Positions 1-64,000 of a stretch of 64,000 nucleotides of DNA are shown one piece after another. This DNA is from Nitrospirota bacterium (GTDB taxonomy: Bacteria; Nitrospirota; Nitrospiria; 2-01-FULL-66-17): contig JACQCD010000002.1 in the NCBI GenBank assembly GCA_016201825.1, forward strand, positions 2,080 to 66,079, read 5' to 3'. The notes under the pieces were generated by a model that had not been told where the DNA came from, did no database searches, and saw nothing but the letters and a program-made list of their open reading frames with translations. How positions within the stretch are numbered: the stretch's first letter is position 1; each line of letters begins with the position of its first letter. A program made the translations under genes and the position numbers.

Positions 1-550
1 TGGGGCGCGCCGCGGAGATCGCCGCCAGCAGCGTGGATTTGCCGGCGTTCGGCAACCCCACGAGCCCCACATCGGCCAAGAGCTTTAATTCCAAGATCAG
101 CGTGCGCTCGGCCCCGGGGGTGCCGGGCTCGGCAATGAGCGGCGCCTGGCGGGTCGGCGTCGCGAAGTGTTGGTTCCCCCGACCGCCGCGGCCGCCGCGC
201 GCGACCGTCACCGCCTGGCCATCGGCCGTCAAGTCCGCCAGCACGTCGCCCTGCGCTTCATCCCGAACGATGGTCCCCACCGGCACGGAGATGATGAGGT
301 CCTCCCCCGACTTCCCCGACTGATCCTTGCCACGCCCGGGCTCGCCGCGTTGCGCGAGATACTGCTTGCGATAGCGCAGGTCGTGCAGCGTCCGGAGGCG
401 GGAATCGGCTTGCACGATCACATCTCCGCCGTGTCCCCCGTCGCCGCCGTTGGGCCCGCCGCGCGGCACAAAGGCCTCGCGACGAAAGCTGATGCAGCCG
501 TCCCCGCCGTCGCCGGCCTTGGCGTGGATCGTGATGTAATCGATGAACAT
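1..550 (-). CDS. obg: GTPase Obg/CgtA (3' end runs off window start)
   Basis: Minus-strand translation from ATG at 550 gives [44 protein letters not shown] (Gly-rich Obg fold) and the P-loop [18 protein letters not shown] near the window edge. It lies downstream of rplU-rpmA, as in the conserved rplU-rpmA-obg operon. Confidence 0.85.
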
Positions 551-611
551 AGAATGAGGGGCCGACTGAAACGGGACCCCGTGGCGGGGTCCGCCGACCC
601 CGATGAGGAAA

Positions 612-872
612 CTAGGCGGAGGCGGGATAGACGCTGATGCGCTTGCGGTCGGCCCCTTGCCCTTCAAATTTCACCACGCCGGCGATCTTGGCGAACAGCG
701 TGTCGTCGCTGCCACGGCCGACGTTGAGCCCCGGGTGGAATTTAGTCCCGCGCTGACGCACCAAGATGGAACCGGCCGTCACTACCTGACCGCCGAACCG
801 CTTCACGCCCAACCGCTGCGCGTTGCTGTCCCGCCCATTCGACGTCGAACCCTGTCCTTTTTTATGCGCCAT
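612..872 (-). CDS. rpmA: 50S ribosomal protein L27
   Basis: 86 aa [29 protein letters not shown]..., a canonical L27 N-terminus. Confidence 0.9.
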
Positions 873-898
873 GGTTGATCCTTAACCGTCGACCGCCG

Positions 899-1222
899 TC
901 AGGCAGCGGCGATGTTGGTGATTTTGATCGTGGTCAGATACTGCCGGTGTCCGTTCGTCCGCCGGTAGTTCTTCCGCCGTTTCTTCTTGAACACAATGAT
1001 CTTCTTGGCCCGAGTCTGCGCGACCACTTCCGCCGCGACTTTCGCGCGCTCCACGAACGGCGTGCCGACCACCAGCCCGCCGTCACCCTGAACCGCGAGC
1101 ACGCGGTCGAACTCGATCGTCGCGCCCACCGGCCCAACCAGCCGCTCGACCTGCACCACTTCCCCCGGGACCACCCGGTACTGCTTCCCACCCGTTTCGA
1201 TCACCGCGTACATATTGGACAC
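899..1222 (-). CDS. rplU: 50S ribosomal protein L21
   Basis: 107 aa [25 protein letters not shown]..., a typical L21. It is immediately upstream of rpmA. Confidence 0.9.
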
Positions 1223-1299
1223 TCCGTTTCGTAAAAGACCGGGTTTTGTATCATGTTGGGCTCTGACTTGTCAAGCAGCCGACGAACCGAATGCGGTGC

Positions 1300-2058
1300 T
1301 TAGGCCGACCCGCGTGCGCTGGTGACCGGCCACGGCCCACCGCAGCACTTCTTGAACTTCTTCCCGCTCCCGCACGGACACAGGTCATTTCGGCCGACCC
1401 TGGGACGTACCGCCGACTCGGGCTCCGGAGTATCCTGTTCGAGAAGCACCTGAAAGATGGCGCGTCCCAAGTGGGCATATCTGTCCATCGAGTCGGGGAA
1501 GAGCATCACGACCGTTTCGGCGAGACGCTCCAGGCTCGTCTCCTTCTTGGCCTCCTTAAGATAGGCCTGGGCGAGCTTGGGGGACGCAAAAAAGGTGAGG
1601 ACCATCAGGATCGCGCCCAGCTCCTGGTCGAGCTCGGCGGGCGTGCATTCGTCCCAGAGTTCTTCGACATAACCGTGCCCAGCGGCGAACCCTCGCGCCC
1701 ACTGGCTGAGGGGCGCATCGGCATCGAGGTTATCCAGCGGAGTCGTTCGGATCTCGCACTCCGGCGGCAAAGCCGCACTTCCCTCCACCCCTAGGCGGTT
1801 GCACACGTTGAAGAGTGCCATCATCGCCTCAAGGACCTCCATCGCTTCGTCCCGCGTCCCGTAGTTGGCGTCCTGGTCGTCGAACACCATCGGCAACCAC
1901 TCCGAGGGCGGCACCAACTCCGGCGCGCACGCGATGCTGAAGAGAAATCCCGCGAGGTGCGGGTAGGTCATCGTGCCCTTCGGGCGCTGGGTCGCCGCCA
2001 GGAAGCGGCGCAGGAGGGCCGCATGGGCTTTCGTGAATTCGGGGATCGCGTTCATCAT
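1300..2058 (-). CDS. YecA/UPF0149-family protein with C-terminal SEC-C zinc motif
   Basis: The central region has the UPF0149-like [22 protein letters not shown]. The C-terminus [19 protein letters not shown] is a SEC-C metal-binding motif. The start is placed at the internal ATG-ATG (residue 107 of the track ORF, 2058), because the upstream 106 codons encode an asnB-like fragment. Confidence 0.5.
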
Positions 2059-2515
2059 CGCTCGGCCGTCGTCTTGGGGGTTGAGACACGCATCAGGATT
2101 TATTATGAAGCAGCCGCCCGGAATCTCCCGCCAATGGCATCGAGTAAAATCGCACCTGAGCCATGGTGAAAACCAGCCTGGCCCCTTTTCTTTCCCAAAC
2201 AGATGGACGATGACCTCCGTGTCCGTCTGAGTCTTGAGGCGGTGCCCGCGCTCAACAACACGGTCGCCCAATGTTCGATAGTTATATGCTTCCCCGTTAT
2301 AGACGATTCCAACCCGTCCATCTTCGTTATAGATCGGCTGGGCGCCGTCGGTTCGGTCCACGATCGCGAGACGCACGTTCAGGAATCCTCGGTGGCCATC
2401 GAGATGGATCCCCGTCCGGTTCGCGATGCCGGATCGCCTTGGCCATAACGTCGAGGTCGCAACGCTCGACGACCCGGTTCTCGCCTTTATAGATGATTCC
2501 TGCTATTCCACACAT
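2059..2515 (-). pseudogene. Asparagine synthetase (glutamine-hydrolysing) N-terminal GATase fragment, frameshifted and truncated
   Basis: [36 protein letters not shown] (class II glutamine amidotransferase N-terminus) occurs in ORF 2327..2644. After a frame change it continues as [46 protein letters not shown] in the frame of ORF 1300..2376. No synthetase domain follows. Confidence 0.45.
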
Positions 2516-2537
2516 GCCCGGGCTTACCTTTGGGGAC

Positions 2538-3362
2538 TTATCGCGACCGCGACGAGAACATTCTCTGGAAGAAACCGGGTCTCGACGCCCCAACAGTCGG
2601 CCCTTCCGTAACGCGCTTTCGCGCCCACACCTGAAGATTCTCACTCGCCTCTGACCTGAGGATCTCGATCCCCAGCCCGGTCAAAACCATCGTGAGGCTA
2701 GCGGCCGTGAAGTGTGTGAGATGATTCGGAAGCTCGAGGCCGTCTCGAGACGCCAACCCATTCAGAACGTCGTCTTCCCTTAGATACGGAATCTCTATAA
2801 ACATCAATCCGCCCGGCCGGAGCACCTGGATCGCCCGCTTCAAAAACACGACCGGCTCATCAATGTGTTCGAGGGTATGGATCGCCACAACACAGTCGAA
2901 GCTATTCGCCTCGAACGGGGCGTCAACGAGCTTGCCGCAGAACACGTCAATTCCGAAGTGCTCGCGGCAGTAGTCCGCGCCCCCGCGACTGAGCTCGACC
3001 CCTTGCGGCTGCCATCCACGTCGCCTCGCCGCCTCAAGGAAGAACCCTACCGCCGATCCGATCTCCAGGAGTTTCCCCGGTGAGACATACCGTTCGAATC
3101 CCTTAATCAACGAGAGGTACGCTCCGATGAACTGGTCGGCAAGCGTGATATACCTTTCGCCGTTCACCTGGTAGTCATACTGTTGAACGGGGTCGTATAG
3201 TCGCTGGAAGTACTCCGGCGTCGGCCTGGGGTTCAGGACGATCAACTGACAATTCTTACAGGCCTCCAGCCGCCATTGCTCCTTCTCGACCACGAATGAG
3301 AAGCTTTCCGATCCGCACCATTGGCATCTTGAGAGACGCAAAAGGTCATCCAGGGACACCAC
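2538..3362 (-). CDS. Class I SAM-dependent methyltransferase with N-terminal Cys-rich zinc-ribbon
   Basis: CQWCGS...CKNCQ at the N-terminus; LEIGSAVGFF (motif I), a DCVVAIHTLEHI motif and RPGGLMFIE, as in the Methyltransf_11/23 fold. Confidence 0.65.
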   Translation of the reverse strand: MVSLDDLLRLSRCQWCGSESFSFVVEKEQWRLEACKNCQLIVLNPRPTPEYFQRLYDPVQQYDYQVNGERYITLADQFIGAYLSLIKGFERYVSPGKLLEIGSAVGFFLEAARRRGWQPQGVELSRGGADYCREHFGIDVFCGKLVDAPFEANSFDCVVAIHTLEHIDEPVVFLKRAIQVLRPGGLMFIEIPYLREDDVLNGLASRDGLELPNHLTHFTAASLTMVLTGLGIEILRSEASENLQVWARKRVTEGPTVGASRPGFFQRMFSSRSR

Positions 3363-3582
3363 GGTCCTCCCCTTCTTAAGACTCAGTCGCCCGTGACTTC
3401 ATCAATTAATCGCTGCCATTGACAGAGATACCGATTGATGCTGAACTCCCGCATTGCCGTCCGGCGTCCTTCGAGGCCAATCTTCTTCACCACCTCGGGA
3501 TGCTTAATCAAAAACGTCAGGGACCGCTGCGGGGTCTGGCTTGACTTCTTGACTTTGATTTCTTGAGAGAAGAATGACCAAT

Positions 3583-3795
3583 TTACAAATCCTCGGGCGT
3601 TAGCCCGGTCCGCTTGGCGATACGCGCGAGCATCCGTGGGCCGATCTCTTCATTGTCGTGAAACGCGAACACGACATCCGGCCAGTCGGGTCGCGACAAG
3701 GTGCGGTGAGATCCCGACTCCCGCTTGATGCTCCAGCCGATCCGCACAAGCGCCGCCAACAGACGTCGCGCCTTGACGGCAGCCCATTGGCTCAC
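3583..3795 (-). CDS. hicA: HicA-family toxin (type II TA, mRNA interferase)
   Basis: 70 aa with a GTG start; RLLAALVRIGWSIKRESGSHRTLSRPDWPDVVFAFHDNEEIGPRMLARIAKRTGLTPEDL is a YcfA/HicA-like fold. It overlaps hicB by 4 nt. Confidence 0.7.
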   Translation of the reverse strand: MSQWAAVKARRLLAALVRIGWSIKRESGSHRTLSRPDWPDVVFAFHDNEEIGPRMLARIAKRTGLTPEDL

Positions 3796-3998
3796 GCCGC
3801 GCGGAAGGAGACACTCAGCAGTTCGGGAGCGGCTTCGCCGTGCTCCAATCGCTCGGCGAGTACGCGCAGGGCCAGGGCCTGCACCCGAGCCAGTGCGTCT
3901 TCCCGCGTTCGACCGTAGGCCATGACGCCGGCGAGATCAGGCACCTCGGCAATCCAGCGCCCGTCTTCTTCTTTCTCAAGTTCGATCATCAGCTTCAT
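3792..3998 (-). CDS. hicB: HicB-family antitoxin
   Basis: 68 aa MKLMIELEKEEDGRWIAEVPDLAGVMAYGRTREDALARVQALALRVLAERLEHGE, a UPF0150/HicB-like sequence, directly upstream of hicA. Confidence 0.65.
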   Translation of the reverse strand: MKLMIELEKEEDGRWIAEVPDLAGVMAYGRTREDALARVQALALRVLAERLEHGEAAPELLSVSFRAA

Positions 3999-4126
3999 CG
4001 GCGAGCCCTCGGGGGAAATGGTAGCGCCAGCATAGACCTTTCAGGGGTGGGAGGTCAAGAAAGAGGGCTACATCAGACTCACCTTCCCCAACCGGCCTCT
4101 TCGTATTACAATGGCCCTGGACGCCT

Positions 4127-4612
4127 ATGAATCGCCGTCAATTCCTCACATACCTCACCGGCCTCTCGGCCCTGCTCATCGGCCGAATCGCATTCGGGCA
4201 GCAGGAGCCGGCGCCGGCCATCGAGAAGATCCACCGCTCCGAGGCCGAGTGGCGGGCCTTGCTCACGCCCGAGCAGTTCCGGGTGATGCGACACGAAGGG
4301 ACCGAGGCTCGCTTTTCCAGCCCGTTGACCCAGAAGACCGAAGCGGGCGAGTATCGCTGCGCGGGGTGTGATTTGACGTTGTTTACGTCGGAGATGAAGT
4401 ACGACAGCAAGACCGGCTGGCCGAGCTTCTTCACCGTCATCCCCGGGCGGGTGGAGACCAGACGAGACTTTGCGCTGCTCTTCCCCCGCACCGAATACCA
4501 CTGCGCGCGCTGCGGGGGGCACCACGGTCATCTCTTTCACGACGGCCCCCGGCCGACCAAGCTGCGCTACTGCAACAACGGCATCGCCCTGCGGTTCGTG
4601 GCCGCGGGCTGA
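4127..4612 (+). CDS. msrB: Peptide-methionine (R)-S-oxide reductase MsrB with twin-arginine signal peptide
   Basis: The N-terminus MNRRQFLTYLTGLSALLIG is a Tat signal. The SelR domain has CAGC...CARCGGHHGHLFHDGP (two CxxC zinc/catalytic motifs). Confidence 0.85.
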   Translation: MNRRQFLTYLTGLSALLIGRIAFGQQEPAPAIEKIHRSEAEWRALLTPEQFRVMRHEGTEARFSSPLTQKTEAGEYRCAGCDLTLFTSEMKYDSKTGWPSFFTVIPGRVETRRDFALLFPRTEYHCARCGGHHGHLFHDGPRPTKLRYCNNGIALRFVAAG

Positions 4613-4740
4613 TCGCAGGCCAACGGACGATTTCCTCGGGCTGGGCTAATCGGGGCGAGGGCGTCGCTGCGCCGTGTCAAGAGCGCAGGTCCGGTGGGGG
4701 CCTTGCCTTCGGGGACCGACCGCTGTCGGAGGGACGATGG

Positions 4741-4815
4741 TGGTGGCGGCGGAGGGATTCGAACCCCCGGCCGAGTGATTATGATTCACCTGCTCTACCT
4801 CTGAGCTACGCCGCC
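4741..4815 (-). tRNA. tRNA with anticodon CAT (tRNA-Met elongator type, or tRNA-Ile lysidine type)
   Basis: The reverse complement GGCGGCGTAGCTCAGAGGTAGAGCAGGTGAATCATAATCACTCGGCCGGGGGTTCGAATCCCTCCGCCGCCACCA folds into a cloverleaf. It has a 7-bp acceptor stem (G1-C pair), D-stem GCTC/GAGC, anticodon loop AUCAUAA (CAT), a TTCGAAT T-loop and an encoded CCA. Confidence 0.85.
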
Positions 4816-4895
4816 AACGGAACAACCGGAAGGATCGACTCGGAAGGCCGGCACCTTCTATCACGTTTTGAACCCGCGAATCAAGCGAACCGCCC

Positions 4896-5699
4896 CTACG
4901 ACTTGGCGCAGCGCATACCGGTATCCGCAAAGCCGAACTCCGGCCCGATGTAGAAACGGTGGGCGCTGCGGTAAAAATACGGAAGCGCGTAATGGCCGGT
5001 CCCGCCCCAGCTCGAACCGCGGAGCACCTTGAACTTCCGGCCGAAATCCTTGCTCTCGTACGTGCTGCCGGGGTAGGGTTGGTACCAATCGGCGGTCCAT
5101 TCCCAGACGTTGCCCGCCATGTCGTCGACGCCGTAGGGGCTCTTGCCCTGGGGAAAGCTGCCCACCGCCGCAAGATCGTTCACCCCCGAGCCGCCCGTGT
5201 TCGCTTTCTTTTCGTCGAACTCGTTGCCCCACGGGTACTCGCGGCCGTCGGTCCCCCGGGCGGCCTTCTCCCATTCCGCCTCGGTCGGCAACCGCTTGCC
5301 GGCCCACCGGCAATACAGATCCGCATCGTACCAGTTCACGTTCGTGACCGGATACCGCTCGCGGCCGTTCGGCACGTTGCCGTCGGGCCAGCTCTTGGGC
5401 GGACGCGCCTTGGTCGCCACGACGTACTGGCGGTACTCCGCGTTGGTCACCTCGTAGAGGTCGATCTCATACGCCGGCAGTTCGACCGTCCGCTGCGGGT
5501 GCTCGTCCATGTATAGCGGCTTGGCCATCCCGAACTCGTTGCCCTTACCCTCGGTGTCGACCTTGTCGCTGCCCATCGTGAACGGTCCGGCCGGGATCTT
5601 GACCATGCCGAGGGAAACGGCCCCTTTGTCGCATCCCGCCGCCGTCGCGATGAGGGCCGCCGCGATCACGGCGCCGAGGCATCGGATCCGGCGCCTCAC
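4896..5699 (-). CDS. FGE-sulfatase-family (SUMF1/EgtB/PvdO-type) lipoprotein lacking the FGE catalytic Cys pair
   Basis: The start is reassigned to the GTG at residue 136 of the track ORF. That start overlaps the upstream gene's TGA (GTGA) and is followed by the lipoprotein signal (M)[22 protein letters not shown]. The FGE domain shows [41 protein letters not shown] and GMRCAKS. The N-terminal 135 codons of the track ORF are out-of-frame overlap with the upstream gene. Confidence 0.7.
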   Translation of the reverse strand: MRRRIRCLGAVIAAALIATAAGCDKGAVSLGMVKIPAGPFTMGSDKVDTEGKGNEFGMAKPLYMDEHPQRTVELPAYEIDLYEVTNAEYRQYVVATKARPPKSWPDGNVPNGRERYPVTNVNWYDADLYCRWAGKRLPTEAEWEKAARGTDGREYPWGNEFDEKKANTGGSGVNDLAAVGSFPQGKSPYGVDDMAGNVWEWTADWYQPYPGSTYESKDFGRKFKVLRGSSWGGTGHYALPYFYRSAHRFYIGPEFGFADTGMRCAKS

Positions 5700-6667
5700 T
5701 TGGCGCACCGGAAGCCGAATCCGCTGTTCTTGGTCTCGCGCTTGAAGAAGCCGCGATTGAAGACCGGCGCCGAGAGACCGCAGCGGTAGAACGAGCAGTC
5801 GACGTACGAACCGCCGCGGACGACTTTGTACTGCTCGCCGTAATTGACCGTCGGATGGGTGTTCCCGGGGTACGGCAGGTACCAGCTCTCGGTCCACTCC
5901 CAGACGTTGCCCGAGGCGTCGAACAGACCGTAGGGGCTCTTCCCTTGCGGGAAACTCCCCACCGGCGTCAGGTGCCCGATCCCGCTCTGGGGCGAATTGG
6001 ATTTTTTCGCGTCGAACGTGTCGCCCCACGGGAAGAGCCGGCCATCGGTGCCGCGCGCGGCCTTCTCCCATTCGGCCTCGGTGGGCAGGCGCTTGCCCGC
6101 CCACGCGCAGTACTCGTGCGCGTCGTGCCAGGTGACGTAGACCACCGGGAGCTTCTCGTCGCCCGGGGCGAACGATCCGCCGCGCCAGTGATCCGGCGGG
6201 GGATGCCCGGTCGCTTCGACGAACTTGCGATACGCCTCGTTCGTCACCTCATACTTATCCATCCAGTAAGGATGGTCGATCGTTTCAGTGTGCATCGGCC
6301 CCTCGTCCGGGTGGCGTTTGTCGTAGCCCATGAGGAACGGCCCCGCCGGGATCTGAACCATGTCGACGGTGACGGCCAAGGGCTTGTCGGCCGCCTTGGG
6401 CTTGCGGGGATGCTCGTCGATCGGGGGCAACACGCGCGTGTCCTCGCTCGTCCGCCGCAACTCGTGGCAACTGCCGCAGGTCGCGGCATCGAACGACGCC
6501 TGGTCGGCGGGATGAGTCGGAAGATGGCAGGCGCGACAGGCCTCCTGATCCCACAGGTCGCTCATGCCCGCGTGCGGATCTCCCGCCGCAGACACCCAGC
6601 CGCCACTCCCCATCGCCGCGCAGAACACGACGATCGCCGACACGCGTCGAATCACGTCGGCGAGCAT
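5696..6667 (-). CDS. Diheme c-type cytochrome domain fused to FGE-sulfatase domain (retains FGE-like Cys-x4-Cys pair)
   Basis: A signal peptide [29 protein letters not shown] is followed by CRACH and CGSCH (two CxxCH heme-c motifs). The FGE domain then shows [42 protein letters not shown] (aligning with the FGE GGSxxCHxSYC active-site cysteines) and GFGFRCAK. Confidence 0.7.
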
Positions 6668-6739
6668 AGCGGGAGGGATGAGGCGGAGTCAAGGCGAACG
6701 CCCATTGCAGCGGACCGCAAACCCCGCTAGAATGCCGCC

Positions 6740-7573
6740 ATGACTGCACCCTCTCCACCGCAAGCGCCGGCGCCTGACTGGAACGCCGCCGCCGAGACGT
6801 TCGACCGCTGGCTGCCTTACATCCAGCCGGTGGGCGATCGCCTGATCGATCTGATCGACGTGCGTCCGGGCCATGTCATGTTGGACGTCGCCTCGGGAAC
6901 CGGCGAGCCCTCGCTCTCGATCGCCCGCCGCTTCGGCGGCGTGACCGTCCTGGGCGTCGACGCCGCCCCCGCGATGGTGGAGAAGGCCGCGCAGAAGGCG
7001 GCGGCGGAAGGCCTCCGCCACGTGTCGTATCGCGTCATGCCCGGGGAGCGGCTCGAGTTCCCCGCGGATCGCTTCGACCGGATCGTGTGCCGATTCGGCG
7101 TCATGCTCTTCGACGATCCGGTCGCGGGCGCGCGCGAGATCTGGCGGGTGCTCAAGCCGGGTGGCCGGGTCGCAATCGCGGTCTGGGGCCCCATCGATCA
7201 ACTCGCCTCGGTCTACCCCCTCTGGAAGCTGCTCCCTGACTTCCTCCCGCCCGCCGATCGCCCGCCCGAACCCAGGATGACGATGCTGGGCGCGCCGGGC
7301 GCGCTCGACCGCGTGCTGACCGACGCGGGGTGGACCGGGGTCACGCTTGAACCGATGACGGTCACGTACCGCTTCGAAAGTCCCACCACGTTCTGGACTC
7401 TAGCCACCGAATCGGGGCTGTTCAAGGACCTCTTACCCAAGTTCTCATGCCACGCGCTAGTCGCCTTCAAAGCCCGCGCCCTCGCCGACATCGCCACCTA
7501 TCGCCACGGCGACGCGATCAATCTCCCCAATCTCGCGATTCTGGCAACAGCCGATAAACCCGCTGAGCCCTGA
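6740..7573 (+). CDS. Class I SAM-dependent methyltransferase
   Basis: LDVASGTGEPSLSIARRF (motif I), DRIVCRFGVMLFDDP and LKPGGRVAIAVWGP, as in the Methyltransf_11 family. Confidence 0.65.
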   Translation: MTAPSPPQAPAPDWNAAAETFDRWLPYIQPVGDRLIDLIDVRPGHVMLDVASGTGEPSLSIARRFGGVTVLGVDAAPAMVEKAAQKAAAEGLRHVSYRVMPGERLEFPADRFDRIVCRFGVMLFDDPVAGAREIWRVLKPGGRVAIAVWGPIDQLASVYPLWKLLPDFLPPADRPPEPRMTMLGAPGALDRVLTDAGWTGVTLEPMTVTYRFESPTTFWTLATESGLFKDLLPKFSCHALVAFKARALADIATYRHGDAINLPNLAILATADKPAEP

Positions 7574-7728
7574 CCCGGCCGGCCTGGCTGGCGAGAAAGT
7601 GCCGAATGCAAGGCGGAGAGAGGCTTCGCACCGGAGCGTACTGGGGCGTACGTGAGGACGCGAAGCCGAAGCGACAACGCAGCAGGCGCCGCTTTATCGG
7701 CGGCCAGGAAATATGGTAGCATCCCGCC

Positions 7729-9018
7729 ATGTTAGACATTCGCATCCTGCGCGAGCAGCGTGACCGGGTCGAGGGCGCGTACCGCGCGCGGGGATACCAG
7801 ACCGATTTGGAATCTCTCCTCCAGCGCGACGGGGAGCGCCGCCGGCTCCAGCGCGAGATCGACGCCCTCAAGCAGCAGCGCAATCAGGCCTCCGAGGCGA
7901 TCGCCAAGCTCAAGCGGAGCGGGACCTCGGATGACGAGGTCGAGCGGCTTCGGACCGAGACGCAGCGCGTCGGCGACACCCTCAAGGCGCTCGAAACCCA
8001 GTGGCAGACCGTGGACGCGGAGGTCGAGGCGGCGCTGCTGACTCTGCCGAACCTCCCCCACGACTCGGTGCCGGTCGGTCGTGACGCGTCGTCCAACGTG
8101 GAGGTCCGGCGCGTCGGCGAGCCGCGCCGGTTCGGATTTGCCCCCCAGCCCCACTGGGAGCTGGGCGAGCGGCTGGGCATTTTGGATTTCGAGCGCGGCG
8201 CGCGCATCACGGGGTCGCGGTTTACGGTCTCCCGCGGCGTGGGCGCCCGTCTGGAACGGGCTCTGATGAATTTCATGCTCGATCGCCATACCACCGACCA
8301 CGGCTACACCGAGGTTCTGCCGCCGTTCCTCGTGAACCGCGCGAGCATGACCGGAACCGGCCAGCTCCCGAAGTTCGAAGACGACCTCTTCCGGCTCGAG
8401 GCCGACGATTACTTCTTGATCCCCACCGGCGAGGTGCCGCTCACGAACTTGCACCGTGACGAGATCCTCGCGGAGAGCGACCTGCCGATCGCGTACGCCG
8501 CCTCCACCCCGTGCTTCCGCCGGGAAGCCGGTTCCTACGGCCGGGACGTGCGCGGATTGATTCGGCAACATCAGTTCAACAAGGTCGAGCTCGTCACGTT
8601 GACCACGTCCGAGGCGTCGTACGACGCGCTGGAGCGGTTGGTCCGCCACGCGGAAGCCATCCTGACCGCGCTCGAACTGCCGTATCGCGTGATGGCCCTT
8701 TGCACCGGCGATCTCGGCTTCGGGGCGGCCAAGACCTACGACCTCGAGGTCTGGCTGCCCGGCGAGGACGCGTACCGGGAGATCTCGTCTTGCAGCAACT
8801 TCGAGGCGTTTCAAGCCCGCCGGATCGGAATCCGGTACCGACCGGCCGGCGGCAAGAAGACCGAGTTCGTCCATACCTTGAATGGATCGGGGTTGGCGGT
8901 GGGACGGACGGTCGTGGCGATTCTAGAAAACTACCAGGAAGCGGACGGCACGGTGGTGATTCCGAAGGCGCTCCGGCCGTACCTGGGTGGCGTGGATGTC
9001 ATTCGTGGCGCCTCGTAA
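7729..9018 (+). CDS. serS: Serine--tRNA ligase
   Basis: 429 aa with an N-terminal coiled-coil [22 protein letters not shown]. The class II catalytic core shows [25 protein letters not shown] and [18 protein letters not shown]. Confidence 0.9.
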
Positions 9019-9034
9019 GGGTCACGCGCGACGG

Positions 9035-9475
9035 ATGCTGTCGAGAAGGAGAATCCCCTTGTTCAAACGGATGAGAGACTGGTTTAGAAACCTTGGAAAC
9101 GCGCCGGGCGATACCACCGCCGCGACGGCATTCGGCGCGACCCGGTTGACGCTCAAGGAGCCCGCCAAGAAGCTCGTCAAATCGGATCGCACCGCCGAAG
9201 ACGCCGTTCGCTACAAGGAAGAGGCCCGAATCAAATTGGACGAGGCCAAAGTGCTCGGCCTGCTCGATTCGTGGAAAATCGAGAACGACGTCCCCATCCT
9301 CTTCGTCGGACCCGCCTGGAACAACGCGGAGCCCAAGGCCAAGAAGACCTTCCTCCAACACGCCAATACGCTCTTCCTCGACGGCCAGGAGGGCTTCATC
9401 GCCTTCGACATCTACGACGCCCGCACCCAAAGAAAAATCGCCCGCTGGGGAAACTTCGAGCCGTACGTGGACTGA
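9035..9475 (+). CDS. Hypothetical protein
   Basis: ORF downstream of serS with no recognisable domain. The start is placed at the first ATG (9035) after the serS stop; 8987 is the track maximum. Confidence 0.3.
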   Translation: MLSRRRIPLFKRMRDWFRNLGNAPGDTTAATAFGATRLTLKEPAKKLVKSDRTAEDAVRYKEEARIKLDEAKVLGLLDSWKIENDVPILFVGPAWNNAEPKAKKTFLQHANTLFLDGQEGFIAFDIYDARTQRKIARWGNFEPYVD

Positions 9476-9530
9476 GTGGCATCGGCCAAGTTACCCAATA
9501 GACACAGTCGGGATTGACAGATCCCTCGCT

Positions 9531-10391
9531 CTACGTTCCTTTCAGCCCCTTCGCATCTTCCTCCGCCAGTTCCAAATGAGGCGCCGCCCCTTTGATCCGC
9601 TTCTCGACATGTTTGATATGTTCGGCCGCCGGGATGTCTTCCGGCCGCGTCCCTCCGATGCGCTCAATCGCCTTGCGAACTTCCTTACCCACCTCTTCGT
9701 GGGTGCGAATCGCCTGCTGCTGATCGTTGACCCGCTCCCTCGCCAGCTTGTCGCGGGCTTGCGTCATCCGGAACTGATTCGCCGCCAATTCCGTGGTCTC
9801 CATACGGTCCATCAGATTCTCTTTGACGGGGATTCCTTTTCGGGTCTTGATCGCGTCCCTGCCCAACCCGCCATACATCCCCTTATATCCCGCATCGTGA
9901 AAAATGCCGAACATGCGATCTTGGACTCCTGCTTGGCGCGCTGCTCCCGACAATGCCTTAAACTCCTCGGTCGCCTGTTTGCGGATCTCCAGGCGCTCCC
10001 GGTCCGCGGCTGACACGTCGGACAGTTCCTGGCGGCGGGTCTGAATCGCAAAATATTTCTGCGCGTGGGCGATTTCAGGTTTTCGCGGATCGCCATTTTG
10101 TGCGATCAGATAACAGGCAAATCGGGAAAGGTGATAATCTTGCACTTCCTGAATCGCCCCCTTGCCCCCTTTGATCGGTTTGCCGGCGCCGGCAAAGTGA
10201 TCATCCGGCTCGTTCCCGGATTGCTGGCACGATGTCTTTGCTTTTTGAATGGCGTTCTCGAAACGCCTCCACTGGCTATAGCCCAGCAACGGCTGCAAAT
10301 CTCTCGCGCTCCAATATTCCGCGCCGTGTTCGTTGCGCTGTTTGAGCTGTTCAAAAGATTTCCCTCCAGCTTCGGGGGTGAGTTCACTCAT
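9531..10391 (-). CDS. dinD: DNA-damage-inducible protein D homologue
   Basis: From the internal ATG (residue 130, 10391), preceded by a GGAGG RBS: MSELTPEAGGKSFEQLK...EYWSARDLQPLLGYSQWRRFENAIQKA...HLSRFACYLIAQNGDP...YFAIQTRRQEL...GYKGMYGG...TTELAANQFR. This is collinear with E. coli DinD. Confidence 0.7.
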   Translation of the reverse strand: MSELTPEAGGKSFEQLKQRNEHGAEYWSARDLQPLLGYSQWRRFENAIQKAKTSCQQSGNEPDDHFAGAGKPIKGGKGAIQEVQDYHLSRFACYLIAQNGDPRKPEIAHAQKYFAIQTRRQELSDVSAADRERLEIRKQATEEFKALSGAARQAGVQDRMFGIFHDAGYKGMYGGLGRDAIKTRKGIPVKENLMDRMETTELAANQFRMTQARDKLARERVNDQQQAIRTHEEVGKEVRKAIERIGGTRPEDIPAAEHIKHVEKRIKGAAPHLELAEEDAKGLKGT

Positions 10392-10435
10392 GGGCGCCTC
10401 CTTGTGCAGAAGGGGCAAGGGGGAACTGACCAGGC

Positions 10436-11437
10436 CTATAGGTCCACCTCGCGCAAAAATTTTGCGGCTTCCTCCGGCGGCGTCGGGTTGATGTAGAAGC
10501 CCGAGCCGCGCTCGAACCCCGCCACTTCCGTCAGCTTGGGCATGATCTCGAAGTGCCAGTGGTGGTACTCGTCGGCCTTGTCGCGCAGCGGCGCGGTGTG
10601 GAGGATGAAATTGTAGGGTGGGGTGTTGAGGGCACGGTCGAGGCGGCGCAGGACTTCCGAAAAAATCCTGGCCAGCGACTCGAAGTGGGACTTCTGGGTT
10701 TCCTCGAAGTTCGAGGCGTGGGCCTTGGGGAGGACCCAGACCTCGAAGGGAAAGCGCGGGGCGAAGGGGGCGATGCACGCGAAGTCCCCGTTCTCGCAGA
10801 CGACTCGCGCTCCATCGCTGATCTCCTGTTTGAGGATGTCGCAGTAGATGCAGCGCTCCTTCTCCGCGAAGTGCTCGCGGGAGCCGTTCAACTCATCCAA
10901 GACCTGGCTGGGGATGATCGGGAGCGCGATCAATTGCGAATGGGTGTGTTCCAGCGAAGCGCCGGCCTCGACGCCGTGGTTCTTGAAGATGAGGATGTAC
11001 CGAAACCGTCCGTCCTTCTTGAGATCCAGGATCCGATCGCGGTAGGCCCAGAAGGTATTTTCAAAGACTTTCTCGGACATCGCGGAAAGCGTCATCTTGT
11101 GGTCCGGCGACTCGATGATCACCTCGTGCGCGCCGACGCCGTTCATCTTGTCGAACATCCCGACGCCCTCGCGGTTGAGGACGCCCTCGATCTGCAAGGC
11201 CGGGAACTTGTTCGGCACGACCCGGAGCGTCCAGCCGGGACCGTTGGCCCGCCCCGCTTCGGGACGGTAGGCGAGGACTTCCTGCGGCGTCAACGCTTCG
11301 TTGCCGGGGCAGAAGGGACAGAGCGATCCGCGCCCGGGCAGTTCCCGGCTGACCTGAAAATCGGAGGGCCGCTTCCACCGCTCCGTCGCAATGATGACCC
11401 ACCGGTCGACGATGGGGTCTTTCCGCAATTCCGGCAT
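10436..11437 (-). CDS. Galactose-1-phosphate uridylyltransferase-family protein (GalT-like nucleotidyltransferase/phosphorylase)
   Basis: An N-terminal CPFCPGNE zinc motif and an HTHSQ (HxHxQ) active-site motif, with two half-barrel repeats. It is operonic with the upstream GH57 gene. Confidence 0.7.
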   Translation of the reverse strand: MPELRKDPIVDRWVIIATERWKRPSDFQVSRELPGRGSLCPFCPGNEALTPQEVLAYRPEAGRANGPGWTLRVVPNKFPALQIEGVLNREGVGMFDKMNGVGAHEVIIESPDHKMTLSAMSEKVFENTFWAYRDRILDLKKDGRFRYILIFKNHGVEAGASLEHTHSQLIALPIIPSQVLDELNGSREHFAEKERCIYCDILKQEISDGARVVCENGDFACIAPFAPRFPFEVWVLPKAHASNFEETQKSHFESLARIFSEVLRRLDRALNTPPYNFILHTAPLRDKADEYHHWHFEIMPKLTEVAGFERGSGFYINPTPPEEAAKFLREVDL

Positions 11438-11456
11438 AGCCTCTCCCTTTTCCTCT

Positions 11457-11516
11457 CTAGCGTGACGGACAATTGTTGCTTCCCGTCTAGCGTGACGGAC
11501 AATCGTTGACTTCCGT
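11457..11516. repeat. Tandem direct repeat, 2 x 30 nt, in the GH57/GalT-like intergenic spacer
   Basis: The two units are ctagcgtgacggacaattgttgcttcccgt and ctagcgtgacggacaatcgttgacttccgt (about 26/30 identical). Each contains the near-palindrome gacggacaatTgt. The second unit abuts the GH57 stop codon. Confidence 0.6.
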
Positions 11517-13696
11517 CACACGCTCCACATCATCGCTTCGAAATTCGCGCCCGGCACCGTAAATGCGCAGGGCCGCTTGGGCGGGTAGTGATCCAGCTCG
11601 ATCCCGCCCTCGAGCACTTCCACCATGAACTCGACCCGCTCGCCCTCCTTAAGATCGAGATCGGCGAACGGCACGGCCAGCTCGACGATCTTGCGGTTCG
11701 CGGCGCGCGCCCGGGTCGGCACGACTTCCCACGAGTCTCCACCGTCGCCGGCGCCCCCTTCCGCGCGGCTCAGCGTACAGGGCACCTCGTCCGCGGCCGC
11801 GAGGGGGAACGTGAGTTTGAACGGGTGGGGAGCCAGGATCCGGCAGCAGCCGAGATACGCCCCGGCCCCATTCGTCAGCGCGGGAGAGGGATCGAGGCGG
11901 AGGTAGAAGTGGTCCCGATCGAACCCGTACCAGATGCCGGTCAGGTACGAGACGGGACAATACATCTGGGCGGCGTCGTTCCGGACCGTGTAATGGCTGG
12001 CGAGCCACCACTCGTAGAACGAGGTGGCGACCCCGTCGATGATCGGCGTGATGAAGCGGACCGGTTCGCGGATCGGCGGCTCTCCGCGATCGAGCTTGAT
12101 CGGTTGCCGCAGGAACGGTGGGACCGTCTCCCCAAGCACTTGGTACACCCGGGACAGGTGACCGCGAAAGATTCGATCGAACTCCGGAGCCAGCACGCTC
12201 GAAAACTCGTCCCCGTACCACCAGAACCAGTCGCTGCCCTCCGCGGCGTACAACGCGTCCCAGGCCTGCTCAATCGCCTCGGGGGATTGTCCGGCGTCGG
12301 CCGCCCGCCCGACCAAAAACTGGCGCGTCCGGCGCAGCGAGGTCCACGCCTGGTTGTCTTCGGAGTGCCCGATCCAGATCCTGAAATTCTGATTGATCCA
12401 CGACCCGCTGTGCAGACGGCTCAGCGACTGGCTGAGCGGGGCGTCGCGGACCGCCTCGCTGAGCGTGGCGGCGACCGCCCCCTGCCGAGCGGCGAGCCGT
12501 TGGTAGACCTGAGAAAGAAACCCTTTTCCACCGTCGGGATACGCTTCCCAGGGATTCTCTCCGTCCAGGATCACGGCGACCAGCGCGGCGCCGGGCTCCC
12601 GCGCGCCGATGGCCTGCGCGCGATCCACGAAATCCCGGGCCGCCGTCTCAGGCACATTTCTCGCGTAGGTGAACCCGATGAGATCCGATAAGGTTCGGTC
12701 CCGGAAGACGACGGCGACTTCGGCGCCGTTGACCGCAACGCGATAGGGCACGTAGGGAGTCGTCACCGCTTCGCCGCCGGACAGCGATCGGGCCAGAACG
12801 CCTTCGTCGGTCGCGATCCAGCGGATGCCCTGCTCGTACACCAGCGGGATGATCTCGGGGGACACCGACCCTTCGGAAGGCCAGAGCCCCGTCGGCCGCC
12901 GGCCGAAGACCCGTTCGTGCAGCGCGAGGCCGCGCACTAACTGCTCACGGGCGTCCTCCGGCACCTCCAGGCGTTGGGGCAGCCGGGCGTCGGGCTGGGC
13001 TCTCAACGCCGAATCGGAATCGACGAGCAGGGGCAGGATCGGATGATAGTACGGGCTGGTGATCAGTTCGATCACCCCGCCCTCCTGCAGCGCGCGGTAA
13101 CGCGGCAGGACTTCCCCCAGCACCGCCGCTTGGGTATCGAGCACCACCCGCTTATCGTCCTCGGTAAACCGTTCGCCCTTGGTCCGCAACTCGTCGATGG
13201 CCGGAAACCTGGCGCGCGCGGCGTGGCCAAACCAGGCGAGATTGAACCACACCTGCAGGTCGAGATAGTCCTGGGTGGAGAATCGGCGCGTCACCGCGGC
13301 CCACTCCATCGGATCGACCGTCATCCCGCGCTTGAGCAGCAGGCTCCAATACCGGGCGGCAGGCTTGATCATTGAATCCCAATGCGCCATGAAGAAATGT
13401 TGGAGCACAAACACGCGATTGTGGGGGGTGAGATCGGCGGCGGGAGTCAGGGTGACGTCGCGGTAGCGGTCGGTCACGCGTCCCTCGACCAGCTCGAGCA
13501 ACTGCGCCGTGAGCGACGGCGTGAAATTGAAGGTCTGCCGGACTTCGGAGAACTCTTCGGCGAGGACGGCCATGTCATAGTACGCTTTGACGCCGTGGAG
13601 CCGCACCCAGGGGAGGGGCGTGGTCATCGTGGCGCGGTCCACGTAATAGGGCTGGTGCATGTGCCAGAGAAAGGCGACGGTCGGTTGCCGGATCAT
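11516..13696 (-). CDS. Glycoside hydrolase family 57 enzyme (alpha-glucan branching enzyme / 4-alpha-glucanotransferase type)
   Basis: AFLWHMHQPYYVD is the GH57 signature. The long catalytic (beta/alpha)7 region carries HFFMAHWD and SPYYHPILPLL. The start is placed at the internal ATG (residue 29); the track maximum is 13780. Confidence 0.75.
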   Translation of the reverse strand: MIRQPTVAFLWHMHQPYYVDRATMTTPLPWVRLHGVKAYYDMAVLAEEFSEVRQTFNFTPSLTAQLLELVEGRVTDRYRDVTLTPAADLTPHNRVFVLQHFFMAHWDSMIKPAARYWSLLLKRGMTVDPMEWAAVTRRFSTQDYLDLQVWFNLAWFGHAARARFPAIDELRTKGERFTEDDKRVVLDTQAAVLGEVLPRYRALQEGGVIELITSPYYHPILPLLVDSDSALRAQPDARLPQRLEVPEDAREQLVRGLALHERVFGRRPTGLWPSEGSVSPEIIPLVYEQGIRWIATDEGVLARSLSGGEAVTTPYVPYRVAVNGAEVAVVFRDRTLSDLIGFTYARNVPETAARDFVDRAQAIGAREPGAALVAVILDGENPWEAYPDGGKGFLSQVYQRLAARQGAVAATLSEAVRDAPLSQSLSRLHSGSWINQNFRIWIGHSEDNQAWTSLRRTRQFLVGRAADAGQSPEAIEQAWDALYAAEGSDWFWWYGDEFSSVLAPEFDRIFRGHLSRVYQVLGETVPPFLRQPIKLDRGEPPIREPVRFITPIIDGVATSFYEWWLASHYTVRNDAAQMYCPVSYLTGIWYGFDRDHFYLRLDPSPALTNGAGAYLGCCRILAPHPFKLTFPLAAADEVPCTLSRAEGGAGDGGDSWEVVPTRARAANRKIVELAVPFADLDLKEGERVEFMVEVLEGGIELDHYPPKRPCAFTVPGANFEAMMWSV

Positions 13697-13818
13697 CGAA
13701 GACACCCCGCAGGCGACCCGAAGGATAACAAGGCATCGGGTCGAATTCAAGGCGACGTGGATTTCACGCCGCGAATTCACTATAATGGATCTCTCGAATT
13801 TCGTCCCGGGGGACTGCG

Positions 13819-14700
13819 ATGGAACAAGGCACCTGGAAGCTGAAGGTCGGGCTCGCCGAGATGCTCAAGGGCGGCGTGATCATGGACGTGACCACGCCGG
13901 ATCAGGCCCGGATCGCCGAGGAGGCGGGAGCCGTCGCCGTGATGGCGCTCGAGCGCGTTCCGGCGGACATCCGGGCCCAGGGCGGGGTGGCGCGCATGGC
14001 CGATCCCCAGATCGTCAAGGCGATCATGGCCGCGGTCACGATTCCGGTCATGGCGAAGTGCCGCATCGGCCATCTCGCGGAGGCCCAGGTCCTCCAGCAC
14101 CTCGGCGTGGATTTCATCGACGAAAGCGAGGTGCTGACCCCGGCCGATGACCACTACCACGTCGACAAGCGCGTCTTCACCGTGCCGTTCGTGTGCGGCG
14201 CCCGGGATTTGGGCGAGGCGCTCCGACGAATCGGCGAGGGCGCAGCCATGATCCGCACCAAGGGCGAGGCGGGCTCGGGTAACGTGGTCGAGGCCGTCCG
14301 GCACCTGCGGCAAATCGTCGAACAAATGCGGCGCCTTACGGTCGCGCCGCCCGAAACGTTGATGGCCGAGGCCAAGGCGCTCGGCGCACCATACGAGCTG
14401 GTCACCGAGGTGGCGAAGACGGGCAAGCTGCCGGTCCCAAACTTCGCCGCGGGCGGGATCGCGACACCCGCGGACGCCGCGCTGCTGCGACAGTTGGGCG
14501 CGGAGGCGGTCTTCGTGGGGTCCGGAATCTTTAAGTCGCTCGATCCCAAAGCTCGGGCCAAAGCCATCGTCGAAGCCGCCACGTATTACGACCAGCCCGA
14601 CGTCGTGGCCCGCGTGTCAGAAAATCTGCCGGGCGCCATGGACGGCCTCGATATCCGCAAACTGGACGAGAAGGAGCTGCTCCAAAGTCGCGGATGGTAG
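13819..14700 (+). CDS. pdxS: Pyridoxal 5'-phosphate synthase lyase subunit
   Basis: [42 protein letters not shown], a typical PdxS/SNZ sequence. Confidence 0.9.
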
Positions 14701-15302
14701 CGTCGGCGAGGCTCCGCATCGGGGTCCTGGCCCTACAAGGAGACGTCGATCCCCATTGCGCGGTGCTCGACCGTCTCGGCGCCCTTCCGAGCACGATCAA
14801 GTCGGTGGGCGACCTCGATCGCATCGACGGCCTCATTCTCCCGGGGGGTGAAAGCACGACGATCGGCCTGTTGCTCGCGAAGAGCGGGATTGGCGCGGCT
14901 ATTCGAGAACATTACCGTCGGCGCGCCCTGCCGCTCTTCGGGACGTGCGCGGGGTTGATCCTCCTCGCGAAAACGATCGAAGAGACTCCCGACCAGCCCC
15001 ACCTTGGCTTGCTCGACGTCACCGTCCGCCGCAACGCCTTCGGGCGACAACGCGACAGTTGTGAAACCGTCGTCCCCGTGCCCCTCTTCGGCCCGGAACC
15101 GCTCCGGGCGATGTTCATCCGCGCGCCGCTCATTGTGGGAACGGGGCCGAACGTCGAGACCCTCGCCCGCTGGCGCGATCACGCGGTTCTGGTGCGCGAG
15201 GGATCCATCCTGGGCAGCGCGTTCCATCCCGAGCTGACCAACGACGAACGGGTGCATCGCTATTTTCTCGACCGCATCGTCACCCTCCGATCCCCGTCCT
15301 GA
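14694..15302 (+). CDS. pdxT: Pyridoxal 5'-phosphate synthase glutaminase subunit
   Basis: [12 protein letters not shown]...[11 protein letters not shown]...AFHPELT (Cys-His-Glu triad, GATase class I). It overlaps the pdxS stop by 7 nt. Confidence 0.85.
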
Positions 15303-15418
15303 GGTCGGGGATCTCGCCTCCGGCAATGACCGCTGCTCCCGGGTTGACAGCCCTATCCGGCCTGTGATAAAAGTTTGCTCCTTATCGGGACGGTCTCAAA
15401 CACACTCCCCACTCACAC

Positions 15419-16096
15419 ATGCTCCCCCGATCGAAACCCGCCGCCGCTCATCCTCGGCAGGCTGATTCCAAACGGCTGCGGATGCTCGTAGTCAACACGA
15501 GCACCCAGTTGCCGCTCGCGTTCGCCGACGAATCCGAAACCGGCGTGGCCGTCACCCGTAAGCGATTGGCGCAGGTTCCTCCGGCGGATGAAATCCGCTA
15601 TGGGATGATCGTCGCCGAGACCCCGTCGGAATGGGACAAAGACGGGGCACGTCTACGGCGGTTGATCGAGGCCAAGCCCAAAAGCTACGTGATTATCGCA
15701 CCGGCCGCGCTCTTGCAGCAGACGGCCGCCGAGATCCAAGCCGTCGGCCGCTCCCTCTCGTCCTCTCCTCGGCCGCGGACCGCGCCTCATCCCCAACCGG
15801 CTTTAACAGCCTCCGAGGGCCCGGACGGAGAGTTCCTGGACGGCTTCGTTCAGAAAAAGCTCCGCTCGTTCGTCCGCTCGTTCAGCGAGAGCGGCGGCCG
15901 AGACCTTTACGGATTTTTGATCACGGAAGTGGAGCGGCCACTGATCGCCTTCGCCCTCGAAGCCACCGGGGGCAACCAGCGCCGCGCGGCCGAACTGCTG
16001 GGAATGAACCGCAATACGCTCCAGAAACTGATCAAGAAATACAAAGTCGCGGTCGTCAAAGCCGCAAAATCCCGCGGCCGATCGCGCCGCGCGTAA
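15419..16096 (+). CDS. Fis-type HTH transcriptional regulator (degenerate receiver-like N-terminus)
   Basis: The C-terminus ERPLIAFALEATGGNQRRAAELLGMNRNTLQKLIKKY is a Fis/NtrC-type HTH_8 motif. The N-terminal part is not a canonical receiver domain. Confidence 0.5.
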   Translation: MLPRSKPAAAHPRQADSKRLRMLVVNTSTQLPLAFADESETGVAVTRKRLAQVPPADEIRYGMIVAETPSEWDKDGARLRRLIEAKPKSYVIIAPAALLQQTAAEIQAVGRSLSSSPRPRTAPHPQPALTASEGPDGEFLDGFVQKKLRSFVRSFSESGGRDLYGFLITEVERPLIAFALEATGGNQRRAAELLGMNRNTLQKLIKKYKVAVVKAAKSRGRSRRA

Positions 16097-16126
16097 GCGT
16101 TCCGCCGACTCCGGCTCGTCCCCCGC

Positions 16127-18634
16127 TTACCGCTTCAAGAGCCCTTTGAGCATGTCTCGCGGCGTCTTCCCGTTTTGCTGGGGCTGATCTAAGAACTCAC
16201 GCAGCGCGTCCTTCGCGCGCTCTCGCAACCGCTGGCCCGTTTCACCCGCAAGCGCGGACCGATCCAACGCCACCTCTGGCTTGGGCAGTCGTCCCGACAG
16301 CAGGATCGGGATCGAGAGTTGACCGTCGCTGCCGACCAACACCGAACCGATGGCGGTCTTGGCCCATCCGCCGGCCGATCGCTGGGGCACGCGCACCCGC
16401 GCCCGCACGTTGACCGACGTATCGAACCCGATCACGCCGCTCGCGGTCGCGCCGTAGGCGCCGGCCGACAGGCCCACGTCCTCCAGGTGAAGCGAGCCGT
16501 CGCGGATCTCGATCGCGGCCGCCAGACGCTGGAACGGCGTGTCGGGCCGCTCGGCGACCGGGCTCAGTCCCGGCGCGTCCGCCGCCTTCAGCACGTCCTG
16601 CACGATATTAAAGGTCCGGAACGCTCCGTCGGTGATCGCCACCTCCCCCTTCCCCGCAAGCGTCGGCGCAAGCTCTGCCCACGTCGACCCGGAGCCCGCG
16701 AGGGCCAGTCGGCCCTTGAGCCGCCCGGTCATGAATGCCTTCAGGGACGTCCACCGCGCAAGGACGTCGGCCGCATCCAGCTTGTCCACTCGGGCGTCCA
16801 GATCGAACGTCGGGGCCGCGGAGAACGGATCGAGGCGACCGGCCAGGAGGGCGGTCCCGCCGTGCACCCCCGCCGTGATCTCGTTCAGCACCAGCGCGCC
16901 CCGTTCAAGAAGCACGCTGCCGCTCACGTCGTGTAGCTCAGGCCACGAGGGGCCCATGACCCGTTTGGCGTTCAGGTTGAAGCGGATCGAGGCGGCGCGC
17001 AGCACGGGAGGAAGACCGAACGCCGAGGCGCCGGCCGATTCGGTCTCCGCAGTCGGTGCGACCGGATGGACTGGGGCCGCGCTTGGCAACGAACCGGCGG
17101 CGGGAGCGGCCGGTGGAGCGGCCGCGGTCAACGGCGGCGCCATCTCGGCCAGATCAAGTCGGGACGAAGACAGGGTGAGCGCTCCGGTGGGCGACGCGAG
17201 ACCGGCGAGCCCTCCCTGGACGGTGAGATCCGACTCCCCGACGCGCATCGCGAGCCGAGGAATCGTCACCCGATCCTGGGAGAGGGTGAGTGCGCCGGTC
17301 ACGTGTTCGACCGGACGCGCCCATTTCTGGAGCGCGACGCGGACATCGGTCAGCCTCACCATGGCGGTATATGTCGGTGACCGAGGCGGATCGAGCTTCC
17401 ACGAAGCTTCGAGATTCGCACGTCCTGCAACGCCGCCCTTCGTCAACGCCGGCACGAGCCGTTCCCACCCACCCACGTCCGCATCGCCGGTTGCCAGCGT
17501 CCCCTCCGCGCTGACGTGGTCACCCACTTCAACGTTCGCGGTCCCACGGGCTTCGACGGTGTGGAGGCGCAGCGTCACCGCGGAAAGCGCCACCCGCAAC
17601 GGTTCCCCCGGGCGGCGGCTCAGCGTGCCGGTCACGGCAGCCGAGAACGGGGTGTGTTCGGGTTTGAGAAACCAGGTCCCATACGTCACGCGTCCGGCAT
17701 CCAACTCGATCCGCCCGTCGACCGCGAACCGGCCCCCATCGGGGCGGATCGCCAACGCCAGCGCCCCCGGACCGGTTAACGCGAGATCCGGCGGGATCGT
17801 GGGAACGAACCGCTTTGCGATGGCGAGAATCTGGGCGAGGTCGAGCCGTTCAGACCGGACGGAGACGGCAAGGCTCCCCCCTTCCCTCTTCCCGGTGACC
17901 GCAAGCCGGCTGTCGCCCATCCCGATCTGGAGATCGAGCGCTTCCGGCCACAGCGTGTCACTCAACGGACCGGCCGTCCCCTTCAACGACAGCGGGAGAT
18001 CGCCCCCTTCGAAGCGCGTCTTGACGTCCACCGCAAGCGTCTTGCCGACCGCCAGATTCTCCAACAAGGCGTCGAGATGGTCGAATCCATACCGAGTGGG
18101 GGGGCCCGCACCCGAGCGATCCTCGTAGATGACCGATCCCTCGTCGATCACGAGATCGGCCAGCGAGAGCGCGGCCAACGCGGTGCCGGGGGCTGGAGCC
18201 ACTGGTTCCACGGTTCCGCTTGCCTCCGCCGAAACGTTGACGACTTCTGCGGGATTACGCACCAGTCGGAGTTGGGGACGGATCAGCGCGACCTGTCGGA
18301 CCTCCAAGCGTCCCCGGAACAGCGGAAAGAGTCGGACGCGGATGCGAACCGACTCGACGCGAAGCAGGGGCTCCCGGCCGACCGCAGGCTCGTCGTGGAT
18401 CACGAGCCCTTCGATGCGGGCGCCCAATCCGGTCAGCAGCGTCAACTCGATCTTCTCGACCTCGACCCGGCGGCCTATGGCCGATTCGACGACGGGTAGC
18501 CACCGGTCGCGGTATCGATTCAGATCGACGAAAAACGGGACCACGGCGAGAACACTCACCAGGACGACCACGACGATCGCAGCCCCTCCCAGCAGGCGCA
18601 CCCTCGACCACCGGGCTCGCGGCCGGCGGCTCAC
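16127..18634 (-). CDS. AsmA-family outer-membrane biogenesis protein
   Basis: 835 aa. An N-terminal anchor RLLGGAAIVVVVLVSVLAVVPFFVDLNRYRDRWLPVVESAIGRRVEVEKIELTLLTGLGARIEGLVIHD (AsmA N-terminal signature) is followed by a long beta-rich region. Confidence 0.55.
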   Translation of the reverse strand: MSRRPRARWSRVRLLGGAAIVVVVLVSVLAVVPFFVDLNRYRDRWLPVVESAIGRRVEVEKIELTLLTGLGARIEGLVIHDEPAVGREPLLRVESVRIRVRLFPLFRGRLEVRQVALIRPQLRLVRNPAEVVNVSAEASGTVEPVAPAPGTALAALSLADLVIDEGSVIYEDRSGAGPPTRYGFDHLDALLENLAVGKTLAVDVKTRFEGGDLPLSLKGTAGPLSDTLWPEALDLQIGMGDSRLAVTGKREGGSLAVSVRSERLDLAQILAIAKRFVPTIPPDLALTGPGALALAIRPDGGRFAVDGRIELDAGRVTYGTWFLKPEHTPFSAAVTGTLSRRPGEPLRVALSAVTLRLHTVEARGTANVEVGDHVSAEGTLATGDADVGGWERLVPALTKGGVAGRANLEASWKLDPPRSPTYTAMVRLTDVRVALQKWARPVEHVTGALTLSQDRVTIPRLAMRVGESDLTVQGGLAGLASPTGALTLSSSRLDLAEMAPPLTAAAPPAAPAAGSLPSAAPVHPVAPTAETESAGASAFGLPPVLRAASIRFNLNAKRVMGPSWPELHDVSGSVLLERGALVLNEITAGVHGGTALLAGRLDPFSAAPTFDLDARVDKLDAADVLARWTSLKAFMTGRLKGRLALAGSGSTWAELAPTLAGKGEVAITDGAFRTFNIVQDVLKAADAPGLSPVAERPDTPFQRLAAAIEIRDGSLHLEDVGLSAGAYGATASGVIGFDTSVNVRARVRVPQRSAGGWAKTAIGSVLVGSDGQLSIPILLSGRLPKPEVALDRSALAGETGQRLRERAKDALREFLDQPQQNGKTPRDMLKGLLKR

Positions 18635-18685
18635 CTGATCCCGGAAGCTATGGGAGGCGGTGGTGTTGGGTGGGAAACCACTCGG

Positions 18686-19192
18686 TCACTCGGGGGCGAC
18701 ACGGTCCAGCCCCGCCCGGGCTTCGACGTTGTTGGGATCGACTCCGAGGACGTCGCGGTACGCGGCGCGCGCGCGGGTGCGATCCCCCACGCCTTCGTAG
18801 GCCTGCCCCCGCAAGAGCGCGATCCGCCAGAGCCATTCGGGGTCGTCCCCAACCAACCGGGCCACTCGGTCCCCATACACCAACGCTCCGCGATAGTCGG
18901 CCTGGCGGAGCTTCGCCTCGCCGAGCGCGAGGTTCGCGTGGGGACTCGACGGCGCCAGCGCAAGGGCCTTCTGGAACGTGGCGATCGCCGCGCCGGTTTG
19001 GCCGAGCGCGAGCTGCTGTTTTCCGTCCTCCACGAGATGGTACGCGGCAACCACCTGCGGGCTCGCGGCTGCCGCGAGCGGAATCGGTTGGTCCGCGGTC
19101 GAGAGAGGCTTGACGGCACACCCCCAGAGCGCGACCCACACAACGGCCGCCGTGATGGAGCGGACCGCGATACGCCGCGAGCCGGCGGTCAT
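18686..19192 (-). CDS. TPR-repeat lipoprotein
   Basis: From the internal ATG (residue 97), which overlaps the PBP stop (ATGA): MTAGSRRIAVRSITAAVVWVALWGC (lipobox), then TPR-like helices (ALGQTGAAIATFQKALALAPSSPHANLALGEAKLRQADYRGAL...). Confidence 0.55.
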   Translation of the reverse strand: MTAGSRRIAVRSITAAVVWVALWGCAVKPLSTADQPIPLAAAASPQVVAAYHLVEDGKQQLALGQTGAAIATFQKALALAPSSPHANLALGEAKLRQADYRGALVYGDRVARLVGDDPEWLWRIALLRGQAYEGVGDRTRARAAYRDVLGVDPNNVEARAGLDRVAPE

Positions 19193-21540
19193 CCCAGCAC
19201 CCGGCGCAACCACCACAAGAACCGCGGTCCGCCGTGGTCGCCGCACCACCCCGTTGGTTCGGTCCCCGCTAGAAACGCCTCGGTGATGGCATCGGGGCAC
19301 TGGCGGTTGCTCAGCAGACCGCTCGCGGGGTCCACTTGGCGGAGGACGATCCCGGGCGGCGGCGTGAAATCGGTCGGGGGCTCTCCCTCGGTCACGCGTC
19401 GCATGACATCCGTCCAGATCGGCAGCGCCGCTTGGGCACCCGTCAACTGGAGCGGCCGGTTGTGATCGAAGCCGACCCACACCAGAGCCAGGGTGTCCGG
19501 CGTATAGCCGACGAACCAGGCGTCCCGGAAGTCACTGGTGGTCCCCGTCTTGCCGGCCACCGGCCGGTCGAACCCCAGCGCCCTCACCCCCCGCCCGGTC
19601 CCCCGCTCCACGACGCCCTGCAACAGCGAGGTGATCAGGTACGCCTCTTCCGGAGAGACGACCTGTTCGACCGCAATCTCCTTACGGCTGAGGACCCGGC
19701 CATCCTGATCCATCACGGCCTTGATCACCAAGGGTTCGGTCTTGGTGCCGAAATTGGCCACCGCGGCGTACGCCCCGGCCAATTCCAACGGGATGACTTC
19801 CGAGGTGCCCAAGACTAACGACGGAACCGCTTGCAGCGGCGTCGTGATGCCCAGCGCCCTTGCGGTTGCGATCACCCGCTCGACGCCGATGTCTTGGGCG
19901 ACTCCGACGGCGGCCGCGTTGAATGAGTATTCCAAGGCGGTCCGCAGCGTGACCGGACCGTGGTACAGTTTGTCGTAATTTTGCGGCGTCCACGACCGCC
20001 CGTTGGTCACGACCGTCAATGGAGCATCTTGCACCACACTCACCGGCGTGTAGCGCGGCGACCCTGTTTCCCCATCCCTTCGCAACGCCGCAAGATACGC
20101 GAGGGGCTTGAACAGCGAGCCGGGTTGCCGGTGCGCCTGGGTCATCCGATTGAACTGGGTTTCCGCGTAATCCCGACCACCGATCAACGCCCTGATGTAG
20201 CCGGTCTGCGGCTGTATGACGATCACGCCACCCTCGAGCGGGTCATCACCTTTCGGGATACGCCGTTCGATCGCCGCAATCCCGGCGCGCAACGCCTCCT
20301 CGGTGTTGCGTTGCGCCTCGACATCAAGACTGGTGAAGACCCTCAGCCCCTCCGAGGTCAGGACGTCGCGGGAATAGAGGCGCTCCAGTTGCTCGCGGAC
20401 GACGTCCACAAAATAAGGCGCCCGGACGGCGGCTCGCGCTTTCGGGCGGGTCGGCACCGGCTCCGCCAAGGCCTCGCGCGCCTCATCGGCATCGATTTTC
20501 TTTAACGCGAGCATCCGGTGGATCACGCGATCTCGCGCGGTGCGCGCTCGGTCGGGGTTGATCTGCGGGTTGTACGCGCGGGGGGATCGTATCATGCCGG
20601 CGAGCAGGGCCGCTTCGGGCAAGGTGAGGCGCTCGACATCCTTGCCGAAGTACAGCCGCGAGGCCTCTCCGACGCCGTACACGCCCATCTCGCCGCGCTG
20701 ACCGAGGTAGATCTCGTTGAGGTAGGCCTCCAAGATCGCACGCTTGTCGTATCGCGCTTCTAAGATAACGGCCATGATCGCTTCGGTGATCTTGCGATAG
20801 AGGGTCCGCTCCTGGGTCAAGTAGAAATTCTTCACGAGCTGCTGCGTCAACGTGCTCCCGCCCTGGGTGAACTCGCCCTCCTTCAGGTCGGTCCAGATCG
20901 CTCGGGCGATCGAGCGTGGATCGATCCCCCAGTGCTCGTAAAACCGCGCGTCTTCGACGGCGAGAATGGCGTCGGTCAGCACGGGCGGCACGTCGCCCAA
21001 GCGGACCAATCGACGCCCCTCCCAACTCTCGTCGAAGAGGCCCGCGATCACTTCCGGTTCGAGATCAACGCTGGTCAGCGGGGCGTTATCGGGCAGGCGA
21101 ATCAACCGCACCACACGCCGGTCCCGAAGGTCTGCTGCCACGGGAAAACCTTCGACGGCGTGGTCCGGGTAGACAAAGTCCTGAAGGTAGAGTTCCAAGC
21201 GGTCGTCGTTCCATCGAAACTCGCCGGGCCGCCTGGGTGCGGCCGTCACGGGGCCATACCCCAGGCGAAGGAGCCGATCGTGGATGTGATGGGCCGACAC
21301 ATCCATACCGGGATAGATCGTTACGGGTTCGGCGTACACGGTGGATGGGACTTTCCAGTGGGGCCCCTCAAAGCGCGACGTGACCGTCACGTACAGGGAG
21401 CCCAGGTACCCCGCCACCAGAGCGAGCGCGGCGGCACCCCACCAGATCCTGCGAACGCGGCGGCGCCTGCGCGGCTTGCGCGAACCCGCCAGACTCCTCA
21501 TCCAGGCATCATCGCCCCAGCCGGCCGACCGCCTGCCCAC
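19189..21540 (-). CDS. Class A penicillin-binding protein (bifunctional glycosyltransferase/transpeptidase, PBP1A/1B type)
   Basis: A TM anchor RRIWWGAAALALVAGYLG. The GT51 motifs are EDARFYEHWGIDP, GGSTLTQQLVKN and RKITEAIMAVILEARYDKRAILEAYLN. The transpeptidase carries the SLFKP (SxxK) motif. Confidence 0.8.
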   Translation of the reverse strand: MGRRSAGWGDDAWMRSLAGSRKPRRRRRVRRIWWGAAALALVAGYLGSLYVTVTSRFEGPHWKVPSTVYAEPVTIYPGMDVSAHHIHDRLLRLGYGPVTAAPRRPGEFRWNDDRLELYLQDFVYPDHAVEGFPVAADLRDRRVVRLIRLPDNAPLTSVDLEPEVIAGLFDESWEGRRLVRLGDVPPVLTDAILAVEDARFYEHWGIDPRSIARAIWTDLKEGEFTQGGSTLTQQLVKNFYLTQERTLYRKITEAIMAVILEARYDKRAILEAYLNEIYLGQRGEMGVYGVGEASRLYFGKDVERLTLPEAALLAGMIRSPRAYNPQINPDRARTARDRVIHRMLALKKIDADEAREALAEPVPTRPKARAAVRAPYFVDVVREQLERLYSRDVLTSEGLRVFTSLDVEAQRNTEEALRAGIAAIERRIPKGDDPLEGGVIVIQPQTGYIRALIGGRDYAETQFNRMTQAHRQPGSLFKPLAYLAALRRDGETGSPRYTPVSVVQDAPLTVVTNGRSWTPQNYDKLYHGPVTLRTALEYSFNAAAVGVAQDIGVERVIATARALGITTPLQAVPSLVLGTSEVIPLELAGAYAAVANFGTKTEPLVIKAVMDQDGRVLSRKEIAVEQVVSPEEAYLITSLLQGVVERGTGRGVRALGFDRPVAGKTGTTSDFRDAWFVGYTPDTLALVWVGFDHNRPLQLTGAQAALPIWTDVMRRVTEGEPPTDFTPPPGIVLRQVDPASGLLSNRQCPDAITEAFLAGTEPTGWCGDHGGPRFLWWLRRVLG

Positions 21541-21606
21541 GCTGCATCACCCAACACGAAAATCGTGGTTGTCTTGACGTATGATTCATACGGATGCGAT
21601 CATACC

Positions 21607-22884
21607 ATGAATTCCGAGGCCCAAGCGCCGATGTTCCCATCTCCACATGCCCCTGCGCAACCCGCGTTGTCCGAACAACCGTTCGGCGTGTACATCCACA
21701 TCCCCTTCTGCGTCAGCAAATGTTCGTATTGTGCGTTTAGCTCCCTGAGTGGCGCGCACCATCTTATGCCAAGTTACCTGGACGGCGTCCACCGCGAGAT
21801 CGACGCCTACGCCCGGAGGGAGTTGTTCGCCGGTCGGACGGCATCGACCCTTTTCTTCGGAGGGGGTACTCCCTCGCTGGCCCCTCCTGGTGCGATCAGC
21901 GCCTTGATCGCACACTGCCGCCGGGTATTTTCGCTCACCTCCGATGCGGAGATCACGCTGGAGGCAAATCCCGAAACGGTGTCCTACGATCGGTTGCGGG
22001 CCTTCATCGACGGCGGCATCACCCGGATCAGCCTGGGCGTCCAATCGCTCGACCCTCACGAGTTGGTCAGCCTGCACCGGGCGCACACGGCCGACCGGGC
22101 GGTGCGTGTCTTTGAACAGGCCAGACGGGCCGGATGCGCCAACCTCAACGTGGACCTCATCTACGGCATACCGGGCCAATCCGCCGAAACCTGGAACGAC
22201 ACCGTCGCCGCAGCCCTGGCTCTCAACCCTAACCATCTCTCCGCATACGCGTTGACTCCCGAAACCGGGACGCCGTTTGGAACCGCCATCGAGGATGGTC
22301 GCACCTCGCTTCCGCAGGATGAAGACATCGAAATTCTAGAGAAGATCCTGCATGACGCGCTTCGGGCCGGTGGGTTTGGCCGGTATGAAATTTCGAACTA
22401 CGCTCGGCTCGGCGCAGCCCACCGGATGCCGGAACCTGACGATGCTCGTTTCGTTCCGCCGGTTCGTCCCGATTTCGCGTGTCGGCATAACGTCCTGTAT
22501 TGGTCGTGCGATGATTGGCTCGGCGTGGGGGCCAGCGCCCATTCGCACCTGGACGGCCACCGCTGGTGGAATCACTTCGACCCACTCGACTATCTCAAGG
22601 CGGGCCAGTCGGAAGCCTGGGCCGCTGGCCAGGACTCCCTTGATCCGCCGCGCCGACTGGCAGAGGCATTGGCTTTCGGCGTCCGCATGATCGAGGGAGT
22701 CGACGGTGAGAAATGGCACGCTCGGCTCGGGCTCGATCTCTGGGAACGGTACGGCCCAACCATCGAACGGTTGATCGCGATGGGACTGATCGAGGCGCGG
22801 CGACCGGTTCTTCGCCTGACGACACAGGGGCTTGCCCTTGCGGACACGGTGGGGGCAGCGTTCTTCGAGGATCTGGACTCTTAA
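21607..22884 (+). CDS. hemW: Radical SAM heme chaperone HemW (HemN-like)
   Basis: From the internal ATG at 21607: VYIHIPFCVSKCSYCAFSS (CxxxCxxC), FFGGGTPS and the HemN C-terminal domain. Upstream of 21607 the track ORF is an extension opposite the PBP gene. Confidence 0.7.
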   Translation: MNSEAQAPMFPSPHAPAQPALSEQPFGVYIHIPFCVSKCSYCAFSSLSGAHHLMPSYLDGVHREIDAYARRELFAGRTASTLFFGGGTPSLAPPGAISALIAHCRRVFSLTSDAEITLEANPETVSYDRLRAFIDGGITRISLGVQSLDPHELVSLHRAHTADRAVRVFEQARRAGCANLNVDLIYGIPGQSAETWNDTVAAALALNPNHLSAYALTPETGTPFGTAIEDGRTSLPQDEDIEILEKILHDALRAGGFGRYEISNYARLGAAHRMPEPDDARFVPPVRPDFACRHNVLYWSCDDWLGVGASAHSHLDGHRWWNHFDPLDYLKAGQSEAWAAGQDSLDPPRRLAEALAFGVRMIEGVDGEKWHARLGLDLWERYGPTIERLIAMGLIEARRPVLRLTTQGLALADTVGAAFFEDLDS

Positions 22885-22958
22885 AAAGCCGGCGCCCCGC
22901 GGAGGACAGAAGAACTCAGCGGGGCGCCTGATGTTTTATAGACGGAGAGTCGGACGCG

Positions 22959-23159
22959 TTAGGCCTTCACCACGTTTGCCGCTTGAGGCCCTTTCGCTCC
23001 CTTGATGACGTCGAACTCGACTTCCTGGCCTTCGTCGAGGGTCTTAAACCCGTCGCCCTGAATTGCCGAGAAGTGAACAAACACGTCACTGCCATCGTCC
23101 TGGGAGATAAACCCATAACCCTTGCTCGCGTTGAACCATTTCACCTTTCCTCGTGCCAC
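22959..23159 (-). CDS. Cold-shock protein (CspA family)
   Basis: A GTG start preceded by AAGGAGG: (M)[65 protein letters not shown]1/RNP2 motifs are present. Confidence 0.85.
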
Positions 23160-23466
23160 TGCGCGTACCCTCCTTTCGGAACAAACTCCGTACTGAAAGT
23201 AACCCTCTGACAATCAACTGATGACCTCAAGAGAGGCATTGTTGCTTATAGCAAATGGCTATAAGGCTGTCAAGCACTTTTCACTTTTTGGGGAATTTTG
23301 ATGAGCACCAAATGGTTGATGTTCCTTGTCTCGCTCCCAGCGGGTCGGCTTCATCCATCTTTAGGACAAAAAGTCCTCAAGAACCCCGGTCTTCCATGGT
23401 CTTTGAGGCCAGCGGTCCGCAAAAATGGGCAAGAACTTACCACAACCGAATGGCAAATCGAGCGCC

Positions 23467-24018
23467 CTACAACCGAGGGAGCGTGATGCCTGTCTGAGCC
23501 TGGTATTTCCCGCGACGATCAGCATACGACGTTTCACACGCTTCGTCGCTTTCAAAAAAGAGAACCTGAGCGATGCCCTCGAACGCATAGATCTTCGCTG
23601 GTAGCGGGGTGGTGTTGGAAATTTCCAGGGTCACGTGGCCTTCCCACTCCGGCTCAAAGGGGGTGACGTTGGTGATAATGCCACAGCGCGCGTACGTCGA
23701 TTTCCCGACGCACACCGTAATCACGTTTCGCGGGATCTTAAAATACTCGACGCTGCGGCCCAGCGCGAACGAGTTCGGCGGAATGATACAGACATCCCCC
23801 TTAAAATCGACGAATGACTTGACGTCAAAGTCCTTCGGATCGACCGTGGTATGGTTGATGTTCGTGAAAATCTTGAAGTCGTTCGAAATCCTCAGGTCAT
23901 ACCCGTACGACGACAACCCATAGGAAATCGTCCCCTCCCGCACTTGCTTTTCTTCAAAGGGGGTGATCATCCCGGTTTCCTTGGCCATCTTTCTGATCCA
24001 GCGATCGTTCTTGACCAT
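23467..24018 (-). CDS. dcd: dCTP deaminase
   Basis: 183 aa ...[28 protein letters not shown]...[29 protein letters not shown], a canonical Dcd. Confidence 0.85.
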
Positions 24019-24167
24019 ACCTGTCTCCCCTCAACAAAGTTGATGGAACCAACCACGCGACAAAGTGACCTGCCCTCTCTTTGAACCCATTCGATGATTG
24101 AAACTCCCCGCAGTACGCTGCGGGGAATGCGGTTTGTGCATCGCGAAGCAATGCGGCCGATGCCCCT

Positions 24168-25325
24168 TTATCGCGGTAACCGCTGCACCGGGATCGGCCG
24201 CCCAGAATCTTCCGTCGGTGCCGCCCCCCCGCAAGGAGCATAGCTACCTTGTCCGCTCGGCGCTTGCTGGACCTGGGGGTAGCGGTAGACCTGATCCTCG
24301 TAGTTCTTCAGGATCACCTCGCGGGAATTCATCTCCAGGACAAACTCGGGAGGCACCACCGTGATCTTGCCTCCTCCTCCCGGGGCATCGATCACGTAGC
24401 GGGGAATGGCCATCCCGGAGGTGTGCCCGTGCAGCGCGCGCAGAATATTCAAGCCGGTCTCGACCGGGGTCCGAAACTGCTGAGTCCCCGTCACCAAATC
24501 GGCCTGGTAGAGGTAGTACGGTTTTACCCGAATTCGGAGTAATTTCTGCATCAGTTGTTTCATGGTGTCGGGGTCATCGTTCACCCCCTTGAGCAGCACC
24601 GTCTGGCTCCCCAAGGGGATGCCGACGTCCGCTAAACGGCCACAGGCTTCGGCCACCTCCACCGTGATCTCGTTCGGGTGATTAAAATGCAGGTTCATGT
24701 ACAGGGGGTGATATTTCTTGAGCATCGCGCACAGTTCGGGCGTTATTCGGGACGGGAGGGTACCCGGCACGCGCGATCCGATCCGGATGATCTCGAGGTG
24801 GGGAATCGACCGCAGGGTCGAGAGGATCCGTTCGAGCAGGGGGTCCACGAGCAGGAGCGGGTCTCCCCCTGAGAAGATGATGTCACGGATCTCGGCGTGG
24901 GAGCGGATATACTCCGCCACCGCGTCGATCGCCTCGGGCGTAATGGTGCCCCCCGGCGAACCGACGAACCGCTTCCGCGTGCAAAATCGGCAGTAGATCG
25001 GACACTGGTTGGTCACAAAGAGCAGGACCCGGTCGGGATACCGGTGGACGAGGTGGGGCACCACCATATCGCCCTCCTCGTTCAATGGATCGTCCTGCAT
25101 GTCATCCGAGATATCCATTTCCTCGGTGGTGGGAACAACCTGAAGCCAGATAGGATCGTCCTTGTATCGGATCGTCTTGAGTACATGGGGCGTGATCCGC
25201 ATCGGATACCGCGCAATCACGTCGCGCACGCGCTCGGCTTCATCCGGAGAAAGTCCCACACGTCTGACGAGGTCCTCGACGGCCTCCAGGCTGTCCCGGA
25301 GGTCATATTTCCATTGGTCGTTCAC
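24168..25325 (-). CDS. kamA: Lysine 2,3-aminomutase (KamA-family radical SAM/PLP enzyme)
   Basis: The start is reassigned to the GTG 4 nt after GGGGAGGA, just past the upstream gene's TAA. The sequence shows VTNQCPIYCRFCTRKRF (CxxxCxxC), IIFSGGDPLLL, RIGSRVPGTLPSRITPEL, KKYHPLYMNLHFNHPNEIT and YVIDAPGGGGK. It is collinear with Clostridium KamA. Confidence 0.75.
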   Translation of the reverse strand: MNDQWKYDLRDSLEAVEDLVRRVGLSPDEAERVRDVIARYPMRITPHVLKTIRYKDDPIWLQVVPTTEEMDISDDMQDDPLNEEGDMVVPHLVHRYPDRVLLFVTNQCPIYCRFCTRKRFVGSPGGTITPEAIDAVAEYIRSHAEIRDIIFSGGDPLLLVDPLLERILSTLRSIPHLEIIRIGSRVPGTLPSRITPELCAMLKKYHPLYMNLHFNHPNEITVEVAEACGRLADVGIPLGSQTVLLKGVNDDPDTMKQLMQKLLRIRVKPYYLYQADLVTGTQQFRTPVETGLNILRALHGHTSGMAIPRYVIDAPGGGGKITVVPPEFVLEMNSREVILKNYEDQVYRYPQVQQAPSGQGSYAPCGGAAPTEDSGRPIPVQRLPR

Positions 25326-25336
25326 GCGTCCTCCCC

Positions 25337-26962
25337 TTAATAATGAGAGTCGCCGTTCGCTCCCGCTCGCGGTTCCTCGCCAGGCAATCGCGGCTTCGTT
25401 GCGCCCGCGGTCCCGGCGACGGCGCATGGAGCCAAGACAGCGTCTGTCATCCCGTGGATCATTTTCTTGTCCAGCGCACAGACCGTTGCGAGGACTCCGC
25501 CCAACACCACGTCGTCGCCCGAGACAAAGTAATAGGGAGAGAGCCGGGTTCGCCCGGTCATCGCGTGAACGGCGGCGCTCGCTTCGTCATAATACGCCAC
25601 GCGATCGCGCCGTGGCGTGTGAAATTCTTGCAGAACATGGGGCGTGACGCGAAAGGCTTCCAGAGCGTCGGCCACCGCCGCCGACCACGCGTCCCCGGAC
25701 TGGTCGTGCCCAACCACCACGCCGCGACTTCCCCAGGCCCGCTCTGAAAATCCCGACGGTTTGATGACCAGGCGACGCTCGCGCTGGCTCGCCCCCATAA
25801 GATCCTTCCAATCGCGGACCGGGTGACCTCCCAGTGTAAATCCGGCGATGACGGCGTGGGGCGGCACCTCCGACGGATCGAGAATCCATGTCCGGGGAAA
25901 GAGCCCCGACAACCGTTCGATGGTGTCACGCCCCAGGTCGTCTCGCCACCACGCCTCCAGCGCCGGGTGGTGCCAGAGCGCCATGGCCGCCTTCTCCTCT
26001 AAGAAGGCTTTTGCCGGAGTAGTCATCCGGACGGTTCCCTTTTTCGCGGCATAGAGGAAGAGGTCCGATTTCGGGATATTTTTGAGGTCGAACAGCTCGA
26101 AGAATCGATAGAGGACATCCATTCGACATGGGCCATCCGGCATCCCGATGGTCAATCCGTCTTCAGTGAAGGTCACCTCGTGAGGGGTGACCGCCACCGT
26201 CGGAGTGCCCGACGCGGTCAGCGCTCTCGCCATCCACGCCATTTCAGGGCGATAATCCGCCGATTCATCGGAAACGACAATAGCGACGCGGGACACGCTA
26301 CTCTCGGTTGCGACCATACGTGCAAAACCCTGGACCATGCCGCTCCGACCGCCGACGAGGGAGAAACCCTGTTCGCCGTACGCGTCATGGAAGGCCGCAG
26401 TGAGGCCGAACCCTCCCGGGACCGCATCGAGCTCCGATGCGACGAACCCGCTCGCCGTAGCGAAGAGATCGGGCCGCAGGATCCCTGGAGTTTGATCGCG
26501 CACCCGACGCATCAATCCATAGTCGATCACCGCCTGCGGTTTACCCTGGTCAAGGTAACGGTGAACCCATGCCAGCTTCGGAGTCTTGACGCTCGCATAA
26601 TAGAGACGATTGAGCGAACGATAGAAGGCGAGCAGCGACACGCCTAGGCGTTCCAGGAACTCGACCTCCGCCGGGGCCAACCAATACGGCTCAGGGCTCA
26701 CTCGCCAGCGAGGCAGCCCATCGGCTCCCGTGCGGCTGTGCAGCCCATCGGACCGAAACCGTGCGAGCAGCCGGCACCCATCCGACGACGCGTCTCGACA
26801 CGCGACCGGAACGGTCCCACCCGCCACTGGAGGTCCGATGTTCTGATCGGGTAGCAGGTTCAACGGCTGATCCATCCTCCCTGAGGGGGGATAGCCGTGA
26901 CCCAAGACTCTGAAAACACTGGGGAGGGAGGTGCACCGGCGGTCACCAAACACGCGCACCAA
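25337..26962 (-). CDS. Uncharacterised ATP-grasp-like protein
   Basis: 541 aa with RRLVIKPSGFSERAWGSRGVVVGHDQ (an ATP-grasp K-P-x-G-x-S-x-x-G-x-GV type motif) in the C-terminal third. It has no signal peptide. Its TAA stop lies 4 nt upstream of the kamA RBS. The start is uncertain (26962 or the ATG at 26875). Confidence 0.4.
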   Translation of the reverse strand: MVRVFGDRRCTSLPSVFRVLGHGYPPSGRMDQPLNLLPDQNIGPPVAGGTVPVACRDASSDGCRLLARFRSDGLHSRTGADGLPRWRVSPEPYWLAPAEVEFLERLGVSLLAFYRSLNRLYYASVKTPKLAWVHRYLDQGKPQAVIDYGLMRRVRDQTPGILRPDLFATASGFVASELDAVPGGFGLTAAFHDAYGEQGFSLVGGRSGMVQGFARMVATESSVSRVAIVVSDESADYRPEMAWMARALTASGTPTVAVTPHEVTFTEDGLTIGMPDGPCRMDVLYRFFELFDLKNIPKSDLFLYAAKKGTVRMTTPAKAFLEEKAAMALWHHPALEAWWRDDLGRDTIERLSGLFPRTWILDPSEVPPHAVIAGFTLGGHPVRDWKDLMGASQRERRLVIKPSGFSERAWGSRGVVVGHDQSGDAWSAAVADALEAFRVTPHVLQEFHTPRRDRVAYYDEASAAVHAMTGRTRLSPYYFVSGDDVVLGGVLATVCALDKKMIHGMTDAVLAPCAVAGTAGATKPRLPGEEPRAGANGDSHY

Positions 26963-27166
26963 GTGGCAAAGCGCTGGCCCGACATGATCGTCATCATATC
27001 ACGGCGATTACGAGAGCATCAAGCGGACTTACTTCGCAGACACCAGGTGACCCTAGACGGCTCTTGGGCTTGGCGATACCCGGACAGGACTGCAGGCCGG
27101 CGGCGGAAGGCTGCGCGGCGGGTTGCTCGCCCCTCGGAGGGAGATTAACGGCTCATCAGTAGGCTA

Positions 27167-29440
27167 CTACGCAGCGGGCTCTTCCTCTTCGTACCCACAG
27201 CCCTCGACAATGCACCGGGCGCGGGGCTCGGCTCCCCGCGTGACCTTTTCCACCACAAAGGGGGCGTGGCACTGCGGGCACGGCTTGGGAAGGGGGCGCT
27301 CCCAGAGGGCGTAATCGCACTTCGGGTAGTGGCCGCAGGAGTAGAAGACCCGTCCCTTCTTGGTCCGTTTCTCCAACAGTTGGCCGCCGCAGTCGGGTCT
27401 CGGGCACGTCACCCCGGTTCCAATCGAGCGGGTGGTCTTGCACGTGGGGTAGTTGGAACAGGCGATGAACCGACCGAACCGGCCGTTCTTGATCACCATG
27501 GCCCCCCCGCACTTCTCGCACACTTCCGAGGTCTCGGTCTCCTTGGCCACCACCACGATGGTCCCGTCCGGCTCTTCCCGAAACTCCTTGGTGTTCTTGC
27601 ACTCGGGATATCCGGGACAGGCCAGAAAGCGGCCATTCCGGCCCCACTTGATCACCATCTTGCGCTGGCAGCGTTCACATTCGATCTCGGTCGGGTGTTC
27701 CTCGCGCTTCACATCGCGCATCTCGGTCGTGGCCTTGGAGAGATGGGTGGTGAAGGGACCATAAAACTCCCGCACCGTGTCCACCCAGGCTTTTTCGCCT
27801 TCCTCAATCTGGTCGAGTTCCTCCTCCATGTGGGCGGTAAATTGCGCGTTGAGAATCTCTGGAAAATGCTGGACCAATAAGTCGTTGACCACGACCCCCA
27901 GTTCCGTCGGCCTGAGGCGGCCCTCGAGCTTCGTGACGTACTTTCGATCCTGGATCGTCGAGATGATCGCGGCGTACGTGCTCGGACGCCCGATCCCCTG
28001 CTCCTCAAGTTCTTTAATCAGCAGCGACTCGTTGAACCGCGGAGGCGGCTGAGTAAAGTGCTGTTTGGGCAGGAGCTCGTGGAACCGCAGCCGGTCTCCT
28101 TCGCGGAGCATCGGCAGGCGACGGTCTTCATCGTGCTCGTCCTCACCCTTCGGGGACGGCGCGGCCTGTTCCGACGACTCGGTGTACAGCGTGGTAAAAC
28201 CGGGAAAGAGAACCACCCCGCCGGTCGCCCTGAACACCCCCTCTCCCGCTGCGATATCCACACGGGTCTGCTCGACCACCGCAGGAGTCATCTGGCTGGC
28301 CACAAACCGTTTCCAGATCATGGCATAGAGCTGGTAAAGGTCGCGGTCGAGCAAGGTTTTGAGCTGCTCGGGGTCCCGCGAAACCGCGGTCGGGCGAATC
28401 GCCTCGTGGGCGTCTTGTGCCCCTTTCTTATTCTTATAGACGTTCGGGCTCGTCGGCACATAGTCAGGACCGAACCGCTCGCGCACGAACGCGGTCGCTT
28501 CGTCCTGCGCTTCCTGCGAAACCCTGGTGGAATCGGTGCGCATGTAGGTGATCAAGCCCACCGGCCCCTCGCTGCCCACTTCGACGCCCTCGTAGAGACG
28601 CTGGGCAAGCGCCATGGTCCGCTTCGGCGTGAACCGCAGTTTGCGGGACGCTTCCTGCTGGAGCTTGCTGGTCGTAAACGGCGGGGCGGGATTCTTGCGG
28701 CGCTCTTTTTTCTCGATCTGCGTGACGGTAAAGTTTCTGCCGCGCAGCGCCTCTGTGACGCGCCCGGTCGCCTCGCCGGTGGAAAGCGCGACGTCCTCGC
28801 CCCGCCACTTCACCAACTTGGCCTCAAAAGGCGGGGGCGACGCTCCTTCCAATAGCGCGGTAATCGACCAATATTCTTCGCTTTGGAAGGCGGCAATCTC
28901 GCGCTCTCGCTCGCAGACCATACGGACAGCCACCGACTGGACTCGGCCGGCCGAGAGCCCGCGCCGAACCTTCTCCCACAGTAACGGACTGATCGAATAC
29001 CCCACGATGCGGTCGAGGATCCGGCGGGCTTGTTGCGCGTCGACCTTGTGCAGGTCCAGCGGTACGGGGTGTTCCAATGCACGCTTGACCGCTCGCTCGG
29101 TGATTTCATGGAAGAGGACGCGCTGGACCTTCCCCTTCTTCCCGTTGAGCTCTTCCGCGATGTGCCAGGCGATCGCTTCGCCCTCACGGTCGGGGTCGGG
29201 GGCCAGATAGATGTGGTCGGCTGTCTTGCCGGCCCGCTTGATCTCGTCCAGGACTTTCTTTTTCCCGCGGATGACCTGGTAGTTGGGCGCGAAATCGTGC
29301 TCCACATCCACCCCGAACTTGCTCTTCGGCAGGTCTTTCACGTGGCCGACCGAAGCCAACACGATATATTTCTTCCCCAGATACTTATTGAGCGTCTTGG
29401 CTTTCGACGGCGATTCGACGATGACGAGCGACTTACCCAT
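27167..29440 (-). CDS. topA: DNA topoisomerase I
   Basis: Toprim MGKSLVIVESPSKAKTLNKYLG; the active-site region; and four C-terminal C4 zinc ribbons (CERCQRKM...CPGYPEC, CEKCGGAM...CSNYPTC, CPRPDCGG...CGHYPKC, CPQCHAP...C). Confidence 0.9.
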   Translation of the reverse strand: MGKSLVIVESPSKAKTLNKYLGKKYIVLASVGHVKDLPKSKFGVDVEHDFAPNYQVIRGKKKVLDEIKRAGKTADHIYLAPDPDREGEAIAWHIAEELNGKKGKVQRVLFHEITERAVKRALEHPVPLDLHKVDAQQARRILDRIVGYSISPLLWEKVRRGLSAGRVQSVAVRMVCEREREIAAFQSEEYWSITALLEGASPPPFEAKLVKWRGEDVALSTGEATGRVTEALRGRNFTVTQIEKKERRKNPAPPFTTSKLQQEASRKLRFTPKRTMALAQRLYEGVEVGSEGPVGLITYMRTDSTRVSQEAQDEATAFVRERFGPDYVPTSPNVYKNKKGAQDAHEAIRPTAVSRDPEQLKTLLDRDLYQLYAMIWKRFVASQMTPAVVEQTRVDIAAGEGVFRATGGVVLFPGFTTLYTESSEQAAPSPKGEDEHDEDRRLPMLREGDRLRFHELLPKQHFTQPPPRFNESLLIKELEEQGIGRPSTYAAIISTIQDRKYVTKLEGRLRPTELGVVVNDLLVQHFPEILNAQFTAHMEEELDQIEEGEKAWVDTVREFYGPFTTHLSKATTEMRDVKREEHPTEIECERCQRKMVIKWGRNGRFLACPGYPECKNTKEFREEPDGTIVVVAKETETSEVCEKCGGAMVIKNGRFGRFIACSNYPTCKTTRSIGTGVTCPRPDCGGQLLEKRTKKGRVFYSCGHYPKCDYALWERPLPKPCPQCHAPFVVEKVTRGAEPRARCIVEGCGYEEEEPAA

Positions 29441-29502
29441 ACAAGAATCCCATTCCCCCCGGCGGTATCACTGGTTGGATTATACCCGATTCTGGTTCCG
29501 AG

Positions 29503-30633
29503 TCACCCCCCGCCGTGTCGGACATAGAGGTGCCCGGCAAGATGCCGCGCGGCTCCTTTGAGTTCCAGGCTCAGGAGAATGCCGGCAAGCCGCTCGGGCG
29601 GCATCCGGGCTCTGGTCGTGAGCTCGTCAACATGAGCGGGTTCCCATGAGAGAAGCTCAACGACCTGAACCTCGTCGTCGGTCAGGTCCGGCCCGGGCAC
29701 GGGAGGCTCGGCCAAGCGCACCGCGGACGACTCGCCCACTTGTGCGGCGAGCGCCTCAATCACGTCCTCGGCCGTTTCCACCAGCGTCGCGCCCGCCTTG
29801 ATCAAGCGATTCGTTCCCACGCTCGTCGCGGACCCCACATTGCCGGGCACCGCGAACACCTCGCGGCCTTGCTCCAAGGCCAGGCGGGCTGTGATCAGGG
29901 ATCCACTCTCCGCAGTGGCTTCGATGACGAGGACCGCCAGAGACATTCCACTAATAATCCGGTTCCGCGCAGGAAAGTGGTGGGCATCCGGAGGAGCGCC
30001 CGGCGATAGCTCCGACAACACCGCACCTTGCGCGCGCACCGCGGATTTGAGCGAGCGACTTTCCGGTGGATAGGCCACATCCACGCCGCATCCCAAAACC
30101 CCGACCGTCTGTCCCCCAACAGCAAGCGCACCCTGATGGGCGGCGGTATCGATCCCGCGCGCCAATCCGCTCACCACCACAAATCCCGCCCGCGCCAACT
30201 CCCCGGCGATACGGGACCCGACGGCCACTCCATAGGGCGTCGCTCGGCGAGAGCCCACTACGGCGACGACTCGACGCTCGCCCGGCGGCAGGTCTCCCAG
30301 CATGTACAACAGGGGCGGGGGATCGTGGATCGTCCGAAGGTGAACGGGGTACCGTGGATCGGCCCACGTCACGACGCTCGCGCCCACGGCGTTGAGCCGA
30401 TCCAGATCGGCGTCCACCTCCCCCCAGGAGGAGAAGCCTCGTACCGCCGACGCGACGCGGGCTGAACACCCCGGCACTCGATTGAGGACCGGCTCGGACG
30501 CCCGGAAGACCTCACGGGGTGAACCGAGGGTTTCGACGAGGGCTCGGTAGGTCACGGGCCCCACCCCGGACACGCGCAACAAGCCGAGCCACGCTCGCCA
30601 CTCGTCGCGATCGAGGGGTGCGTGCGACGCCAT
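29503..30633 (-). CDS. dprA: DNA-processing protein DprA (Smf)
   Basis: An N-terminal SAM-like domain LRVSGVGPVTYRALVE, a Rossmann-like DprA domain GSRRATPYG...VVSGLARGIDTAAHQGAL and a C-terminal winged helix. Confidence 0.8.
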   Translation of the reverse strand: MASHAPLDRDEWRAWLGLLRVSGVGPVTYRALVETLGSPREVFRASEPVLNRVPGCSARVASAVRGFSSWGEVDADLDRLNAVGASVVTWADPRYPVHLRTIHDPPPLLYMLGDLPPGERRVVAVVGSRRATPYGVAVGSRIAGELARAGFVVVSGLARGIDTAAHQGALAVGGQTVGVLGCGVDVAYPPESRSLKSAVRAQGAVLSELSPGAPPDAHHFPARNRIISGMSLAVLVIEATAESGSLITARLALEQGREVFAVPGNVGSATSVGTNRLIKAGATLVETAEDVIEALAAQVGESSAVRLAEPPVPGPDLTDDEVQVVELLSWEPAHVDELTTRARMPPERLAGILLSLELKGAARHLAGHLYVRHGGG

Positions 30634-30637
30634 TCGC

Positions 30638-32188
30638 CTAGACCATCACGATGTCGTACTGTTCCTGGTGGAGGTGCGGATCGGCCTTGATGATGATGCG
30701 CTTGTTGTACTCGCGCTCGAGCGCCTCGACGCCGCCCCGCTCTTCGTCAAACAGCAAGTTCGCCACGGTGGGATGAACCGCGATGAGAACCTTGCTCTCC
30801 TCGCGCGAGGCGCCGGCCCGTTTGATTTCCCGAAAAATTTCATAGCACACCGTTGTCGCCGACTTAATATAGCCTCGCTTCTCGCAGTACAGACAGCCGT
30901 CGCACAGCACCCGGAGGAGATCTTCACGCACGCGCTCCCGCGACATTTCCACGAGGCCCAGCTCGGAGATTTTGAGAATATTGCTGCGCGCACGGTCGTG
31001 CGTCAACGCCTCGCGCAGGGCCGCGAAGACCCGTTCGCGGTTTTTCTCTTTCTCCATGTCGATGAAATCGATAATGATGATCCCGCCGATGTTGCGCAGC
31101 CGAAGCTGGTAGGCGATCTCTTTGGCAGCCTCCAGATTGGTCTTAAAGATGGTTTCTTCGAGATCCCTCTTCCCGACGTACCGCCCGGTGTTGACGTCGA
31201 CGACGGTGAGCGCCTCGGTGGGCTCGATGACGATGTACCCGCCCGACTTCAGCCAGACCCGACGCCCGAGGGCTTTCGAGATCTCGATTTCGATCCCATA
31301 CCGATCGAAGATCGGCTCGTCCTGCGCGTACAAGTGCACCTTCGAAATAAGATTCGGCAGGTACGTCCCCACAAACTGCCGAACGCGGTCGTATTCCGGC
31401 CGCGATCCGATCGTGAGCCGATCCACCTTGTGCGTCAAGAGATCTCGAACCGTCCGCAGCGAAAGATCTAAGTCGGCGTGCAGCAAGGCCGGCGCCGAGG
31501 TTCGCTGGCCCTCATCCCGAATGGTCTGCCACAATCGCTCCAAGAACTCGATGTCGAGGCGGAATTCCTCCTCGCTCGTCCCCTCGCTGACCGTGCGGAT
31601 GATGTATCCCGTTCCAGGTTTCCGCAAGCGCTGCATCATCTCGCGCAAGCGGGCTCGTTCAGCCTCGTCGCCGATCCGCCTGGAGATCCCGATGTGGTTC
31701 ACCGTCGGCATGTACACGAGATACCGACCCGGGAGAGACAGATACGTGGTCACGCGGCAGCCTTTGGTGCCAATGGGGTCCTTGGTCACTTGAACCACCA
31801 CTTCCTGCCCCTCCTGCAGGAGTTCTTCGATCGGACGGTGAACGCGGCGCGGGCGAGGCGCGGTTTTGGCCGCGTCTTCCTCAGGTTCATCGGTGTCCTT
31901 CGGCTCCCCGTCGGGCACGTCGGGCGCCTCGCCATCCAAGACCGGCTGGTCCTCGTCAGAGGACGTCGTGACATCCGCGACATAGAGAAAGGCCGCGCGT
32001 TCAACACCCACGTCCACGAACGCCGCCTGCATCCCGGGCAACACTTTGACGACCCGGCCTTTGTACACATTCCCCACGATGCCGCGATCCCGCCTTCGAT
32101 CGATGTACAACTCCGTGAGTATCTGGTTCTCAAGCACCGCAACCCGAGTTTCCTCGGGGGCCGGATTGATCACAATTTCCACACCCAT
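30638..32188 (-). CDS. rng: Ribonuclease G/E family endoribonuclease
   Basis: From the internal ATG (residue 41), preceded by AGGGAG: an S1 domain GNVYKGRVVKVLPGMQAAFVDVG, then the RNase E/G catalytic domain (DVNTGRYVGKRDLEETIFKTNLEAAKEIAYQLRLRNIGGIIIIDFIDM). Confidence 0.75.
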   Translation of the reverse strand: MGVEIVINPAPEETRVAVLENQILTELYIDRRRDRGIVGNVYKGRVVKVLPGMQAAFVDVGVERAAFLYVADVTTSSDEDQPVLDGEAPDVPDGEPKDTDEPEEDAAKTAPRPRRVHRPIEELLQEGQEVVVQVTKDPIGTKGCRVTTYLSLPGRYLVYMPTVNHIGISRRIGDEAERARLREMMQRLRKPGTGYIIRTVSEGTSEEEFRLDIEFLERLWQTIRDEGQRTSAPALLHADLDLSLRTVRDLLTHKVDRLTIGSRPEYDRVRQFVGTYLPNLISKVHLYAQDEPIFDRYGIEIEISKALGRRVWLKSGGYIVIEPTEALTVVDVNTGRYVGKRDLEETIFKTNLEAAKEIAYQLRLRNIGGIIIIDFIDMEKEKNRERVFAALREALTHDRARSNILKISELGLVEMSRERVREDLLRVLCDGCLYCEKRGYIKSATTVCYEIFREIKRAGASREESKVLIAVHPTVANLLFDEERGGVEALEREYNKRIIIKADPHLHQEQYDIVMV

Positions 32189-32273
32189 GCCTCGCTCCCT
32201 ACCGCCCGCGTTCAGCCCCCCCGCAGTCCCACCGTCCGGCTGCGAGGCGCATTGTGAACTCCTCGTTAGCGGC

Positions 32274-33395
32274 TCAGTAAAATAACATAAACCGCCGCAG
32301 ACGTACATTCATGACCAGCCCCAGCGCCGCGAACACCGTCAACATCGAGGAACCGCCATAACTCATCAGCAGAAGCGGAACGCCGACCACCGGCATCATC
32401 CCCAGGGTCATCCCGATATTGACGACGAGGGAAAACACCACCATCCCCGCCACCCCGATCACGAGAAACGCGCCCTCTCGATCCTTGGCTTTATACGCCG
32501 TTTCCATGATCCAGAACAGGACGAAACCGTAGAGGGCCAACAGCCCCAGGACCCCCACGAACCCCCACTCCTCGGCAAACACCGCGAAGATAAAGTCGGT
32601 ATGGCCTTCGGGCAAAAATTTGAGTTGGCTCTGAGTACTCCCCAGAAACCCCTTTCCCCAAAACCCTCCCGAACCGATCGCGATCTTCGACTGGATGACG
32701 TGGTACCCCATGCCGAGGGGGTCGGATGACGGGTTCACAAAGGTCAACAACCGGTTTCGCTGGTACCCCTTCAACGAATTCCAAAACAAGGTCCAGAAAA
32801 AGGGGAACAGCATCAGCGCCGACAACGCCAAAAAGACGATCGACTGATATCGAATTCCCACGAGCAAGATCATGCTCAGCGTGATCGCCAGCAACGTGAG
32901 ACCGGTGCCGAGATCCGGTTGCTTCAAAATGAGCCCGATCGGGATGAGCGCCAGGGTCAGCGGGGCCAGAAGCTGGGTCGGGCCAAGTCCACCACGGACG
33001 TGCCGCTCCGAGCAATACCGCGCCAAGACGAGGATCAACACTAATTTGGCCAACTCAGAGGGTTGTACATCGAAGACCCCGAGCGAAATCCACCGGCGCG
33101 CGCCCATCCCGACGCGGCCAACGAGCAGTACGCCGACCAGGAGCACGATGACCGCGGCGTATCCGGCATAGGCATAGCGGGTCAACGTGTGGTAATCGAC
33201 CAGCGCCGCGGCCACGAAGACCGCCATTCCCATCCCAACCCACGCCAGCTGCTTGAGGTAGAGCGTGGACGGACTGCCGGTCTGATGCGTCGTTGCACTG
33301 TAGATCGTCGCCACCCCGGCGGTCACAATCAGCCCGATCGCGACCAACCCCTTCCAGTCCAGACTGCTGAGCCGATTCTTATCGAGCCTGACCAC
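32274..33395 (-). CDS. rodA: Rod shape-determining SEDS protein RodA
   Basis: A 373 aa polytopic membrane protein of the FtsW/RodA family (SELAKLVLILVLARY, GDLGTGL). It is immediately downstream of mrdA. Confidence 0.8.
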   Translation of the reverse strand: MVRLDKNRLSSLDWKGLVAIGLIVTAGVATIYSATTHQTGSPSTLYLKQLAWVGMGMAVFVAAALVDYHTLTRYAYAGYAAVIVLLVGVLLVGRVGMGARRWISLGVFDVQPSELAKLVLILVLARYCSERHVRGGLGPTQLLAPLTLALIPIGLILKQPDLGTGLTLLAITLSMILLVGIRYQSIVFLALSALMLFPFFWTLFWNSLKGYQRNRLLTFVNPSSDPLGMGYHVIQSKIAIGSGGFWGKGFLGSTQSQLKFLPEGHTDFIFAVFAEEWGFVGVLGLLALYGFVLFWIMETAYKAKDREGAFLVIGVAGMVVFSLVVNIGMTLGMMPVVGVPLLLMSYGGSSMLTVFAALGLVMNVRLRRFMLFY

Positions 33396-33411
33396 CCGTT
33401 AACGTCCTCCT

Positions 33412-35265
33412 CTAGAGCGCCGCGGAGGACGTGCCCGCGGGAGACGCGGCGCCGCTGTCGGCCGCGAGATATTTTTCGATGACGCGTTTCGCAATCGGCG
33501 CGGCGGCACTGCCGCCGTGCCCGCCGTGCTCGACCAAGACGGCCACGGCGATCCGAGGGGATTCCACGGGTGCAAATGCCACAAACCACGCGTGATCCTG
33601 GAGGTTCTTCACCGGGATGCCTCGACCGGCCTGGGGCATACCGACCACCTGAGCCGTTCCGGTCTTGCCCGCCACTTCGGTCATCGTCGAGCGCGCCGCG
33701 CTGGCCGTCCCCCCCGGTTCGACCACCACGCCTCGCAGAGCTTGCCGCAAGAGCGCGAAGGTCTGCGCGCTAACGTGCATCGGATCGAGCGGCGACTCCG
33801 GTTCCGGGTCGACCATGGAGCCGTCACGTTGGCGGATGGACCGGACGTACCGGGGGCGGTGCCGCTCGCCACCCATCGCGACGGTCCCGATCATCATCGC
33901 CATCTGAAGCGGCGTGACGTTGACGTACCCCTGACCGATCGAGACCGACAAGGTCTCACCCGGATACCACGGCTCGTGTCGCGCCGCCAACTTCCAGGCC
34001 GTGGACGGGACGACGCCTTTCTTTTCCGACGACAGCTGGATGCCCGTGGGCTCGCCCAACCCGTACGCTTTGGCGAACTCCGCAATCGCATCGACCCCGA
34101 TCTGATTACCCACCTCGTAAAAATACACGTCACAGGATTCCACGATCGCTCGGTGGAGGTCGATGATCCCGTGTCCCCCGGCTTTCCAGTCCCGAAACCG
34201 TCGGTTGCCGAAGAACTTCCCGCCCAAACAGGTCGTGCGCCAGTCGGGGGTGATCGCCTTCCGTTCCAACGCCGCAGTCGCAACCACGATCTTAAACGTC
34301 GAGCCAGGCGGATACTGTCCCTGAATGGCGCGATTATTGAGGGGACGACCGGGGTCGGCGAGCAGTTCGGCCCATCGTGACACGGTCAGTCCGACCGACA
34401 GGACATTCGGATCAAAATCAGGATGGCTGACCAACGCAATCACCTCACCGGTCGTCGGGTCCAATGCCACGACAACTCCGGCCTTGTCCCGAAGCGCTTC
34501 TTCGGCCTCACGCTGTACATCCGCGTCGATCGTGAGGACGACATCATCCCCGCGGACCGGCGGGGTCTGACGGACCACGCGCCGCTCGTGCCCCAGGGCG
34601 TCGACCTCGACCCCCTTTTCACCCGGCTGTCCCCGTAGCACGGCGTCGTACGCCAGCTCCGCACCATATTGGCCCACCTGCATGCCCGGAGGGAGGGTTG
34701 AAAATTCTTCGCTCCCGTGTTGGGCGGCCGAGACGTCGCTGACGTAGCCGAGAAGATGCGAGGCCCACGCCCCGTACGGATAGTTTCGCTGAGCCTCCAC
34801 TTCGATTTTAACCCCTGGAAAATCAGGACGGTGTGACTCGATCAATGCCACTTCCTTCAGTTTCAAATGGCTTTTGATCGGAATGGGCGTGAACGGCCCG
34901 CCGACTCGATGGTTCTTTACGCGGTCGCGAATGTCCTCCTCGCTCATCTCGAGGTACGGCGCAAGACGCTCGATGAGGGGATCGAGGGGCTTGGGAGCGT
35001 CCTCCAACACGAGGTAGAGGGTAAAGCCCGGCGTGTTATTGACCAGCAGGCGCCCCCGCCGGTCATACATCAACCCTCGCTGGGGGAGCACGCTTACCAT
35101 CCGCACCCGGTTATTGTCGGCAAGCTCGCGGTATGTTTGCCCCGCGACCACCTGCAAGGACCAGGCGCGAACGACTAAAAGGCCCATCAGGAGGAGGATC
35201 AGAACCACTCCCCACGTGATTCTATCGTACAGATCCTGGAAATCGTCCTGCGGTGAAGAAGTCAT
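33412..35265 (-). CDS. mrdA: Penicillin-binding protein 2 (elongasome transpeptidase)
   Basis: A TM anchor and dimerisation domain, then the transpeptidase motifs STFKIVVATAAL (SxxK), SxN and KTG (AGKTGTAQV). Confidence 0.85.
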   Translation of the reverse strand: MTSSPQDDFQDLYDRITWGVVLILLLMGLLVVRAWSLQVVAGQTYRELADNNRVRMVSVLPQRGLMYDRRGRLLVNNTPGFTLYLVLEDAPKPLDPLIERLAPYLEMSEEDIRDRVKNHRVGGPFTPIPIKSHLKLKEVALIESHRPDFPGVKIEVEAQRNYPYGAWASHLLGYVSDVSAAQHGSEEFSTLPPGMQVGQYGAELAYDAVLRGQPGEKGVEVDALGHERRVVRQTPPVRGDDVVLTIDADVQREAEEALRDKAGVVVALDPTTGEVIALVSHPDFDPNVLSVGLTVSRWAELLADPGRPLNNRAIQGQYPPGSTFKIVVATAALERKAITPDWRTTCLGGKFFGNRRFRDWKAGGHGIIDLHRAIVESCDVYFYEVGNQIGVDAIAEFAKAYGLGEPTGIQLSSEKKGVVPSTAWKLAARHEPWYPGETLSVSIGQGYVNVTPLQMAMMIGTVAMGGERHRPRYVRSIRQRDGSMVDPEPESPLDPMHVSAQTFALLRQALRGVVVEPGGTASAARSTMTEVAGKTGTAQVVGMPQAGRGIPVKNLQDHAWFVAFAPVESPRIAVAVLVEHGGHGGSAAAPIAKRVIEKYLAADSGAASPAGTSSAAL

Positions 35266-35809
35266 CGTGATCCTTTAGCGATTGGCGAGCGGGCGGATGC
35301 CACCAGATCCCCACCGCGTAGAGCACTCCTGCGAACGCGGTGTCGTACAGGGCCTGCGGTCCAAGAGAGGCCGCCAGCCATCTCATCATGTCCTCTGCTC
35401 GGTCGAACGGCTGAAACCAGATCGCATGGGCCCCGCTAAGCATCACGGAGGCCGATGCCACAACGGTCAGGAGCATGGGCGCTCGGAGATTGGCCGTCAG
35501 CTGGCCGATGAGGGCGGCCCCCAGGCCAAGACCGGGGTAGAGCACGGTATAAAAAACCGTCCCGCTCGCCGAAAAGAAATCGAGGGCCAGACCCAACGCC
35601 ACCCCCCCCGCAAAACCCGCGGGCGGCCCTTCAATGACCGCAAACAAAAGAAGACCGATCAGCGGAAGATTGGGGATCATCCCGCCGATCGCCATAACAT
35701 CCATGACCGAAGTCTGCAACGGCAGAACGACCATAAACGCCGCGCCCCACAGCAGCCGGCGTACCACGTCTGCTTGACGCGTCCCCCCTCTGGACCACGC
35801 GAGCGACAT
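35222..35809 (-). CDS. mreD: Rod shape-determining protein MreD
   Basis: A small polytopic membrane protein, starting at the internal ATG (residue 27) one nt after the mreC stop. It lies between mreC and mrdA. Confidence 0.6.
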   Translation of the reverse strand: MSLAWSRGGTRQADVVRRLLWGAAFMVVLPLQTSVMDVMAIGGMIPNLPLIGLLLFAVIEGPPAGFAGGVALGLALDFFSASGTVFYTVLYPGLGLGAALIGQLTANLRAPMLLTVVASASVMLSGAHAIWFQPFDRAEDMMRWLAASLGPQALYDTAFAGVLYAVGIWWHPPARQSLKDHDDFFTAGRFPGSVR

Positions 35810-35810
35810 C

Positions 35811-36635
35811 CTAGGAAGGCGGGGGGCGCTCGATGACCAGCACCTCCTCCAACCGCGAGAGATCCGCTGACGGGATGACCTCCACATCGGGGTACAATTC
35901 GCCTTCGGCGCGCTGAACCCGGCTCACGGTACCCACGATCAGACCTTTGGGGAACGCGTCGGTCAACCCCGAGGTTAAGATGACGTCTCCCTCTCGGATG
36001 TCGGACGACGGCGGGAGATATTTCAACTGCGCTCGTCCTCCGAAGGTCCCTTCGACAATGCCTTGCTCGCGCGTCCGCTGAACCAGGGCCGGCACGGCAC
36101 TCAGTCGATCACTGATCAACAACACCACGGCGGTGGCGGGAAACACCTTCACGACGGTCCCGACAATTCCCGTGGGTACTTCGACGCCCAGATCGACCAC
36201 TGTTCCGGTTCGGCTTCCGCGATCAATGGTGATCGCTTGAAACCAGCGTGATGGATCCCGACCAACCACCCTGGCCCCCCGAAGCGGGACCGTCGCCGAT
36301 GGCTGGAATTCCAGCAGCGCCGTCAAGCGGCGATTCTCCTCGACCACTTCACGGAGCGTATCCCGTTCAAGGGTCACGCGGTCGAGGTCTGCCTGCAAGC
36401 GGCGGGACTCTTCACGAAGACCGACGAAAAAAACATATCCCGACCAAACGCCGCGAACCTGCGACACCGCCGAGGAGAGCGCCCCCTGCAGAACGGAAAA
36501 TACCGCCGTGACGGGTCGATCGAAGAACCCCGCTGGACGCCGCGGCCAGTCCGGGAAGATCAGGACCCCGATGACGACGGCGAGACCAGCCGCCAACAGC
36601 CACACACGCCGATATCCAGAAACGGACTGGGCCAC
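35811..36635 (-). CDS. mreC: Rod shape-determining protein MreC
   Basis: An N-terminal anchor, a coiled coil (RRLQADLDRVTLERDTLREVVEENRRL) and a C-terminal beta-rich MreC domain. Confidence 0.8.
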   Translation of the reverse strand: MAQSVSGYRRVWLLAAGLAVVIGVLIFPDWPRRPAGFFDRPVTAVFSVLQGALSSAVSQVRGVWSGYVFFVGLREESRRLQADLDRVTLERDTLREVVEENRRLTALLEFQPSATVPLRGARVVGRDPSRWFQAITIDRGSRTGTVVDLGVEVPTGIVGTVVKVFPATAVVLLISDRLSAVPALVQRTREQGIVEGTFGGRAQLKYLPPSSDIREGDVILTSGLTDAFPKGLIVGTVSRVQRAEGELYPDVEVIPSADLSRLEEVLVIERPPPS

Positions 36636-36654
36636 CTTGGCCTCCGATCACGCG

Positions 36655-37710
<1,056 letters not shown>

Positions 37711-38313
37711 CTATGCGCGATCCGCCGCGGCCATCCCTACCACCCTCGTCTCCCCCACCTCATCGCCCAACCGCAATCCCTGCGGATTTCCGACAAGCAG
37801 CACACCCTCCACACCAAATACCAAAACCAATACGAGCCAACCCAGGCCAGCCATCAGCCACCCCCCTCCCGTGAAGAGGTACCACACCGCATAGGCAATG
37901 GCCAAGACCCCATTGCGCAGAATCGATTCTCGAACGCCACACGACCGTCCATGGGGACCGAGGACCCCTAACCCGAGCAGGCGCTTCCCCACACTCTGGC
38001 CGGGCTGCATCCCATCGGCAATCAGCAGATAGGTCACCCCCCCAAAGAACCCGACCGGCGGCACGAGATGACTCGCTGCAGCGACGACCAAGAGATCGAT
38101 GAATTTGGACACCCAGCGGGAAAGGGGGTCGGCGGCCGTCGGTTCGGCCTGTGTTCGGGGGTCGGCATCCATAGGGATGAAGCGATCGGCACCCTCCACC
38201 TTCCCGCCGATCAACACCTGCACGCTCGGAGTCCGTTGCATTATAGGAAACATCGAGAGACGGCGCAAGGGCTTGAAACCGAACAATCGGCAGTTGCTTT
38301 TGCGCCGCTCCAT
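37711..38313 (-). CDS. RDD-family membrane protein
   Basis: The RDD-domain pattern (WVSKFIDLLVVAAASHLV...GVTYLLIADGMQPGQSVGKRLLGLGV) with multiple TM helices. The start is uncertain. Confidence 0.5.
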   Translation of the reverse strand: MERRKSNCRLFGFKPLRRLSMFPIMQRTPSVQVLIGGKVEGADRFIPMDADPRTQAEPTAADPLSRWVSKFIDLLVVAAASHLVPPVGFFGGVTYLLIADGMQPGQSVGKRLLGLGVLGPHGRSCGVRESILRNGVLAIAYAVWYLFTGGGWLMAGLGWLVLVLVFGVEGVLLVGNPQGLRLGDEVGETRVVGMAAADRA

Positions 38314-38349
38314 GCCCTATCATTAATGATGCGTTAATCGGAGGGTCGG

Positions 38350-39051
38350 ATGATTAAGTTCCTGCGGCAAGGTACTATTGAAAATCCCTGGGTCTTTCGT
38401 GCGATTATGTTGGTCATCGCCATCACGTTTGTCATCACGATGGGGTGGTGGGGCTTCAGCGGTAAAGAATCCCCGGTCATCGCCCGGGTCGATGACCGAT
38501 CGATCACGTCCGCTGAATACGAGCGCACTTACCGTAATTACGAGCGGTTTTACCGCGATATGTTTAAAGAACAATTCAATGCCGATCTGATCAAGCAGCT
38601 CGATCTCAAACACATGGCGGTCAACAGCTTAGTGGAACGGGAATTGTGGCTCAAAACGGCCCGTCGCATGAACCTCACCATCACCTCCAGCGAATTGGCT
38701 GACTCCATCGCCACCATGAAGGCCTTTCAGCAAGAAAAAAGTGGCCGGTTCGATTCCGCGCTCTATCGTCAGGTATTGGCGGTCAACCACGTCACGCCGG
38801 AAACCTTCGAATCCTCACAGCGAGACGACTTACTCATCGCTAAGGTCAAAGCCGTGATCGGCGACTCGACCGCCGTCTCAGGGCCCGAGTGGGAAGAAGT
38901 CCGGGCTCGCCAAGCGGCCCAGAACCCCGGCCCCACTTCCGACGCCACTCTTCCCTCCCCCCTTCCTCAAAAACAGGAACGCGCCCTTCGGGCCTATATG
39001 GACCACCTCCGCCACGCCGCCACTATCGACATTCAAGAAAAGATGCTCTAG
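38350..39051 (+). CDS. Membrane-anchored SurA-N-domain protein (PpiD-like chaperone module without PPIase domain)
   Basis: MIKFLRQGTIENPWVFRAIMLVIAITFVITMGWWGF (N-terminal TM anchor as in PpiD), then a SurA_N-type helical domain. No parvulin domain is present. Confidence 0.5.
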   Translation: MIKFLRQGTIENPWVFRAIMLVIAITFVITMGWWGFSGKESPVIARVDDRSITSAEYERTYRNYERFYRDMFKEQFNADLIKQLDLKHMAVNSLVERELWLKTARRMNLTITSSELADSIATMKAFQQEKSGRFDSALYRQVLAVNHVTPETFESSQRDDLLIAKVKAVIGDSTAVSGPEWEEVRARQAAQNPGPTSDATLPSPLPQKQERALRAYMDHLRHAATIDIQEKML

Positions 39052-39066
39052 CATGCCTCACCTCTG

Positions 39067-39639
39067 CTAATTCAGGAATCGTTCCCGAAATTGATCCAAG
39101 GGGGCGCGGCGTTGACGCCGGAGATCCTCGCGGATGTATCCTAAGCCCGCCACACAGAGTTCAAAGTGTTCCGAAAGCCTTCGAAACAGCGTGGCACCTC
39201 CCACACTTTCCTCTGAACCTTCCTCGGGCAGCTCAGCGACGATCCGGTAGGATCGCTTACCCACCTTGACGTAGTCGAGCAGGAAATCGCCGCTCGCGCT
39301 GATGATCCTGGTTTTAAGACGGGTCAGGTGCTCGGGAAACAACCCCATCATAAACAGCGTGAAATCGCCGATCTGCCGATGTGCATCACGGTCCGCAACA
39401 CCCGAGGTCCCTGACTCAGCCTCCAACAGCATCTCCGATACGAGGGTCCGGGCTCGCCCGTGCTGATCGCGAAACGGATAGGCACGGTCGACGTCAGAGA
39501 AGTCAGCGAGCAGGTCCGCCACATAGCGAATGACGCGGGGGTCCGGCCACCCAAGCTGCTCATAAAAATTCTTCTCCGTCAACACGGCAAAAAATACCCT
39601 TAGCGGATGTTGGCCTCTAACGCGGGAAAGTGGCTGCAT
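39067..39639 (-). CDS. Hypothetical protein
   Basis: 190 aa ORF with no recognised motif and good codon usage. It lies between the SurA-N gene and the M23 peptidase gene. Confidence 0.3.
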   Translation of the reverse strand: MQPLSRVRGQHPLRVFFAVLTEKNFYEQLGWPDPRVIRYVADLLADFSDVDRAYPFRDQHGRARTLVSEMLLEAESGTSGVADRDAHRQIGDFTLFMMGLFPEHLTRLKTRIISASGDFLLDYVKVGKRSYRIVAELPEEGSEESVGGATLFRRLSEHFELCVAGLGYIREDLRRQRRAPLDQFRERFLN

Positions 39640-39726
39640 CGTACCGACTCCACACGGCCTGATACCCTGATTATAATTGTGGGTTTCGGTTTCGACAAGA
39701 AACCAGAAGACCGATCGGGAAGGATC

Positions 39727-40620
39727 TTACTGAAGATTGTCTGCGACGGACGCCACCGCCGTTGCCAGCGAGAGGGGGTTGACCCGCGCGCCGTTGAGAC
39801 GCACTCCCCAGTGCAGGTGAGGTCCGGACGCTCTCCCCGATGCGCCCACGGCCCCGATCACTTGGGATTTGGCCACCCGATCGCCGGGGTGGACCGTCAC
39901 CGCAGAGAGATGAAAGTACATCGAATAGAGGCCGAGTCCGTGGTCCACAACAATGCTTTTGCCGCTAAAAAAATGGTCGGCAACAAGTTGAACGGTTCCC
40001 TCATTAATGGCCAGCACCGGAGCCCCCGAGGGTGCGGTGATATCCTCGCCGGTGTGCGGTCGTCGAGGTTGTCCGTTGATCACCCGCCTCAACCCGAACG
40101 TCCTTTGCACACTCCCCTCGGAAGGTAAAACGAACTCCCCCTTCCATACCCGGGGCGTAACAGGCCGCATGGTGGCTAACATCGTCCGTTGCTCGTCTTC
40201 CACTCGTTCGACCGTCTCCGCGTCCAGATCGACCTGTGTTTGGGGGAGAGACAGCTTTTGGACCCCAAAATCGCCGGGCAGAATCGTGACGGCCACTCGC
40301 GCCACCGTGACTGGAGCGTCGGCCTTCCGACGCTCCAACACAAAATCACTGGTTCCTGCTACGTCCTCCATATCGACCCCGAGCAAGACCCCCACTCCAC
40401 CAGCAACCGGGAACACCGGGGTTTCCCGATCATGAAACCGCCCCACAAACTCGCCAACGGCCGCCACCCCTTCGGCGGCTCGGAGCGGGAAGGTCAAGGC
40501 AAGAACATCGCCCTGCTTGACCCTTCGAGGTCCCACAGCGACATCGGTGTCATTCCCCCACCCGGGAGCAGCAAGGCCCGTGAGAACAAGGAGCACCAAC
40601 AGTGAACACCCCTTGTTCAC
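39727..40620 (-). CDS. M23-family peptidoglycan metalloendopeptidase
   Basis: HTGEDITAPSGAPVLAINEGTV...VVDHGLGLYSMYFHLS...GASGRASGPHLHWGVRLNGARVNP (HxxxD...HxH LytM motifs). The start is placed at the GTG overlapping the pafA stop (TGACGTG), giving the signal peptide (M)NKGCSLLVLLVLTGLAAPGWG. Confidence 0.7.
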   Translation of the reverse strand: MNKGCSLLVLLVLTGLAAPGWGNDTDVAVGPRRVKQGDVLALTFPLRAAEGVAAVGEFVGRFHDRETPVFPVAGGVGVLLGVDMEDVAGTSDFVLERRKADAPVTVARVAVTILPGDFGVQKLSLPQTQVDLDAETVERVEDEQRTMLATMRPVTPRVWKGEFVLPSEGSVQRTFGLRRVINGQPRRPHTGEDITAPSGAPVLAINEGTVQLVADHFFSGKSIVVDHGLGLYSMYFHLSAVTVHPGDRVAKSQVIGAVGASGRASGPHLHWGVRLNGARVNPLSLATAVASVADNLQ

Positions 40621-40621
40621 G

Positions 40622-42004
40622 TCAACGATGGGAAACGGCAACACCTGCAATCAATTCCTCGACGCGTTTGTTCGAACTGGCGAAGGGGTCCATGCAGAGG
40701 ATCGTCTCTTCCCAATACCCATTGAGTTTCAAGTATGTCCAGTCGACTGTATACGATCGATTTTTTTCTTTGGCGAACTTGATGAAATCGCCGCGGACTT
40801 TGGCCCGCGTGGACTGGGGGGGGATCGTCATCGCCCGCTGGATCTCGTCTTCGGTCGCCAATCGTTCCACCAAATCCTGGCGCTCCAAGAGATAGTACAG
40901 TCCCCGATTCCGCTTCACATCATGATACTGAAGATCCATTAACGCGATGCGGGGATCATCCCACCCGCAATTCTTCCTGGCGGTGAACGAGTCCATCATG
41001 TTCTTCTTGATGACCCAATCGAGCTCCTGAGCGAGCTTCATGGGATTGGTCGCCAGGGTCTGGAGCACATGTCCCCAGTATTCGATGAGGTCGCGAGTCG
41101 TCTCGTCAGCGCTCGTTCCGAGGGCGGACAGATACGCCTCCGCCCGTTCGTAATAGGTCATCTGAATTTCGAGGGCCGTCAATTCTCGACCGTCCTCCAG
41201 TCGAACGCGCTTTTTTAACGTCGGGTCTCTCGAGATGTCCCGGATAGCCTTCACGGGATCTTCGAGTTCCATGCCCTTGACCGTAAACCCTTCTTCGATC
41301 ATCGACAGCACCACCGCCGTCGTGCCAACTTTCAAATATGTCGTGAGCTCGGACATATTCGAATCCCCGACGATGATGTGCAGCCTCCGATATTTTTCCG
41401 CATCAGCATGCGGTTCATCTCGCGTATTGATAATGCTCCGCGACGACGTGGTCGATGACGACGTCTTCTCGTGGATATGTTGGGCCCGCTGGGAGAGGAA
41501 AAAGTGTGTGCGGCCGGAGACTTTCAACACCTTGCCGGCCCCCGTAAATACCTGACGGGTCACGAAAAATGGGATGAGCTGCTCCGTGATTTTCCAAAAA
41601 TCGAGGTCGCGCCGCATCAAATAATTTTCGTGGCATCCGTAGGTGTTGCCCATGGAGTCCGTGTTGTTCTTAAAGATATAAATATCGCCCACAAGGCCTT
41701 CTTCACGCAAACGCTTTTCAGCCATCGGCAGGCAGGTCTCCAACAACCGTTCACCCGCCTTGTCATGAATCACCAGATCGCGAAGCCGGTCACATTCCGG
41801 AGTGGAGTATTCCGGATGACATCCGGTGTCCTGATAGAATCGCGCGCCGTTAGACAGAAAGGCATTCGAGGGCCAACTGTTTGGGATGAGGCCTTCGAAA
41901 ATATAGCCGAGGATCTTCTCCATCGGGAGATACACTCGGCCGTTCGGAGAGAAAATCAGCCCATATTCGTTTTCGAGGCCGAAGATCCGAGGAGGCATCA
42001 TCAC
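40622..42004 (-). CDS. pafA: Pup--protein ligase PafA
   Basis: [69 protein letters not shown] and a C-terminus YTVDWTYLKLNG...ILCMDPF, collinear with M. tuberculosis PafA. The Dop-specific insertion is absent. Confidence 0.85.
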   Translation of the reverse strand: MMMPPRIFGLENEYGLIFSPNGRVYLPMEKILGYIFEGLIPNSWPSNAFLSNGARFYQDTGCHPEYSTPECDRLRDLVIHDKAGERLLETCLPMAEKRLREEGLVGDIYIFKNNTDSMGNTYGCHENYLMRRDLDFWKITEQLIPFFVTRQVFTGAGKVLKVSGRTHFFLSQRAQHIHEKTSSSTTSSRSIINTRDEPHADAEKYRRLHIIVGDSNMSELTTYLKVGTTAVVLSMIEEGFTVKGMELEDPVKAIRDISRDPTLKKRVRLEDGRELTALEIQMTYYERAEAYLSALGTSADETTRDLIEYWGHVLQTLATNPMKLAQELDWVIKKNMMDSFTARKNCGWDDPRIALMDLQYHDVKRNRGLYYLLERQDLVERLATEDEIQRAMTIPPQSTRAKVRGDFIKFAKEKNRSYTVDWTYLKLNGYWEETILCMDPFASSNKRVEELIAGVAVSHR

Positions 42005-42005
42005 G

Positions 42006-42683
42006 TCACCCGCTGAGCTCGATCAATTCTGCTTGCGATAGGCGTTTAAACTTTCGGCCCGGCCGACGCCGATCGAGCACCGCGATTTCCATGTTCTGCA
42101 GTAGAAGCCCTTGATGGCCCACACTTTCCAAGGCCTCCAAACCCTCTTTGAGAGCGGCCGGGAGCGGCCGACGGCCATCAACGTGTTGTTTAAGATGCGT
42201 CATAATGGCTTCTGACCGGCCTCCGATCACCGCGACCAGCCGTTCGTCAAAGATACTGCCGTCAAAAGAGATGCGGTACATTTCGTTCGTGTCGTGTTCA
42301 CCGAGCCCGACGACGAGAATCTCCACCTCCAGCGGTTTGATCTCCTGACTGAAGATGGTACCCAGACTCTGGGAATAGGCGTTCGCCAACGATTTGGTCG
42401 TCACGTCCTCCCGGCTGTAGAGGTACCCCTTCATGTCGGCGTGCCGAATGCCGGCCTTCCGAAGATTTTCAAACTCGCTGTACTTTCCCGCTCCGGCAAA
42501 TGCAATGTGATCATAAATTTCCGAGATCTTGTTGAGCGACACGCTGGGGTTGTCCGCCATCAGAACCAATCCGTGCTCGTACTCCATCGCCACGGTCGAG
42601 CGCCCTCGGGCAATGCCCTTTTTGGCGTACTCGGCCTTGTCCTGCATGATGAGCTCGGGCGACACGTAGTAGGGTAACGCCAT
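42006..42683 (-). CDS. prcA: Proteasome alpha subunit
   Basis: MALPYYVSPELIMQDKAEYAKKGIARGRSTVAMEY...AFAGAGKYSEFENLRKAGIRHADMKGY, collinear with actinobacterial PrcA. Confidence 0.85.
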   Translation of the reverse strand: MALPYYVSPELIMQDKAEYAKKGIARGRSTVAMEYEHGLVLMADNPSVSLNKISEIYDHIAFAGAGKYSEFENLRKAGIRHADMKGYLYSREDVTTKSLANAYSQSLGTIFSQEIKPLEVEILVVGLGEHDTNEMYRISFDGSIFDERLVAVIGGRSEAIMTHLKQHVDGRRPLPAALKEGLEALESVGHQGLLLQNMEIAVLDRRRPGRKFKRLSQAELIELSG

Positions 42684-43498
42684 TATCGCTCCCGCCGCTT
42701 CTCTAAGAAGGCCGCATAAAACGGCTCAATCCGCTCGGTCGTGACGTCGACGATTCCTCCTGCGGTCACGGTTTTCACCGTCGGATAGATCCCGCGTGTG
42801 GGGTCTGGCCCCCCGGTGGCCACGTCCTCTTCCGCCGCGTTGAACAACGCCTCGAGAGCAAGCCCGATCGCATCGTGCTCAGGTAATCCCGGTTTATAGT
42901 ACTGTTTGATGGCCGTCTTAGCGTCTTTTCCCCCGGACCCGGTGGCGTGGTAGTCGGCTTCTTCGTACCGTCCGCCTGCCACGTCGTATTTGAAGATCCG
43001 CCCCTCCCCCTGGCGAGAATCATATCCCGCGAAGATCGGGATCACCACCAATCCCTGAAACGCCGCCGGCAGATTCCCCTTAACCATTTGGGCCAGTTTA
43101 TTCGCCTTGCCATCGACGGAGAGCGGAGTGCCCTCGAGTTTTTCGTAATGCTCTAATTCGGTTTGGAACAAGCGGACCATATCGAGACAGGGACCGGCCG
43201 CGCCGGCGATCGCCATTGCAGACCATTCGTCGACCTTGTAGACTTTCTCGATACGACGGCCCGAGATTTGATACCCCTCGGTAGCCCTTCGGTCTCCGGC
43301 AATCACCACCCCTGCGCTGTACCGGAGCGCCAGAATGGTCGTGCCGTGGGGGATCGACAGGGCGACAGAGGGCGAAACGGCGACTGACGAACCGGGCATC
43401 TGAGCAACGTGGCGGTTGGGACTGAGGTGTGGATAGTGGGTGATCAGGAGATTGTAAAAACTTGACCCAAGCGGATCAGGGTCTGAGATCACCGTCAC
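42683..43498 (-). CDS. prcB: Proteasome beta subunit (propeptide plus Thr1 nucleophile)
   Basis: A propeptide, then HG/TTILAL (Thr1), GDRRATEG, and a conserved Lys33 / GSGG context (ATGSGGKDA). Confidence 0.85.
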   Translation of the reverse strand: MTVISDPDPLGSSFYNLLITHYPHLSPNRHVAQMPGSSVAVSPSVALSIPHGTTILALRYSAGVVIAGDRRATEGYQISGRRIEKVYKVDEWSAMAIAGAAGPCLDMVRLFQTELEHYEKLEGTPLSVDGKANKLAQMVKGNLPAAFQGLVVIPIFAGYDSRQGEGRIFKYDVAGGRYEEADYHATGSGGKDAKTAIKQYYKPGLPEHDAIGLALEALFNAAEEDVATGGPDPTRGIYPTVKTVTAGGIVDVTTERIEPFYAAFLEKRRER

Positions 43499-43692
43499 TC
43501 TCCCCCTTTTTGGACGTAATTTTTCACGAACTCTTCGGCATTTTCTTCCAACACTTCGTCGATTTCGTCAAGCAGTTTATCGATGTTCTCTTTGATCTTC
43601 TTCCCTTTTTCGAGAACTTCGGGGTTGGGAGTTGCCGCCGCGTCGTCACGTCGCCCGACTTTTTTGAGATCTCGTTTTTTGTCCTGTGACAT
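43495..43692 (-). CDS. pup: Prokaryotic ubiquitin-like protein Pup (C-terminal Gly-Gly-Glu)
   Basis: 66 aa MSQDKKRDLKKVGRRDDAAATPNPEVLEKGKKIKENIDKLLDEIDEVLEENAEEFVKNYVQKGGE. GGGGGG lies 8 nt upstream of this ATG. The C-terminal helix region is Pup-like and the protein ends in GGE. Confidence 0.8.
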   Translation of the reverse strand: MSQDKKRDLKKVGRRDDAAATPNPEVLEKGKKIKENIDKLLDEIDEVLEENAEEFVKNYVQKGGE

Positions 43693-43761
43693 CGTCATCA
43701 CCCCCCTTGGCTGCGCCCAGACACAAACAGATGCGTTCCAACCCCGCGTCAATAGCCGGTA

Positions 43762-45240
43762 TTAGGCACTCAGGCGGGACACCAGCGACTCCACGGTGTC
43801 CGATTCGTCCAATAACCCTCCCACTAACTCCTTGGTGCCGCGGGCTGGCTCGTTGAGGGGAATCCGCTTCACCACCGCTTGTCCTACGTCGAACAAGATC
43901 GACGCCCAACTCGCGGCGTAGATTTGGTCGGGGAATTTCTCCAGACACCGTCCTCGGAAGTATGCACGGGTATCGGACGGCGGAGCGACCATCGCCTCAT
44001 CGACCGCCTCCGGATCGAGCAGTCGATCCACGTAACCGCCCTTTTCGAGGGCCGAGAACAACCCTTTCTCGGGCCGCAAATCGTGGTACTGCAGATCCAT
44101 CATCGCAATTCTGGAATCGGTCCACTTGCAGCCTTTACGGTCGATATACGACTGCAGGAGGTCTCGTTTGATGACCCAATCGATCTCCCGCGACAACTGC
44201 GATGGATCGCGAGCGAGCAGATCGAGCACGCGCTCCCACCGCGCCAGGATATCCCTGGTTTCGGGATCCGCTCCACGCTCCGCACAATATCGATGCGCGG
44301 TTTCCAGATAATATTCCTGAATCTGCACGGCGGTCCACTGCCGGCCATCTTCCATTGCAATGGGCTGCTTTAAGGACAGGTCGCGCGACACATCTTTTAT
44401 CGCATGCACCGCATCGGCCAATTTCAGCTCCTTGACCGGATACCCCGCCTCGATCATCGACACGACGAGAGCGGTTACCCCCAGCTTGAGGTATGTCGTG
44501 ACTTCCGACATATTGGCGTCCCCCACGATGACGTGGAACCGCCGATATTTGGTCTTGTCGGCATGGGGCTCGTCTCTCGTATTGATGATGGGACGTTTCA
44601 CCATGGTGTTGAGGTCCACCAAGACCTCAACAAAGTCGGCGCGCTGGGAGATCTGGTACTGAGCAGGATTCGCCCGATTCTCCGCCCCGACCTTGCCGGC
44701 TCCGGCGTAAATCTGCCTCGTGACAAAAAACGGGATCAACTGCGTCACGAGCCGCATGAAGGGAACGGATCGCGACACGAGATAATTCTCGTGATAACCG
44801 TAACTGTTCCCCTTCCCATCGGTATTGTTCTTGTAAATCACGAACCGATGTTCCCCCGCCGTACGTTCTGCCCCAACGCGGCACGCCTCCAAAATACGTT
44901 CGCCGGCCTTTTCATAACGCACCACGTCTCGAACACTCGCGCACTCTGGGGTGGAATACTCGGGGTGCGCACCGTCCACGTACAAGCGCCCCCCGTTCCC
45001 GAGCAACTTGTTCAGCAATCGATTGTAATCCGGAGCTGGACGCTCCTTTTCCCCCTCCACTTCAAAACCTCGGGCATCAACTAACGGGTTTTCATTCTCG
45101 TAGTCCCAGAGAGTATTTCTGGACGGAACCGCGTCCACGCTGTTAACAAGCAAAATGGCGTTGGATACCGGGTCCTGGGCCGCGGCATCCTTGACCGCCA
45201 CCCCGAATTCCGTCTCGGTTCCGAGAATACGAGGGGTCAT
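43762..45240 (-). CDS. dop: Pup deamidase/depupylase Dop
   Basis: GTETEFG, plus the Dop-specific ~40-residue insertion ([22 protein letters not shown]...). Also [44 protein letters not shown] and [11 protein letters not shown], collinear with M. tuberculosis Dop. Confidence 0.85.
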
Positions 45241-46985
45241 AAATAGTGCCCGGTCGTCACGGTTTCGATCTTACGGGACTCGGTCACGCGACTGGTGATG
45301 GTGCGCACGTGCACAATTTTCTCGCTCTTCCGTCCGGCAATCTTGGCCCAATCGTCGGGGTTCGTTGTATTCGGAAGATCCTCGTGCTCTCGAAACTCAT
45401 CGCGCACGGCCTTGGACAGATCCTCGGCTCGGATGCCGCGTTCGCCTCCCCCTATCGCGCGTTTGATCGCGTATTTCTTTGCCCGAGCCACGACGCCCTC
45501 AATCAGCGCACCGCTCGCAAAGTCCTTGAAGTACAAGATCTCTTTCTCACCGTTGGCATAGGTGACTTCCAGGAATTTATTGTCCTCGCTCGCGCTATAC
45601 ATCTGATCGACGACCTCAGCAATCAGGTTCGGCACCACCTCGTCCACCCCCCGGCCCTCGGGCAGACTGTAGGGAAGGTCCAGAGACAAATACTTGCCGA
45701 AGATCTCTTTGGCCGCCCGGCGATCGGGGCGGTCGATCCGAATCTTGACGTCGAGACGGCCCGGGCGGAGGACGGCTGGGTCAATCAGATCTTGGCGATT
45801 ACTCGCGCCGATCACGATGACATTCCGAAGGCGTTCCACGCCGTCGATCTCAGCCAGGAATTGAGGAACGATAGTCGACTCCACATCCGACGAGATCCCG
45901 GTCCCCCGCGTGCGGAACAGAGAGTCCATTTCGTCAAAGAAGACGATGACCGGCATCCCCTCCTGGGCTTTATCCTTGGCCTTCTTGAACACTTCGCGGA
46001 TCTGACGTTCGCTTTCTCCCACATACTTGTTGAGCAACTCGGGCCCCTTGACGTGGAGAAAGAAGCTTTTCACTTCCCGCCCCGTCAGGTGGCCGAGTTT
46101 CTTCGCTATGGAGTTGGCCACCGCTTTCGCGATCAGCGTTTTCCCACATCCAGGCGGACCGTATAAGAGAATGCCCTTGGGAGGAGAAAGGTGGTACTCC
46201 GCAAAGAGGTCCCGATGGAGGAACGGCAACTCGACCGCGTCGCGGATCTGTTCGATCTGATCCTCGAGCCCACCGACCTGCTCATAGGTCACGTCGGGCA
46301 CTTCCTCCAGAACGAGTTCTTCGACCTCCGACTTCGGGAGCTTTTCCAGCACATAGCCCGACCGCGTGTCGAACAGCAGATGGTCCCCCACGCTCAACCG
46401 CTCGTCCCTCAGAGAAGCCGCGACCTCGGCCACACGCTCTTCGTCGGCTCGCAACATAATAATCGCGCGATGGTCATCCAAAAGGTCTTTCAGCTTGACG
46501 ACTTCTCCCTGGACCTCAAACGCCTTCACCTCTACGACGTTGAGGGCTTCGTTAAGAATAAGCTGCTGGCCCTTTCGGAGGTCCGTCGCCTTAAGATTCG
46601 GATGAAGATTCACCTTCATCTTCCGGCCCGCGACATAGATATTGACAGTCCCGTCCTCATTGAGGTCGGAAAACACCGCATACGAAGACGGCGGCGCCGT
46701 CAGCTTTTCGACCTCGAGCTTGAGCGCTTCGATCTGCTCTCGCGCTTCCTGAAGGGCTGCGATCAGTTTTTCATTATGTCGATGGACTTGCTCCAAGCGA
46801 TCCCGGGACTGCTCAGTCTCGCGGAACTCTTCCTCCATCGACCGGATCTGAATCTGGAGCTTCTCGATCTCCCTACGGTATATCAAGGGCTCATCAGAGT
46901 CATTCCCCGCCAACTGATCCTGCAATTTTCTAATGGTGGTTTTTAAGGAATTGAGCTTGCCTGACTGGCGCTTCGACTCGCTCAT
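45237..46985 (-). CDS. arc: Proteasome-associated AAA ATPase ARC/Mpa
   Basis: An N-terminal coiled coil, OB domains, an AAA module [22 protein letters not shown] (Walker A) and a C-terminus ...TVTTGHYL (penultimate Tyr for gate opening). Confidence 0.85.
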
Positions 46986-47042
46986 GGCCCCTCCTTTCCA
47001 CGTGATCCTCTTTAGGTATGATACAGGGGCGCCGCCTGCACT

Positions 47043-47714
47043 TCAATTGTAACACCGCCGGAAACTCGGGTCAACCGCTCGGCTTCCTTCCGACGCGGAG
47101 ACGGTGGCGACACACGCCCGCGCAGCCGACTGAATATCCCGAGCAGCTATGATCTCGGAGATCACGGCGACGCCATGAGCACCGGCGCCCATCACGGCTG
47201 CAATCCTGTCACGGGTGATCCCCCCCAGAGCGAAGACCGGAACCCCACTGTGTCGACACGCCTCAGCAAGCGCGCCCACCCCGACGGGCGGGCAGTATCG
47301 TATCTTCGACGGGGTCTCAAACACCGGGCCGAACGTCACGAAATCGGCGCCCTCGTCCGCCGCGCGCCACACCGCCTCAATCGAATGCGTCGAGACCCCG
47401 ATCAGTTTCCCTGGGCCAAGAATGCGGCGTACCGCCCTCGTCGGCAAACTGTCGGCCCGAAGGTGGACGCCGTCGGCGTCCACCGCCAGCATAACATCGA
47501 TGCGATCGTTAATCAGTAGGACGGCGCGCGCACTGTTCGTGAGAGCGCGAACTTCGGCGGCGAGTTCGAGGAGCGCCCGAGGGGCGAGGTCCTTCTCGCG
47601 CAACTGAATCGCGCGAACTCCTCCTCGCAACGCATCGGCCACCGTCTCGGGCAGCTGGCGTTGGCCGGCGAGATGGCGATCTGTGATCAGATAGAGCAAC
47701 CAATCGGGCGTCAT
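47043..47714 (-). CDS. thiE: Thiamine-phosphate synthase
   Basis: LYLITDRHL...IQLREKDL...DGVHLRADS...GVSTHS...GADFVTFGPVFETPSK, a canonical ThiE. Confidence 0.8.
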   Translation of the reverse strand: MTPDWLLYLITDRHLAGQRQLPETVADALRGGVRAIQLREKDLAPRALLELAAEVRALTNSARAVLLINDRIDVMLAVDADGVHLRADSLPTRAVRRILGPGKLIGVSTHSIEAVWRAADEGADFVTFGPVFETPSKIRYCPPVGVGALAEACRHSGVPVFALGGITRDRIAAVMGAGAHGVAVISEIIAARDIQSAARACVATVSASEGSRAVDPSFRRCYN

Positions 47715-47803
47715 CCGGGTCCCCCGTGTATCACGCCGATCATCAATATATAGGGAACAACCGTGGTCGCTCGTCGTTTATTCAGGGTACCCTGTAGGTC
47801 GCG

Positions 47804-48880
47804 TTACTCGATCAAATCCTCCAGAGGACTTGACGCATTGGCATAGAGCCTCTTGGGAATTCGGCCCGCGCGATACGCGAGTCGTCCCGCCCGAACCGCA
47901 TCCCGCATGGCTTCCGCCATCATGAGCGGATCTTTGGCGCCCGCGATGGCGGTGTTCATCAACACGCCGCCACAGCCCAGTTCCATGGCAACGGCAGCGT
48001 CCGACGCCGTCCCGACTCCCGCATCCACGATGACCGGGACCTTGACCGTCTCCATGATAATCCGGAGATTATAGGGGTTACGGATCCCCAGGCCCGATCC
48101 GATCGGTGCGGCCAACGGCATCACCGCCGCACATCCGACATCTTCAAGTTTTTTGGCCACGATCGGATCGTCCGTGGTGTAGGGCAGAACGACGAAACCT
48201 TCCTTGACCAAGATTTTGGCCGCCTGCAGCAAGGCCTCGGTGTCGGGAAACAGCGTCCGCTGATCACCGATCACTTCCAGCTTGACCAAATCAGACACCC
48301 CGGCCGACCGCGCAAGCCGCGCGGTCCGAACAGCCTCTTCGGCGGTATAGCATCCTGCGGTATTCGGAAGAATTCGATAGACCTTGGGGTCAAGATAATC
48401 CAGCAGATTGTCGCTGGACCGATCGAGAATATTGACCCTCCGCACGGCGACGGTAACCATGTCGGCCCCTGAGGCGTCGATCACTCGTTTGGTTTCAGCG
48501 AAATCTTTAAATTTCCCCGTCCCGACGATCAGCCGAGATCTGAGATCCAGAGGGCCAATGCGTAGGCAATCCTCACCCCCGCCCCCCCCGACAAAACTGA
48601 CAATCTCGACGCGATCTCCCTCCTCAAGGGCTTTCCCGGCAAACGCGCTGCGCTCGATCACCGACAGATTCACCTCCACGGCAACCCGGTCCGGAATGAC
48701 TCCGAGATTGGCCAGCAGTTGGCCGATGGTCGTGCCTCGCGCCAGCGCGGATGCCTCTCCGTTGACCGTGACCACTACGTGAGCAACACCACTCGATCGC
48801 ACCGTCACCCTCCCACTCGGCTGCCCGAATCGGCAACGCTCAGTAAAACGATTATAACGAGCGCTGGAAAATGAAGTCAA
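47804..48880 (-). CDS. thiG: ThiS-ThiG fusion (sulfur-carrier domain plus thiazole synthase)
   Basis: N-terminal ThiS: [45 protein letters not shown]...[12 protein letters not shown]. Then ThiG: [19 protein letters not shown]...[15 protein letters not shown]...[14 protein letters not shown]. The track start is a TTG; the real start is probably an internal GTG near residue 32-37. Confidence 0.75.
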
Positions 48881-49209
48881 ACCAGAGCGGGGAACAGGCC
48901 GCGGACGAATGTCAGATATTCCTGAGGGGGGTTAATCAGCTCGATGCCCATCTCGGCTTTTCTGAGGTGCCGAGCTAACGCCGGCGGAATGCGCATCGCC
49001 CAGGTCACGTACCCTCGCAACGAGAATCCCTCCCGATCGGGCAGACGCATCTCCAGAACCCGAAGCGTCTTGGCGGGATAAATGGCGGTGGTTTTAACGA
49101 AGAGCCCGGCCTCCGAAACGTCGATCGTAAAGCCGAGCTGGGACGGGTGGTTAACGCCAAATCGAACTTCGATTCGCTTGGTACGCCGAACCTGTTTTTG
49201 TTTTTCCAT
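48877..49209 (-). CDS. PilZ-domain protein (putative c-di-GMP receptor)
   Basis: 110 aa with an N-terminal RRTKR (RxxxR) motif and DVSEAGLF (D-x-S-x-x-G), the two c-di-GMP-binding PilZ motifs. Confidence 0.6.
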
Positions 49210-49214
49210 CGGCG

Positions 49215-50030
49215 TTACCGCCGGGGCGCAATGACCGTTTCAGCGGAATACGGGCTTTCGCAGCCACGGGCATCCACCGCCGTGACCCGGTAGGTCATCG
49301 CCCCTTTCGCATCAAGCCCGGTGTCCACGTAACTTGTCGCGCTTTGGGGGGAGGGGGTCACCCGAACTCGACCACGGTCATCTTCGCGATAGAGATGGTA
49401 CCGGAGCCCCGGATCCCTAGGTCCTGACCACGCTAGGTACACACTGGCCCGCCCTTGGCGGGGGCTCCACAGGTTGAACGGCGGAGGAGGCGGCGTTGCG
49501 GTCGGCATGGACGATGCGGTGACAATGAACCGGTGAGGGGTCCCCACGTGGTTCGTAAAAGAGTACGGCGACGGCGAGGCCGCCAGGTCATACGTCTGGC
49601 CGGTCAGAGCGTCCTGGAGCGTCCAGGCAACCTGCGCGCACTGGGCGGCAACGGTGGAGGGGGGCGTCCACGACAACGAGATCGCAGCGTCCGCCTGATC
49701 CGACGTCACCTCGATGTCCCACACCTGAGGAAAGGTGTCGCCACGCACATCCCACCACAGCGATTGCCGGCCGGCGGGATAGCTTGGGTGTCGGATCACC
49801 GCGGTCAACACGTCGGACGGAAACGCGGCCACCGCGTCCCACGAGGTATCGAAATTATCCGTGCCACCCGGTTCGACTCCGAGGCGCAAATGGTTCTGCG
49901 CCATCCCCCCTTCGGCGGCCTGCGAGGGAACCGAGACCGTCAGATCGATTTCCGAGGCGTGCGCCGGGAGCGCCATCATGCCACACCCCGCCATCAACAC
50001 CGCGCCCACCCATGCTCTCCGTGACTTCAC
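49215..50030 (-). CDS. Secreted protein with C-terminal fibronectin type III domain
   Basis: A GTG start 4 nt after AGGAGG, with the RBS overlapping the stop of the giant gene. The signal peptide is KSRRAWVGAVLMAGCGMMALPAHA. The C-terminal FN3-like region runs PPPFNLWSPRQGRASVYLAWSGP...YHLYRED...YVDTGLDAKGAMTYRVTAVD. Confidence 0.5.
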   Translation of the reverse strand: MKSRRAWVGAVLMAGCGMMALPAHASEIDLTVSVPSQAAEGGMAQNHLRLGVEPGGTDNFDTSWDAVAAFPSDVLTAVIRHPSYPAGRQSLWWDVRGDTFPQVWDIEVTSDQADAAISLSWTPPSTVAAQCAQVAWTLQDALTGQTYDLAASPSPYSFTNHVGTPHRFIVTASSMPTATPPPPPFNLWSPRQGRASVYLAWSGPRDPGLRYHLYREDDRGRVRVTPSPQSATSYVDTGLDAKGAMTYRVTAVDARGCESPYSAETVIAPRR

Positions 50031-50039
50031 GATGCCTCC

Positions 50040-53000
50040 TTAGGGACGGGTGAACACGAGCACGGCATCCGACCCGAAACTCTGGACCCATGCTCCGTTC
50101 CACGGCTTGAACGTCGCCGGTGGACTGGTCGAGAGTCCGTACGGTTGCGTCGTCACCCCGTCATACAGATAGATCGCCGGGCCGACCCAGCCGTTTGTCA
50201 CCGCATTCTGATACGGCACCGGCGCTCCGGCCCCACGTTTGACCTGAACCTGGCTCAACAGAATATCCTGCTCGTACGGGTTCCCGACCATGTTGAATCC
50301 CAACTCGAGCGGCACATCAAAGGTCGGACTAGAGACCACCGGACCTGGCGCGTCCAAGACCGCCTGCGTGCCCAGGGAGCGAAGAAAATACGCTGATCCG
50401 GCGTGGATCGGACCAAGAACCCCGCACGGGGAAAACGCGGGCGTTGACACCGTCCCCTCGTAGCACCCGTCGGTCGGAAGGGGGCCGGACGGATTCCAAC
50501 GGTAGGCGTACACGGGAATCCCGACATCGTCGCCGAACACTCCATCGGCCGTGTCGCTGCCGACCACGGGAATCCGGGGAACCGACACCATGGTATAGCC
50601 GAGTCGCAATGCCGTCCGTCCCACGGCCACGTTCGACAAGCCCGATCGATTGCCTCCATCGTCGATGGCTTGGATCGCGAAGTAATAATTTGTATTCGAG
50701 GTCAGCCCACCCACGAGTACTTGCTGCGCCTGGCCGGAAGGACCGGGAGCAGCCGCCGCCATAACCGTTCCCTGGCTGAAATTAACCGATGTGAGGGGGA
50801 ATGTTGCGTAGCGTACGTCGTACGCCGCGGCGGTTCCGACCGAGCCGTCGTCGCCGGTTGCCGTCCACGTGAGCAAGAGCGACGCGCCCTTCGCCGCGCC
50901 GGAGAACACGGCCAGATCCGTGATCACGGCCGGGGCAATTGTGTCTGCGGACGGAGGGGCGGTTGAGGCGTCTAAAACATTCGACACCGTACCAAGCTGA
51001 CTGAACGCGTCCATGGCCCTCACCGCCACGTGGTAGGTCGTCCCCGGAACGAGGCCGTCGATGACCAGGCTTGCCGTCGTCCCGCTGCTCTGGGGAGTGT
51101 GGAGCGTGTACGGCGTCGCCGTGTCGAAATTGAAGGGGGTCGAGGTCGAGTATCGCACCAGGTAGCCGGCCAGCGGGCCCGAGTCGTCGACGGGAACGGT
51201 CCATTGAACACTCACGGTATTCGCCGTGGGCGCCGCGGCGCCAGGTCGGAGGTCGGCAATCGCCGGCGGGGGTTGATCAACTGGGGTTGTCACCGTCACC
51301 GGCGCCGACCACCCCGACGCATTCGGAATTTCATCCAACGCCCGGAGCTCAAACACGTAGGTGTTGCCTCCGCGCAGCGTGGAGACCGTCAGCGTTTCGG
51401 TTCCACCGGGAGTCTTGGTGGGGGTGATCGCTTGTACACTCGTAACTGTTCCGAGTGTGCGGCGCAACTCGTATCGGCCGACCATCCCCCCGGCTAACCC
51501 ATCGTCCCCAACCGCCGTCCACGTGAAGCTCACGGATATCGGCGTGGGCGCGCCTGCCACCAACGCTGGCGTCGCGGGAGGCGTGGTGTCGGCCGTCACC
51601 GGCGGCGGGGTGATCCCGGGACCCGCTCCACTCGAGTGTTGCGCCAAGCTCACGGCGACCGCGCGACCGGCGACCAGCGTATTTCGGGATAGCACGGCAT
51701 CGAACGCCGACACCAGACCGGAGCCGCTCGCTTGCGCCTCAAGGGCGGTCGCGGCGTCCCAGGCGGTTCCCGTCCACCGTGTGAGCGTGACACGACCCTG
51801 CGTGTCGAACACGCTGAGCGCCAAGCCGTCGGTCCCGCGGGCGGACGCGAGCTCGATCCACGCCGGGTATGGGGTGAAACTCACTGCTGCTCCCGCAGCG
51901 TGGCTAGCGGCAGATGTCCCGAGAGTACCACGAGTCAGACCCGACAGGATCGTCACCGTGCCTATCCCACTCGGCATCTGGCACGAGGTCGTGGTTTCGG
52001 CCTTGCTGGTATACCGAATGGTCTCGACATCCACCGCGACAAGGCCCGAGAACGGGAACGCGATGTCGTTACAAATGGACAGCGCTGTTCCGGACGCCAA
52101 TACAGCGGAATCGAGCTTCGCCGCCAACACCGTCGTCGGCAGCGGCGACGGGATGGGGGACTCAGCCGACCAGCCCCCGGCGGACGACCACGCCCGCGAG
52201 GCGCCGCGCTGGCCGGCCTGAGTGGTGTACGCGGCCAACAGCTCCCCGCTCGTTCCCTCCCACGCGAGATCAAAGCTCCGGCCACCGGCCTCGCTCATCA
52301 GACTCGTGGTCAAGGTGTCGGCGGTCGCCGACCATTGCGCCCCGTCCCAGATCAGGACATTGAGCGCCAACGCCGATGTCCCGCTGCTTGCGGCCAGCGC
52401 AATGCGATTTGAGGTCGCGGAGAGATCGCCCACCAGTCGGAGGGCCGTGAGGGGACCGCTCCCCGCAGACGGCGTCGTGCCTTCGACGCCCCATCCGCCG
52501 ATGTCCGCTAGATCCCGACTCCACACGCGGTAGTGCGGCGTGCTTTCTCCTGCTGCTGCCCACGCGGCCATCATCCTTCCCGTCACCCGTTCGAACGCAA
52601 CATCGACGATTGGCGCGTCGTGACCTGCCGCGTTGGTGGTCAACAGGACGGAGTCTTCCCACGCCTGGCGACTGCCTCGCCAGACCACCGCGGCGACGTC
52701 GTCGTTCTGGTCTTCGTAGACAAGAACCATGTCGTTCGTCGCCGGGCGTGCCTCAAGGCGAACCCACAGCGGTCGGCCCGTGGTCTGTTGGCCGTTGACC
52801 AGATCCTCGACCAGCGCTTCGGCGCTCCAGCTTGCGCCGTCCCATATGCGATAGCGCAGCGAGGTGGAGTCAGTTCGCGCGTAGACGACCACAGCGTGTC
52901 CGGTCTGCTGCTCGTACGCCACGTCCACGGCCTGCGTGGGCCGCGCCAGCCCGACCGACGACGTGGCCTCGATCGCGCCGGTCCACACCTGGCCGTTCCA

Positions 53001-56000
53001 CACACTGAGCATCAGGCGGCGCTGATCATCCACGACGGCCAGGATCCGCTCATCCCGAATCGGATTGGCCTTCATCACCTGCCAGACCGGGGAGGCGGAA
53101 AGGGACGGGCCGGTCAGCCGGCTCGACCATGCTCCGCCTATCCATCGCTGGTACTGAACGGCCGGAACGCCTTGCTGGCCGTATGACGCGATCGCCGAGA
53201 TCAGGTCGGCCGGCGGGGTTCCGACGTAAAACGCCCTGTCCGCGGTGATGCGCCCCCCGTCAGGATTCGTGACGGTTAGGGCATGGTATCCCGCCGCGGC
53301 ACCGGTCGCCACGGTCAATTGGGCGCTCAGGGTCGCCGTGTCGATCCGCGTCAGCCCGCTCACTGTGAGCTCGCTGTCAAAGGCAATCCCCACGCCGGGT
53401 TGGAAGCCCGCGCCCACGATGGTGAGCGCAATCGCGGGACCCTGATTCCCGTAGGCAGGCGTCAACGTCGAAACGGAGGGCCCCGCGTTGATCGTCATCA
53501 GACCCGATCCCCGTCCGTCGTCGGAATTGGTCACGACCACCGGATAACTCCCCGGCAGAACACTTGGTGCGACCGCCACGTTCGCACACGCGATCGTGGA
53601 GTCATTCGTCGCCGCGCACGTTCCGGTGACACCGGCGGGGAGCGTCACGGTGGCTGCGACCAGGGTGCCCGCATCAAAGTTTCCCCCGCTCACGGTGAGC
53701 GACATCCCGGACGCCCCGACGCCCAGCGCCGGACTGACCGATGCGACCGTCGGCGGCGGATTGATCATCACGCGACACGTGGAGCACCCCGAGGTAAACC
53801 CGCTGGGGGTCGTCAACGTCACGTCGCGAAAACCCGGGGCGGCGGTCTCCACCACGTTGATCGTGACCGTTCCCCCGTCGCCGTCCGCGTTGGCGCGGAA
53901 ATTGGCGATGGGATTGGTCACCTGAACATCATAGGTGCCGGGTCTTAACAGCGGATCCGTCGGGTCAAGCGACCGATCCGTGTCCCAGTAAAACTTGATC
54001 TGCTCCGGGCTGACGTACACGCACGGCGTGGAGGAGGTCGGCGTTGAACCTTGGACCGCCACGCAGGAGAGATCGCCCACGACGACCGCCGCTCCGGGCC
54101 GGAATCCGGAATCGGCATCGCTGAAGCCGACAATCGTCACGGCCCGGCTCGTGGTAATCCCGGCCGTGACGACGGCGGGGGCCAGTTTCTCGACGCGAGG
54201 CCGCGGAGCTCTGATGGTGAATCCACCGGGCAAGCTCCCTAGCCCCGCCCCGACGTAGGAGGGATTTGTCACCTGCACCGCGTACGAACCGGGCTGTATC
54301 GCGGTTCCTGGTGAGGTTGCTCCATTATCCCAATAGAATTCCAAATGCGTATTACTCACATAGACGCACGGCACGGTCGGACTCGCCACCGTTCCCGAAA
54401 CCGCCGTGCACGTGAACGTCCCAACCGTGATCACTGGCCCATCGGCCCCGACGGGCGCATAGAATCTTGAGCCCCTGATCGCGACGGATTGACTCGGGGT
54501 CACCGCAAAGTCGACCGTCGAAGGCGTCACGCTCTGGATGATGGGGAGCGGAGGAGCGACGGTAAATGCCTTGTCGAGGAAGAACCATAAGCCGCCGGCG
54601 CTCTGAGGGTTCGTTACCTGCACCGGATAGACACCCGGCGCCAGTCCCGTGTTGGCCCAGTAGAAACTGAGCCGCGTCGCGCTCACGAACGCAAAAGGAA
54701 CCGTGGCCGTGGCTTGCGAACCACTCACTGTGACCCCGGACAGGCACGTCCTCGGCTGGCACACCCCTCCGGTCAGCGTCCCAATCGTGACGGTGGCTCC
54801 AGTGGTGAAATTCGTCCCGAAGATCGAGATCGACTGACTCGCGGTCACGTCGTACGTCACCGGGCTCAGGACGACGGTGGTGATGGTCGGCTGCGGAGCA
54901 TCCACCCTGAACCCGTCGGCCAGACTCACCGTTGCGCCGCCACTCGCCGCGGGATTGGTCACCGTGACGGTGTACGAGCCGATGGCCAGCGACGTGTTGG
55001 GCCAGTAGAAACTCAGCCGGCTGCTGCTCACAAACACAAAAGGGGTCGTCGCGGTCGCCGTTGCGCCCGCCACCGTCGTCCCCGGCAGCGTGGTCGTCGT
55101 CGTTGGGCTGCTGATCGTGATCGTGGCGCCCACCAGGAAATTCGTCCCGAAGATCGACACCGCCGTACTCGGCGTGACCCCGTAGGTCGCCGAACTCGGA
55201 AACGTCGAGGTGACCGTCAACTGGGCTCCCGCGACGGTGAAGCCGTCGACCAGCGTAGCGGCCAGACCACCCGCCGCGGCGGGATTCGTGACCTCCACGG
55301 TATAGGTGGCCGCATCCAGCGACGTGTTGGGCCAGTAAAACCTGAGTTGGCCGCTGCTCACGAAGACAAAGGGCGTCGTCGCAGTCGCCGTCGTGCCCGC
55401 CACCGTGGTCCCCGACAGCGTTTTCGTCGACGAGGGGCTGCTGATCCTGACCCGGGCTCCAACAACGAAACCCGACCCGAAAATGCTGATACTCCCGGTC
55501 GCCGACACTCCGTACGTAACGGGGTTCGGGCTGGTGCTAGTGACCGTGGGTTGCGGGGCGGCCACACTGAAGCCGTCTGCCAGGCTCGCCCCCAACCCTC
55601 CGGCGGCCGAGGGATTGGTGACTTGGACGGTGTACGAGCCGATGGCCAGCGACGTGTTGGGCCAGTAGAAACTCAGCCGGCTGCTGCTCACGTAGACGAA
55701 CGGGGTTGCGGCGGTCGCTGTGCTGCCTGCCACCGTCGTCCCCGACAAACTCCCCACCGTGATCGTGGCCCCCACGATGAAACTCGACCCGATGATCGAG
55801 ATCGAATTACTGGAACTGATGCCATAGGTGACTAGCGTGGGGCTCACGCTGCTGACCGTGGGTTGCGGAGCCGCCACACTGAAGCCGTTTGCCAGACTCG
55901 CCCCCAACCCTCCGGCGGCCGAGGGATTGGTGACTTGGACGGTGTACACGCCCGGCAGCAGCGCCGTGTTGGGCCAGTAGAACTTGAGTTGGCTGCTGCT

Positions 56001-56573
56001 CACGTAGACGAAGGGTGTTGCGGCGGTCGCTGTGCTGCCCGCCACCGTCGTCCCCGACAGGCCCCCCACCGTGATCGTCGCCCCCACCACGAAATTCGTC
56101 CCAAAGATCGATACCGACGCGCTGGGCGAGATCGCATACGTCTCGGCGCTCGGCGACACGCTGCTGACCGTGGGCTGGGGAGCCCGGACGGTGAATCCGC
56201 CCGTGAAGGTAACCGATTCTAATGTCGGATTTGTGACTTGGACGTCGTACACCCCGGGAGCCAGGCTTGTGTTCGGCCAATAGAACTTGAGCTGGCTCGC
56301 GCTCACGTACACGAAGGGCGTCGTCGCCGTGGCCGTCGAACCCGCAACCGCCGCGCCGGATCGGCTGCCGACCGTGATCGTCGCGTTCAGTTGGAAATTC
56401 GCGCCAAAGATCGTGACCGACGAACTCTCGGTGACCGCGTAGGTGACCGACGCGGGGGTGACCGAGCTGATCGTGGGTGGAAGCGCCATCGCGGGTGCGG
56501 ACACCCCGCACACCGCCGCAAACACCACGCCGCCCACAAGGGTCCACCCACTTCGTCGTTGAGAAATCGACAC
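50040..56573 (-). CDS. Giant secreted/surface protein: signal peptide, ~10 IPT/TIG domains, Trp-rich repeat (propeller-like) region, 3 FN3 domains, and an unknown C-terminal domain
   Basis: The start is reassigned to the GTG at residue 46 of the track ORF. It is preceded by a T-run and AAGGAGG plus 5 nt, giving the signal peptide (M)SISQRRSGWTLVGGVVFAAVCGVSAPAMA|LPPT. Next come ~95-aa tandem repeats (PQPTVSSVSP...TYG...SIFGTNF.VGATITVG.LSGTTVAGSTATAATPFVYVSSS.L.FYWPNT.L..G.YTVQVTNP). A central region has recurring W.G..W units (RIWDGASWSAE, LIWDGAQWSAT, TRWTGTAWDAA). Three FN3-like modules follow (YELRRT...TYVFELRALD; YLVRYSTS...TYHVAVRAMD; YDVRYATF...NYYFAIQAID). No C-terminal TM or sortase motif is present. 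Confidence 0.7.
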   Translation of the reverse strand: MSISQRRSGWTLVGGVVFAAVCGVSAPAMALPPTISSVTPASVTYAVTESSSVTIFGANFQLNATITVGSRSGAAVAGSTATATTPFVYVSASQLKFYWPNTSLAPGVYDVQVTNPTLESVTFTGGFTVRAPQPTVSSVSPSAETYAISPSASVSIFGTNFVVGATITVGGLSGTTVAGSTATAATPFVYVSSSQLKFYWPNTALLPGVYTVQVTNPSAAGGLGASLANGFSVAAPQPTVSSVSPTLVTYGISSSNSISIIGSSFIVGATITVGSLSGTTVAGSTATAATPFVYVSSSRLSFYWPNTSLAIGSYTVQVTNPSAAGGLGASLADGFSVAAPQPTVTSTSPNPVTYGVSATGSISIFGSGFVVGARVRISSPSSTKTLSGTTVAGTTATATTPFVFVSSGQLRFYWPNTSLDAATYTVEVTNPAAAGGLAATLVDGFTVAGAQLTVTSTFPSSATYGVTPSTAVSIFGTNFLVGATITISSPTTTTTLPGTTVAGATATATTPFVFVSSSRLSFYWPNTSLAIGSYTVTVTNPAASGGATVSLADGFRVDAPQPTITTVVLSPVTYDVTASQSISIFGTNFTTGATVTIGTLTGGVCQPRTCLSGVTVSGSQATATVPFAFVSATRLSFYWANTGLAPGVYPVQVTNPQSAGGLWFFLDKAFTVAPPLPIIQSVTPSTVDFAVTPSQSVAIRGSRFYAPVGADGPVITVGTFTCTAVSGTVASPTVPCVYVSNTHLEFYWDNGATSPGTAIQPGSYAVQVTNPSYVGAGLGSLPGGFTIRAPRPRVEKLAPAVVTAGITTSRAVTIVGFSDADSGFRPGAAVVVGDLSCVAVQGSTPTSSTPCVYVSPEQIKFYWDTDRSLDPTDPLLRPGTYDVQVTNPIANFRANADGDGGTVTINVVETAAPGFRDVTLTTPSGFTSGCSTCRVMINPPPTVASVSPALGVGASGMSLTVSGGNFDAGTLVAATVTLPAGVTGTCAATNDSTIACANVAVAPSVLPGSYPVVVTNSDDGRGSGLMTINAGPSVSTLTPAYGNQGPAIALTIVGAGFQPGVGIAFDSELTVSGLTRIDTATLSAQLTVATGAAAGYHALTVTNPDGGRITADRAFYVGTPPADLISAIASYGQQGVPAVQYQRWIGGAWSSRLTGPSLSASPVWQVMKANPIRDERILAVVDDQRRLMLSVWNGQVWTGAIEATSSVGLARPTQAVDVAYEQQTGHAVVVYARTDSTSLRYRIWDGASWSAEALVEDLVNGQQTTGRPLWVRLEARPATNDMVLVYEDQNDDVAAVVWRGSRQAWEDSVLLTTNAAGHDAPIVDVAFERVTGRMMAAWAAAGESTPHYRVWSRDLADIGGWGVEGTTPSAGSGPLTALRLVGDLSATSNRIALAASSGTSALALNVLIWDGAQWSATADTLTTSLMSEAGGRSFDLAWEGTSGELLAAYTTQAGQRGASRAWSSAGGWSAESPIPSPLPTTVLAAKLDSAVLASGTALSICNDIAFPFSGLVAVDVETIRYTSKAETTTSCQMPSGIGTVTILSGLTRGTLGTSAASHAAGAAVSFTPYPAWIELASARGTDGLALSVFDTQGRVTLTRWTGTAWDAATALEAQASGSGLVSAFDAVLSRNTLVAGRAVAVSLAQHSSGAGPGITPPPVTADTTPPATPALVAGAPTPISVSFTWTAVGDDGLAGGMVGRYELRRTLGTVTSVQAITPTKTPGGTETLTVSTLRGGNTYVFELRALDEIPNASGWSAPVTVTTPVDQPPPAIADLRPGAAAPTANTVSVQWTVPVDDSGPLAGYLVRYSTSTPFNFDTATPYTLHTPQSSGTTASLVIDGLVPGTTYHVAVRAMDAFSQLGTVSNVLDASTAPPSADTIAPAVITDLAVFSGAAKGASLLLTWTATGDDGSVGTAAAYDVRYATFPLTSVNFSQGTVMAAAAPGPSGQAQQVLVGGLTSNTNYYFAIQAIDDGGNRSGLSNVAVGRTALRLGYTMVSVPRIPVVGSDTADGVFGDDVGIPVYAYRWNPSGPLPTDGCYEGTVSTPAFSPCGVLGPIHAGSAYFLRSLGTQAVLDAPGPVVSSPTFDVPLELGFNMVGNPYEQDILLSQVQVKRGAGAPVPYQNAVTNGWVGPAIYLYDGVTTQPYGLSTSPPATFKPWNGAWVQSFGSDAVLVFTRP
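54650..56480. repeat. Intragenic near-identical DNA tandem repeats (~300-330 nt period, at least 5 copies) encoding the IPT/TIG modules
   Basis: The motif gacgtgttgggccagta(g/a)aa recurs at about 54991, 55321 and 55651, with diverged copies at about 55961 and 56261. Stretches of ~95 nt at about 55541-55635 and 55853-55947 are ~95% identical at the nucleotide level. Confidence 0.6.
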
Positions 56574-56706
56574 CCGCCCCTCCTTAAAAAAAAGAGTAGT
56601 GATGACCGGGGATGACACGAATCCCCTCTGCCTTAGACCTGGACGGGCGCGATTTATTCCGATTTTGCGCGTGCGGCGCTCAAAGCCCGGAACAGGATCG
56701 GCCGCC

Positions 56707-56736
56707 ACTATATCGGTGATATTTCAAGGCTGTCAA
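56707..56736 (-). promoter_or_regulatory. Candidate sigma70-type promoter for the giant gene (-35 TTGACA, 18-nt spacer, -10 TATAGT)
   Basis: The minus-strand reading is cTTGACAgccttgaaatatcaccgaTATAGTggc. It lies between the DUF3105 stop (56748) and the giant-gene start (56573), implying a ~125-nt leader. Confidence 0.35.
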
Positions 56737-56747
56737 GCGCAGCGTGC

Positions 56748-57281
56748 TTACGGCCGTGCACGCTCTTTGGACGCCCCCTCCGGTTCCGACGGTGGATGGT
56801 GATCCTGGCCGCGGTAGGCCTCGATAAATCGGCGGACCAGCCCTTCGTCCCAGGATTCTATCGTCGCGATCCGACCCCACGCCGTGAGCGCGAAGGCGCT
56901 GGACAGGCTGGGCTCAGGGGTCACAAGAACCTGGGTGGGATACTCGGTGAGAAGGCGCTCAAGGGCCGTCATCGTCTCGGGACACGGGCGATCGCAGCGA
57001 TAGTGGATGATGATCCCGCCGTCCTCAAGGTTATGGACCTGCACCTCCCACAACACCGGGATCCGGTGCATCCCCCACGGCGCCAACCACGGAACGTGGG
57101 GACCGGAAGTCGGGGGCAGAGAATGATACGGGGTATGCGGAGATCCCGGCGACTGGAGATGATCGTTGCCTTGAAGCGGGACCGCGCGGCCCGGCTCGTC
57201 GCCGGACACGCTCGCCTGGACGGGGACGGCCCAGCATAACCCCGCCGCAAGCCACGCCAAGCCGTTCCCATTGAGGCGCAT
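56748..57281 (-). CDS. Secreted DUF3105-domain protein
   Basis: A signal peptide MRLNGNGLAWLAAGLCWAVPVQA. The DUF3105 core runs PPTSGPHVPWLAPWGM...VHNLEDGGIIIHYRCD...VLVTPEPSLSSAFALTAWGRIATIESWDEGLVRRFIEAYRG. Confidence 0.55.
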   Translation of the reverse strand: MRLNGNGLAWLAAGLCWAVPVQASVSGDEPGRAVPLQGNDHLQSPGSPHTPYHSLPPTSGPHVPWLAPWGMHRIPVLWEVQVHNLEDGGIIIHYRCDRPCPETMTALERLLTEYPTQVLVTPEPSLSSAFALTAWGRIATIESWDEGLVRRFIEAYRGQDHHPPSEPEGASKERARP

Positions 57282-57372
57282 AGGGGTTTTATCCTACGGC
57301 TGACCCCACCACCAAGTCAATCCGGGCCGTGTCGCCTTGACAGGCTGGAGAGGTTTCAGTAGAGTACGGCCC

Positions 57373-58344
57373 ATGCGGAATGTCCTTCCTCGTGTCGGCA
57401 TCAAACGCATGGTGTGGGCCGTGGTGCTGGGTTCTGCGCTCGTCGGTTGTACCTCGACGATACCTCCCCCTCAGTTTGATTTCTCCGCCCAGCGCACCAC
57501 CTTCCTCACCCACGACACCTTCGACAACCTGAACCCAACCTGGAGTCCCGACGGAAACACGGTCGTCTACGTGTCCAACCGGAACGGCGGGTGGAATCTC
57601 TGGGCCGTCACGCTCGACGGCGCCGCGCCGCGCGCCCTGACGACGGGGCCCGGTGAAGACCGGTTTCCCGCGTTCTCTCCCGACGGCAAGCGTCTCGCCT
57701 TTGCGTCGCGGCGCTCCGGGAACTGGGACATCTGGGCGGTCAACCCCGACGGCACGGGGCTCGCTCAACTCACCACCCATCGCATGGACGATCTGGCTCC
57801 CGCCTGGAGCTGGGACGGCAAGCAGATTGCCTTCGACTCATATCGGGATTTCGAGTACAGCATCTACGTCATGGACGCCGACGGCGCCAACCAGCGTAAG
57901 TTGACCACTGGCGGCAACGGCGATTGGGGGGCGTCGTTCGCTCCATCGGGCGACACGGTCGTGTTCGCCTCGACGCGCACCGGGCATGGCGATCTGTACG
58001 CGATCGATCTGGCCGGAAAGGGGCCGTACCGGCGCCTCACTCAGACCGAAAACGAACGCGAGATGATTCCGACGTTCAATGCGGATGGATCCAAAATTGC
58101 GTTCGTGGCCGAGCGCGAGGGCGGGCGCGACATCTGGGTGATGGATCCCGACGGGAGTCGCCAGACACGCCTCACCCGCAATCTGTCGGGAGCCTGGCAA
58201 CCGCGGTTCAGCGTGGACCGGGAACTCTACGCGGCGATCGGGTACTTCACCGTGGCGTGGAGTCCTGACGGCCGTTCGCTCGCCTATACCCATGTCGACC
58301 GCGATGGGACGGGACAGATCGCGATCCTCTCGCTCGCCCGCTAG
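57373..58344 (+). CDS. PD40/TolB-like beta-propeller lipoprotein
   Basis: A signal plus lipobox MRNVLPRVGIKRMVWAVVLGSALVGC. PD40 repeats follow: PTWSPDGNTVVYVSNRNGGWNLW, PAFSPDGKRLAFASRRSGNWDIW, PAWSWDGKQIAFDS, ASFAPSGDTVVFAS, PTFNADGSKIAFVAEREGGRDIW. The start is placed at the ATG (residue 13) after a TTG track start. Confidence 0.65.
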   Translation: MRNVLPRVGIKRMVWAVVLGSALVGCTSTIPPPQFDFSAQRTTFLTHDTFDNLNPTWSPDGNTVVYVSNRNGGWNLWAVTLDGAAPRALTTGPGEDRFPAFSPDGKRLAFASRRSGNWDIWAVNPDGTGLAQLTTHRMDDLAPAWSWDGKQIAFDSYRDFEYSIYVMDADGANQRKLTTGGNGDWGASFAPSGDTVVFASTRTGHGDLYAIDLAGKGPYRRLTQTENEREMIPTFNADGSKIAFVAEREGGRDIWVMDPDGSRQTRLTRNLSGAWQPRFSVDRELYAAIGYFTVAWSPDGRSLAYTHVDRDGTGQIAILSLAR

Positions 58345-58384
58345 GAGCCTGTCCATGGATGACCATCTGCTGCGTTGTCAGTCG

Positions 58385-58488
58385 GCCTTGCGTGCCCACG
58401 TACGACCTGTAAAGGCGGGTCGATGACCCGCCCTGGGCGAGGCAGCGCCTCGCCCCTACAAGTTGCGCAAGGCCTCCGTCCGCCTTGC
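58385..58488 (+). promoter_or_regulatory. Intergenic cluster of GC-rich stem-loops with mutually exclusive pairings (candidate structured RNA / cis-regulatory element)
   Basis: Hairpin 1 is GGCGGGTC-gat-GACCCGCC (58414-58432). Hairpin 2 is GGGCGAGGC-agc-GCCTCGCCC (58435-58455). The segment gcaaggc (58467-58473) can pair either with gccttgc at 58386-58392 or with gccttgc at 58482-58488. No U-tract follows any of these. Confidence 0.3.
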
Positions 58489-58552
58489 ATCTGGCCACCC
58501 CTGAACAGGCTCCAACATCCCAATACTCGGACACACTCCTAGTTTCCGTCCG

Positions 58553-59491
58553 ATGCGAACCGCCCTCGTTGGGCTTCTGCTTGTGGGCATCGCCGCCGGT
58601 TGCCAGCCGGTCGCTCCGGGATCGCTCGTACTGTCGCCTCCGCAGGCGGCGGTCTCCCGTCAACTCACCTTCTCTCCCGGTAACGATTTTTCTCCGGCGT
58701 GGAGTCCAGACGGCCGTTCCATCGTGTACGTGTCGGACCAAGCCGGCGCGTGGAATCTGTGGACCGTGGATCCACAGGGCCAGGCGCCTCGGGCGTTGAC
58801 GTTCGATCGGTTCCAGTATTCGAGTCCGTCGTTCACCCCCGACGGCGCGTCGATCGTGGTGGCGTCCGACCGCGGCTCTCCGTTGCGGGCGTGGCTCGAC
58901 CTCTGGCTGCTCTCGCGCGAGGGCACGCCGGAACGACGGCTGCTCTCGGAAACGCCGAGCGTCAAAGAGTTCGCTCCGGTCATCTCGCCGGACGGTCGCC
59001 TGCTTGCCTATCTCGATCTTCCAATGAGCCGCGCCCCCCAATACCGTGTGGTGGTCGTCGAACTTCCGGGGGGAATCCCGCGCGTGGTCACGGAGGATCG
59101 CGTCCTGTTCTCGCCGGTCCGGTTCAGCCCGGACGGGCGACAACTGCTCTTTACCTCCGATCGTCTCGGAACGGCCGACGTGTGGATCACGGGGGCGGAC
59201 GGGAGCGGGGCGCGGGCGCTGACGATGAGCCCCGCCGTGGAAACCGTAGGTGACTGGAGCCGTGACGGCTCCACGGTCGTCTTCGTATCAGACCAGAGCG
59301 GCCACGACGAGTTGTGGCTGATGGACGCTCAGGGGCAGGATCGGCGCCAGCTCACGAACGACAGCGACACCGCGTCGCTGCCCGCGTTCTCGCCCGACGG
59401 CGCGTGGGTCGTCTACACGTCCACCAAATCGCACAACCAGGATCTGTGGATCATCCCATCGGGACTAAGACCGGCAATCAGTAATCCTTAG
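58553..59491 (+). CDS. PD40/TolB-like beta-propeller lipoprotein (paralogue)
   Basis: MRTALVGLLLVGIAAGC (lipobox). PD40 repeats follow: PAWSPDGRSIVYVSDQAGAWNLW, PSFTPDGASIVVASDR, PVISPDGRLLAYL, VRFSPDGRQLLFTSDRLGTADVW, PAFSPDGAWVVYTSTKSHNQDLW. Confidence 0.65.
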   Translation: MRTALVGLLLVGIAAGCQPVAPGSLVLSPPQAAVSRQLTFSPGNDFSPAWSPDGRSIVYVSDQAGAWNLWTVDPQGQAPRALTFDRFQYSSPSFTPDGASIVVASDRGSPLRAWLDLWLLSREGTPERRLLSETPSVKEFAPVISPDGRLLAYLDLPMSRAPQYRVVVVELPGGIPRVVTEDRVLFSPVRFSPDGRQLLFTSDRLGTADVWITGADGSGARALTMSPAVETVGDWSRDGSTVVFVSDQSGHDELWLMDAQGQDRRQLTNDSDTASLPAFSPDGAWVVYTSTKSHNQDLWIIPSGLRPAISNP

Positions 59492-59578
59492 AAGTCGCCG
59501 CTTCTCAAGTCTCGACCAAGACTGGCATGCGTTCGAAAAACCGCTTTCGAATCCGATGCCTGAAACCGACCCCTCGCG

Positions 59579-61447
59579 TTACGGTTCTATAATCTGTATC
59601 GTCCGGTTGGCTTCAAAGGGCCCCTGGATCGCCTGGTGTCGCCCTGTTGGCCAAATAATGTCGACCCTGTCTATCGTCCGGTGTTCGCCCAAACCGAAAT
59701 AGATCGGGATTTGGCTCTGCGAGAGATAGCCCGACTTGCCATCGATGTAACGAACCTGGCGGTTACCGCCGTAGGAGATGCTCACCCACGCTCCAATCGC
59801 GTTGCGATTCGAAGCCGTTCCCACCAGTTCCATTTTGAGGTAATGGATCCTACGGCGCTGAGCCAGGTTGCTCACCAAGACCTGCGGAACATCGTTAAAT
59901 TCAGTCGTAACGATGTCCAGATCCCCGTCATTATCGAGGTCGAAGATCACCGAAGAACGAGAACTCCGAGCCCCGCTGACGAACCCGTTCCGATAACAGA
60001 TCCCATCGACCACGCAATCTTGACTAGTGTTAAACACACGGGAGCACTCCACGCGCTCCTGATCACGACCGCCGCAGTCGAGTGCAAAGTAGTCGCCGAT
60101 GAGGGTGCCGTTCGCTCGCGGCTCGATGTTGAGCTCCTTTTCCGCATGCCTGAACCGCTCGCCCTTCTCGTTGATCAGCACCACATTTTTGGCATACGGA
60201 AATGGATACCCCATACCAGACGCCACAAACACGTCTTGATATTGGTCCGCGTCCAGATCCTCGACGCTGATTCCCCAGGGCCAGTAGGTTTCTGCACCGA
60301 TGGCATCCGACATTTCTTCGTAACGGCCATCGCCCATATTCTTATAGAACGTATTCCCCAAGATGTTGTGACTGACATCGCCCATCATCCGCGGGGCCAG
60401 CTCGCGGGGCAGTTTCATGGTCTCCGCTGTGATTCCCCCAAACATGTCCGAGTGCATGTCGGTGGTCATGAGGTCGATGAGCCCGTCGTTGTCGAAATCG
60501 AAGAACTTGATACCCATGGCTCCCCACCCTGTCTTCGGAAACACGGTGGGGGTCACTTCGATGAAGCGCGTCCCACCCACGTTCTCAAAGAACTGATCGT
60601 CGCCCTGCATGTTCGTCACGTAAAGATCCGGGTACCCGTCGTTGTTGTAATCCGCGATCGAGGCGTCCCCATTCCATCCCACGAGATCACCAAGCCCCAT
60701 CTCGCGGCTCACATCTTTAAAGCGCCCACCGCCTAAATTTTTATAGAGGATGCTTCGCTCCGCAAATTCCGGTTGGAGATGCAATTCAAAGGCCCTCTCG
60801 CGCCCCACGTAGTAACCCTGGGAGTCGAACTCGTCGGTAGTGTATCGGCCCACATTCACCACCAAGAGGTCCAGCAACCCGTCACGATCAAAGTCAAAAA
60901 ATACCGCCCCAGACGAATGCCCGTGATAGTCTAATCCAGACGATTCGGTCATGTCCCGAAAAACACCGTTTCCTTCATTCTCCAATAGGACATTGCCCCC
61001 CCGGACCGCTGTGACAAACAAATCCTGGTCTCCATCGTTATCAATATCGGCAAACGCCCCGCCGACACCGACCCGATCACCCAACCCGGTATGAGAGACC
61101 TCCGTAATATCTCGAAATCTGCCCTCACCCAAATTCTTATACAGAGCATTGGCACCGACTTGGTTGATAAAATATAGGTCCACAAGACCGTCGTGATCCA
61201 CGTCGGCGGCGAGGACCCCATTTCCGTGGTCGTAATGGACCGCCTTATAGCGCCGACCCGCATCGTGGACGATCCGATGCCGGAACGTAATGCCAGACTT
61301 CTCTTGCTGATTCGTGAATGAAAACGACGAGGGAGCCGTGGACTGACCTGGGGGCGTGGTGTGCCAATCGCCGAGGGAACCGGAACACCCGCCCAGGACA
61401 ATCAAGATAATGGCCCCAAGAGGAGACCGGCTCCCGATCGTCGTCAT
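59579..61447 (-). CDS. CRTAC1-family lipoprotein (FG-GAP/VCBS-like repeats plus C-terminal ASPIC/UnbV domain)
   Basis: A lipoprotein signal MTTIGSRSPLGAIILIVLGGC. Repeated D-x-D-x-DG loops follow (DVDHDGLVDLYF, DIDNDGDQDLFV, DFDRDGLLDLLV, DYNNDGYPDLYV, DFDNDGLIDLMT, DLDNDGDLDIVT). The C-terminal region ...AIGAWVSISYGGNRQVRYIDGKSGYLSQSQIPIYFGLGE... is typical of UnbV_ASPIC. Confidence 0.6.
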   Translation of the reverse strand: MTTIGSRSPLGAIILIVLGGCSGSLGDWHTTPPGQSTAPSSFSFTNQQEKSGITFRHRIVHDAGRRYKAVHYDHGNGVLAADVDHDGLVDLYFINQVGANALYKNLGEGRFRDITEVSHTGLGDRVGVGGAFADIDNDGDQDLFVTAVRGGNVLLENEGNGVFRDMTESSGLDYHGHSSGAVFFDFDRDGLLDLLVVNVGRYTTDEFDSQGYYVGRERAFELHLQPEFAERSILYKNLGGGRFKDVSREMGLGDLVGWNGDASIADYNNDGYPDLYVTNMQGDDQFFENVGGTRFIEVTPTVFPKTGWGAMGIKFFDFDNDGLIDLMTTDMHSDMFGGITAETMKLPRELAPRMMGDVSHNILGNTFYKNMGDGRYEEMSDAIGAETYWPWGISVEDLDADQYQDVFVASGMGYPFPYAKNVVLINEKGERFRHAEKELNIEPRANGTLIGDYFALDCGGRDQERVECSRVFNTSQDCVVDGICYRNGFVSGARSSRSSVIFDLDNDGDLDIVTTEFNDVPQVLVSNLAQRRRIHYLKMELVGTASNRNAIGAWVSISYGGNRQVRYIDGKSGYLSQSQIPIYFGLGEHRTIDRVDIIWPTGRHQAIQGPFEANRTIQIIEP

Positions 61448-61565
61448 CAGAAGAGAAACCTATCCAGAAAAGTGGTCATCGCTGCGACAACTGATTGGCC
61501 GCGAAGCGACGGCCTACAGAAACTCGGTTTTGTCTACTCCGACCAAGCAATAGGCACTGCCATGG

Positions 61566-62375
61566 TTAACGGGAATCCTTCGCACAGCGGAACCCCACGT
61601 CGTAGCCGGTATGCCAGTCGGTGTCGCGGTCGTTGATCGCGAACAATTCAGGCGCGTAGCGGTGGGTGGCGCGGGCGAAGGGTTGGGCCGGCACGCCCCA
61701 TGACCCGCCGCGGAGCACTCGGTTGCTTTTACCGAACGCGGAGCGGGTGAGCGTGCTCCCAGGGTAGGCCTCGTACCAGGAGCTCGTCCACTCCCAGACG
61801 TTCCCGATCATGTCTTCGACCCCGTACACGCTGGCGCCACCGGGATAGCTCCCCACCGGCCGGCTCCACGCCAGACCGGACTCCATCGTATTGGCGCGAT
61901 CGGACGAAAACCCCGTGCCCCACGGATACGCGGCGCCGTCGGGACCGCGAGCGGCCTTTTCCCACTCGGCTTCGGTCGGCAGGCGCTTGCCGGCCCACCG
62001 GCAGTAGGCGTCGGCGTCGTACCAGTCGGTGTCGGATACGGGGTTGGTGGGCTCGCGCCGGAGCGCGTCGCGTTCCCGCCAGGGCGCGGGGAGGTAGGTC
62101 GACCCCGTCGCGTTAATGAACTTGGCATACTCCGCGTTGGTGACCTCGTAACGATCGATGAAGTAGGCTGGGAGCACAACTTGATGGCGGGGCAATTCAT
62201 CGACCCCCACCTCAATGCCCACCACCCCCTCTCGCTCGTCGCTCCCCATCCAGAACGGTCCCGCCGGAATCAGAACCATCCCCGGCTGCGAATCACCGGA
62301 CGGCACAATCGGCGCCAGACTGCAGGCGCCCGAGAGCAAGCCCACCATCAGCGTGAAGACCCGCCTCATCCGCAT
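61566..62375 (-). CDS. FGE-sulfatase-family lipoprotein (no catalytic Cys pair)
   Basis: The start is placed at the internal ATG (residue 44), 4 nt after AAGGAGA: MRMRRVFTLMVGLLSGAC (lipobox). Then [41 protein letters not shown] and GFRCAKDSR. Confidence 0.7.
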   Translation of the reverse strand: MRMRRVFTLMVGLLSGACSLAPIVPSGDSQPGMVLIPAGPFWMGSDEREGVVGIEVGVDELPRHQVVLPAYFIDRYEVTNAEYAKFINATGSTYLPAPWRERDALRREPTNPVSDTDWYDADAYCRWAGKRLPTEAEWEKAARGPDGAAYPWGTGFSSDRANTMESGLAWSRPVGSYPGGASVYGVEDMIGNVWEWTSSWYEAYPGSTLTRSAFGKSNRVLRGGSWGVPAQPFARATHRYAPELFAINDRDTDWHTGYDVGFRCAKDSR

Positions 62376-62388
62376 GCCCTCTCCTTCC

Positions 62389-63162
62389 TCATCCCACGTC
62401 CTTAGCGCAGCGCGCGCCAAAATGGGGATGATCCCATTTCGGCGCGATCGCATGGCGGTTGGCCGCCCGGCTGAACGGCAGGGGCGGCGTGGTCCACGCC
62501 CCACCCTTTAGCACGCGGTATTTCTGGCCGAAGTCCGGCCGGGCGAGCGTGCTGCCTGGGTACTGTTCGTACCACGACGCCGTCCACTCCATCACGTTGC
62601 CGGCCATATCGTAAGCCCCGTAGGGACTCACATCGCCCGGGTGGCTTCCGACCGGCGCGGTATCCCCGAGGCCGCGGTCCTGAAGATTAGCCGTCCCCGC
62701 ATGATACTCCGAGCCCCACGGCCAGAGACGACCATCCTCGCCGCGCGCCGCTTTTTCCCATTCGGCCTCGGTGGGAAGGCGCTTCCCGGCCCAGCGGCAA
62801 TAGGCATCCGCATCATCCCACGAGAGGTCGCTGACCGGATGATCATTGCGGCGCGGCCGGTCACCGGCCCAGAGCCGCGGCGCGCGGTGACCGGTCTGTT
62901 GCACGAAGTTCGCGTACTCCGCCTCGGTCACCTCGTGCCGATCGATCCAAAACGCGGGAAGCTTCACCCGATGCTGGGGGGTCTCATCGACCCCCTGCTC
63001 AAACCACGCGAGGGCGGGGTTGGGTGCACTCCCCATCGCGAACCACCCGGCGGGCACCACCACCATCCCGGGCGGCGGATCGCGAGGGACCACCACCGCA
63101 GAGGCGCATGCCACCAGCGCAAACACCGCGCTTCCCGTAAGAAGCCACCCCTTATTTGGCAC
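62389..63162 (-). CDS. FGE-sulfatase-family lipoprotein (no catalytic Cys pair)
   Basis: The start is placed at the GTG (residue 43 of the track ORF), overlapping the upstream gene's stop by 11 nt: (M)PNKGWLLTGSAVFALVAC. Then [40 protein letters not shown] and GARCAKDVG. Confidence 0.65.
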   Translation of the reverse strand: MPNKGWLLTGSAVFALVACASAVVVPRDPPPGMVVVPAGWFAMGSAPNPALAWFEQGVDETPQHRVKLPAFWIDRHEVTEAEYANFVQQTGHRAPRLWAGDRPRRNDHPVSDLSWDDADAYCRWAGKRLPTEAEWEKAARGEDGRLWPWGSEYHAGTANLQDRGLGDTAPVGSHPGDVSPYGAYDMAGNVMEWTASWYEQYPGSTLARPDFGQKYRVLKGGAWTTPPLPFSRAANRHAIAPKWDHPHFGARCAKDVG

Positions 63163-63949
63163 AGCGAAACCCCAGGGACCGGTGGCGGAGATCCGGTGGC
63201 TGGGCAAGATTCCGGTTGGTCGCCCGCGACCAGGGTTCGGCCGTGAGGACCCATGCTCCGCCGCGGGCCACCCGCATCTGCTCGCCAAACGCTCCCCGCT
63301 TGAGCGTGCTGCCCGGGTAGGGTTGATACCACGAGGCCGTCCACTCCGCGACGTTGCCGCATAAATCCATCACGCCGTACGGACTCGCGCCCTCGGGAAA
63401 ACTCCCCACCGGGGTGGACCAGCGGAACCCGGACTCCATCGCGTTGCATCGCGTCGGGTCGAACCGGCTCCCCCACGGCCACGCGCGGTCGTCGTCCCCT
63501 CGGGCGGCGCGTTCCCATTCGGCTTCGGTCGGCAACCGCTTCCCGGCCCAGCGGCAGTAAGCTTCGGCGTCGTACCAGCTCACGTAGCACACCGGATGAT
63601 CTTCCTGTCCCGCGGGCGGCCGCCCGTCGACCCACGCGTAATACTCGGGGTCCTTGGCATCGGCCGGCGCGGGCCGACCCGTCGCCTGCATGAAACGTCG
63701 GTATTGTTCGTTGGTCACCTCCAACCGATCCAAATAAAAGGGACGGATGCGGACTTCGTGCTGGGGCATTTCATCCACCCCAATCTCAAACCCGATCTTG
63801 CCCGCATCTCCCCGGCTACCCATCAAGAAGCTCCCACCGGGGATAGGGACCATCCCGTCGGGCGGAGTGCCGGCATCCCGACCGAGGACCAGCACTCCAA
63901 TGCCGACTGCCACCACGGCCATCCCAACACCCACCCAGCCCTTATCCAT
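63152..63949 (-). CDS. FGE-sulfatase-family protein with N-terminal signal/anchor (no catalytic Cys pair)
   Basis: ATG start; MDKGWVGVGMAVVAVGIGVLVLG, then [40 protein letters not shown] and GFRCAK. Confidence 0.7.
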   Translation of the reverse strand: MDKGWVGVGMAVVAVGIGVLVLGRDAGTPPDGMVPIPGGSFLMGSRGDAGKIGFEIGVDEMPQHEVRIRPFYLDRLEVTNEQYRRFMQATGRPAPADAKDPEYYAWVDGRPPAGQEDHPVCYVSWYDAEAYCRWAGKRLPTEAEWERAARGDDDRAWPWGSRFDPTRCNAMESGFRWSTPVGSFPEGASPYGVMDLCGNVAEWTASWYQPYPGSTLKRGAFGEQMRVARGGAWVLTAEPWSRATNRNLAQPPDLRHRSLGFRCAK

Positions 63950-64000
63950 CGGCTCTTAACGGCGCACGTGTCGGGCCGGCAGTTTAAGGAGATCCGGTTT

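Follow-up and report, generated by a model that had tools for sequence, protein, structure and literature searches.

Can a protein built on the fold of the formylglycine-generating enzyme (FGE) carry its own electron donor? To our knowledge, FGE is the only mononuclear Cu(I) bis-thiolate oxygenase, and it is widely used in aldehyde-tag bioconjugation. Its physiological reductant is still unidentified (PMC12123546), as was also held by the first-pass annotation of the 64,000-nucleotide stretch of DNA analysed here (the window). That annotation singled out one gene, called gene A below, whose product would join an exported dihaem cytochrome c to an FGE-type domain, and it suggested that this product might be an FGE that reduces itself. 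The interpretation is partly supported: a self-reducing FGE is a possible reading of the sequence, and the product of gene A is probably a periplasmic redox enzyme that is not a true FGE. Its architecture had been presumed uncharacterised, and no characterisation of a cytochrome–FGE fusion was found in the searchable literature.

An Exported Protein with Two Haem Motifs

The observation that gene A is a real gene is confirmed (Table 1). Homology searches return relatives at 88–45% identity, and the Pfam FGE-sulfatase profile matches residues 101–323 over profile positions 3–255 of 255 (E 1.3e-59), as the first-pass reading of this domain anticipated. At the N-terminus, inspection shows an RR n-region, then a hydrophobic core (Kyte-Doolittle peak of 2.2, residues 10–20) and a VSA cleavage-type site followed by AG. 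A sigma-70-like match, to which we give no functional weight, lies upstream of the start codon and overlaps it; the ATG is overlapped by the promoter-like −10 hexamer, and the GTG at 6653–6655 could be an alternative start.

Both CxxCH motifs lie in hydrophilic sequence downstream of the signal peptide according to translation and hydropathy, in keeping with the order of Sec signal, CRACH and CGSCH already reported. Their distance needs correction: where about 17 residues had been given, the second motif begins 20 residues after the first, and 15 residues separate H48 from C64. The two motifs are invariant in 38/38 aligned full-length homologues at ~50% identity, the spacing of 20 recurs in 61 of 82 family members, and such a pair is far above chance expectation. 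Against the curated Pfam and NCBIfam cytochrome families, the N-terminal region has no match at threshold. Weak matches to c7, c3 and CctA do speak for the cytochrome assignment, but all fall short of the cut-offs: Cytochrome_C7 scores 18.8 bits (cut-off 24.8), Cytochrom_c3_2 17.4 (25) and CctA 17.7 (180). In the PDB, Shewanella STC matches the cytochrome part at E 0.04. Two additional His residues near the haem motifs are kept within each subfamily; thus, the haems are probably bis-His ligated and of the electron-transfer type. A linker joins this module to the FGE-like domain. As predicted from sequence, then, the product of gene A is a Sec-exported protein made of a very small two-haem module, a flexible linker and a trimmed FGE-like domain.

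Table 1. Features of the A–B locus, in window coordinates.
Feature	Coordinates	Strand	Basis or description
Gene A, exported dihaem cytochrome c plus FGE-like domain	5696..6667	-	323 aa, with stop codon included; ORF list, Pfam, homologues
Sec-type signal peptide, residues 1-27	6587..6667	-	sequence inspection and hydropathy
Sigma-70-like promoter match TTGACT-18-TATGCT	6663..6692	-	consensus scan only, 9/12 matches
Haem c attachment motif 1, C44-R-A-C47-H48 (CRACH)	6524..6538	-	translation; homologue alignment
Haem c attachment motif 2, C64-G-S-C67-H68 (CGSCH)	6464..6478	-	translation; homologue alignment
Variable Pro/Lys/Ala-rich linker, residues 69-100	6368..6463	-	poorly conserved, length varies in alignment; AF2 pLDDT <65
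Trimmed FGE-like domain, residues 101-323	5699..6367	-	Pfam; AF2 pLDDT >90; Foldseek; hhalign
Family-defining block D290-C291-S-F-Y294-R-C296-G297-L-S299-A-P-V-F-N304-R305	5753..5800	-	translation, alignments
GTGA overlap of A stop and B start codons	5696..5699	-	sequence; translational coupling
Gene B, Cys-less FGE-like lipoprotein	4896..5699	-	267 aa; GTG start, lipobox A-A-G-C, loop GGTGHY...FYR

The FGE-like Domain Departs from True FGEs

Foldseek with the AF2 model of the domain retrieves CalU17, SUMF2, tcFGE, scFGE and human FGE at E 1e-19 to 1e-22. The Cu-dependent enzymes (human SUMF1, T. curvata, S. coelicolor) share the fold at E ~1e-19 to 1e-20 and TM 0.6–0.69, and gene A keeps the GGS-strand Ser, the N-x-W-E-W Trp, the disulfide positions of the C218–C365 type and the Arg that follows the loop (human R349). 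By hhalign, the domain aligns with true FGEs at probability 100 and 39% identity, with two deletions. These correspond to segments defined on 40 true FGEs, in which they are invariant: APWW...WRHPEGP (~40 residues) and NIWQGxFP (~13 residues) are both missing from the gene A domain by hhalign and MAFFT. In the MAFFT alignment, columns W88, W89, N168, Q171, G172, F174 and P175 are gaps in all 13 of 13 family members. Thus, the "full FGE fold" described earlier holds in the broad Pfam sense but not at the two segments that true FGEs never lack. In tcFGE, W108 and W109 line the O2/substrate pocket (PMC6676471).

In a third departure, the Arg found two positions past the second catalytic Cys (tcFGE R276) is absent from the gene A family; the column holds Phe, Tyr or Gly, or, in the alternative loop register given by hmmsearch with an FGE profile, Leu or Ile. 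In tcFGE, R276 contacts the substrate Cys. Altogether, the family retains 35 of 70 FGE-invariant columns. Given the two missing segments, the missing active-site Arg and this count, the gene A domain is, judged by its sequence, not an FGE orthologue.

Other positions are kept. The O2/anion-pocket Ser and Trp (tcFGE S266 and W228) are present as S287 and W256, but they do not discriminate, since they also occur in the window's four other paralogues, which are Cys-less. A second conserved Cys pair, C187–C321, matches the human structural disulfide C218–C365; therefore, disulfides are to be expected in this exported FGE-like fold.

The Cysteine Pair and the Copper Loop of FGE

What, then, is the C291/C296 pair? 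The block that contains it follows the GGS strand and precedes the conserved Arg, in the loop where FGE has its Cu(I) ligands. By tblastn and Pfam, the window encodes five FGE-like paralogues and, as first noticed, the gene A product is the only one with the loop cysteines. The 12-residue loop of gene A and the FGE sequence G-G-S-x-L-C-H-x-S-Y-C have the same C-x4-C spacing. Nevertheless, phmmer, hmmsearch, hhalign and MAFFT-add all place C291 on the second catalytic Cys, with the first one deleted, and C296 on the position of human C346, a Val in bacteria. Only the reverse hmmsearch, with an FGE profile, puts both cysteines on, or adjoining, both catalytic cysteines, at posterior 0.3–0.5. Counting from the anchors S287 (human S333) and R305 (human R349) leaves the pair one residue off C336/C341. 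Nowhere in the domain is the AF2 model less confident than in this loop, with pLDDT 68. Of the original proposal that the pair aligns with the copper-binding cysteines, the common loop and the C-x4-C spacing survive; the alignment itself is not established, four alignments having matched just one catalytic Cys. Gene A further differs from FGE in lacking the His after the first Cys, in carrying a 6-residue SAPxFN insertion and in a register of the loop that is shifted or ambiguous.

These results bear directly on whether gene A encodes a genuine, self-sufficient FGE, with C291 and C296 binding Cu(I), O2 being activated, formylglycine being made from a peptidyl-Cys of periplasmic non-sulfatase proteins, and the two reducing electrons coming from the tethered dihaem. 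The shared loop and identical spacing, the reverse profile search, the anchor count and the retained O2-pocket residues would all agree with it, as would the correspondence of two haems to the two-electron reduction of an enzyme in search of a physiological donor (PMC12123546). However, the first catalytic Cys is deleted in four of five alignments, and the equivalents of W108/W109 and R276, which contact the substrate and the O2 pocket, are missing along with both segments. Moreover, what the reductant of FGE acts on is a Cu-bound sulfenate, a reduction of the thiol type; the family occurs in probable anaerobes and has haem-less members, as described below; and neither the window nor 19 related loci contain a sulfatase or a CxPxR-bearing gene. 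We regard a genuine FGE as unlikely.

The block itself is the most conserved stretch of the gene A protein. The family never varies at D290, C291, Y294, C296, G297, S299 or N304, none of which occurs in the B-type and generic paralogues; conservation of this kind is typical of an active site.

A different possibility is that the FGE-like domains of A and of its partner B (see below) are non-catalytic binding or scaffold modules, of the kind seen in PvdO, PorK/GldK, SUMF2 and the Tsi3 immunity proteins, that the C291–C296 disulfide is structural and staples a loop peculiar to the family, and that the dihaem passes electrons to a bound partner protein. A profile search of a representative library finds 246,782 cluster representatives of the FGE superfamily, most of them non-FGE, and periplasmic PvdO, PorK and Tsi3 act as binders without catalytic cysteines. 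Half of the FGE-invariant positions are missing in the family, C187–C321 has a structural counterpart in the human enzyme, and B is a lipoprotein, as are PorK/GldK; all of this suits a scaffold. Yet the whole D-C-x2-Y-x-C-G-x-S block, non-Cys residues included, is strictly invariant, more than a loop staple usually shows, and in most lineages a redox cofactor domain is fused to it. The NCBIfam scores are also far under the PvdO and GldK cut-offs, and the related loci examined have no T9SS, T6SS or pyoverdine context. A scaffold role is, on balance, doubtful.

A Conserved Partner Gene

Gene A does not stand alone. The 4-nt overlap with gene B recurs in loci L002, L084 and L087, and A followed by B is found in ~15 of 19 distinct loci. 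This partner escaped the first-pass annotation; beyond it, the examination of gene neighbourhoods turned up nothing conserved. The pair is preserved in Nitrospirota, Gamma/Betaproteobacteria and Desulfobacterota, where all other neighbours differ, and in related loci it is located among housekeeping genes. The product of B matches Pfam FGE-sulfatase at E 2e-57 and has its own invariant G-H-Y motif; most B proteins of the family carry a lipobox.

The neighbourhood provides little else. No sulfatase signature occurs anywhere in the 64-kb window, which agrees with what had been reported, and no sulfatase Pfam family is found among the neighbours in eight related loci (L001, L002, L084, L086, L087, L089, L090 and L092). 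No nirK-like neighbour, and hence no NirV-type adjacency, was seen in any related locus examined. The secreted MsrB encoded next to the pair (4127–4612) was considered as a functional partner and rejected, being conserved in no related locus.

Could the pair serve periplasmic copper handling? In such a scheme the Cys pair would be a chaperone-type Cu(I) site and the dihaem would reduce Cu(II) to Cu(I), so that cuproenzyme assembly would be served by a combined cupric reductase and chaperone. Copper-trafficking proteins coordinate Cu(I) linearly through two Cys, as FGE does (PMC6676471), and a position among housekeeping genes would fit a general maturation role. The proposal is, however, pure inference; there are no copper genes near A–B and no Met- or His-rich motifs, and we hold it to be highly improbable.

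Distribution of the Family

The block D-C-x2-Y-x-C-G...S-A-P-x-F-N-R is present in 115 of the 120 best database homologues, and 81 of these also have both CxxCH motifs, so that the same fusion, sought in the databases, does recur. All of the best homologues come from MAGs or metagenomes (Nitrospirota, Gamma/Betaproteobacteria, Desulfobacterota). The gene A family is thus widespread among exported bacterial proteins, and unstudied. In the representative library it makes up only 8 of the top 150 hits, the rest being mainly giant multi-FGE-domain proteins. Database labels for the family read "formylglycine-generating enzyme", "iron(II)-dependent oxidoreductase" or "serine/threonine kinase" and miss the cytochrome; the FGE label is probably wrong.

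A contig scan that gave 80 loci adds family members in Thermodesulfobacteriota and Deltaproteobacteria MAGs, probably anaerobes, and in Chromatiales-type sulfur oxidisers. It must be read with its search rule in mind: one of its two patterns, EWEKAARG, is generic, so that most of the loci are ordinary FGE-like paralogues. The Zetaproteobacteria locus L053 was rejected as not a family member.

About 15 family members are truly haem-less and keep both the Cys pair and partner B. This indicates that the cytochrome is an optional add-on and that the haems are not obligatory for the core function. Some seemingly haem-less homologues are gene-call truncations; P0102, for instance, has two CxxCH just upstream of the called start.

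The haem-less members also weigh on the idea that one or both invariant cysteines are axial haem ligands, giving a His/Cys haem as in TsdA, SoxAX and DsrJ and making the protein a sulfur-compound oxidoreductase. Two invariant cysteines would go with two haems, the family is present in sulfur oxidisers, and the additional His residues do not occupy positions conserved throughout the family. But the Cys pair persists where haems are absent, two extra His are kept in each subfamily, and A–B has no sox or dsr neighbours. Such ligation seems very improbable indeed.

Comparison with Known Systems

It is appropriate to ask which described systems gene A resembles as a whole. With respect to FGE, it differs in being exported, in its fused dihaem cytochrome and in the absence of a sulfatase context. 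A close analogy for the pair is offered by SUMF1 (FGE) and its Cys-less paralogue SUMF2 (pFGE), which reportedly heterodimerise (Zito 2005; Dickmanns 2005). A and B are likewise a Cys-bearing and a Cys-less FGE-fold paralogue occurring as a pair, with association being our suggestion here. SUMF2 is also the best PDB sequence match to gene A (1y4j, E 1.7e-30), ungapped through the loop and with equal loop length. In contrast to SUMF1–SUMF2, A–B is a translationally coupled bacterial operon, and the Cys-less B is a lipoprotein with an invariant G-H-Y.

The cytochrome part recalls Shewanella STC/CctA, in which haems I and II have the same 20-residue CxxCH spacing, and, together with Geobacter c7, the ~20–25 residues per haem and candidate bis-His ligation. 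Unlike these, gene A has only two haems and a fused enzyme-like domain, and it matches them below curated thresholds.

In having a metal-bearing N-terminal domain before an FGE-like domain, gene A is similar to the EgtB/OvoA/SenA sulfoxide synthases. Their models are the best NCBIfam matches (E 5e-33, 1e-31), through the C-terminal FGE-like part only. Membership of EgtB, SenA or OvoA was rejected at 114.7 vs 360, 110.4 vs 420 and 47.5 vs 400 bits, respectively. Gene A lacks the DinB domain and the His triad, is periplasmic rather than cytoplasmic, and would use haem c as cofactor.

Finally, PvdO, PorK/GldK and Tsi3 are exported FGE-like folds without FGE-specific inserts, and PorK/GldK are lipoproteins, like B; they have neither the Cys pair nor the cytochrome. 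Membership of PvdO, PorK/GldK or GldJ was rejected (PvdO 72 vs 500, GldK 89.7 vs 350, GldJ 25.8 vs 458 bits), their contexts also being absent, and a Tsi3-like T6SS immunity role was rejected on scores and context.

A Possible Two-Gene Periplasmic Cassette

We tentatively favour, as possible though short of an even chance, a conserved two-gene periplasmic cassette in which A and B form a heterodimer and a thiolate redox centre is fed by the haems. From the gene order, B probably anchors A to a membrane, in a heterodimer like that of SUMF1 with Cys-less SUMF2. The invariant block would be the redox-active thiolate centre, either a Cu(I) bis-thiolate site as in FGE or a redox-active dithiol/disulfide, and the two haems would relay as many as two electrons between that centre and carriers in the periplasm. 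The substrate would be something other than a neighbouring sulfatase. On the other side, C-x4-C in the oxidising periplasm could be a simple structural disulfide, the haem-less proteins retain both the cysteines and B, and the cytochrome matches are all sub-threshold.

A bolder version of the cassette is quite unlikely but tempting to consider. A–B might be a self-contained copper-thiolate (or Cys/Tyr-based) oxidase with the FGE fold, its centre recharged by its own two-haem cytochrome. Acting in chemolithoautotrophs on periplasmic targets other than sulfatases, it would oxidise Cys after translation, yielding formylglycine or a different product. If this were true, A–B would give the FGE-type enzymes their first identified, built-in electron donor. 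In any case, a conserved natural fusion of a cytochrome with an FGE-fold domain bearing an invariant C-x4-C offers a concrete system for testing electron delivery from haem to thiolate or from haem to copper. Even if its chemistry is different, A–B is an uncharacterised pair of translationally coupled periplasmic proteins, conserved in Nitrospirota, Gamma/Betaproteobacteria and Desulfobacterota.

Gene A and its product

Translation of the start of gene A, which joins a dihaem cytochrome c to a domain resembling the formylglycine-generating enzyme (FGE), gives an RR n-region, a hydrophobic core and a VSA cleavage-type site before AG. As the first-pass annotation had read it, a signal peptide is followed by two CxxCH motifs; both lie in a hydrophilic stretch after the signal and not inside it. 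The product is thus predicted to be exported, and both of its haem-c motifs are conserved. The C-terminal FGE-sulfatase domain it had assigned is upheld by Pfam (E 1.3e-59, residues 101-323, entire profile covered). Cytochrome_C7, c3 and MtrC-type matches in Pfam were weak and sub-threshold, the NCBIfam match to CctA was weak, and those to EgtB, SenA, GldK and PvdO, all C-terminal, were sub-threshold. In the AF2 model, pLDDT exceeds 90 across the FGE-like domain except at residues 291-300 (pLDDT 68); the cytochrome module and linker are poorly modelled, as expected without haem. Its Foldseek neighbours are CalU17, SUMF2, the T. curvata and S. coelicolor enzymes (tcFGE, scFGE), human FGE and ToxD (E 1e-19 to 1e-22).

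Upstream of gene A there is a single sigma-70-like match, at 6663-6692 (-). Because its -10 hexamer, TATGCT, overlaps the annotated ATG, translation might truly begin at GTG 6653-6655 (V5), which would leave the signal peptide unaffected; if that start is real, the mRNA is possibly leaderless or short-leadered.

Features of gene A, its paralogues and the loci that carry the gene pair
Feature	Coordinates or loci	Strand	Detail	Source
Gene A	5696-6667	-	323 aa	ORF list
Haem motif 1, CRACH	6524-6538	-	residues 44-48	translation
Haem motif 2, CGSCH	6464-6478	-	residues 64-68	translation
Cys block	5753-5800	-	residues 290-305	translation
FGE-like paralogues	5696-6667, 4902-5621, 61578-62279, 62401-63066, 63155-63853	-		tblastn
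Loci with adjacent gene B	window, L001, L002, L004, L006, L007, L008, L010, L011, L013, L084, L087, L089, L090, L092			

Conservation of family A

The best 120 database homologues are 88-45% identical to the gene A protein and without exception derive from metagenomes or from MAGs labelled Nitrospirota, Nitrospira sp., Leptospirillia or Gammaproteobacteria. C-x2-Y-x-C-G occurs in 115 of the 120, and 81 of these 115 have exactly two CxxCH. Both CxxCH, C291, Y294, C296, G297, N304 and R305 are invariant among 38 aligned full-length members. On sequence grounds, family A, the homologues with this Cys block, is a real, conserved family rather than a single oddity, and a small, compact branch of the FGE superfamily, for which a profile search of a representative library returned 246,782 representatives at 50% identity (E ≤ 1e-3).

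The CxxCH motifs are spaced 20 residues start to start in 61 of 82 members. Outside them the module is highly variable, with two additional His kept within each subfamily: in D-P-H upstream and L-P-T-H after motif 1 in gene A's group, and at +5 after the first and about +7 after the second CxxCH in the gammaproteobacterial group. Since each subfamily retains two such His, the module fits bis-His electron-transfer haems. Haems I-II of Shewanella STC have motif spacing identical to that of gene A, in a match that is not significant (E 0.04). About 15 homologues are genuinely haem-less, their signal peptide leading straight into the FGE-like domain, and they retain the Cys block; the cytochrome is, as judged from this distribution, a frequent but dispensable addition. 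A Cys-ligated haem for sulfur chemistry is disfavoured because these members keep the Cys pair, and we regard it as very improbable. Several other database entries appearing haem-less are evidently annotation artefacts, gene-call truncations like that of the gammaproteobacterial homologue P0102 (L090 537-1679), whose public gene call starts late, with CVACH and CVDCH in frame just upstream.

Relation to true FGEs

For comparison, 120 genuine bacterial FGEs were retrieved and 40 aligned. Profile-profile alignment (hhalign) matched family A to them with probability 100 and 39% identity, and revealed two deletions in family A, one (about 40 residues) that removes the FGE-invariant APWW…WRHPEGP and one (about 13 residues) that removes NIWQGxFP. 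True FGEs have 70 invariant columns, and family A retains 35 of them. W88/W89, N168-P175, H247, S249, Y250 and R253 (the tcFGE R276 equivalent) are lost; S243 and W208 (tcFGE S266, W228) are retained, likewise in the Cys-less paralogues. The O2/substrate pocket of tcFGE is lined by W108/W109 and R276 (PMC6676471). The alignments thus show an FGE-fold domain that is not an FGE orthologue.

Four concordant alignments (phmmer against human FGE, family profile against PDB, hhalign against bacterial FGEs, MAFFT-add) equate C291 with the second catalytic Cys (human C341, tcFGE C274), Y294 with the Tyr of the Y-R dipeptide directly before human C346 (Val in bacterial FGEs), and C296 with the human C346/bacterial Val position; four residues including the first catalytic Cys are deleted, and six (SAPxFN) are inserted before the conserved Arg. 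In an FGE-profile search of family members, both Cys fall on or beside both catalytic Cys with single-residue indels (posteriors 0.3-0.5), and by count from the anchors (S287 = human S333, R305 = human R349) the pair is displaced one residue from C336/C341. SUMF2 and B have a loop of equal length, and that of FGE is two residues shorter. Whichever register is taken, at least one Cys is predicted at or beside a copper-ligand position, with the pair in the copper loop. Hence the cysteines are not placed away from the copper site, and the first-pass claim that the catalytic pair is retained is not established, as the alignments disagree. An invariant, family-specific Cys/Tyr/Asp block is shown by these alignments to occupy the putative active-site loop.

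All five FGE-like paralogues in the window are on the minus strand (tblastn; Pfam agrees), and loop inspection agrees with the earlier reading that gene A alone has cysteines after GGS. Three of them lie in tandem at 61566-63949 (-), without loop cysteines or haem motifs, adjoining an FG-GAP/ASPIC (UnbV) repeat protein (59579-61447, -), beyond which are two TolB-like beta-propeller genes (57337-58344 and 58553-59491, +). An FG-GAP protein is also a few genes away from the A–B pair in L001 and L087.

The A–B pair

Gene B starts at a GTG overlapping the gene A stop codon (GTGA, 5696-5699). Its 267-aa FGE-like product bears a lipoprotein signal (…LIATAAG|C) and lacks cysteines in the loop, which shows it to be a lipoprotein paralogue, presumably translationally coupled to A. 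In related loci the junction is a 4-nt overlap or a gap below 35 nt, and the B-type genes share G-(G)-x-G-H-Y…[FY][FY]-R in the loop and mostly carry a lipobox. The B-type gene is 1.6 kb downstream in L009, and A has no partner in L005, L012 and L015. In L007, A is followed by two tandem B-type genes; in L086 (7932-9998) a second dihaem Cys-pair protein (DC-LS-Y-G-CG type) replaces B, giving an A–A' pair. Other neighbours vary by lineage (SerRS, Rho, SecA, Mfd, thiamine genes and others), and no recurring sulfatase, copper, sox or nir genes were found around the pair among the related loci. The pair itself is, from its gene order, the likely unit under selection. Two small monohaem cytochrome c genes, divergent and upstream of A–B in gammaproteobacterial loci, e.g. 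L002 8605-9669 (-), could be lineage-specific electron partners.

Convergent with gene B is an MsrB gene (SelR, E 5e-42; 4127-4612, +), apparently a periplasmic methionine sulfoxide reductase because of its twin-arginine-like N-terminal export signal (MNRRQFLTYLTGLSALLIG); this adjacency is kept in no related locus. Elsewhere in the window, 50040-56708 (-) encodes a 2222-aa secreted protein in which a near-identical unit of about 95 aa (…PQPTVSSVSP…VQVTNP…) recurs many times ahead of fibronectin-III-like repeats; it is probably a very large adhesin or surface protein. The ORF at 1300-2376 (-) joins part of a glutamine amidotransferase (GATase_7, residues 2-69) to UPF0149 and a SEC-C motif at the C-terminus. 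It is probably either a YecA-like gene with an internal true start or what is left of a fusion with an asparagine-synthase-like gene.

Possible roles

Catalytic SUMF1 pairs with Cys-less SUMF2, a precedent for an A–B heterodimer of Cys-bearing and Cys-less FGE-fold partners, and SUMF2 is the best PDB sequence match of the gene A protein (phmmer). We tentatively favour, at somewhat less than even chance, a model in which A and B would form a membrane-anchored heterodimer, the Cys block would be a redox-active thiolate centre (Cu(I) bis-thiolate or dithiol/disulfide), and two bis-His haems would shuttle up to two electrons between it and periplasmic carriers. The Cys pair might instead be a structural disulfide in a non-catalytic binding or scaffold protein, which we think unlikely; a Cu(I) chaperone or cupric reductase is very improbable. 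The first-pass proposal of true Cu/O2 formylglycine formation with a built-in electron donor gains appeal from the physiological reductant of FGE being still unidentified (PMC12123546). However, family A lacks the pocket segments and Arg, haem-less members exist, the family occurs in probable anaerobes, and no sulfatase lies near A, as first noted for this gene, in any of the loci, nor was a sulfatase signature found across the 64-kb window; we consider the proposal quite unlikely.

Full-text literature searches found no description of a cytochrome c–FGE fusion or of the A–B gene pair. Source annotations of the homologues are generic ('formylglycine-generating enzyme family protein', 'SUMF1/EgtB/PvdO family nonheme iron enzyme', 'iron(II)-dependent oxidoreductase', 'serine/threonine-protein kinase'), and none mentions the haem motifs. 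Family A is moderately interesting and experimentally tractable.

Follow-up and report, generated by a model that had tools for sequence, protein, structure and literature searches.

Two modules of FGE-fold genes with links to c-type cytochromes in a Nitrospirota bacterium

Five genes in a 64,000-nucleotide stretch of a Nitrospirota genome (the window) encode proteins of the formylglycine-generating enzyme (FGE)-sulfatase superfamily and are arranged in two modules. One module encodes a putative di-haem cytochrome c fused to an FGE domain, and the other directly follows the gene for a multihaem cytochrome c. The proteins have the FGE (C-type-lectin-like) fold and export signals, and their genes form two conserved modules. 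As to function, we tentatively favour, short of even confidence, a tie of both modules to c-type cytochromes and not to sulfatases.

The five open reading frames (F1–F5) lie on the minus strand, with the starts, stops and lengths given in an earlier note on this DNA. Each matches the Pfam FGE-sulfatase profile (PF03781) from end to end (profile positions 2–4 to 255), with E values of 2.7e-56 to 8.5e-63 and scores of 191–213 bits (cut-off, 23.3); their classification as superfamily members is solid. Among solved structures, SUMF2 and SUMF1 come closest (E about 1e-30). The five fit no characterised enzyme subfamily, as all score below the curated cut-off of every named subfamily (EgtB, SenA, OvoA, PvdO and PorK/GldK). 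Against EgtB, OvoA and SenA they reach 48–131 bits (cut-offs, 360–420) and they lack the DinB_2 domain. PvdO, which is needed for the last oxidation step of pyoverdine, also has the FGE fold but no Cys pair, and it takes part in an oxidation in the periplasm, where it resides; F1–F5 score only 55–79 bits against its cut-off of 500 and no pvd genes are present. The window also contains no nirK, the copper nitrite reductase gene together with which the FGE-like protein NirV is encoded.

Among themselves the paralogues are 43–53% identical in protein and 54–60% identical in DNA sequence. The earlier note had treated the five copies as one system; they are instead three old subfamilies in two independent, unrelated modules, A (F2 and F1) and B (F5, F4 and F3). 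The nearly invariant block that it had seen in all five copies is indeed common to them (20 residues) and occurs in human SUMF1 and SUMF2 as well, making it a signature of the whole superfamily. Gene conversion is ruled out as the cause of this conservation, given a third-codon identity of 8–13/20 within the block and the low DNA identity of the paralogues. Because the third positions of the block are saturated, it has been kept by selection.

The gene junctions are as previously described: a GTGA overlap between F2 and F1 (5696–5699), an 11-nt overlap between F5 and F4, and a 13-nt gap with an AGGAG-type ribosome-binding site between F4 and F3. Such tight junctions fit the proposal that neighbouring genes are co-expressed, and the F2/F1 overlap is kept in relatives, but the F5/F4 overlap is not. 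Promoter and terminator scans yielded nothing usable. That all five proteins carry signal peptides holds for most of them: lipoboxes are present in F1, F3 and F4, and the signal of F2 is of the Sec type, whereas F5, the N terminus of which has neither a Cys nor an obvious cleavage site, more likely retains an uncleaved membrane anchor. These signals are not artefacts of start choice, because the lipoboxes of F3 and F4 orthologues lie in open frame upstream of miscalled public starts; F1 orthologues retain lipoboxes of the LAGC/LAAC type.

F2 (5696..6667, minus strand; ATG start, 323 amino acids) is the predicted redox-capable member of module A. It is a Sec-exported protein that joins a putative di-haem cytochrome c module to an FGE domain (Pfam FGE-sulfatase, 1.3e-59 over amino acids 101–323). 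The haem-binding motifs are CRACH (amino acids 44–48; 6524..6538, minus strand) and CGSCH (amino acids 64–68; 6464..6478, minus strand), separated by 20 residues in most family members. In 62 diverse sequences, the Cys and His residues of both motifs (C44, C47 and H48; C64, C67 and H68) are invariant (62/62), although the sequence around them is variable and the N-terminal region is otherwise unconserved. Amino acids 30–77 give weak matches, under cut-offs, to Cytochrome_C7 and MtrC-type profiles, and no distal ligand is invariant within this small module. With CXXCH motifs in an exported protein, the N terminus of F2 can be classed as a probable c-type cytochrome, for which the motifs predict haem attachment. 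The best 120 homologues of F2 include 115 with the loop motif described below and 81 with two CXXCH motifs, and in about a dozen F2-type proteins the signal peptide is present but the haem module is missing. The two CXXCH motifs in F2 had been overlooked in the earlier note.

An AlphaFold2 model of F2 has an FGE domain with pLDDT >90 and a disordered haem region. Foldseek relates the model to FGE, SUMF2, CalU17 and ToxD with a probability of 1.0, and it is roughly equidistant from CalU17, ToxD and FGE (28–33% identity). The fusion is distributed across lithotrophic Nitrospirota, Gammaproteobacteria and Deltaproteobacteria.

The FGE domain of F2 contains a Cys-x4-Cys loop, C291-SFYR-C296 (5780..5797, minus strand), in which C291, Y294, C296, G297, N304 and R305 are invariant in the 62 sequences. 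This loop sits between the same strands as the human FGE loop that bears C336 and C341. HMMER and BLOSUM global alignments match C291 to human C341 and C296 to the structural C346 (CxxYRC), whereas an alternative register, preferred by loop length, places the pair on C336 and C341; pairwise alignment leaves the register ambiguous. As these sequence alignments put the two Cys of F2 off the C336/C341 pair, an FGE-equivalent copper site in this protein is putative. F2 also keeps the equivalents of human E130, W299 and S333 (as E140, W256 and S287). Residues equivalent to C336 and C341 are absent from F1, F3, F4 and F5, the loops of which are free of Cys; F4 and F5 additionally lack the equivalents of S333 and W299. 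The earlier view that these four copies lack the active-site pair, and hence are not true FGEs, therefore stands.

F2 itself could be a genuine FGE that matures Cys-type sulfatases, with the Cys-less copies as SUMF2-like regulators. It shares with SUMF1 and the bacterial FGEs, which are copper-dependent oxidases, the fold, the signature block and the Glu, Trp and Ser residues, and its C-terminal, active-site loop has two Cys spaced by five residues; among solved structures SUMF1 and SUMF2 are its nearest relatives, and its public annotation reads ‘formylglycine-generating enzyme family protein’. We nevertheless consider this improbable. F2 is an exported protein that carries fused haem sites, its identity to solved FGEs is about 30%, and its loop differs from the CxxxxCxRYR of FGE, with no Cys placed at C336 by alignment. 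A sulfatase context is also missing. The substrates of FGE are sulfatases with a CxPxR motif; a Pfam scan found no sulfatase (PF00884) among the large open reading frames of the 64-kb window, nor do the gene calls of L001–L005, which hold F2-type genes, include one. F2 does have a Cys pair in its loop, but as a periplasmic fusion to a predicted di-haem cytochrome it is no ordinary FGE. The cytochrome fusion in one module and the cytochrome gene ahead of the other suggest a previously undescribed part in periplasmic redox chemistry and not in the maturation of sulfatases.

In the cytochrome-linked reading that we favour, F2 would be a periplasmic redox enzyme in which a minimal di-haem c module exchanges electrons with the FGE domain, in either direction, across a flexible linker of about 30–70 residues. 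The invariant Cys-x4-Cys loop is a candidate Cu(I)-binding or redox-active dithiol site. The oxidation of a substrate thiol with O2 in FGE chemistry needs two extra electrons, which the haems of F2 could supply if they are fed by soluble periplasmic cytochromes. Monohaem cytochrome c genes adjoin F2 in three loci (L003, L007 and L008). A bolder version seems unlikely to us at present: that F2-type proteins are a widespread, self-contained kind of periplasmic haem-plus-copper (or haem-plus-dithiol) oxidase, acting with O2 on a cysteine or another thiol of an exported substrate and drawing the two extra electrons from its own haems, and that the Cys-less paralogues are dedicated membrane tethers for the cytochromes of extracellular electron transfer. 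If true, it would provide an answer to the question of the physiological reductant of FGEs and a new route by which proteins are modified at the expense of the respiratory cytochrome pool.

The partner of F2 in module A is F1 (4896..5699, minus strand; GTG start, 267 amino acids; Pfam FGE-sulfatase, 2e-57), a lipoprotein without the Cys pair that has a lipobox (AAGC, with Cys23) and a start codon overlapping the F2 stop (GTGA). It belongs to a subfamily that we call ‘GHY’: among the best 118 homologues of F1, 109 have a GHY...FYR loop and most have a lipobox. In the window and in L001, L002, L003, L005 and L007, an F1-type gene directly follows an F2-type gene, the two overlapping or lying ≤18 nt apart, and the neighbouring accessions MFZ5875970/71 represent the same pairing in another metagenome-assembled genome. 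In L008, the F1-type gene is 1.6 kb downstream, and in L004 a second F2-type gene adjoins the first. The pair ranges from Nitrospirota to Gammaproteobacteria, and because its flanking genes vary by lineage, the pair itself is the conserved unit. Pairing is not universal: F2-type genes occur without an F1 partner in L006, L009 and L010, and an F1-type gene is solitary in a 4.6-Mb Ca. Manganitrophus genome, where the upstream open reading frame encodes a histidine kinase and not F2. A gene for a Tat-exported MsrB downstream of F1 was considered as a conserved partner and rejected, as the link is absent in L001.

SUMF2 (pFGE) offers the nearest analogy for F1. It has been reported to bind and modulate SUMF1. 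The catalytic Cys pair is missing from it, as from F1 and F3–F5. Of the solved structures it matches F2 and F5 best, and its loop is equal in length to that of F2. SUMF2 is a eukaryotic, endoplasmic reticulum-resident protein, whereas F1 has its own GHY...FYR loop and a lipid anchor. Because the F1 gene adjoins that of the Cys-containing F2, a pairing similar to that of SUMF2 and SUMF1 is suggested by analogy, in which F1 would be a non-catalytic lipoprotein partner that tethers or regulates F2.

In module B, F5, F4 and F3 close a putative operon that a cytochrome gene precedes. F5 (63152..63949, minus strand; ATG start, 265 amino acids; Pfam, 8.5e-63) is a probably membrane-anchored protein with no lipobox, the N-terminal hydrophobic helix of which is conserved in orthologues. 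It lacks the active-site Cys, Ser and Trp, having GGAW and NVAEWT in place of GGS and NVWEWT. Its C167 and C197 co-vary with an Ala/Ala pair, pointing to a disulfide between them. F4 (62389..63162, minus strand; GTG start, 257 amino acids; Pfam, 9.7e-60) has the lipobox LVAC, for which its orthologues have LSGC and LLSC, and is also without the Cys pair, Ser and Trp (GGAW, NVMEWT). F3 (61566..62375, minus strand; ATG start, 269 amino acids; Pfam, 2.7e-56), which starts 13 nt after the F4 stop codon behind a strong ribosome-binding site, is a lipoprotein with no Cys pair and a 12-residue C-terminal insertion; its orthologue in L088 has the lipobox AVSC and the same insertion.

Immediately ahead of F5 is the 3′ end of a predicted cytochrome c gene that runs off the window (63956..64000, minus strand); 6 nt separate its stop codon from the start of F5. 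The part of this gene inside the window, its final 45 nt, matches the C terminus of an approximately 1,100-amino-acid protein with 11 CXXCH motifs in relatives, by way of which we assign the gene as 11-haem. The translation ends ..KPDLLKLPARHVRR in the window and ..LKPPARHAQR in L086, and the cytochrome/F5 junction, CGTTAAGAGCCGATGGAC, is identical in the two. As the gene extends past the end of the window, it had been hidden from the earlier note.

The cytochrome gene is the constant neighbour of this module. Every F5 orthologue examined (92, 77, 61 and 56% identity) lies 0–8 nt after a gene for a cytochrome of 922–1106 amino acids, and is followed by 1–2 further FGE genes; we counted 11 CXXCH motifs in the cytochromes of L086–L088. 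In the P0137 contig, the conserved part consists of the cytochrome and three FGE genes only. As a background we used 160 generic FGE loci (1.37 Mb), which are not orthologues: among the matches listed, they are relatives of ≤48% identity that match through the generic EWEKAARG motif. An open reading frame with at least three haem motifs occurs in 1 of these 160 loci, so the cytochrome link is specific to the F5 clade.

Upstream of the array, L086, L088 and L090 encode NHL propellers, a SurA-like PPIase, small multihaem cytochromes and a 616–628-amino-acid protein with beta-barrel-like features (ending ...ARPF in L086). By domain composition, this gene make-up matches that of a uet-type porin–cytochrome cluster (undecahaem electron transfer, from Tenderiales), which likewise combines components of all these kinds with an 11-haem cytochrome. 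The published Tenderiales cluster has no FGE-like genes and continues with ccsAB, whereas here 2–3 FGE-like genes follow the 11-haem gene. We propose that membrane-anchored F5 and the lipoproteins F4 and F3, having lost the catalytic residues, may act as non-catalytic adaptors or scaffolds, attaching to the 11-haem cytochrome of a uet-like porin–cytochrome conduit for electrons and keeping it anchored at the membranes. Structural roles of this kind are known for PorK/GldK and GldJ, non-catalytic FGE-fold outer-membrane lipoproteins that are subunits of the type IX secretion ring. F1–F5 differ from them in score (65–94 bits for GldK, cut-off of 350; ≤43 bits for GldJ, cut-off of 458) and in Protein Data Bank E values (about 1e-13 to 1e-14 for the PorK/GldK type against 1e-30 to 1e-33 for SUMF2), and no type IX secretion genes occur in the window.

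The same gene order could mean that the FGE-like proteins are not stable subunits but maturation or quality-control factors for multihaem cytochromes, handling the Cys residues of apocytochromes or copper. The array directly follows the cytochrome gene, in the position that ccsAB occupies after uetJ in Tenderiales; a PPIase chaperone is encoded in the same cluster, and F2 has thiol and redox features. Yet the active-site loops of F3–F5 have no redox-active or metal-binding residues, and the F2/F1 pair adjoins no multihaem gene. We regard this alternative as unlikely.

A further reading starts from the giant surface proteins encoded near module B. In Tsi3 and in diversity-generating retroelement (DGR) and conflict systems, the C-type-lectin-like FGE fold serves as a scaffold for binding, and the second array is adjoined by genes for a CRTAC1-like lipoprotein, two PD40 proteins and a 2222-amino-acid fn3 protein, as is the array of L090 by a TIG/fn3 giant of >4000 amino acids directly after it. 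F1–F5 might then be non-catalytic modules of a lectin-like kind, with giant envelope proteins (PD40, CRTAC1-like, IPT/fn3) as the targets that they bind or modify. However, PD40, ASPIC and giant genes are absent beside the arrays of L086, L087, L088 and the P0137 contig, in which the cytochrome gene is always present, and the haem sites and invariant Cys pair of F2 would be left unexplained. The co-occurrence with PD40, CRTAC1 and IPT genes that the earlier note had proposed to examine is thus not conserved: a giant TIG/fn3 neighbour is found in L090 only, and the 11-haem cytochrome c is the conserved partner. We give this explanation a low probability.

Far less probable still is that F1–F5 are hypervariable DGR targets or components of toxin immunity or defence. 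The FGE fold does serve purely as a binding module in Tsi3, a type VI secretion immunity protein, and in the ‘FGS’ domains of DGR and conflict systems, including variable proteins of the TvpA type, and in L088 an Avd-like gene (23S_rRNA_IVP/bAvd) lies between two paralogues. The window has no pair of template and variable repeats, however; the repeats among its genes are paralogous cores of 62–75% identity only. No inverted repeats were found in the window. Its scanned open reading frames include no reverse transcriptase, type VI secretion or NTPase genes and gave no PADLOC matches, and the C termini of the proteins are well conserved among orthologues.

Our searches of open-access papers for a connection of FGE-like proteins to cytochromes, to Nitrospira or to electron transfer retrieved nothing relevant. 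Two sets of features had no description in the papers so searched: the fusion of a di-haem cytochrome to an FGE domain, with its invariant Cys-x4-Cys loop and dedicated lipoprotein partner; and the Cys-less, FGE-fold membrane clade that follows the 11-haem gene of a putative extracellular electron transfer conduit in all orthologues examined. If the gene links are functional, they provide candidate new subunits or maturation factors for electron conduits in uncultured Nitrospirota, and a model for how FGE-type oxidases are supplied with electrons outside the cytoplasm. For the proteins described here, the public label ‘formylglycine-generating enzyme required for sulfatase activity’ seems misleading.

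The FGE superfamily is large, with about 244,000 clusters at 50% identity matching its profile, and few of its branches have known functions. Tandem FGE arrays are common (19 of the 160 generic FGE loci, among the matches listed), and many proteins have 2–18 FGE domains; such giants dominate the top of a profile search of a representative library.

The five exported FGE-sulfatase-family paralogues (Pfam PF03781) lie exactly where the earlier note placed them, all on the minus strand: F1 at 4896–5699 (start GTG, 267 aa), F2 at 5696–6667 (ATG, 323 aa), F3 at 61566–62375 (ATG, 269 aa), F4 at 62389–63162 (GTG, 257 aa) and F5 at 63152–63949 (ATG, 265 aa). Its junctions are likewise confirmed: the GTGA overlap, an 11-nt overlap of F5 and F4, and a 13-nt gap between F4 and F3 with AGGAG before it. 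The Pfam match covers the whole profile in each protein (E = 2.7e-56 to 8.5e-63), and close homologues are in metagenome-assembled genomes (MAGs) of uncultured Nitrospirota and Nitrospiria.

The fold, the superfamily and its Cys-less periplasmic members (SUMF2, PvdO, PorK/GldK and Tsi3) are already known. FGE genes often occur in tandem (in 19 of the 160 unrelated FGE loci listed), proteins with 2–18 FGE domains are frequent and the superfamily comprises ~244,000 clusters at 50% identity. The 20-residue block described as nearly invariant is indeed conserved, but it is a superfamily-wide signature, found also in human SUMF1 and SUMF2, rather than peculiar to the array. Pairwise identity is 43–53% for protein and 54–60% for DNA, and third-codon positions within the block are saturated, which rules out recent duplicates or gene-conversion products and points to ancient paralogues under selection. 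Membership in a well-characterised enzyme subfamily was not found, as none of the five reaches any NCBIfam equivalog cut-off (EgtB, 115–131 bits against 360; SenA, 107–118 against 420; PorK/GldK, 65–94 against 350; PvdO, 55–79 against 500; OvoA, 48–54 against 400). The most similar solved structures are SUMF2 and SUMF1 (E ~1e-30 to 1e-33).

Alignment with orthologues resolves three subfamilies: the F2 type, with the loop GGS(W/Y)xDCxFY(R/K)CG(I/L)SAPxFNR; the F1 type, with GSSWGGxGHYAxxxFYRxxxRF and an insertion, DTEGKxxEFGxxKPxYxDEHP; and a short-loop type (F3, F4 and F5). The absence of the catalytic Cys pair from four copies holds in the alignment, these being F1, F3, F4 and F5. With human residues counted on the 1y1e alignment (chain index + 72), the E130 equivalent (Glu in YEVTN) is present in all five, that of W299 in F1, F2 and F3 (Met in F4, Ala in F5) and that of S333 in F1–F3 (Ala in F4 and F5).

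Two predicted haem-c attachment motifs absent from the earlier note, CRACH (aa 44–48) and CGSCH (aa 64–68), directly follow the signal peptide of F2. Across 62 homologues, down to 45% identity, the six CXXCH residues are invariant and the remaining N-terminus is unalignable; C291, Y294, C296, G297, N304 and R305 of the loop region are also invariant. The motifs are spaced by 20 residues in most members and followed by a variable linker of 31–71 residues, and the region gives weak Pfam Cytochrome_C7 and MtrC-type matches. The F2 loop occurs in 115 of the 120 best homologues and both CXXCH motifs in 81; of the 31 lacking CXXCH, roughly half are gene calls cut short and ~12 are genuine haem-less proteins with a signal peptide. 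In an AlphaFold2 model the FGE domain has pLDDT >90 and the haem region is disordered; Foldseek finds CalU17, ToxD and FGEs about equally near (28–33% identity). HMMER and global BLOSUM alignments, which superimpose the CxxYRC common to both proteins, equate C291 with human C341 and C296 with C346, a register that conflicts with a loop-length count through SUMF2, by which the pair would rather correspond to the copper ligands C336/C341.

Most simply, F2 would be a periplasmic redox protein in which two haems link the periplasmic cytochrome pool to an FGE-type pocket and its Cys pair. The O2-dependent thiol oxidation by FGE requires two additional electrons, which, by analogy, the haems could supply. 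That F2 is a true sulfatase-maturing FGE is quite unlikely: it is exported, its loop is divergent, and no sulfatases were found among the large ORFs of the window or in five loci of relatives with F2-type genes (L001–L005).

In relatives, an F1-type gene follows F2, either overlapping it by 1–4 nt or separated from it by no more than 18 nt, in three Nitrospirota loci (L001, L002 and L005) and two of Gammaproteobacteria (L003 and L007). One gene separates the two in L008, a second F2-type gene is the neighbour in L004, and F2 has no F1-type neighbour in L006, L009 and L010; consecutive accession numbers indicate the same pairing in another MAG, and Ca. Manganitrophus has an F1-type gene standing alone. 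The genes on either side (SerRS, Rho and L31 among them) vary by lineage, which makes the pair itself the conserved unit. Monohaem cytochrome c genes adjoin F2 in L003, L007 and L008. By analogy with SUMF2 and SUMF1, F1 may be a lipid-anchored non-catalytic partner of F2. The di-haem/FGE fusion subfamily with its F1-type partner and the cytochrome-linked F5 clade both appear to be undescribed in the open-access literature searched. Convergent with F1 is an MsrB (SelR) methionine-sulfoxide reductase gene (4127–4612, plus strand), predicted to be periplasmic from its twin-arginine signal (MNRRQFLTYL...); this adjacency is not kept in the close relative L001.

The signal peptides are not artefacts of start choice, as upstream open frames in relatives encode differing lipoprotein signals. 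F2 has a Sec signal, and lipoboxes occur in F1 (AAGC; LAGC/LAAC types are retained in orthologues), F3 (SGAC) and F4 (LVAC). Public calls of F4 and F3 orthologues start at internal Met codons (L087 5400–5687; L088 10799–11061 and 12089–12304), with LSGC, LLSC, AVSC or LVGC upstream in relatives; because such calls drop the lipoprotein signal peptides, these proteins look cytoplasmic in automated annotation. The N-terminus of F5 and its orthologues is a hydrophobic helix without Cys, most simply a predicted uncleaved anchor. In 30 family sequences, the positions of F5 C167 (KCN) and C197 (DLCGNV) hold either two Cys or two Ala, covariation that suggests a periplasmic disulfide.

The F5 orthologues (92, 77, 61 and 56% identity) all lie 0–8 nt downstream of, or slightly overlap, a gene for a cytochrome c of 922–1106 aa, with 11 CXXCH motifs counted in L086–L088, and are followed by one or two further FGE-like genes. 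Translated, the window's final 45 nt give ..KPDLLKLPARHVRR and a stop, matching the C-terminal end of the L086 cytochrome, and the cytochrome/F5 junction CGTTAAGAGCCGATGGAC is identical between the two; it follows that the window's array forms the end of this same operon. In L086, L088 and L090 the genes upstream encode two NHL propellers, a SurA-like PPIase, a pair of small multihaem cytochromes and an unannotated 616–628-aa protein, which in L086 is probably an outer-membrane beta-barrel given its signal sequence, abundant alternating-hydrophobic segments and C-terminal Phe. This make-up resembles the undecahaem electron transfer (uet) cluster, proposed to mediate extracellular electron uptake in Tenderiales, although the published cluster lacks FGE genes. 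On the P0137 contig conservation is limited to the cytochrome and three FGE genes, which thus form the tightest unit. An ORF with at least three haem motifs occurs in just 1 of the 160 generic FGE loci listed (1.37 Mb); the FGE–multihaem cytochrome link is specific to the F5 clade. The single case, in a Nitrospira MAG (L054 3–1516), has a 4-haem ORF directly after an FGE-like gene and may be a further independent link.

Catalytic residues are gone from F5, F4 and F3 and membrane anchors are present, so that their most likely role is to bind the 11-haem cytochrome or its conduit and tether it, much as PorK, an FGE-fold lipoprotein, is structural in type IX secretion. Cytochrome maturation factors seem improbable, as the active-site loop of F3–F5 is devoid of redox or metal-binding residues. 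Together, a haem-fed redox protein (F2), its partner (F1) and cytochrome tethers (F5, F4 and F3) form a reading that we advance tentatively, at somewhat less than even confidence.

The proposed link to PD40, CRTAC1 and giant genes did not hold, since these are not conserved neighbours in relatives, the sole parallel being a TIG/fn3 giant in L090; lectin-like binding of giant surface proteins is accordingly a doubtful role. Between the second array and the giant fn3 gene sit a CRTAC1-like FG-GAP/ASPIC-UnbV lipoprotein gene (59579–61447, minus), two PD40 beta-propeller paralogues (58553–59491 and 57337–58344, plus) and a DUF3105 gene (56748–57281, minus). The 2222-aa fn3 protein (50040–56708, minus), probably a giant surface protein, has 4–5 tandem repeats of ~330 nt (110 aa) at 54850–56444, and a further fn3 gene follows at 49215–50030.

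Avd-like proteins accompany diversity-generating retroelements (DGRs), which often target FGE-fold proteins. A 110-aa Avd-like gene (23S_rRNA_IVP/bAvd; L088 11832–12164) lies between F4 and F3 orthologues, and no reverse transcriptase was called in that locus. DGR or immunity roles are very improbable for F1–F5, as the window yielded neither a template repeat nor a PADLOC match, and its scanned ORFs include no reverse transcriptase or T6SS gene.

The window (62.5% G+C) otherwise contains housekeeping genes and a complete Pup-proteasome cluster (40622–46985, minus) with two genes of the Pup-ligase family, those for the alpha and beta proteasome subunits, and an Mpa/ARC AAA ATPase; such a cluster fits an origin in Nitrospirota. 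A ThiS–ThiG thiazole synthase fusion gene (47804–48880, minus) adjoins thiamine-phosphate synthase (47043–47714), and one ORF at 1300–2376 (minus, predicted start) unusually joins a glutamine amidotransferase fragment at its N-terminus to UPF0149 and, at its C-terminus, an SEC-C motif.

Follow-up and report, generated by a model that had tools for sequence, protein, structure and literature searches.

An intact Pup-proteasome gene set, probably one operon, retained in a Nitrospiria genome

The window, by which we mean the whole 64,000-nucleotide stretch of Nitrospirota DNA that was analyzed, carries an intact, canonical Pup-proteasome system of the actinobacterial type. We hold with high confidence that this system belongs to a Nitrospiria genome by vertical inheritance at the level of the class and that it probably forms one operon. 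The conclusion is carried by the gene identities, gene order and junctions, by the catalytic and docking residues, and by synteny and base composition, all of which were observed directly. This uncultured Nitrospirota organism is therefore predicted to have the full gene set with which proteins are tagged with Pup, depupylated, and degraded by an ATP-dependent proteasome.

Organization of the locus

In the list of open reading frames (ORFs), all six Pup-proteasome genes lie on the minus strand at 40622-46985, in the order arc/mpa-dop-pup-prcB-prcA-pafA. The first, arc/mpa (45237-46985), encodes a proteasome-associated AAA+ ATPase of 582 amino acids (aa), and dop (43762-45240) encodes the depupylase/deamidase of Pup (492 aa). 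With the ATG at 43692 as its start, the pup gene (43495-43692) encodes 65 aa; the mechanical ORF is longer and runs up to a TTG at 43752. The ATG is preceded, about 9 nt upstream, by the G-rich Shine-Dalgarno sequence AAGGGGGG (43708-43701), which lies inside the dop-pup spacer (43693-43761), and the Pup start MSQ[DE]KK is kept among relatives. The beta and alpha subunits of the 20S proteasome are encoded by prcB (42683-43498; 271 aa, GTG start) and prcA (42006-42683; 225 aa), and the Pup-protein ligase is encoded by pafA (40622-42004; 460 aa, GTG start).

Read at the nucleotide level, the arc/dop (TTATGA) and pup/prcB (GAGTGA) junctions overlap by 4 nt, and prcB and prcA overlap by 1 nt (TAATG). 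At the prcA/pafA junction (TGA-C-GTG) the start of pafA is uncertain within a few codons: the gap is 1 nt with the GTG at 42004 and 4 or 7 nt with one or the other of the two ATGs directly after it. These are the overlapping or adjacent junctions, on one strand, that an earlier sequence-only reading had listed for the six components. The only real spacer within the six-gene block is the 69 nt between dop and pup. The thiE-arc junction (46986-47074, minus strand) holds two putative sigma-70-like matches, which are patterns from a consensus scan only (TTGACC-17-TACAAT at 47074-47046 and TTGAAG-17-TATCAT at 47046-47018), and the arc ATG is preceded by a strong Shine-Dalgarno sequence, GGAAAGGAGGGG. 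The promoter scan as a whole gave only weak consensus matches. The terminator scan found no terminator downstream of pafA, and there were no Rfam matches to structured RNAs in the operon, the one match being a distant tRNA-Met. Each of the six genes is single copy in the window, with no second copy of the system or of pup such as has been reported for Leptospirillum. Expression of the six genes as a single, tightly coupled operon is probable.

Directly after pafA, on the same strand, lies a gene for an M23-family peptidase (39727-40650; PF01551, 100.1 bits). The ORF as called mechanically begins at a TTG (40650) and overlaps pafA, and an alternative GTG at 40620, placed before a signal-peptide-like segment, is 1 nt past the pafA stop (TGA-C-GTG), so that the start codon is ambiguous by a few codons. 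In almost every Nitrospirota locus that extends past pafA, the M23 gene adjoins it. It is possibly a cotranscribed seventh gene. A weaker possibility, weaker also than the reading of the pup relocation discussed below, is that the peptidase is functionally tied to the Pup-proteasome system and may be translationally coupled to pafA. A Pfam scan of 20 neighboring ORFs found no domains matching the accessory genes pafBC, bpa, and cpa.

Protein identities and predicted function

Identity was judged by the curated cut-offs of the NCBIfam equivalog models, which all six proteins exceed; the E-values, far beyond chance, run from 5e-18 for Pup to 1e-223 for the ATPase. The gene identifications made earlier from the letters alone were thus confirmed for each component. 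The ATPase scores 743.7 bits with TIGR03689 (cut-off, 504.75) and aligns over residues 47-577 with Mycobacterium tuberculosis Mpa (7px9; 645.8 bits). It combines a coiled coil at the N terminus with two OB domains and an AAA module (Pfam Prot_ATP_ID_OB_N, Prot_ATP_ID_OB_C, and AAA), and it has the Walker motifs GPPGCGKT (A, residue 276) and IVFFDE (B, residue 347). Its C terminus is GHYL, a penultimate-Tyr proteasome-docking motif of the GQYL type, and 63 of 65 Nitrospirota orthologues end in GHYL or GHYF. Docking on the 20S core through this motif is the predicted function. Pup (TIGR03687, 64.7 against a cut-off of 41.45; PF05639, 77.1 bits) aligns with M. tuberculosis Pup up to the C-terminal end, which reads ...EENAEEFVKNYVQKGGE and terminates in GGE. 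Such a Pup would be competent for ligation without deamidation.

Both subunits of the 20S core are well supported. PrcA is a bacterial-type alpha subunit (TIGR03691, 283.8; cut-off, 139) that matches the Rhodococcus alpha subunit over residues 1-220 (1q5q_A; 215.4 bits). PrcB scores 305.1 with TIGR03690 (cut-off, 191.9) and begins with a propeptide of 52 residues (43343-43498), for which processing at HG/TT is predicted, exposing Thr1 (codon 43340-43342). In alignments to the mature chains from Rhodococcus (1q5q_H) and M. tuberculosis (2fhg_H), residue 53 falls on their residue 1, the active-site residues Thr1, Asp17, and Lys33 are all present, and the processing site x[GA]/TT[IV]L is conserved among relatives. 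The alignment to the mature chains and the motif check rule out a PrcB without Thr1, an outcome that the sequence-only reading had named as fatal to its interpretation.

The two Pup-ligase-family proteins are clearly separated. The 492-aa protein scores 579.6 with the Dop model TIGR03688 (cut-off, 492.3) and only 423.8 with the PafA model, below its cut-off of 551.3; conversely, the 460-aa protein scores 573.1 with the PafA model TIGR03686 and 432.4 with the Dop model, which is below the Dop cut-off. Dop matches Acidothermus Dop over the full length (4b0r; 507.9 bits, against 296.4 for Corynebacterium PafA), and its D89 aligns with the catalytic D94 of that protein. PafA matches Corynebacterium PafA, also over the full length (4b0t; 381.3 bits), carries the N-terminal ExE nucleotide/Mg motif as GLENEYG, and has in FYQDTGCHPEY the catalytic Asp, which pairs in the alignment with the residue of Corynebacterium PafA that is replaced by Asn in 4bjr. 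The Dop-loop region (45001-45120, minus strand; Dop residues ~41-80) lines up with the loop of the Acidothermus protein and faces gaps in both the window PafA and Corynebacterium PafA in a MAFFT alignment, in which the insertion is confined to Dop sequences. The insertion had been claimed for Dop and its absence for PafA, and both are borne out. In a neighbor-joining tree anchored by 4b0r and 4b0t, the two proteins fall into separate clades. The possibility that both ORFs are the same paralogue, likewise named in advance as a refutation, was ruled out by the reciprocal equivalog scores, the PDB matches, and this tree.

Homology to the mycobacterial, Corynebacterium, Acidothermus, and Rhodococcus proteins allows a mechanism to be proposed. 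Because Pup would be made with a C-terminal Glu (GGE), PafA should be able to use it directly, and it would phosphorylate the gamma-carboxylate of Pup in an ATP-dependent step and then ligate Pup to substrate lysines. The N-terminal coiled coils of the hexameric ATPase would bind Pup, and the tagged protein would be threaded and unfolded by the hexamer, which would use the C-terminal GHYL to dock on the 20S core at its alpha rings. Autoprocessing of PrcB at Gly52/Thr53 would expose the Thr1 nucleophile, leading to degradation of the substrate. Dop would act mainly as a depupylase, recycling Pup or rescuing substrates, and its deamidase activity would be dispensable in this organism; GGQ variants in close relatives suggest that this activity is retained. 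Ubiquitin-like tagging with ATP-dependent compartmentalized proteolysis, the function predicted earlier, is therefore supported at the level of sequence.

Alternatively, pupylation could be chiefly regulatory and nondegradative, with a 20S core that is minor or idle, as in corynebacteria lacking a proteasome. Such pupylation is documented in Corynebacterium (review PMC3511204), but the window has intact prcB and prcA genes, placed between pup and pafA with translational coupling, the Thr1/Asp17/Lys33 triad is retained, and the ATPase still ends in the penultimate-Tyr docking motif that the ATPases of proteasome-less species are reported to have lost (PMC3511204). We consider a nondegradative role improbable and favor a degradative system.

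Inheritance within the Nitrospirota and the position of pup

For comparison we kept the best 80 of 522 confirmed PafA relatives, each from a different Nitrospirota species. PafA identity to other Nitrospirota is 74-95%. Essentially all loci of sufficient length (~60 among the 80 species) share the block thiSG-thiE-arc-dop-(pup)-prcB-prcA-pafA-M23 in synteny, and protein identities across these loci are graded by relatedness. Therefore, any transfer must be older than the radiation of the class Nitrospiria. The results favor a vertically retained trait of the class, and there is no sign of acquisition by the lineage of the window. For the Nitrospirae system, an origin by transfer from Actinobacteria/Acidimicrobiales has been proposed in the literature, which is also the source of the direction and donor of such an ancient transfer as given here. 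The sequence-only reading had offered horizontal acquisition or lineage-specific retention; of the two, retention, here vertical and at the level of the phylum, is favored by the synteny, the core-gene flanks, and the normal GC at third codon positions (GC3). That reading had also called the system patchily distributed outside Actinobacteria, which does not hold within the Nitrospirota: the system is "largely conserved across Actinobacteria and Nitrospirae" (PMC7947786), and conservation of the pathway in both phyla is described in several papers (PMC7947786, PMC2588565, PMC3511204).

A recent acquisition, in the form of a genomic island transferred from Actinobacteria into the lineage of the window, is highly improbable. 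It would fit the proposed actinobacterial origin and the total GC of the block, which at 0.54-0.59 is below the 0.62-0.68 found across much of the window, but this lower total GC is due to codon positions 1 and 2, that is, to amino acid composition, and not to GC3. The GC3 of the block (0.68-0.72) is within 1 standard deviation of that of the other window genes (0.746 +/- 0.070), and the core genes next to the block (thiSG, M23, and SurA-like) have the same GC3 as the block itself, so the comparison with flanking genes that had been suggested as a check speaks against acquisition. The operon borders carry neither mobile-element genes nor tRNA or repeats, and the nine-gene block is shared across Nitrospirota species with graded identities. 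We rejected recent transfer on the per-gene GC1/GC2/GC3 values and the synteny across the 80 species. It is scarcely credible that the operon is an actinobacterial contaminant or sits on a misbinned contig, even though the system is best known from Actinobacteria: the best 80 of 522 PafA relatives all come from metagenome-assembled or other genomes titled Nitrospirota, Nitrospiria, or Nitrospira (one is labeled 'uncultured Nitrosospira', probably a label for comammox Nitrospira), the complete chromosomes CP114561.1 and OY970371.1 among them share the flanks, and the operon's neighbors are core genes, with mreBCD/PBP2/rodA/topA contiguous with it in the window.

Within the vertically inherited block, the position of pup differs between lineages. 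It is kept between dop and prcB in the window, in Manganitrophaceae, and in several groundwater lineages, and it is absent from the operon in 49 informative Nitrospiraceae/Nitrospirales loci. A tblastn artifact was excluded with a profile hidden Markov model run on all six-frame ORFs and with the exact gap sizes, and no pup remnants were found in the four larger gaps of pup-less operons. True loss was also rejected, as pup is located elsewhere in the same genomes: in four of four Nitrospiraceae/Nitrospirales cases examined, it has been relocated upstream of recJ-relA/spoT. The recJ-adjacent relA/spoT gene encodes a (p)ppGpp synthetase/hydrolase, and the clade with relocated pup includes nitrite-oxidizing and comammox Nitrospira. 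In the literature searched, we found no paper describing this relocation. The relocation itself is observed; its regulatory meaning is speculation. It is conceivable, although rather unlikely, that the window has the ancestral dop-pup-prcB order and that relocation in Nitrospiraceae/Nitrospirales separates the control of Pup supply, perhaps in a way linked to starvation or the stringent response. If this were true, pupylation would be regulated in one way in the lineage of the window and in another in Nitrospira, although the enzymes are orthologous. The shift of pup to recJ-relA may interest those working on the evolution of pupylation or on Nitrospira physiology.

Comparison with known systems

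The system is already known. It has been described in Nitrospirae since 2008, and Nitrospirota Pup-proteasome loci are covered by Iyer et al. 2008, Barandun et al. 2012, and a 2020 Mol Biol Evol study (PMC7947786). Four window proteins are exact GenBank entries from a Nitrospirae metagenome-assembled genome (MBI3606404.1 and MBI3606406-08.1), annotated as proteasome ATPase, PafA2, Pup, and alpha subunit; Pup is MBI3606406.1, 'ubiquitin-like protein Pup'. The locus is a clean, compact reference example of a PupE (GGE) operon, with little significance beyond correct annotation.

The M. tuberculosis system (mpa, dop, pup, prcB, prcA, and pafA) has the same six components in the same relative order. 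The two also share Thr1/Asp17/Lys33 of PrcB, the Asp of PafA and Dop, the C-terminal helix and GG motif of Pup, and the architecture of the ATPase with its penultimate-Tyr C-terminal motif, which is GQYL in M. tuberculosis and GHYL in the window. They differ in that the window Pup ends in GGE and not GGQ, and because of this ending no deamidation step should be needed. In addition, the window pafA is followed by the M23 peptidase gene, with no pafB/pafC, and the alpha subunit has 225 aa, compared to 248 aa in the M. tuberculosis PDB chains. Other Nitrospirota (Leptospirillum, Nitrospira, and "Ca. Manganitrophus") have the same compact orthologous operon with shared flanks, and their Pups, like that of the window, mostly end in GGE; in most Nitrospiraceae/Nitrospirales relatives, however, pup is missing from the operon, whereas the window keeps it in place. 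The Corynebacterium-type locus (pup-pafA, no proteasome) resembles that of the window in its PupE (GGE), PafA, Dop, and ARC-type ATPase. In contrast to the window, which has intact prcB and prcA as well as the docking motif of the ATPase, proteasome-less species have neither (PMC3511204).

Gene order, identity and catalytic residues

The six genes of the Pup-proteasome system lie consecutively on the minus strand in the ORF table of the window, as arc/mpa (45237-46985, 582 aa), dop (43762-45240, 492 aa), pup (43495-43692, 65 aa counted from the ATG at 43692), prcB (42683-43498, 271 aa), prcA (42006-42683, 225 aa), and pafA (40622-42004, 460 aa). Read at the nucleotide level, arc and dop overlap by 4 nt (TTATGA), as do pup and prcB (GAGTGA); prcB and prcA have 1 nt in common (TAATG), and prcA and pafA are 1 nt apart (TGA-C-GTG), provided that pafA starts at this GTG, which is directly followed by two in-frame ATGs. 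The sole real spacer within the operon is the 69 nt between dop and pup, with a G-rich Shine-Dalgarno sequence about 9 nt 5' of the pup ATG. This start opens with MSQDKK and is kept in relatives. The coordinates and junctions proposed in the sequence-only reading were fully borne out.

All six proteins scored above the curated cut-offs of the NCBIfam equivalog models: the ATPase with TIGR03689 (743.7 bits; cut-off, 504.75), Dop with TIGR03688 (579.6; 492.3), Pup with TIGR03687 (64.7; 41.45), PrcB with TIGR03690 (305.1; 191.9), PrcA with TIGR03691 (283.8; 139.05), and PafA with TIGR03686 (573.1; 551.3). Their Pfam architectures are as expected. Among solved structures, M. tuberculosis Mpa aligns with residues 47 to 577 of the ATPase (645.8 bits), which carries Walker A and Walker B motifs and a C-terminal GHYL; the alignment with M. 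tuberculosis Pup runs to the last residue, and PrcA matches the Rhodococcus alpha subunit. PrcB has the catalytic threonine on which the earlier assignment had been made to depend: its residue 53, at the HG|TT site, falls on residue 1 of the aligned mature beta chains of Rhodococcus and M. tuberculosis, and Thr1, Asp17, and Lys33 (mature numbering) are present. The equivalog scores, structure matches, and catalytic motifs bear out the functional reading.

Dop and PafA resolve as distinct paralogues, each failing the cut-off of the other's model: the PafA model gave 423.8 on the 492-aa protein (cut-off, 551.3) and the Dop model gave 432.4 on the 460-aa protein (cut-off, 492.3). Acidothermus Dop was matched over the full length of Dop (507.9 bits), Dop-loop segment included, and D89 aligns with its catalytic D94. 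Corynebacterium PafA was matched over the full length of PafA (381.3 bits), where an Asp aligns with the position that 4bjr has mutated to Asn. Window, Nitrospirota, and PDB sequences form two clean clades in a neighbour-joining tree, which places the window Dop with 4b0r (Acidothermus Dop) and the window PafA with 4b0t (Corynebacterium PafA), so the concern that both ORFs might be the same paralogue does not hold. Among the sequences shown in the alignment, the Dop-specific insertion is restricted to Dop sequences.

Predicted operon extent and working of the system

The tight gene coupling, together with a strong Shine-Dalgarno sequence and promoter-like hexamers at the thiE-arc junction, suggests that the six genes form a single, putatively co-transcribed operon. 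No terminator was found downstream of pafA, which is consistent with a single operon. Directly after pafA lies a gene for an M23-family peptidase (39727-40650, minus strand), as in nearly every related locus that reaches past pafA. Its mechanical start gives a 29-nt overlap with pafA; an alternative GTG at 40620, 1 nt past the pafA stop, repeats the TGA-C-GTG junction of prcA and pafA. This repeated junction hints at translational coupling, and the M23 gene may be a seventh gene of the operon.

By homology, PafA would activate the gamma-carboxylate of Pup with ATP and then ligate Pup to substrate lysines; since Pup ends in Glu, it would need no prior deamidation. The coiled coils of the ARC/Mpa hexamer would capture Pup, and the conjugate would be unfolded and fed into the 20S core, on which the GHYL tail is expected to dock the hexamer. 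Self-cleavage of PrcB at Gly52|Thr53 would make the active site. Dop would be mainly a depupylase. The C terminus is GGE in 90 of the 120 best database Pups and GGQ in the other 30. Both endings occur among close relatives of the window, so the deamidase function of Dop has probably persisted in the clade.

Inheritance of the operon and relocation of pup

A PafA search over one genome per GTDB species gave 522 confirmed relatives. The best 80, which were examined, are all Nitrospirota, complete chromosomes included. The closest among these 80 are 95% identical in PafA (a 'Nitrospiria bacterium' MAG and 'Nitrospirae bacterium RIFCSPHIGHO2_01_FULL_66_17'), and their DNA identity to the window is only about 72 to 75%. 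When the window proteins were compared with these loci by tblastn, the order thiS-thiG, thiE, arc, dop, (pup), prcB, prcA, pafA, M23 peptidase appeared in essentially every sufficiently long locus. In the window, the operon is flanked by core genes, with the thiS-thiG fusion and thiE upstream and the M23 peptidase, a conserved hypothetical gene, a SurA-like chaperone, an RDD protein, mreB, mreC, PBP2, rodA, RNase G, dprA, and topA downstream. Its six genes are single-copy within the window, and no pafBC, bpa, or cpa-like genes lie near it. Total GC of the block is lower (0.54 to 0.59) owing to codon positions 1 and 2. GC3 of the block (0.68 to 0.72, versus 0.746 ± 0.070 for other genes) stays within 1 standard deviation and is the same as in the adjoining core genes. 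The shared gene order, core flanks, and normal GC3 therefore give no sign of recent acquisition. Horizontal acquisition, one of two origins offered by the sequence-only reading, is not supported here, and lineage-specific retention is the only one that fits this genome. In the class Nitrospiria, the operon is old and has been inherited vertically.

The position of pup varies. It lies between dop and prcB in only 17 of the best 80 loci; these belong to Manganitrophaceae, some groundwater lineages, and the clade of the window. The arc-dop-prcB-prcA-pafA operon has no pup in 49 informative Nitrospirales/Nitrospiraceae/Nitrospira loci, of which 45 have dop and prcB 14 to 110 nt apart and 4 have them 210 to 344 nt apart. 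These pup-less pafA loci were drawn from L015-L080 (e.g., L017 8486-8512 and L022 8492-8512) and set against L081 8001-8210, L083/L084 8001-8204, L087 6001-6204, and L088 6001-6198. Neither phmmer nor a profile HMM found a pup ORF within 10 kb on either side of the 49 loci, and the larger dop-prcB gaps contained no pup remnants. A profile search of a 5.8-billion-protein collection did find Pups labelled Nitrospiraceae, one of them on the 3.16-Mb contig that carries L042, some 60 kb from the operon, and another on a different contig of the MAG from which L044 came. In four of four independent look-ups the context was pup-recJ-relA/spoT-DUF192, with pup immediately upstream of recJ, and in three a proton (H+) pyrophosphatase gene lay upstream of pup. 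As pup is missing from the operon yet encoded elsewhere, beside recJ-relA/spoT, it is relocated in this clade; the window keeps the canonical order. The literature searched contained no mention of this relocation, which is a modest comparative-genomics note and no property of this window.

A spacer of about 246 nt between dop and prcB is conserved in two Nitrospira loci that lack pup in the operon (L062 8176-8423 and L080 6092-6340). As it shows no similarity to pup and every frame contains stop codons, this spacer is possibly a non-coding element.

Neighbouring features and prior annotation

Several other minus-strand features of the window were noted. The ThiS-ThiG fusion (47804-48880) is a 358-aa ORF (ThiS, residues 37 to 100; ThiG, residues 109 to 352) directly upstream of thiE and then the proteasome operon; its position 5' of thiE is constant across Nitrospirota loci, where only some tblastn matches reach the ThiS part. 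A giant ORF (50040-56708, 2222 aa) has a fibronectin type III/purple-acid-phosphatase-N-like domain near residue 1830 as its sole recognisable domain, the remainder having no Pfam match at E≤1e-4. Directly downstream is an fn3-containing protein with a signal-peptide-like N terminus (49215-50030, 271 aa). A 110-aa ORF (48877-49209) that Pfam did not match at E≤1e-4 is a candidate PilZ-like protein: its RxxxR and D-x-S-x-x-G motifs (RRTKR ... DVSEAG) are reminiscent of the c-di-GMP-binding PilZ domain. ORFs of 190 aa (39067-39639) and 541 aa (25337-26962) had no Pfam match; the former is kept after the M23 gene in nearer relatives (44 to 73% identity). A tRNA-Met (CAT; 4741-4815) was the sole Rfam or ARAGORN match within the 64-kb window.

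GenBank already contains exact copies of the four window proteins that were looked up, on a 76,672-bp contig of a Nitrospirae MAG: the proteasome ATPase (MBI3606408.1), Dop, annotated as 'PafA2' (MBI3606407.1), Pup (MBI3606406.1), and the alpha subunit (MBI3606404.1). The operon belongs to a system that has long been known in Nitrospirota, of which it is a canonical and previously annotated example.

Follow-up and report, generated by a model that had tools for sequence, protein, structure and literature searches.

The window analysed here, a 64,000-nucleotide stretch of Nitrospirota DNA, carries a 15-kb block (48877-63949) that is best read, with a probability of roughly 0.55, as a mosaic and not as one system: an operon core of a giant gene and its FN3 partner, a PilZ gene belonging to one subclade, neighbouring genes and a variable flank. 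A first-pass annotation had suggested the entire block as one system. Its genes, junctions and most of its domain labels are real, and every open reading frame it named was recovered at its coordinates. Synteny in relatives, however, divides the block into four parts, and promoter-like sites in the window sequence split it into at least four transcription units. Pfam recovers the labels fn3, DUF3105, PD40 (twice), FG-GAP_3 with UnbV_ASPIC, and FGE-sulfatase (three times); the PilZ and IPT/TIG labels stand in part, as detailed below. The exported character of the neighbourhood largely holds, with lipoboxes or AxA-type signal peptides recognised by eye in eight proteins, the lipoprotein status of the third FGE-like protein being the exception. 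By our own estimate, for which no statistic was computed, chance is an unlikely origin for a row of about ten exported-protein genes.

Domain architecture of the giant protein

50040-56573, minus strand: giant gene, 2,177 aa plus stop (ORF and start context)
53889-56483, minus strand: eight divergent IPT/TIG-like Ig repeats, residues 31-895, ~100-120 aa each
53220-53753, minus strand: two canonical IPT/TIG domains, residues 941-1118 (Pfam PF01833)
51654-53219, minus strand: choice-of-anchor Z repeat region, residues 1119-1640 (NCBIfam NF058597)
50613-51596, minus strand: three FN3 domains, residues 1660-1987 (Pfam fn3, 71.5 bits)
50043-50612, minus strand: C-terminal domain with no family match, residues 1988-2177, kept across orthologues

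The giant gene starts at a GTG codon (56573) preceded by an AAGGAGG site, and its product opens with what reads by eye as a Sec signal peptide (..APAMA/LPP). The protein is 100% identical to NCBI MBI3606413.1 (P0001), named ‘fibronectin type III domain-containing protein [Nitrospirota bacterium]’, and has orthologues of varying length (2,063-2,278 aa) in Nitrospirota MAGs. Its IPT/TIG label holds with qualifications. Pfam TIG gives no match to the whole protein at E<0.01, whereas the two canonical domains, each scanned alone, match PF01833 at 24.3 bits (E 3e-5) and 17.3 bits (E 0.005), the former above the gathering score of 20.9. The eight N-terminal repeats, which share FYW and VTNP motifs in a repeat alignment, are not detected directly by Pfam TIG and earn the label by profile-profile comparison only (hhalign against a TIG alignment, 97.8% probability, E 7.9e-13). 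At the DNA level this region contains tandem repeats with units of 312 and 330 nt that match at 73-88%, and the ~100-120-aa repeat also forms the C-terminal half of an FG-GAP/VCBS/SBBP/Calx-beta protein family in Nitrospirota.

The centre of the protein (~520 aa), absent from the first-pass annotation, belongs to choice-of-anchor family Z, matching NF058597 (CoaZ_rpt_PGGG) in 5 stretches (E 1e-39, 134.5 bits against a cut-off of 30). It is predicted to be all-beta, with ~8 blades of ~52 aa that mostly close with a W-x-G-x-x-W motif, and a ~70-aa domain inserted at about residues 1489-1560; the AlphaFold2 model contains strands only, at a pLDDT of ~80-88 over most of the region. Unrelated giant proteins carry the module too, often more than once. 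‘Choice-of-anchor’ families take their NCBIfam name from their pairing with alternative C-terminal sorting signals, and no such signal is recognised here; a literature search found no paper describing family Z. The FN3 domains that follow (pLDDT ~85) have Foldseek matches to FN3 tandems. The C-terminal domain has no Pfam match at E<=10, no PDB sequence match and low AlphaFold2 confidence (the model of the C-terminal half as a whole has a pLDDT of 67.7), and it ends ..PWNGAWVQS..DAVLVFTRP in all orthologues. Pfam and NCBIfam scans found no PEP-CTERM, LPXTG, T9SS CTD, SLH or autotransporter element on the giant, which thus lacks a recognised outer-membrane translocation or anchoring signal and could be periplasmic.

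After the Nitrospirota orthologues, the next-best homologues (26-35% identity) are giant IPT/TIG- and FN3-repeat proteins of Acidobacteriota, Planctomycetota, Actinomycetota and Ignavibacteriales, named ‘IPT/TIG domain-containing’ or ‘beta strand repeat-containing’. These share a Sec signal peptide, tandem TIG domains, FN3 domains and a large size (1,300-3,300 aa) with the protein described here. The Nitrospirota giant differs in that its first eight TIG domains form a divergent subtype, specific to the lineage and marked by an FYWPNT insertion, and in that its array leads into a choice-of-anchor Z propeller and a C-terminal domain of no matched family. It also carries no T9SS or other sorting domain, whereas hits such as P0055 have a T9SS type A sorting domain. 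Together with repeat DNA identity of up to 88% and the variation in length, the likeness to TIG/FN3-rich giants of other phyla is a feature expected of surface repeat proteins, and the best reading of the protein, as judged from sequence, is a putative adhesin-like exported fibre that acts with its partner.

Coupling of the giant and partner genes

49215-50030, minus strand: partner gene, 271 aa; signal peptide, N-terminal beta-sandwich domain, C-terminal FN3 domain
56574-56736, minus strand: giant promoter-like site (TTGACA-N18-TATAGT at 56736-56707) and leader of ~130 nt

The partner reaches 26.6 bits against Pfam fn3 (threshold 25), and its AlphaFold2 model (pLDDT 77.3) has Foldseek matches to FN3 tandems. 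Its homologues fall into 56 clusters, nearly all of ~255-286 aa, with two shorter and probably partial; Nitrospirota is the only source named among them. The motifs WSPRQGR, YH.YR and GCES are invariant.

The overlap between the giant stop codon and the partner Shine-Dalgarno sequence, already noted in the first pass, is confirmed by reading the junction directly from the window: the TAA stop opens the motif TAAGGAGG, 5 nt past which lies the partner GTG. The pairing is equally consistent across relatives. In all ten related Nitrospirota loci carrying the partner (44% to 87% identical to that of the window), a giant orthologue lies directly upstream, and no related locus has one gene without the other. 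The TA(A/G)GGAG overlap is preserved in eight of the ten, and in the eight loci whose gene calls show the junction the gap is 9-16 nt or the calls overlap. The relatives compared represent a single collinear lineage, with at least 15 flanking genes in unchanged order, so conserved adjacency could reflect common descent as well as function; the case for a functional link rests on the preserved stop/Shine-Dalgarno overlap. The two genes form a conserved two-gene operon confined to an uncultured Nitrospirota (Nitrospiria-type) lineage, and their coupling and co-occurrence suggest that the products may form a complex.

The promoter-like site ahead of the giant gene matches the consensus at 11/12 positions, and the leader contains an invariant block, AAATCGGAATAAAT, with its core at 56653-56664. 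Promoter and block are kept in the window and in relatives L001, L002, L006 and L008. A search of the window and of 91 loci gave no other copy of the block, and the leader matches no Rfam family.

The PilZ gene and the flanking genes

48877-49209, minus strand: PilZ-domain gene, 110 aa; starts 5 nt past the partner gene
48851-48880, minus strand: thiS promoter-like site (TTGACT-N18-TATAAT, 11/12 consensus matches), the downstream operon boundary
56748-57281, minus strand: DUF3105 gene, 177 aa; signal peptide, own promoter-like site (Pfam PF11303, 82.4 bits)
57373-58344, plus strand: PD40a, lipoprotein with a PD40 beta-propeller only (Pfam PD40, 159.6 bits; lipobox LVGC)
58553-59491, plus strand: PD40b, second PD40-propeller lipoprotein (131.9 bits; lipobox AAGC)
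59579-61447, minus strand: CRTAC1/ASPIC-like FG-GAP lipoprotein (Pfam FG-GAP_3 and UnbV_ASPIC; lipobox LGGC)
61566-62375, minus strand: FGE1, FGE-fold; lipobox SGAC by eye
62389-63162, minus strand: FGE2, FGE-fold; lipobox LVAC by eye
63152-63949, minus strand: FGE3, FGE-fold; no Cys in the N-terminal hydrophobic segment

The PilZ ATG lies 5 nt past the partner TAA, and both c-di-GMP-binding motifs are present (RRTKR for RxxxR, DVSEAG for DxSxxG), as first annotated. The domain label itself is less firm: the Pfam score (18.5 bits) is under the gathering threshold of 22.5, the TIGR02266 match (E 4e-7) is likewise under that model's cut-off, and the protein has no PDB sequence relative. A role as c-di-GMP input, part of the original proposal, survives for one subclade at most. 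Orthologues with intact motifs occur in L006 and L007 (75-76% identity) and in L003 (63%). In L001, whose partner is 85% identical, PilZ is a pseudogene that has lost its ATG, has lost DxSxxG to a 48-nt deletion and carries further indels, beside intact giant and partner genes. No PilZ is found in L002/L005 (one place), L004, L008, L009, L010 or L011, about six of the ten related loci. The PilZ stop codon falls inside the -35 hexamer of the thiS promoter-like element, which is kept in relatives both with and without PilZ. PilZ is thus an optional add-on of one subclade, dispensable for the giant-partner pair; it is probably co-transcribed with the pair, and c-di-GMP control is possible in that subclade.

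Caulobacter DgrA is a single-domain PilZ receptor of c-di-GMP. The protein described here resembles the DgrA type and TIGR02266, a PilZ-like paralogue family of myxobacteria, in being a stand-alone domain of ~110 aa with N-terminal RxxxR and D/NxSxxG motifs, and departs from them in the sub-threshold scores and missing structural relative given above. LapA/LapD/LapG of Pseudomonas make up a system in which c-di-GMP controls the surface display of a giant repeat adhesin. Unlike LapA, the Nitrospirota giant has a Sec signal peptide, and neither the region nor the window ORFs scanned contain an RTX/T1SS signal, a LapD-like GGDEF-EAL receptor, a LapG protease or T1SS genes. The sole c-di-GMP element is the small cytoplasmic PilZ protein, which is not conserved with the adhesin-like giant.

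On the upstream side, DUF3105, which like the giant and the partner has an AxA-type signal peptide by eye, precedes the giant gene in L001, L002, L006 and L008, where PD40a and PD40b also have orthologues (74-92% and 60-88% identical, respectively). PD40a is transcribed divergently from DUF3105, both with promoter-like sites, and reaches 187.7 bits against the TolB model, under its cut-off of 343. In each of the four loci that show this side, the three genes are collinear. The downstream genes thiS/G-thiE-mpa-pafA-pup-prcBA, for thiamine and the proteasome, are just as collinear, and this synteny therefore shows no functional linkage. The pair is thus accompanied by three conserved neighbours that encode envelope proteins, DUF3105 and the TolB-like lipoproteins PD40a and PD40b, with at most a putative link to it.

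Beyond PD40b the flank is variable, and the membership first suggested for the genes there is not supported. The CRTAC1-like gene lies beside PD40b in L006 only; in L001 a third PD40 gene takes its place, and in L002 and L008 cytochrome c7 genes do. CRTAC1-like homologues were located in 80 metagenome loci: their neighbourhoods contain no PD40, DUF3105, giant, partner or PilZ gene, and just two include an FGE-like gene. The CRTAC1-like gene is an unrelated variable flank. The FGE-like genes, in tandem with gaps of only ~10-13 nt (61566-63949; Pfam PF03781, 191-213 bits), probably are as well: a fourth copy lies at 4896-6104 of the same window, and the family is multi-copy in the genome. Annotated as three lipoproteins, they retain that status for FGE1 and FGE2. 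Their best solved-structure match is SUMF2/pFGE, with which they share the FGE fold, and no Cys aligns with the FGE catalytic pair in this comparison; they are predicted to be non-catalytic. In this, and in the lipoprotein status of FGE1 and FGE2, they recall PorK/GldK, lipoproteins with a non-catalytic FGE fold, but they are much shorter, score far under the GldK cut-off and have no T9SS context.

Alternative readings and proposed mechanism

That giant, partner, PilZ, DUF3105, PD40s, CRTAC1-like and FGE genes together make up one adhesion, matrix or S-layer-like system that responds to c-di-GMP is very improbable. Every member except PilZ appears exported, PilZ is tightly packed behind the partner with both binding motifs, and the close relative L006 keeps the order from the CRTAC1-like gene through PilZ. 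Against this stand the absence or decay of PilZ in seven of ten relatives, the replacement and isolation of the CRTAC1-like gene, the multi-copy FGE family and the separate transcription units. Domain scans of the block gave no S-layer (SLH) domain, and the window ORFs scanned contain neither a diguanylate cyclase nor a phosphodiesterase domain.

A smaller grouping, in which giant and partner are periplasmic or cell-envelope structural parts, such as an envelope scaffold, working with the PD40 lipoproteins and DUF3105, is unlikely, though it would account for Sec signal peptides unaccompanied by a recognisable outer-membrane export or anchor signal. The adjacency of PD40a, PD40b and DUF3105 in four of four loci and the divergent promoter-like sites of DUF3105 and PD40a fit it, but the equally collinear housekeeping genes make that linkage uninformative. 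The TIG/FN3/propeller layout and repeat-number variation are typical of extracellular proteins, and choice-of-anchor Z proteins of other taxa lack PD40 or DUF3105 neighbours. It is more doubtful still that the giant acts alone, the partner being an unrelated exported protein kept adjacent by collinearity and PilZ having an unrelated cytoplasmic target. The single-lineage sampling and the lack of sequence similarity between partner and giant would permit this; yet the overlap and the 9-16-nt spacing persist at 44-52% protein identity despite diverged surrounding non-coding DNA, and neither gene of the pair occurs without the other.

Under the favoured mosaic reading, the giant would be exported by Sec and would present a stalk of ten IPT/TIG Ig-like domains (eight divergent, two canonical), followed by a propeller-like head of ~8 choice-of-anchor Z blades, three FN3 domains and the conserved C-terminal domain. 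Ribosomes would re-initiate at the giant stop codon to translate the partner, a predicted Sec-exported protein of 271 aa with two beta-sandwich domains, so that the two may be produced at a fixed ratio and come together outside the cytoplasm. In that case the giant could serve as an adhesin-like fibre or matrix protein, and the partner as its docking or capping subunit, probably via the giant C-terminal domain. In one subclade, a gene for a 110-aa single-domain PilZ protein would have been inserted downstream of the partner gene, ahead of the thiS promoter, and this protein, with its canonical c-di-GMP-binding motifs, may bring c-di-GMP input to that subclade.

The giant-partner operon and its gene neighborhood

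The best-supported unit of this region is an operon of two genes, encoding a 2,177-residue exported repeat protein (the giant) and a 271-residue FN3 protein (the partner). The first-pass annotation had placed both in a 15-kb cell-surface module, read as a c-di-GMP-responsive adhesion, matrix or S-layer-like system; that observation is real, with minor corrections needed, and its interpretation is supported in part, for the giant-partner pair and not for the wider module. The genes concerned are listed below in window coordinates.

Genes of the region
47043-47714, minus strand, thiE
47804-48880, minus strand, thiS-thiG fusion (ORF as listed; the true start is probably at about 48790-48805)
48877-49209, minus strand, PilZ
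49215-50030, minus strand, FN3 partner
50040-56573, minus strand, giant
56748-57281, minus strand, DUF3105
57373-58344, plus strand, PD40a, first PD40-propeller gene
58553-59491, plus strand, PD40b, second PD40-propeller gene
59579-61447, minus strand, CRTAC1/ASPIC-like gene
61566-62375, minus strand, FGE1, first of three tandem FGE-sulfatase-fold genes
62389-63162, minus strand, FGE2
63152-63949, minus strand, FGE3

Sequence reading confirms the gene junctions as described: the giant's TAA stop forms the start of TAAGGAGG, overlapping the ribosome-binding site of the partner, whose GTG lies 5 nt past TAAGGAGG, and the PilZ ATG follows the partner's TAA after another 5 nt. The domain labels fn3, DUF3105, PD40, FG-GAP_3/UnbV_ASPIC and FGE-sulfatase were all matched in Pfam. 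The proposed check, synteny in relatives, was made across ten related Nitrospirota loci (among L001-L011, L005 being the same place as L002), with partner identities to the window of 44% to 87%. A giant orthologue lies directly upstream of the partner in all ten, and the stop/Shine-Dalgarno overlap, TA(A/G)GGAG-N5-GTG, recurs in eight, including the most distant; PilZ and the CRTAC1-like gene largely fail the comparison. The preserved translational coupling suggests that giant and partner are made in fixed stoichiometry.

In the partner, a signal peptide precedes two domains, a beta-sandwich on the N-terminal side and FN3 on the C-terminal side (AlphaFold2 model, pLDDT 77; Pfam fn3, 26.6 bits against a gathering score of 25), and the model matches FN3 tandems in Foldseek. 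Its family comprises 56 clusters, nearly all of ∼255-286 residues (two are shorter and probably partial), with named sources in Nitrospirota only and the invariant motifs WSPRQGR, YH.YR and GCES. An origin as a duplicated fragment of the giant was rejected, BLASTP finding no significant similarity between the two.

Both flanking gene sets keep their order across relatives, so the whole neighborhood is collinear in this lineage. On the downstream side, thiS/thiG, thiE, mpa, pafA, pup, prcB, prcA and a second Pup-ligase homologue follow in unchanged order in each locus long enough; on the upstream side, DUF3105 and both PD40 genes are kept in all four loci where that side is visible (L001, L002, L006, L008). 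The window itself holds a complete Pup-proteasome cluster directly past thiE (39700-47000, minus strand; mpa, a Pup-ligase homologue, pup, prcB, prcA, the second Pup-ligase homologue and Peptidase_M23). The thiS-thiG fusion (∼47804-48800) is shared with L001, L002, L006 and L007, the two genes being separate and overlapping in L003, L004 and L008-L011, a distribution in no exact agreement with that of PilZ. Elsewhere in the window, a Bro-N domain ORF (9531-10778, minus strand) and a tRNA gene (4744-4815) are separated by a few kb, GC drops to 0.58 in the intervals 2-4 kb and 22-24 kb, and this area may be a mobile-element remnant.

Domain architecture of the giant

The giant is 100% identical to NCBI MBI3606413.1, which comes from a Nitrospirae/Nitrospirota MAG and is named 'fibronectin type III domain-containing protein'. 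The giant's start codon is the GTG at 56573, preceded by AAGGAGG, from which residues are numbered.

Regions of the giant
Residues 1-30, signal peptide of typical Sec type
Residues 31-895, eight N-terminal repeats of ∼100-120 residues with invariant FYW and VTNP motifs (repeat alignment)
Residues 941-1118, two canonical IPT/TIG domains (Pfam, each scanned alone)
Central, between the TIG pair and the FN3 domains, choice-of-anchor Z region (NCBIfam NF058597)
Residues 1660-1987, three FN3 domains (Pfam, AlphaFold2, Foldseek)
Residues 1988-2177, conserved C-terminal domain (orthologue comparison)

The earlier description as an IPT/TIG-repeat protein holds for the canonical pair, of which residues 941-1030 reach 24.3 bits with Pfam TIG (PF01833; gathering score 20.9) and residues 1031-1118 stay under that threshold at 17.3 bits; it overlooked the central region, and extends to the eight N-terminal repeats by profile alignment only. 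These repeats have no direct Pfam TIG match. Their profile aligns to a TIG alignment, 10 of whose 14 members match Pfam TIG, with 97.8% probability (hhalign, E 7.9e-13), and on this basis they are treated here as a divergent TIG subtype. Adjacent copies match up to 88% as DNA. The same repeat makes up the C-terminal half of a ∼1,200-1,700-residue Nitrospirota protein family with FG-GAP/VCBS, SBBP or Calx-beta N-terminal parts, and this shared use points to a lineage-specific stalk module. Members of this family (P0008-P0040) carry five to eight copies at the C-terminus; one such paralogue, P0020, sits in an unrelated context (L094), where no partner-like gene occurs and the downstream gene encodes a BNR/Sortilin-type propeller.

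The central region matches the choice-of-anchor Z repeat in five stretches (134.5 bits; cut-off 30) and is modeled as all-beta by AlphaFold2 (pLDDT around 80-88). W-x-G-x-x-W-type motifs recur every ∼52 residues, a spacing that suggests about eight blades. Reading of the sequence and the model places a ∼70-residue insert between blades, at about residues 1489-1560 (window 52000-52110); it contains the motif ..RGTLGTSAASHAAGAAV.. and is weakly matched by Rcc01698_C of Pfam (E 0.015). Two other proteins with the choice-of-anchor Z module, P0188 and P0189, have no DUF3105, PD40 or partner-like gene near them. P0189 lies among sugar-metabolism genes. P0188 (894 residues; 2359-5043 of locus L093) heads a pilus-like operon, extending to about 12100, of three ∼130-146-residue proteins, a T2SSE ATPase and two T2SSF proteins, which hints that the module is able to act as a pilus-associated adhesin.

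The FN3 tandem matches Pfam PF00041 (71.5 bits against a gathering score of 25), with AlphaFold2 and Foldseek in agreement. The C-terminal domain is kept to the final residue in all orthologues; its 190 residues have no Pfam family match and are poorly modeled by AlphaFold2. A PDB sequence search returned no relative for this domain, for the TIG-like repeat profile or for the propeller region, and Pfam and NCBIfam scans of the giant detected no PEP-CTERM, LPXTG, T9SS, SLH or autotransporter elements.

PilZ, the upstream genes and transcription signals

The two c-di-GMP-binding motifs attributed to PilZ are present, as RRTKR (RxxxR, residues 8-12) and DVSEAG (D/NxSxxG, residues 30-35), the former kept and the latter appearing as DVSE[AT]G in the orthologues of L003, L006 and L007. 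The protein nonetheless scores below the cut-offs of both curated models (18.5 bits against 22.5 for Pfam PF07238; 30.1 bits, E 4e-7, against 68.7 for TIGR02266) and has no PDB sequence match. Downstream of the partner, L006 and L007 (75-76% identity) as well as L003 (63%) have an intact orthologue that retains both motifs. In L001, the corresponding stretch (11320-11640) is a pseudogene that has lost its start codon, lacks DxSxxG through a 48-nt deletion and is frame-broken by several small indels, beside intact giant and partner genes (partner 85% identical). PilZ is missing from L002, L004 and L008-L011. Mpa identities group the loci that carry it into a single subclade (94-95%, L003 87%), the others standing at 81-84%. 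From this presence and absence, together with the L001 pseudogene, PilZ reads as an addition confined to one subclade and decayed once already. The putative link to c-di-GMP is optional and unstable over evolution.

A promoter-like site for thiS (48851-48880; 11 of 12 consensus matches, promoter calls here being consensus matches only) is kept in relatives with or without PilZ. In loci without the gene, it lies ∼20-60 nt past the partner in most cases and about 190 nt in L009. Since its TGA stop falls within the -35 hexamer (TTGACT), the PilZ ORF takes up precisely the interval from the partner gene to this site; downstream of PilZ there is no terminator-like site. A search for a TPP riboswitch ahead of thiS, with Rfam at gathering thresholds, found none.

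Upstream of the giant, a promoter-like site with 11 of 12 consensus matches is kept in five loci. The ∼130-nt leader (56574-56706, minus strand) holds an invariant block, AAATCGGAATAAAT (core 56653-56664), retained in all five loci with a visible leader, even where the surrounding leader has diverged, and absent from the rest of the window and the 91 loci searched. This block may act as an operator or as an element of the leader RNA. RNAalifold on four leaders, a small set, gives a weak structure (-13.9 kcal/mol) with the block unpaired. A c-di-GMP or other riboswitch in the leader was rejected, with no Rfam family and no meaningful match in a permissive leader scan; across the whole window, Rfam at gathering thresholds returned one tRNA only and no riboswitch.

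Beyond the giant, DUF3105 (PF11303, 82.4 bits against a gathering score of 25) and PD40a are parted by divergent promoter-like sites. PD40a and PD40b align to TolB in the propeller part alone, and at 187.7 and 156.2 bits remain below the cut-off of 343 of the full-length equivalog model (TIGR02800), which takes in the N-terminal TolB domain. What lies past PD40b varies: L006 has a CRTAC1-like gene, L001 a third PD40 gene, and L002 and L008 two cytochrome c7 genes each. Homologues of the CRTAC1-like protein (∼50% identical) were found at 80 loci in a metagenome scan, two with an FGE-like gene nearby and none with PD40, DUF3105, the giant, the partner or PilZ. A lipobox can be seen in FGE1, FGE2, the CRTAC1-like protein and both PD40 proteins. 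In FGE3 the hydrophobic segment at the N-terminus is free of cysteine, so that this protein is no obvious lipoprotein. The three FGE-like proteins share the fold of true FGE (PF03781; 190.8, 202.1 and 212.8 bits), but all lack the catalytic copper-binding cysteine pair (C-terminal ..C-x-x-x-x-C..): its position reads ..RGGSWGVPAQPFAR.. in FGE1 and ..KGGAWTTPPLPFSR.. in FGE2, without Cys, and FGE3 has no aligned cysteine. Their top PDB match is SUMF2, an inactive paralogue. A fourth family member (4896-6104, minus strand; a 402-residue ORF) lies far from the tandem triplet, and the FGE fold is a multi-copy family in this genome.

Possible role of the giant-partner pair

The architecture of the giant suggests an exported adhesin-like fiber in which the TIG domains would form a stalk, the propeller a head and the FN3 domains spacers. 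The partner would dock onto this fiber or cap it, and the giant's conserved C-terminal domain is a plausible site of contact. In one subclade, PilZ is an optional third gene of the operon. We give a probability of roughly one in ten to the full reading, in which giant and partner, with or without PilZ, would constitute a so far undescribed Sec-dependent surface-fiber system of an uncultured Nitrospiria lineage, the dedicated two-domain partner docking to or capping the fiber, the conserved leader element AAATCGGAATAAAT setting expression and, in one subclade, a co-transcribed single-domain PilZ placing its display or assembly under c-di-GMP. The two proteins could instead act in the periplasm or envelope, a rival reading that stays in serious contention since no signal for export through the outer membrane was detected in the giant. 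A role in anti-phage defense was also considered and set aside, PADLOC returning no match for PilZ, the partner, DUF3105 or the C-terminal half of the giant.

Set beside known systems, the giant falls among the very large exported TIG/FN3 proteins that are common in bacteria, and it contains a curated NCBIfam repeat. It has the repeat of the choice-of-anchor Z family but, by Pfam and NCBIfam, not a C-terminal sorting or anchor signal (PEP-CTERM, LPXTG or T9SS CTD). The same databases gave no SLH or other recognized S-layer anchoring or lattice domain. Lap-type c-di-GMP-regulated adhesin systems combine a T1SS-secreted RTX adhesin with a LapD-like receptor and a LapG-like protease; here, in contrast, the region and window ORFs scanned contain no T1SS/RTX signal, LapD or LapG, and the giant bears a Sec signal peptide. 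DgrA is a single-domain PilZ receptor, and the PilZ protein of the window is similar to receptors of this kind, yet sub-threshold for the curated models. A literature search retrieved nothing relevant on DUF3105, choice-of-anchor Z or Nitrospirota FN3 adhesins.

The main result is the paring of a speculative ten-gene 'system' to the tightly coupled pair of giant and partner that the comparison of relatives supports. No new class of mechanism follows from it: TIG/FN3 giants are common, the protein is already in NCBI annotation, and the putative c-di-GMP link is optional. As these Nitrospirota are uncultured, an abundant-looking 2,177-residue exported protein with a lineage-specific partner is a reasonable candidate for attachment or aggregation, and the pair is of local interest for work on groundwater and soil Nitrospirota lineages.
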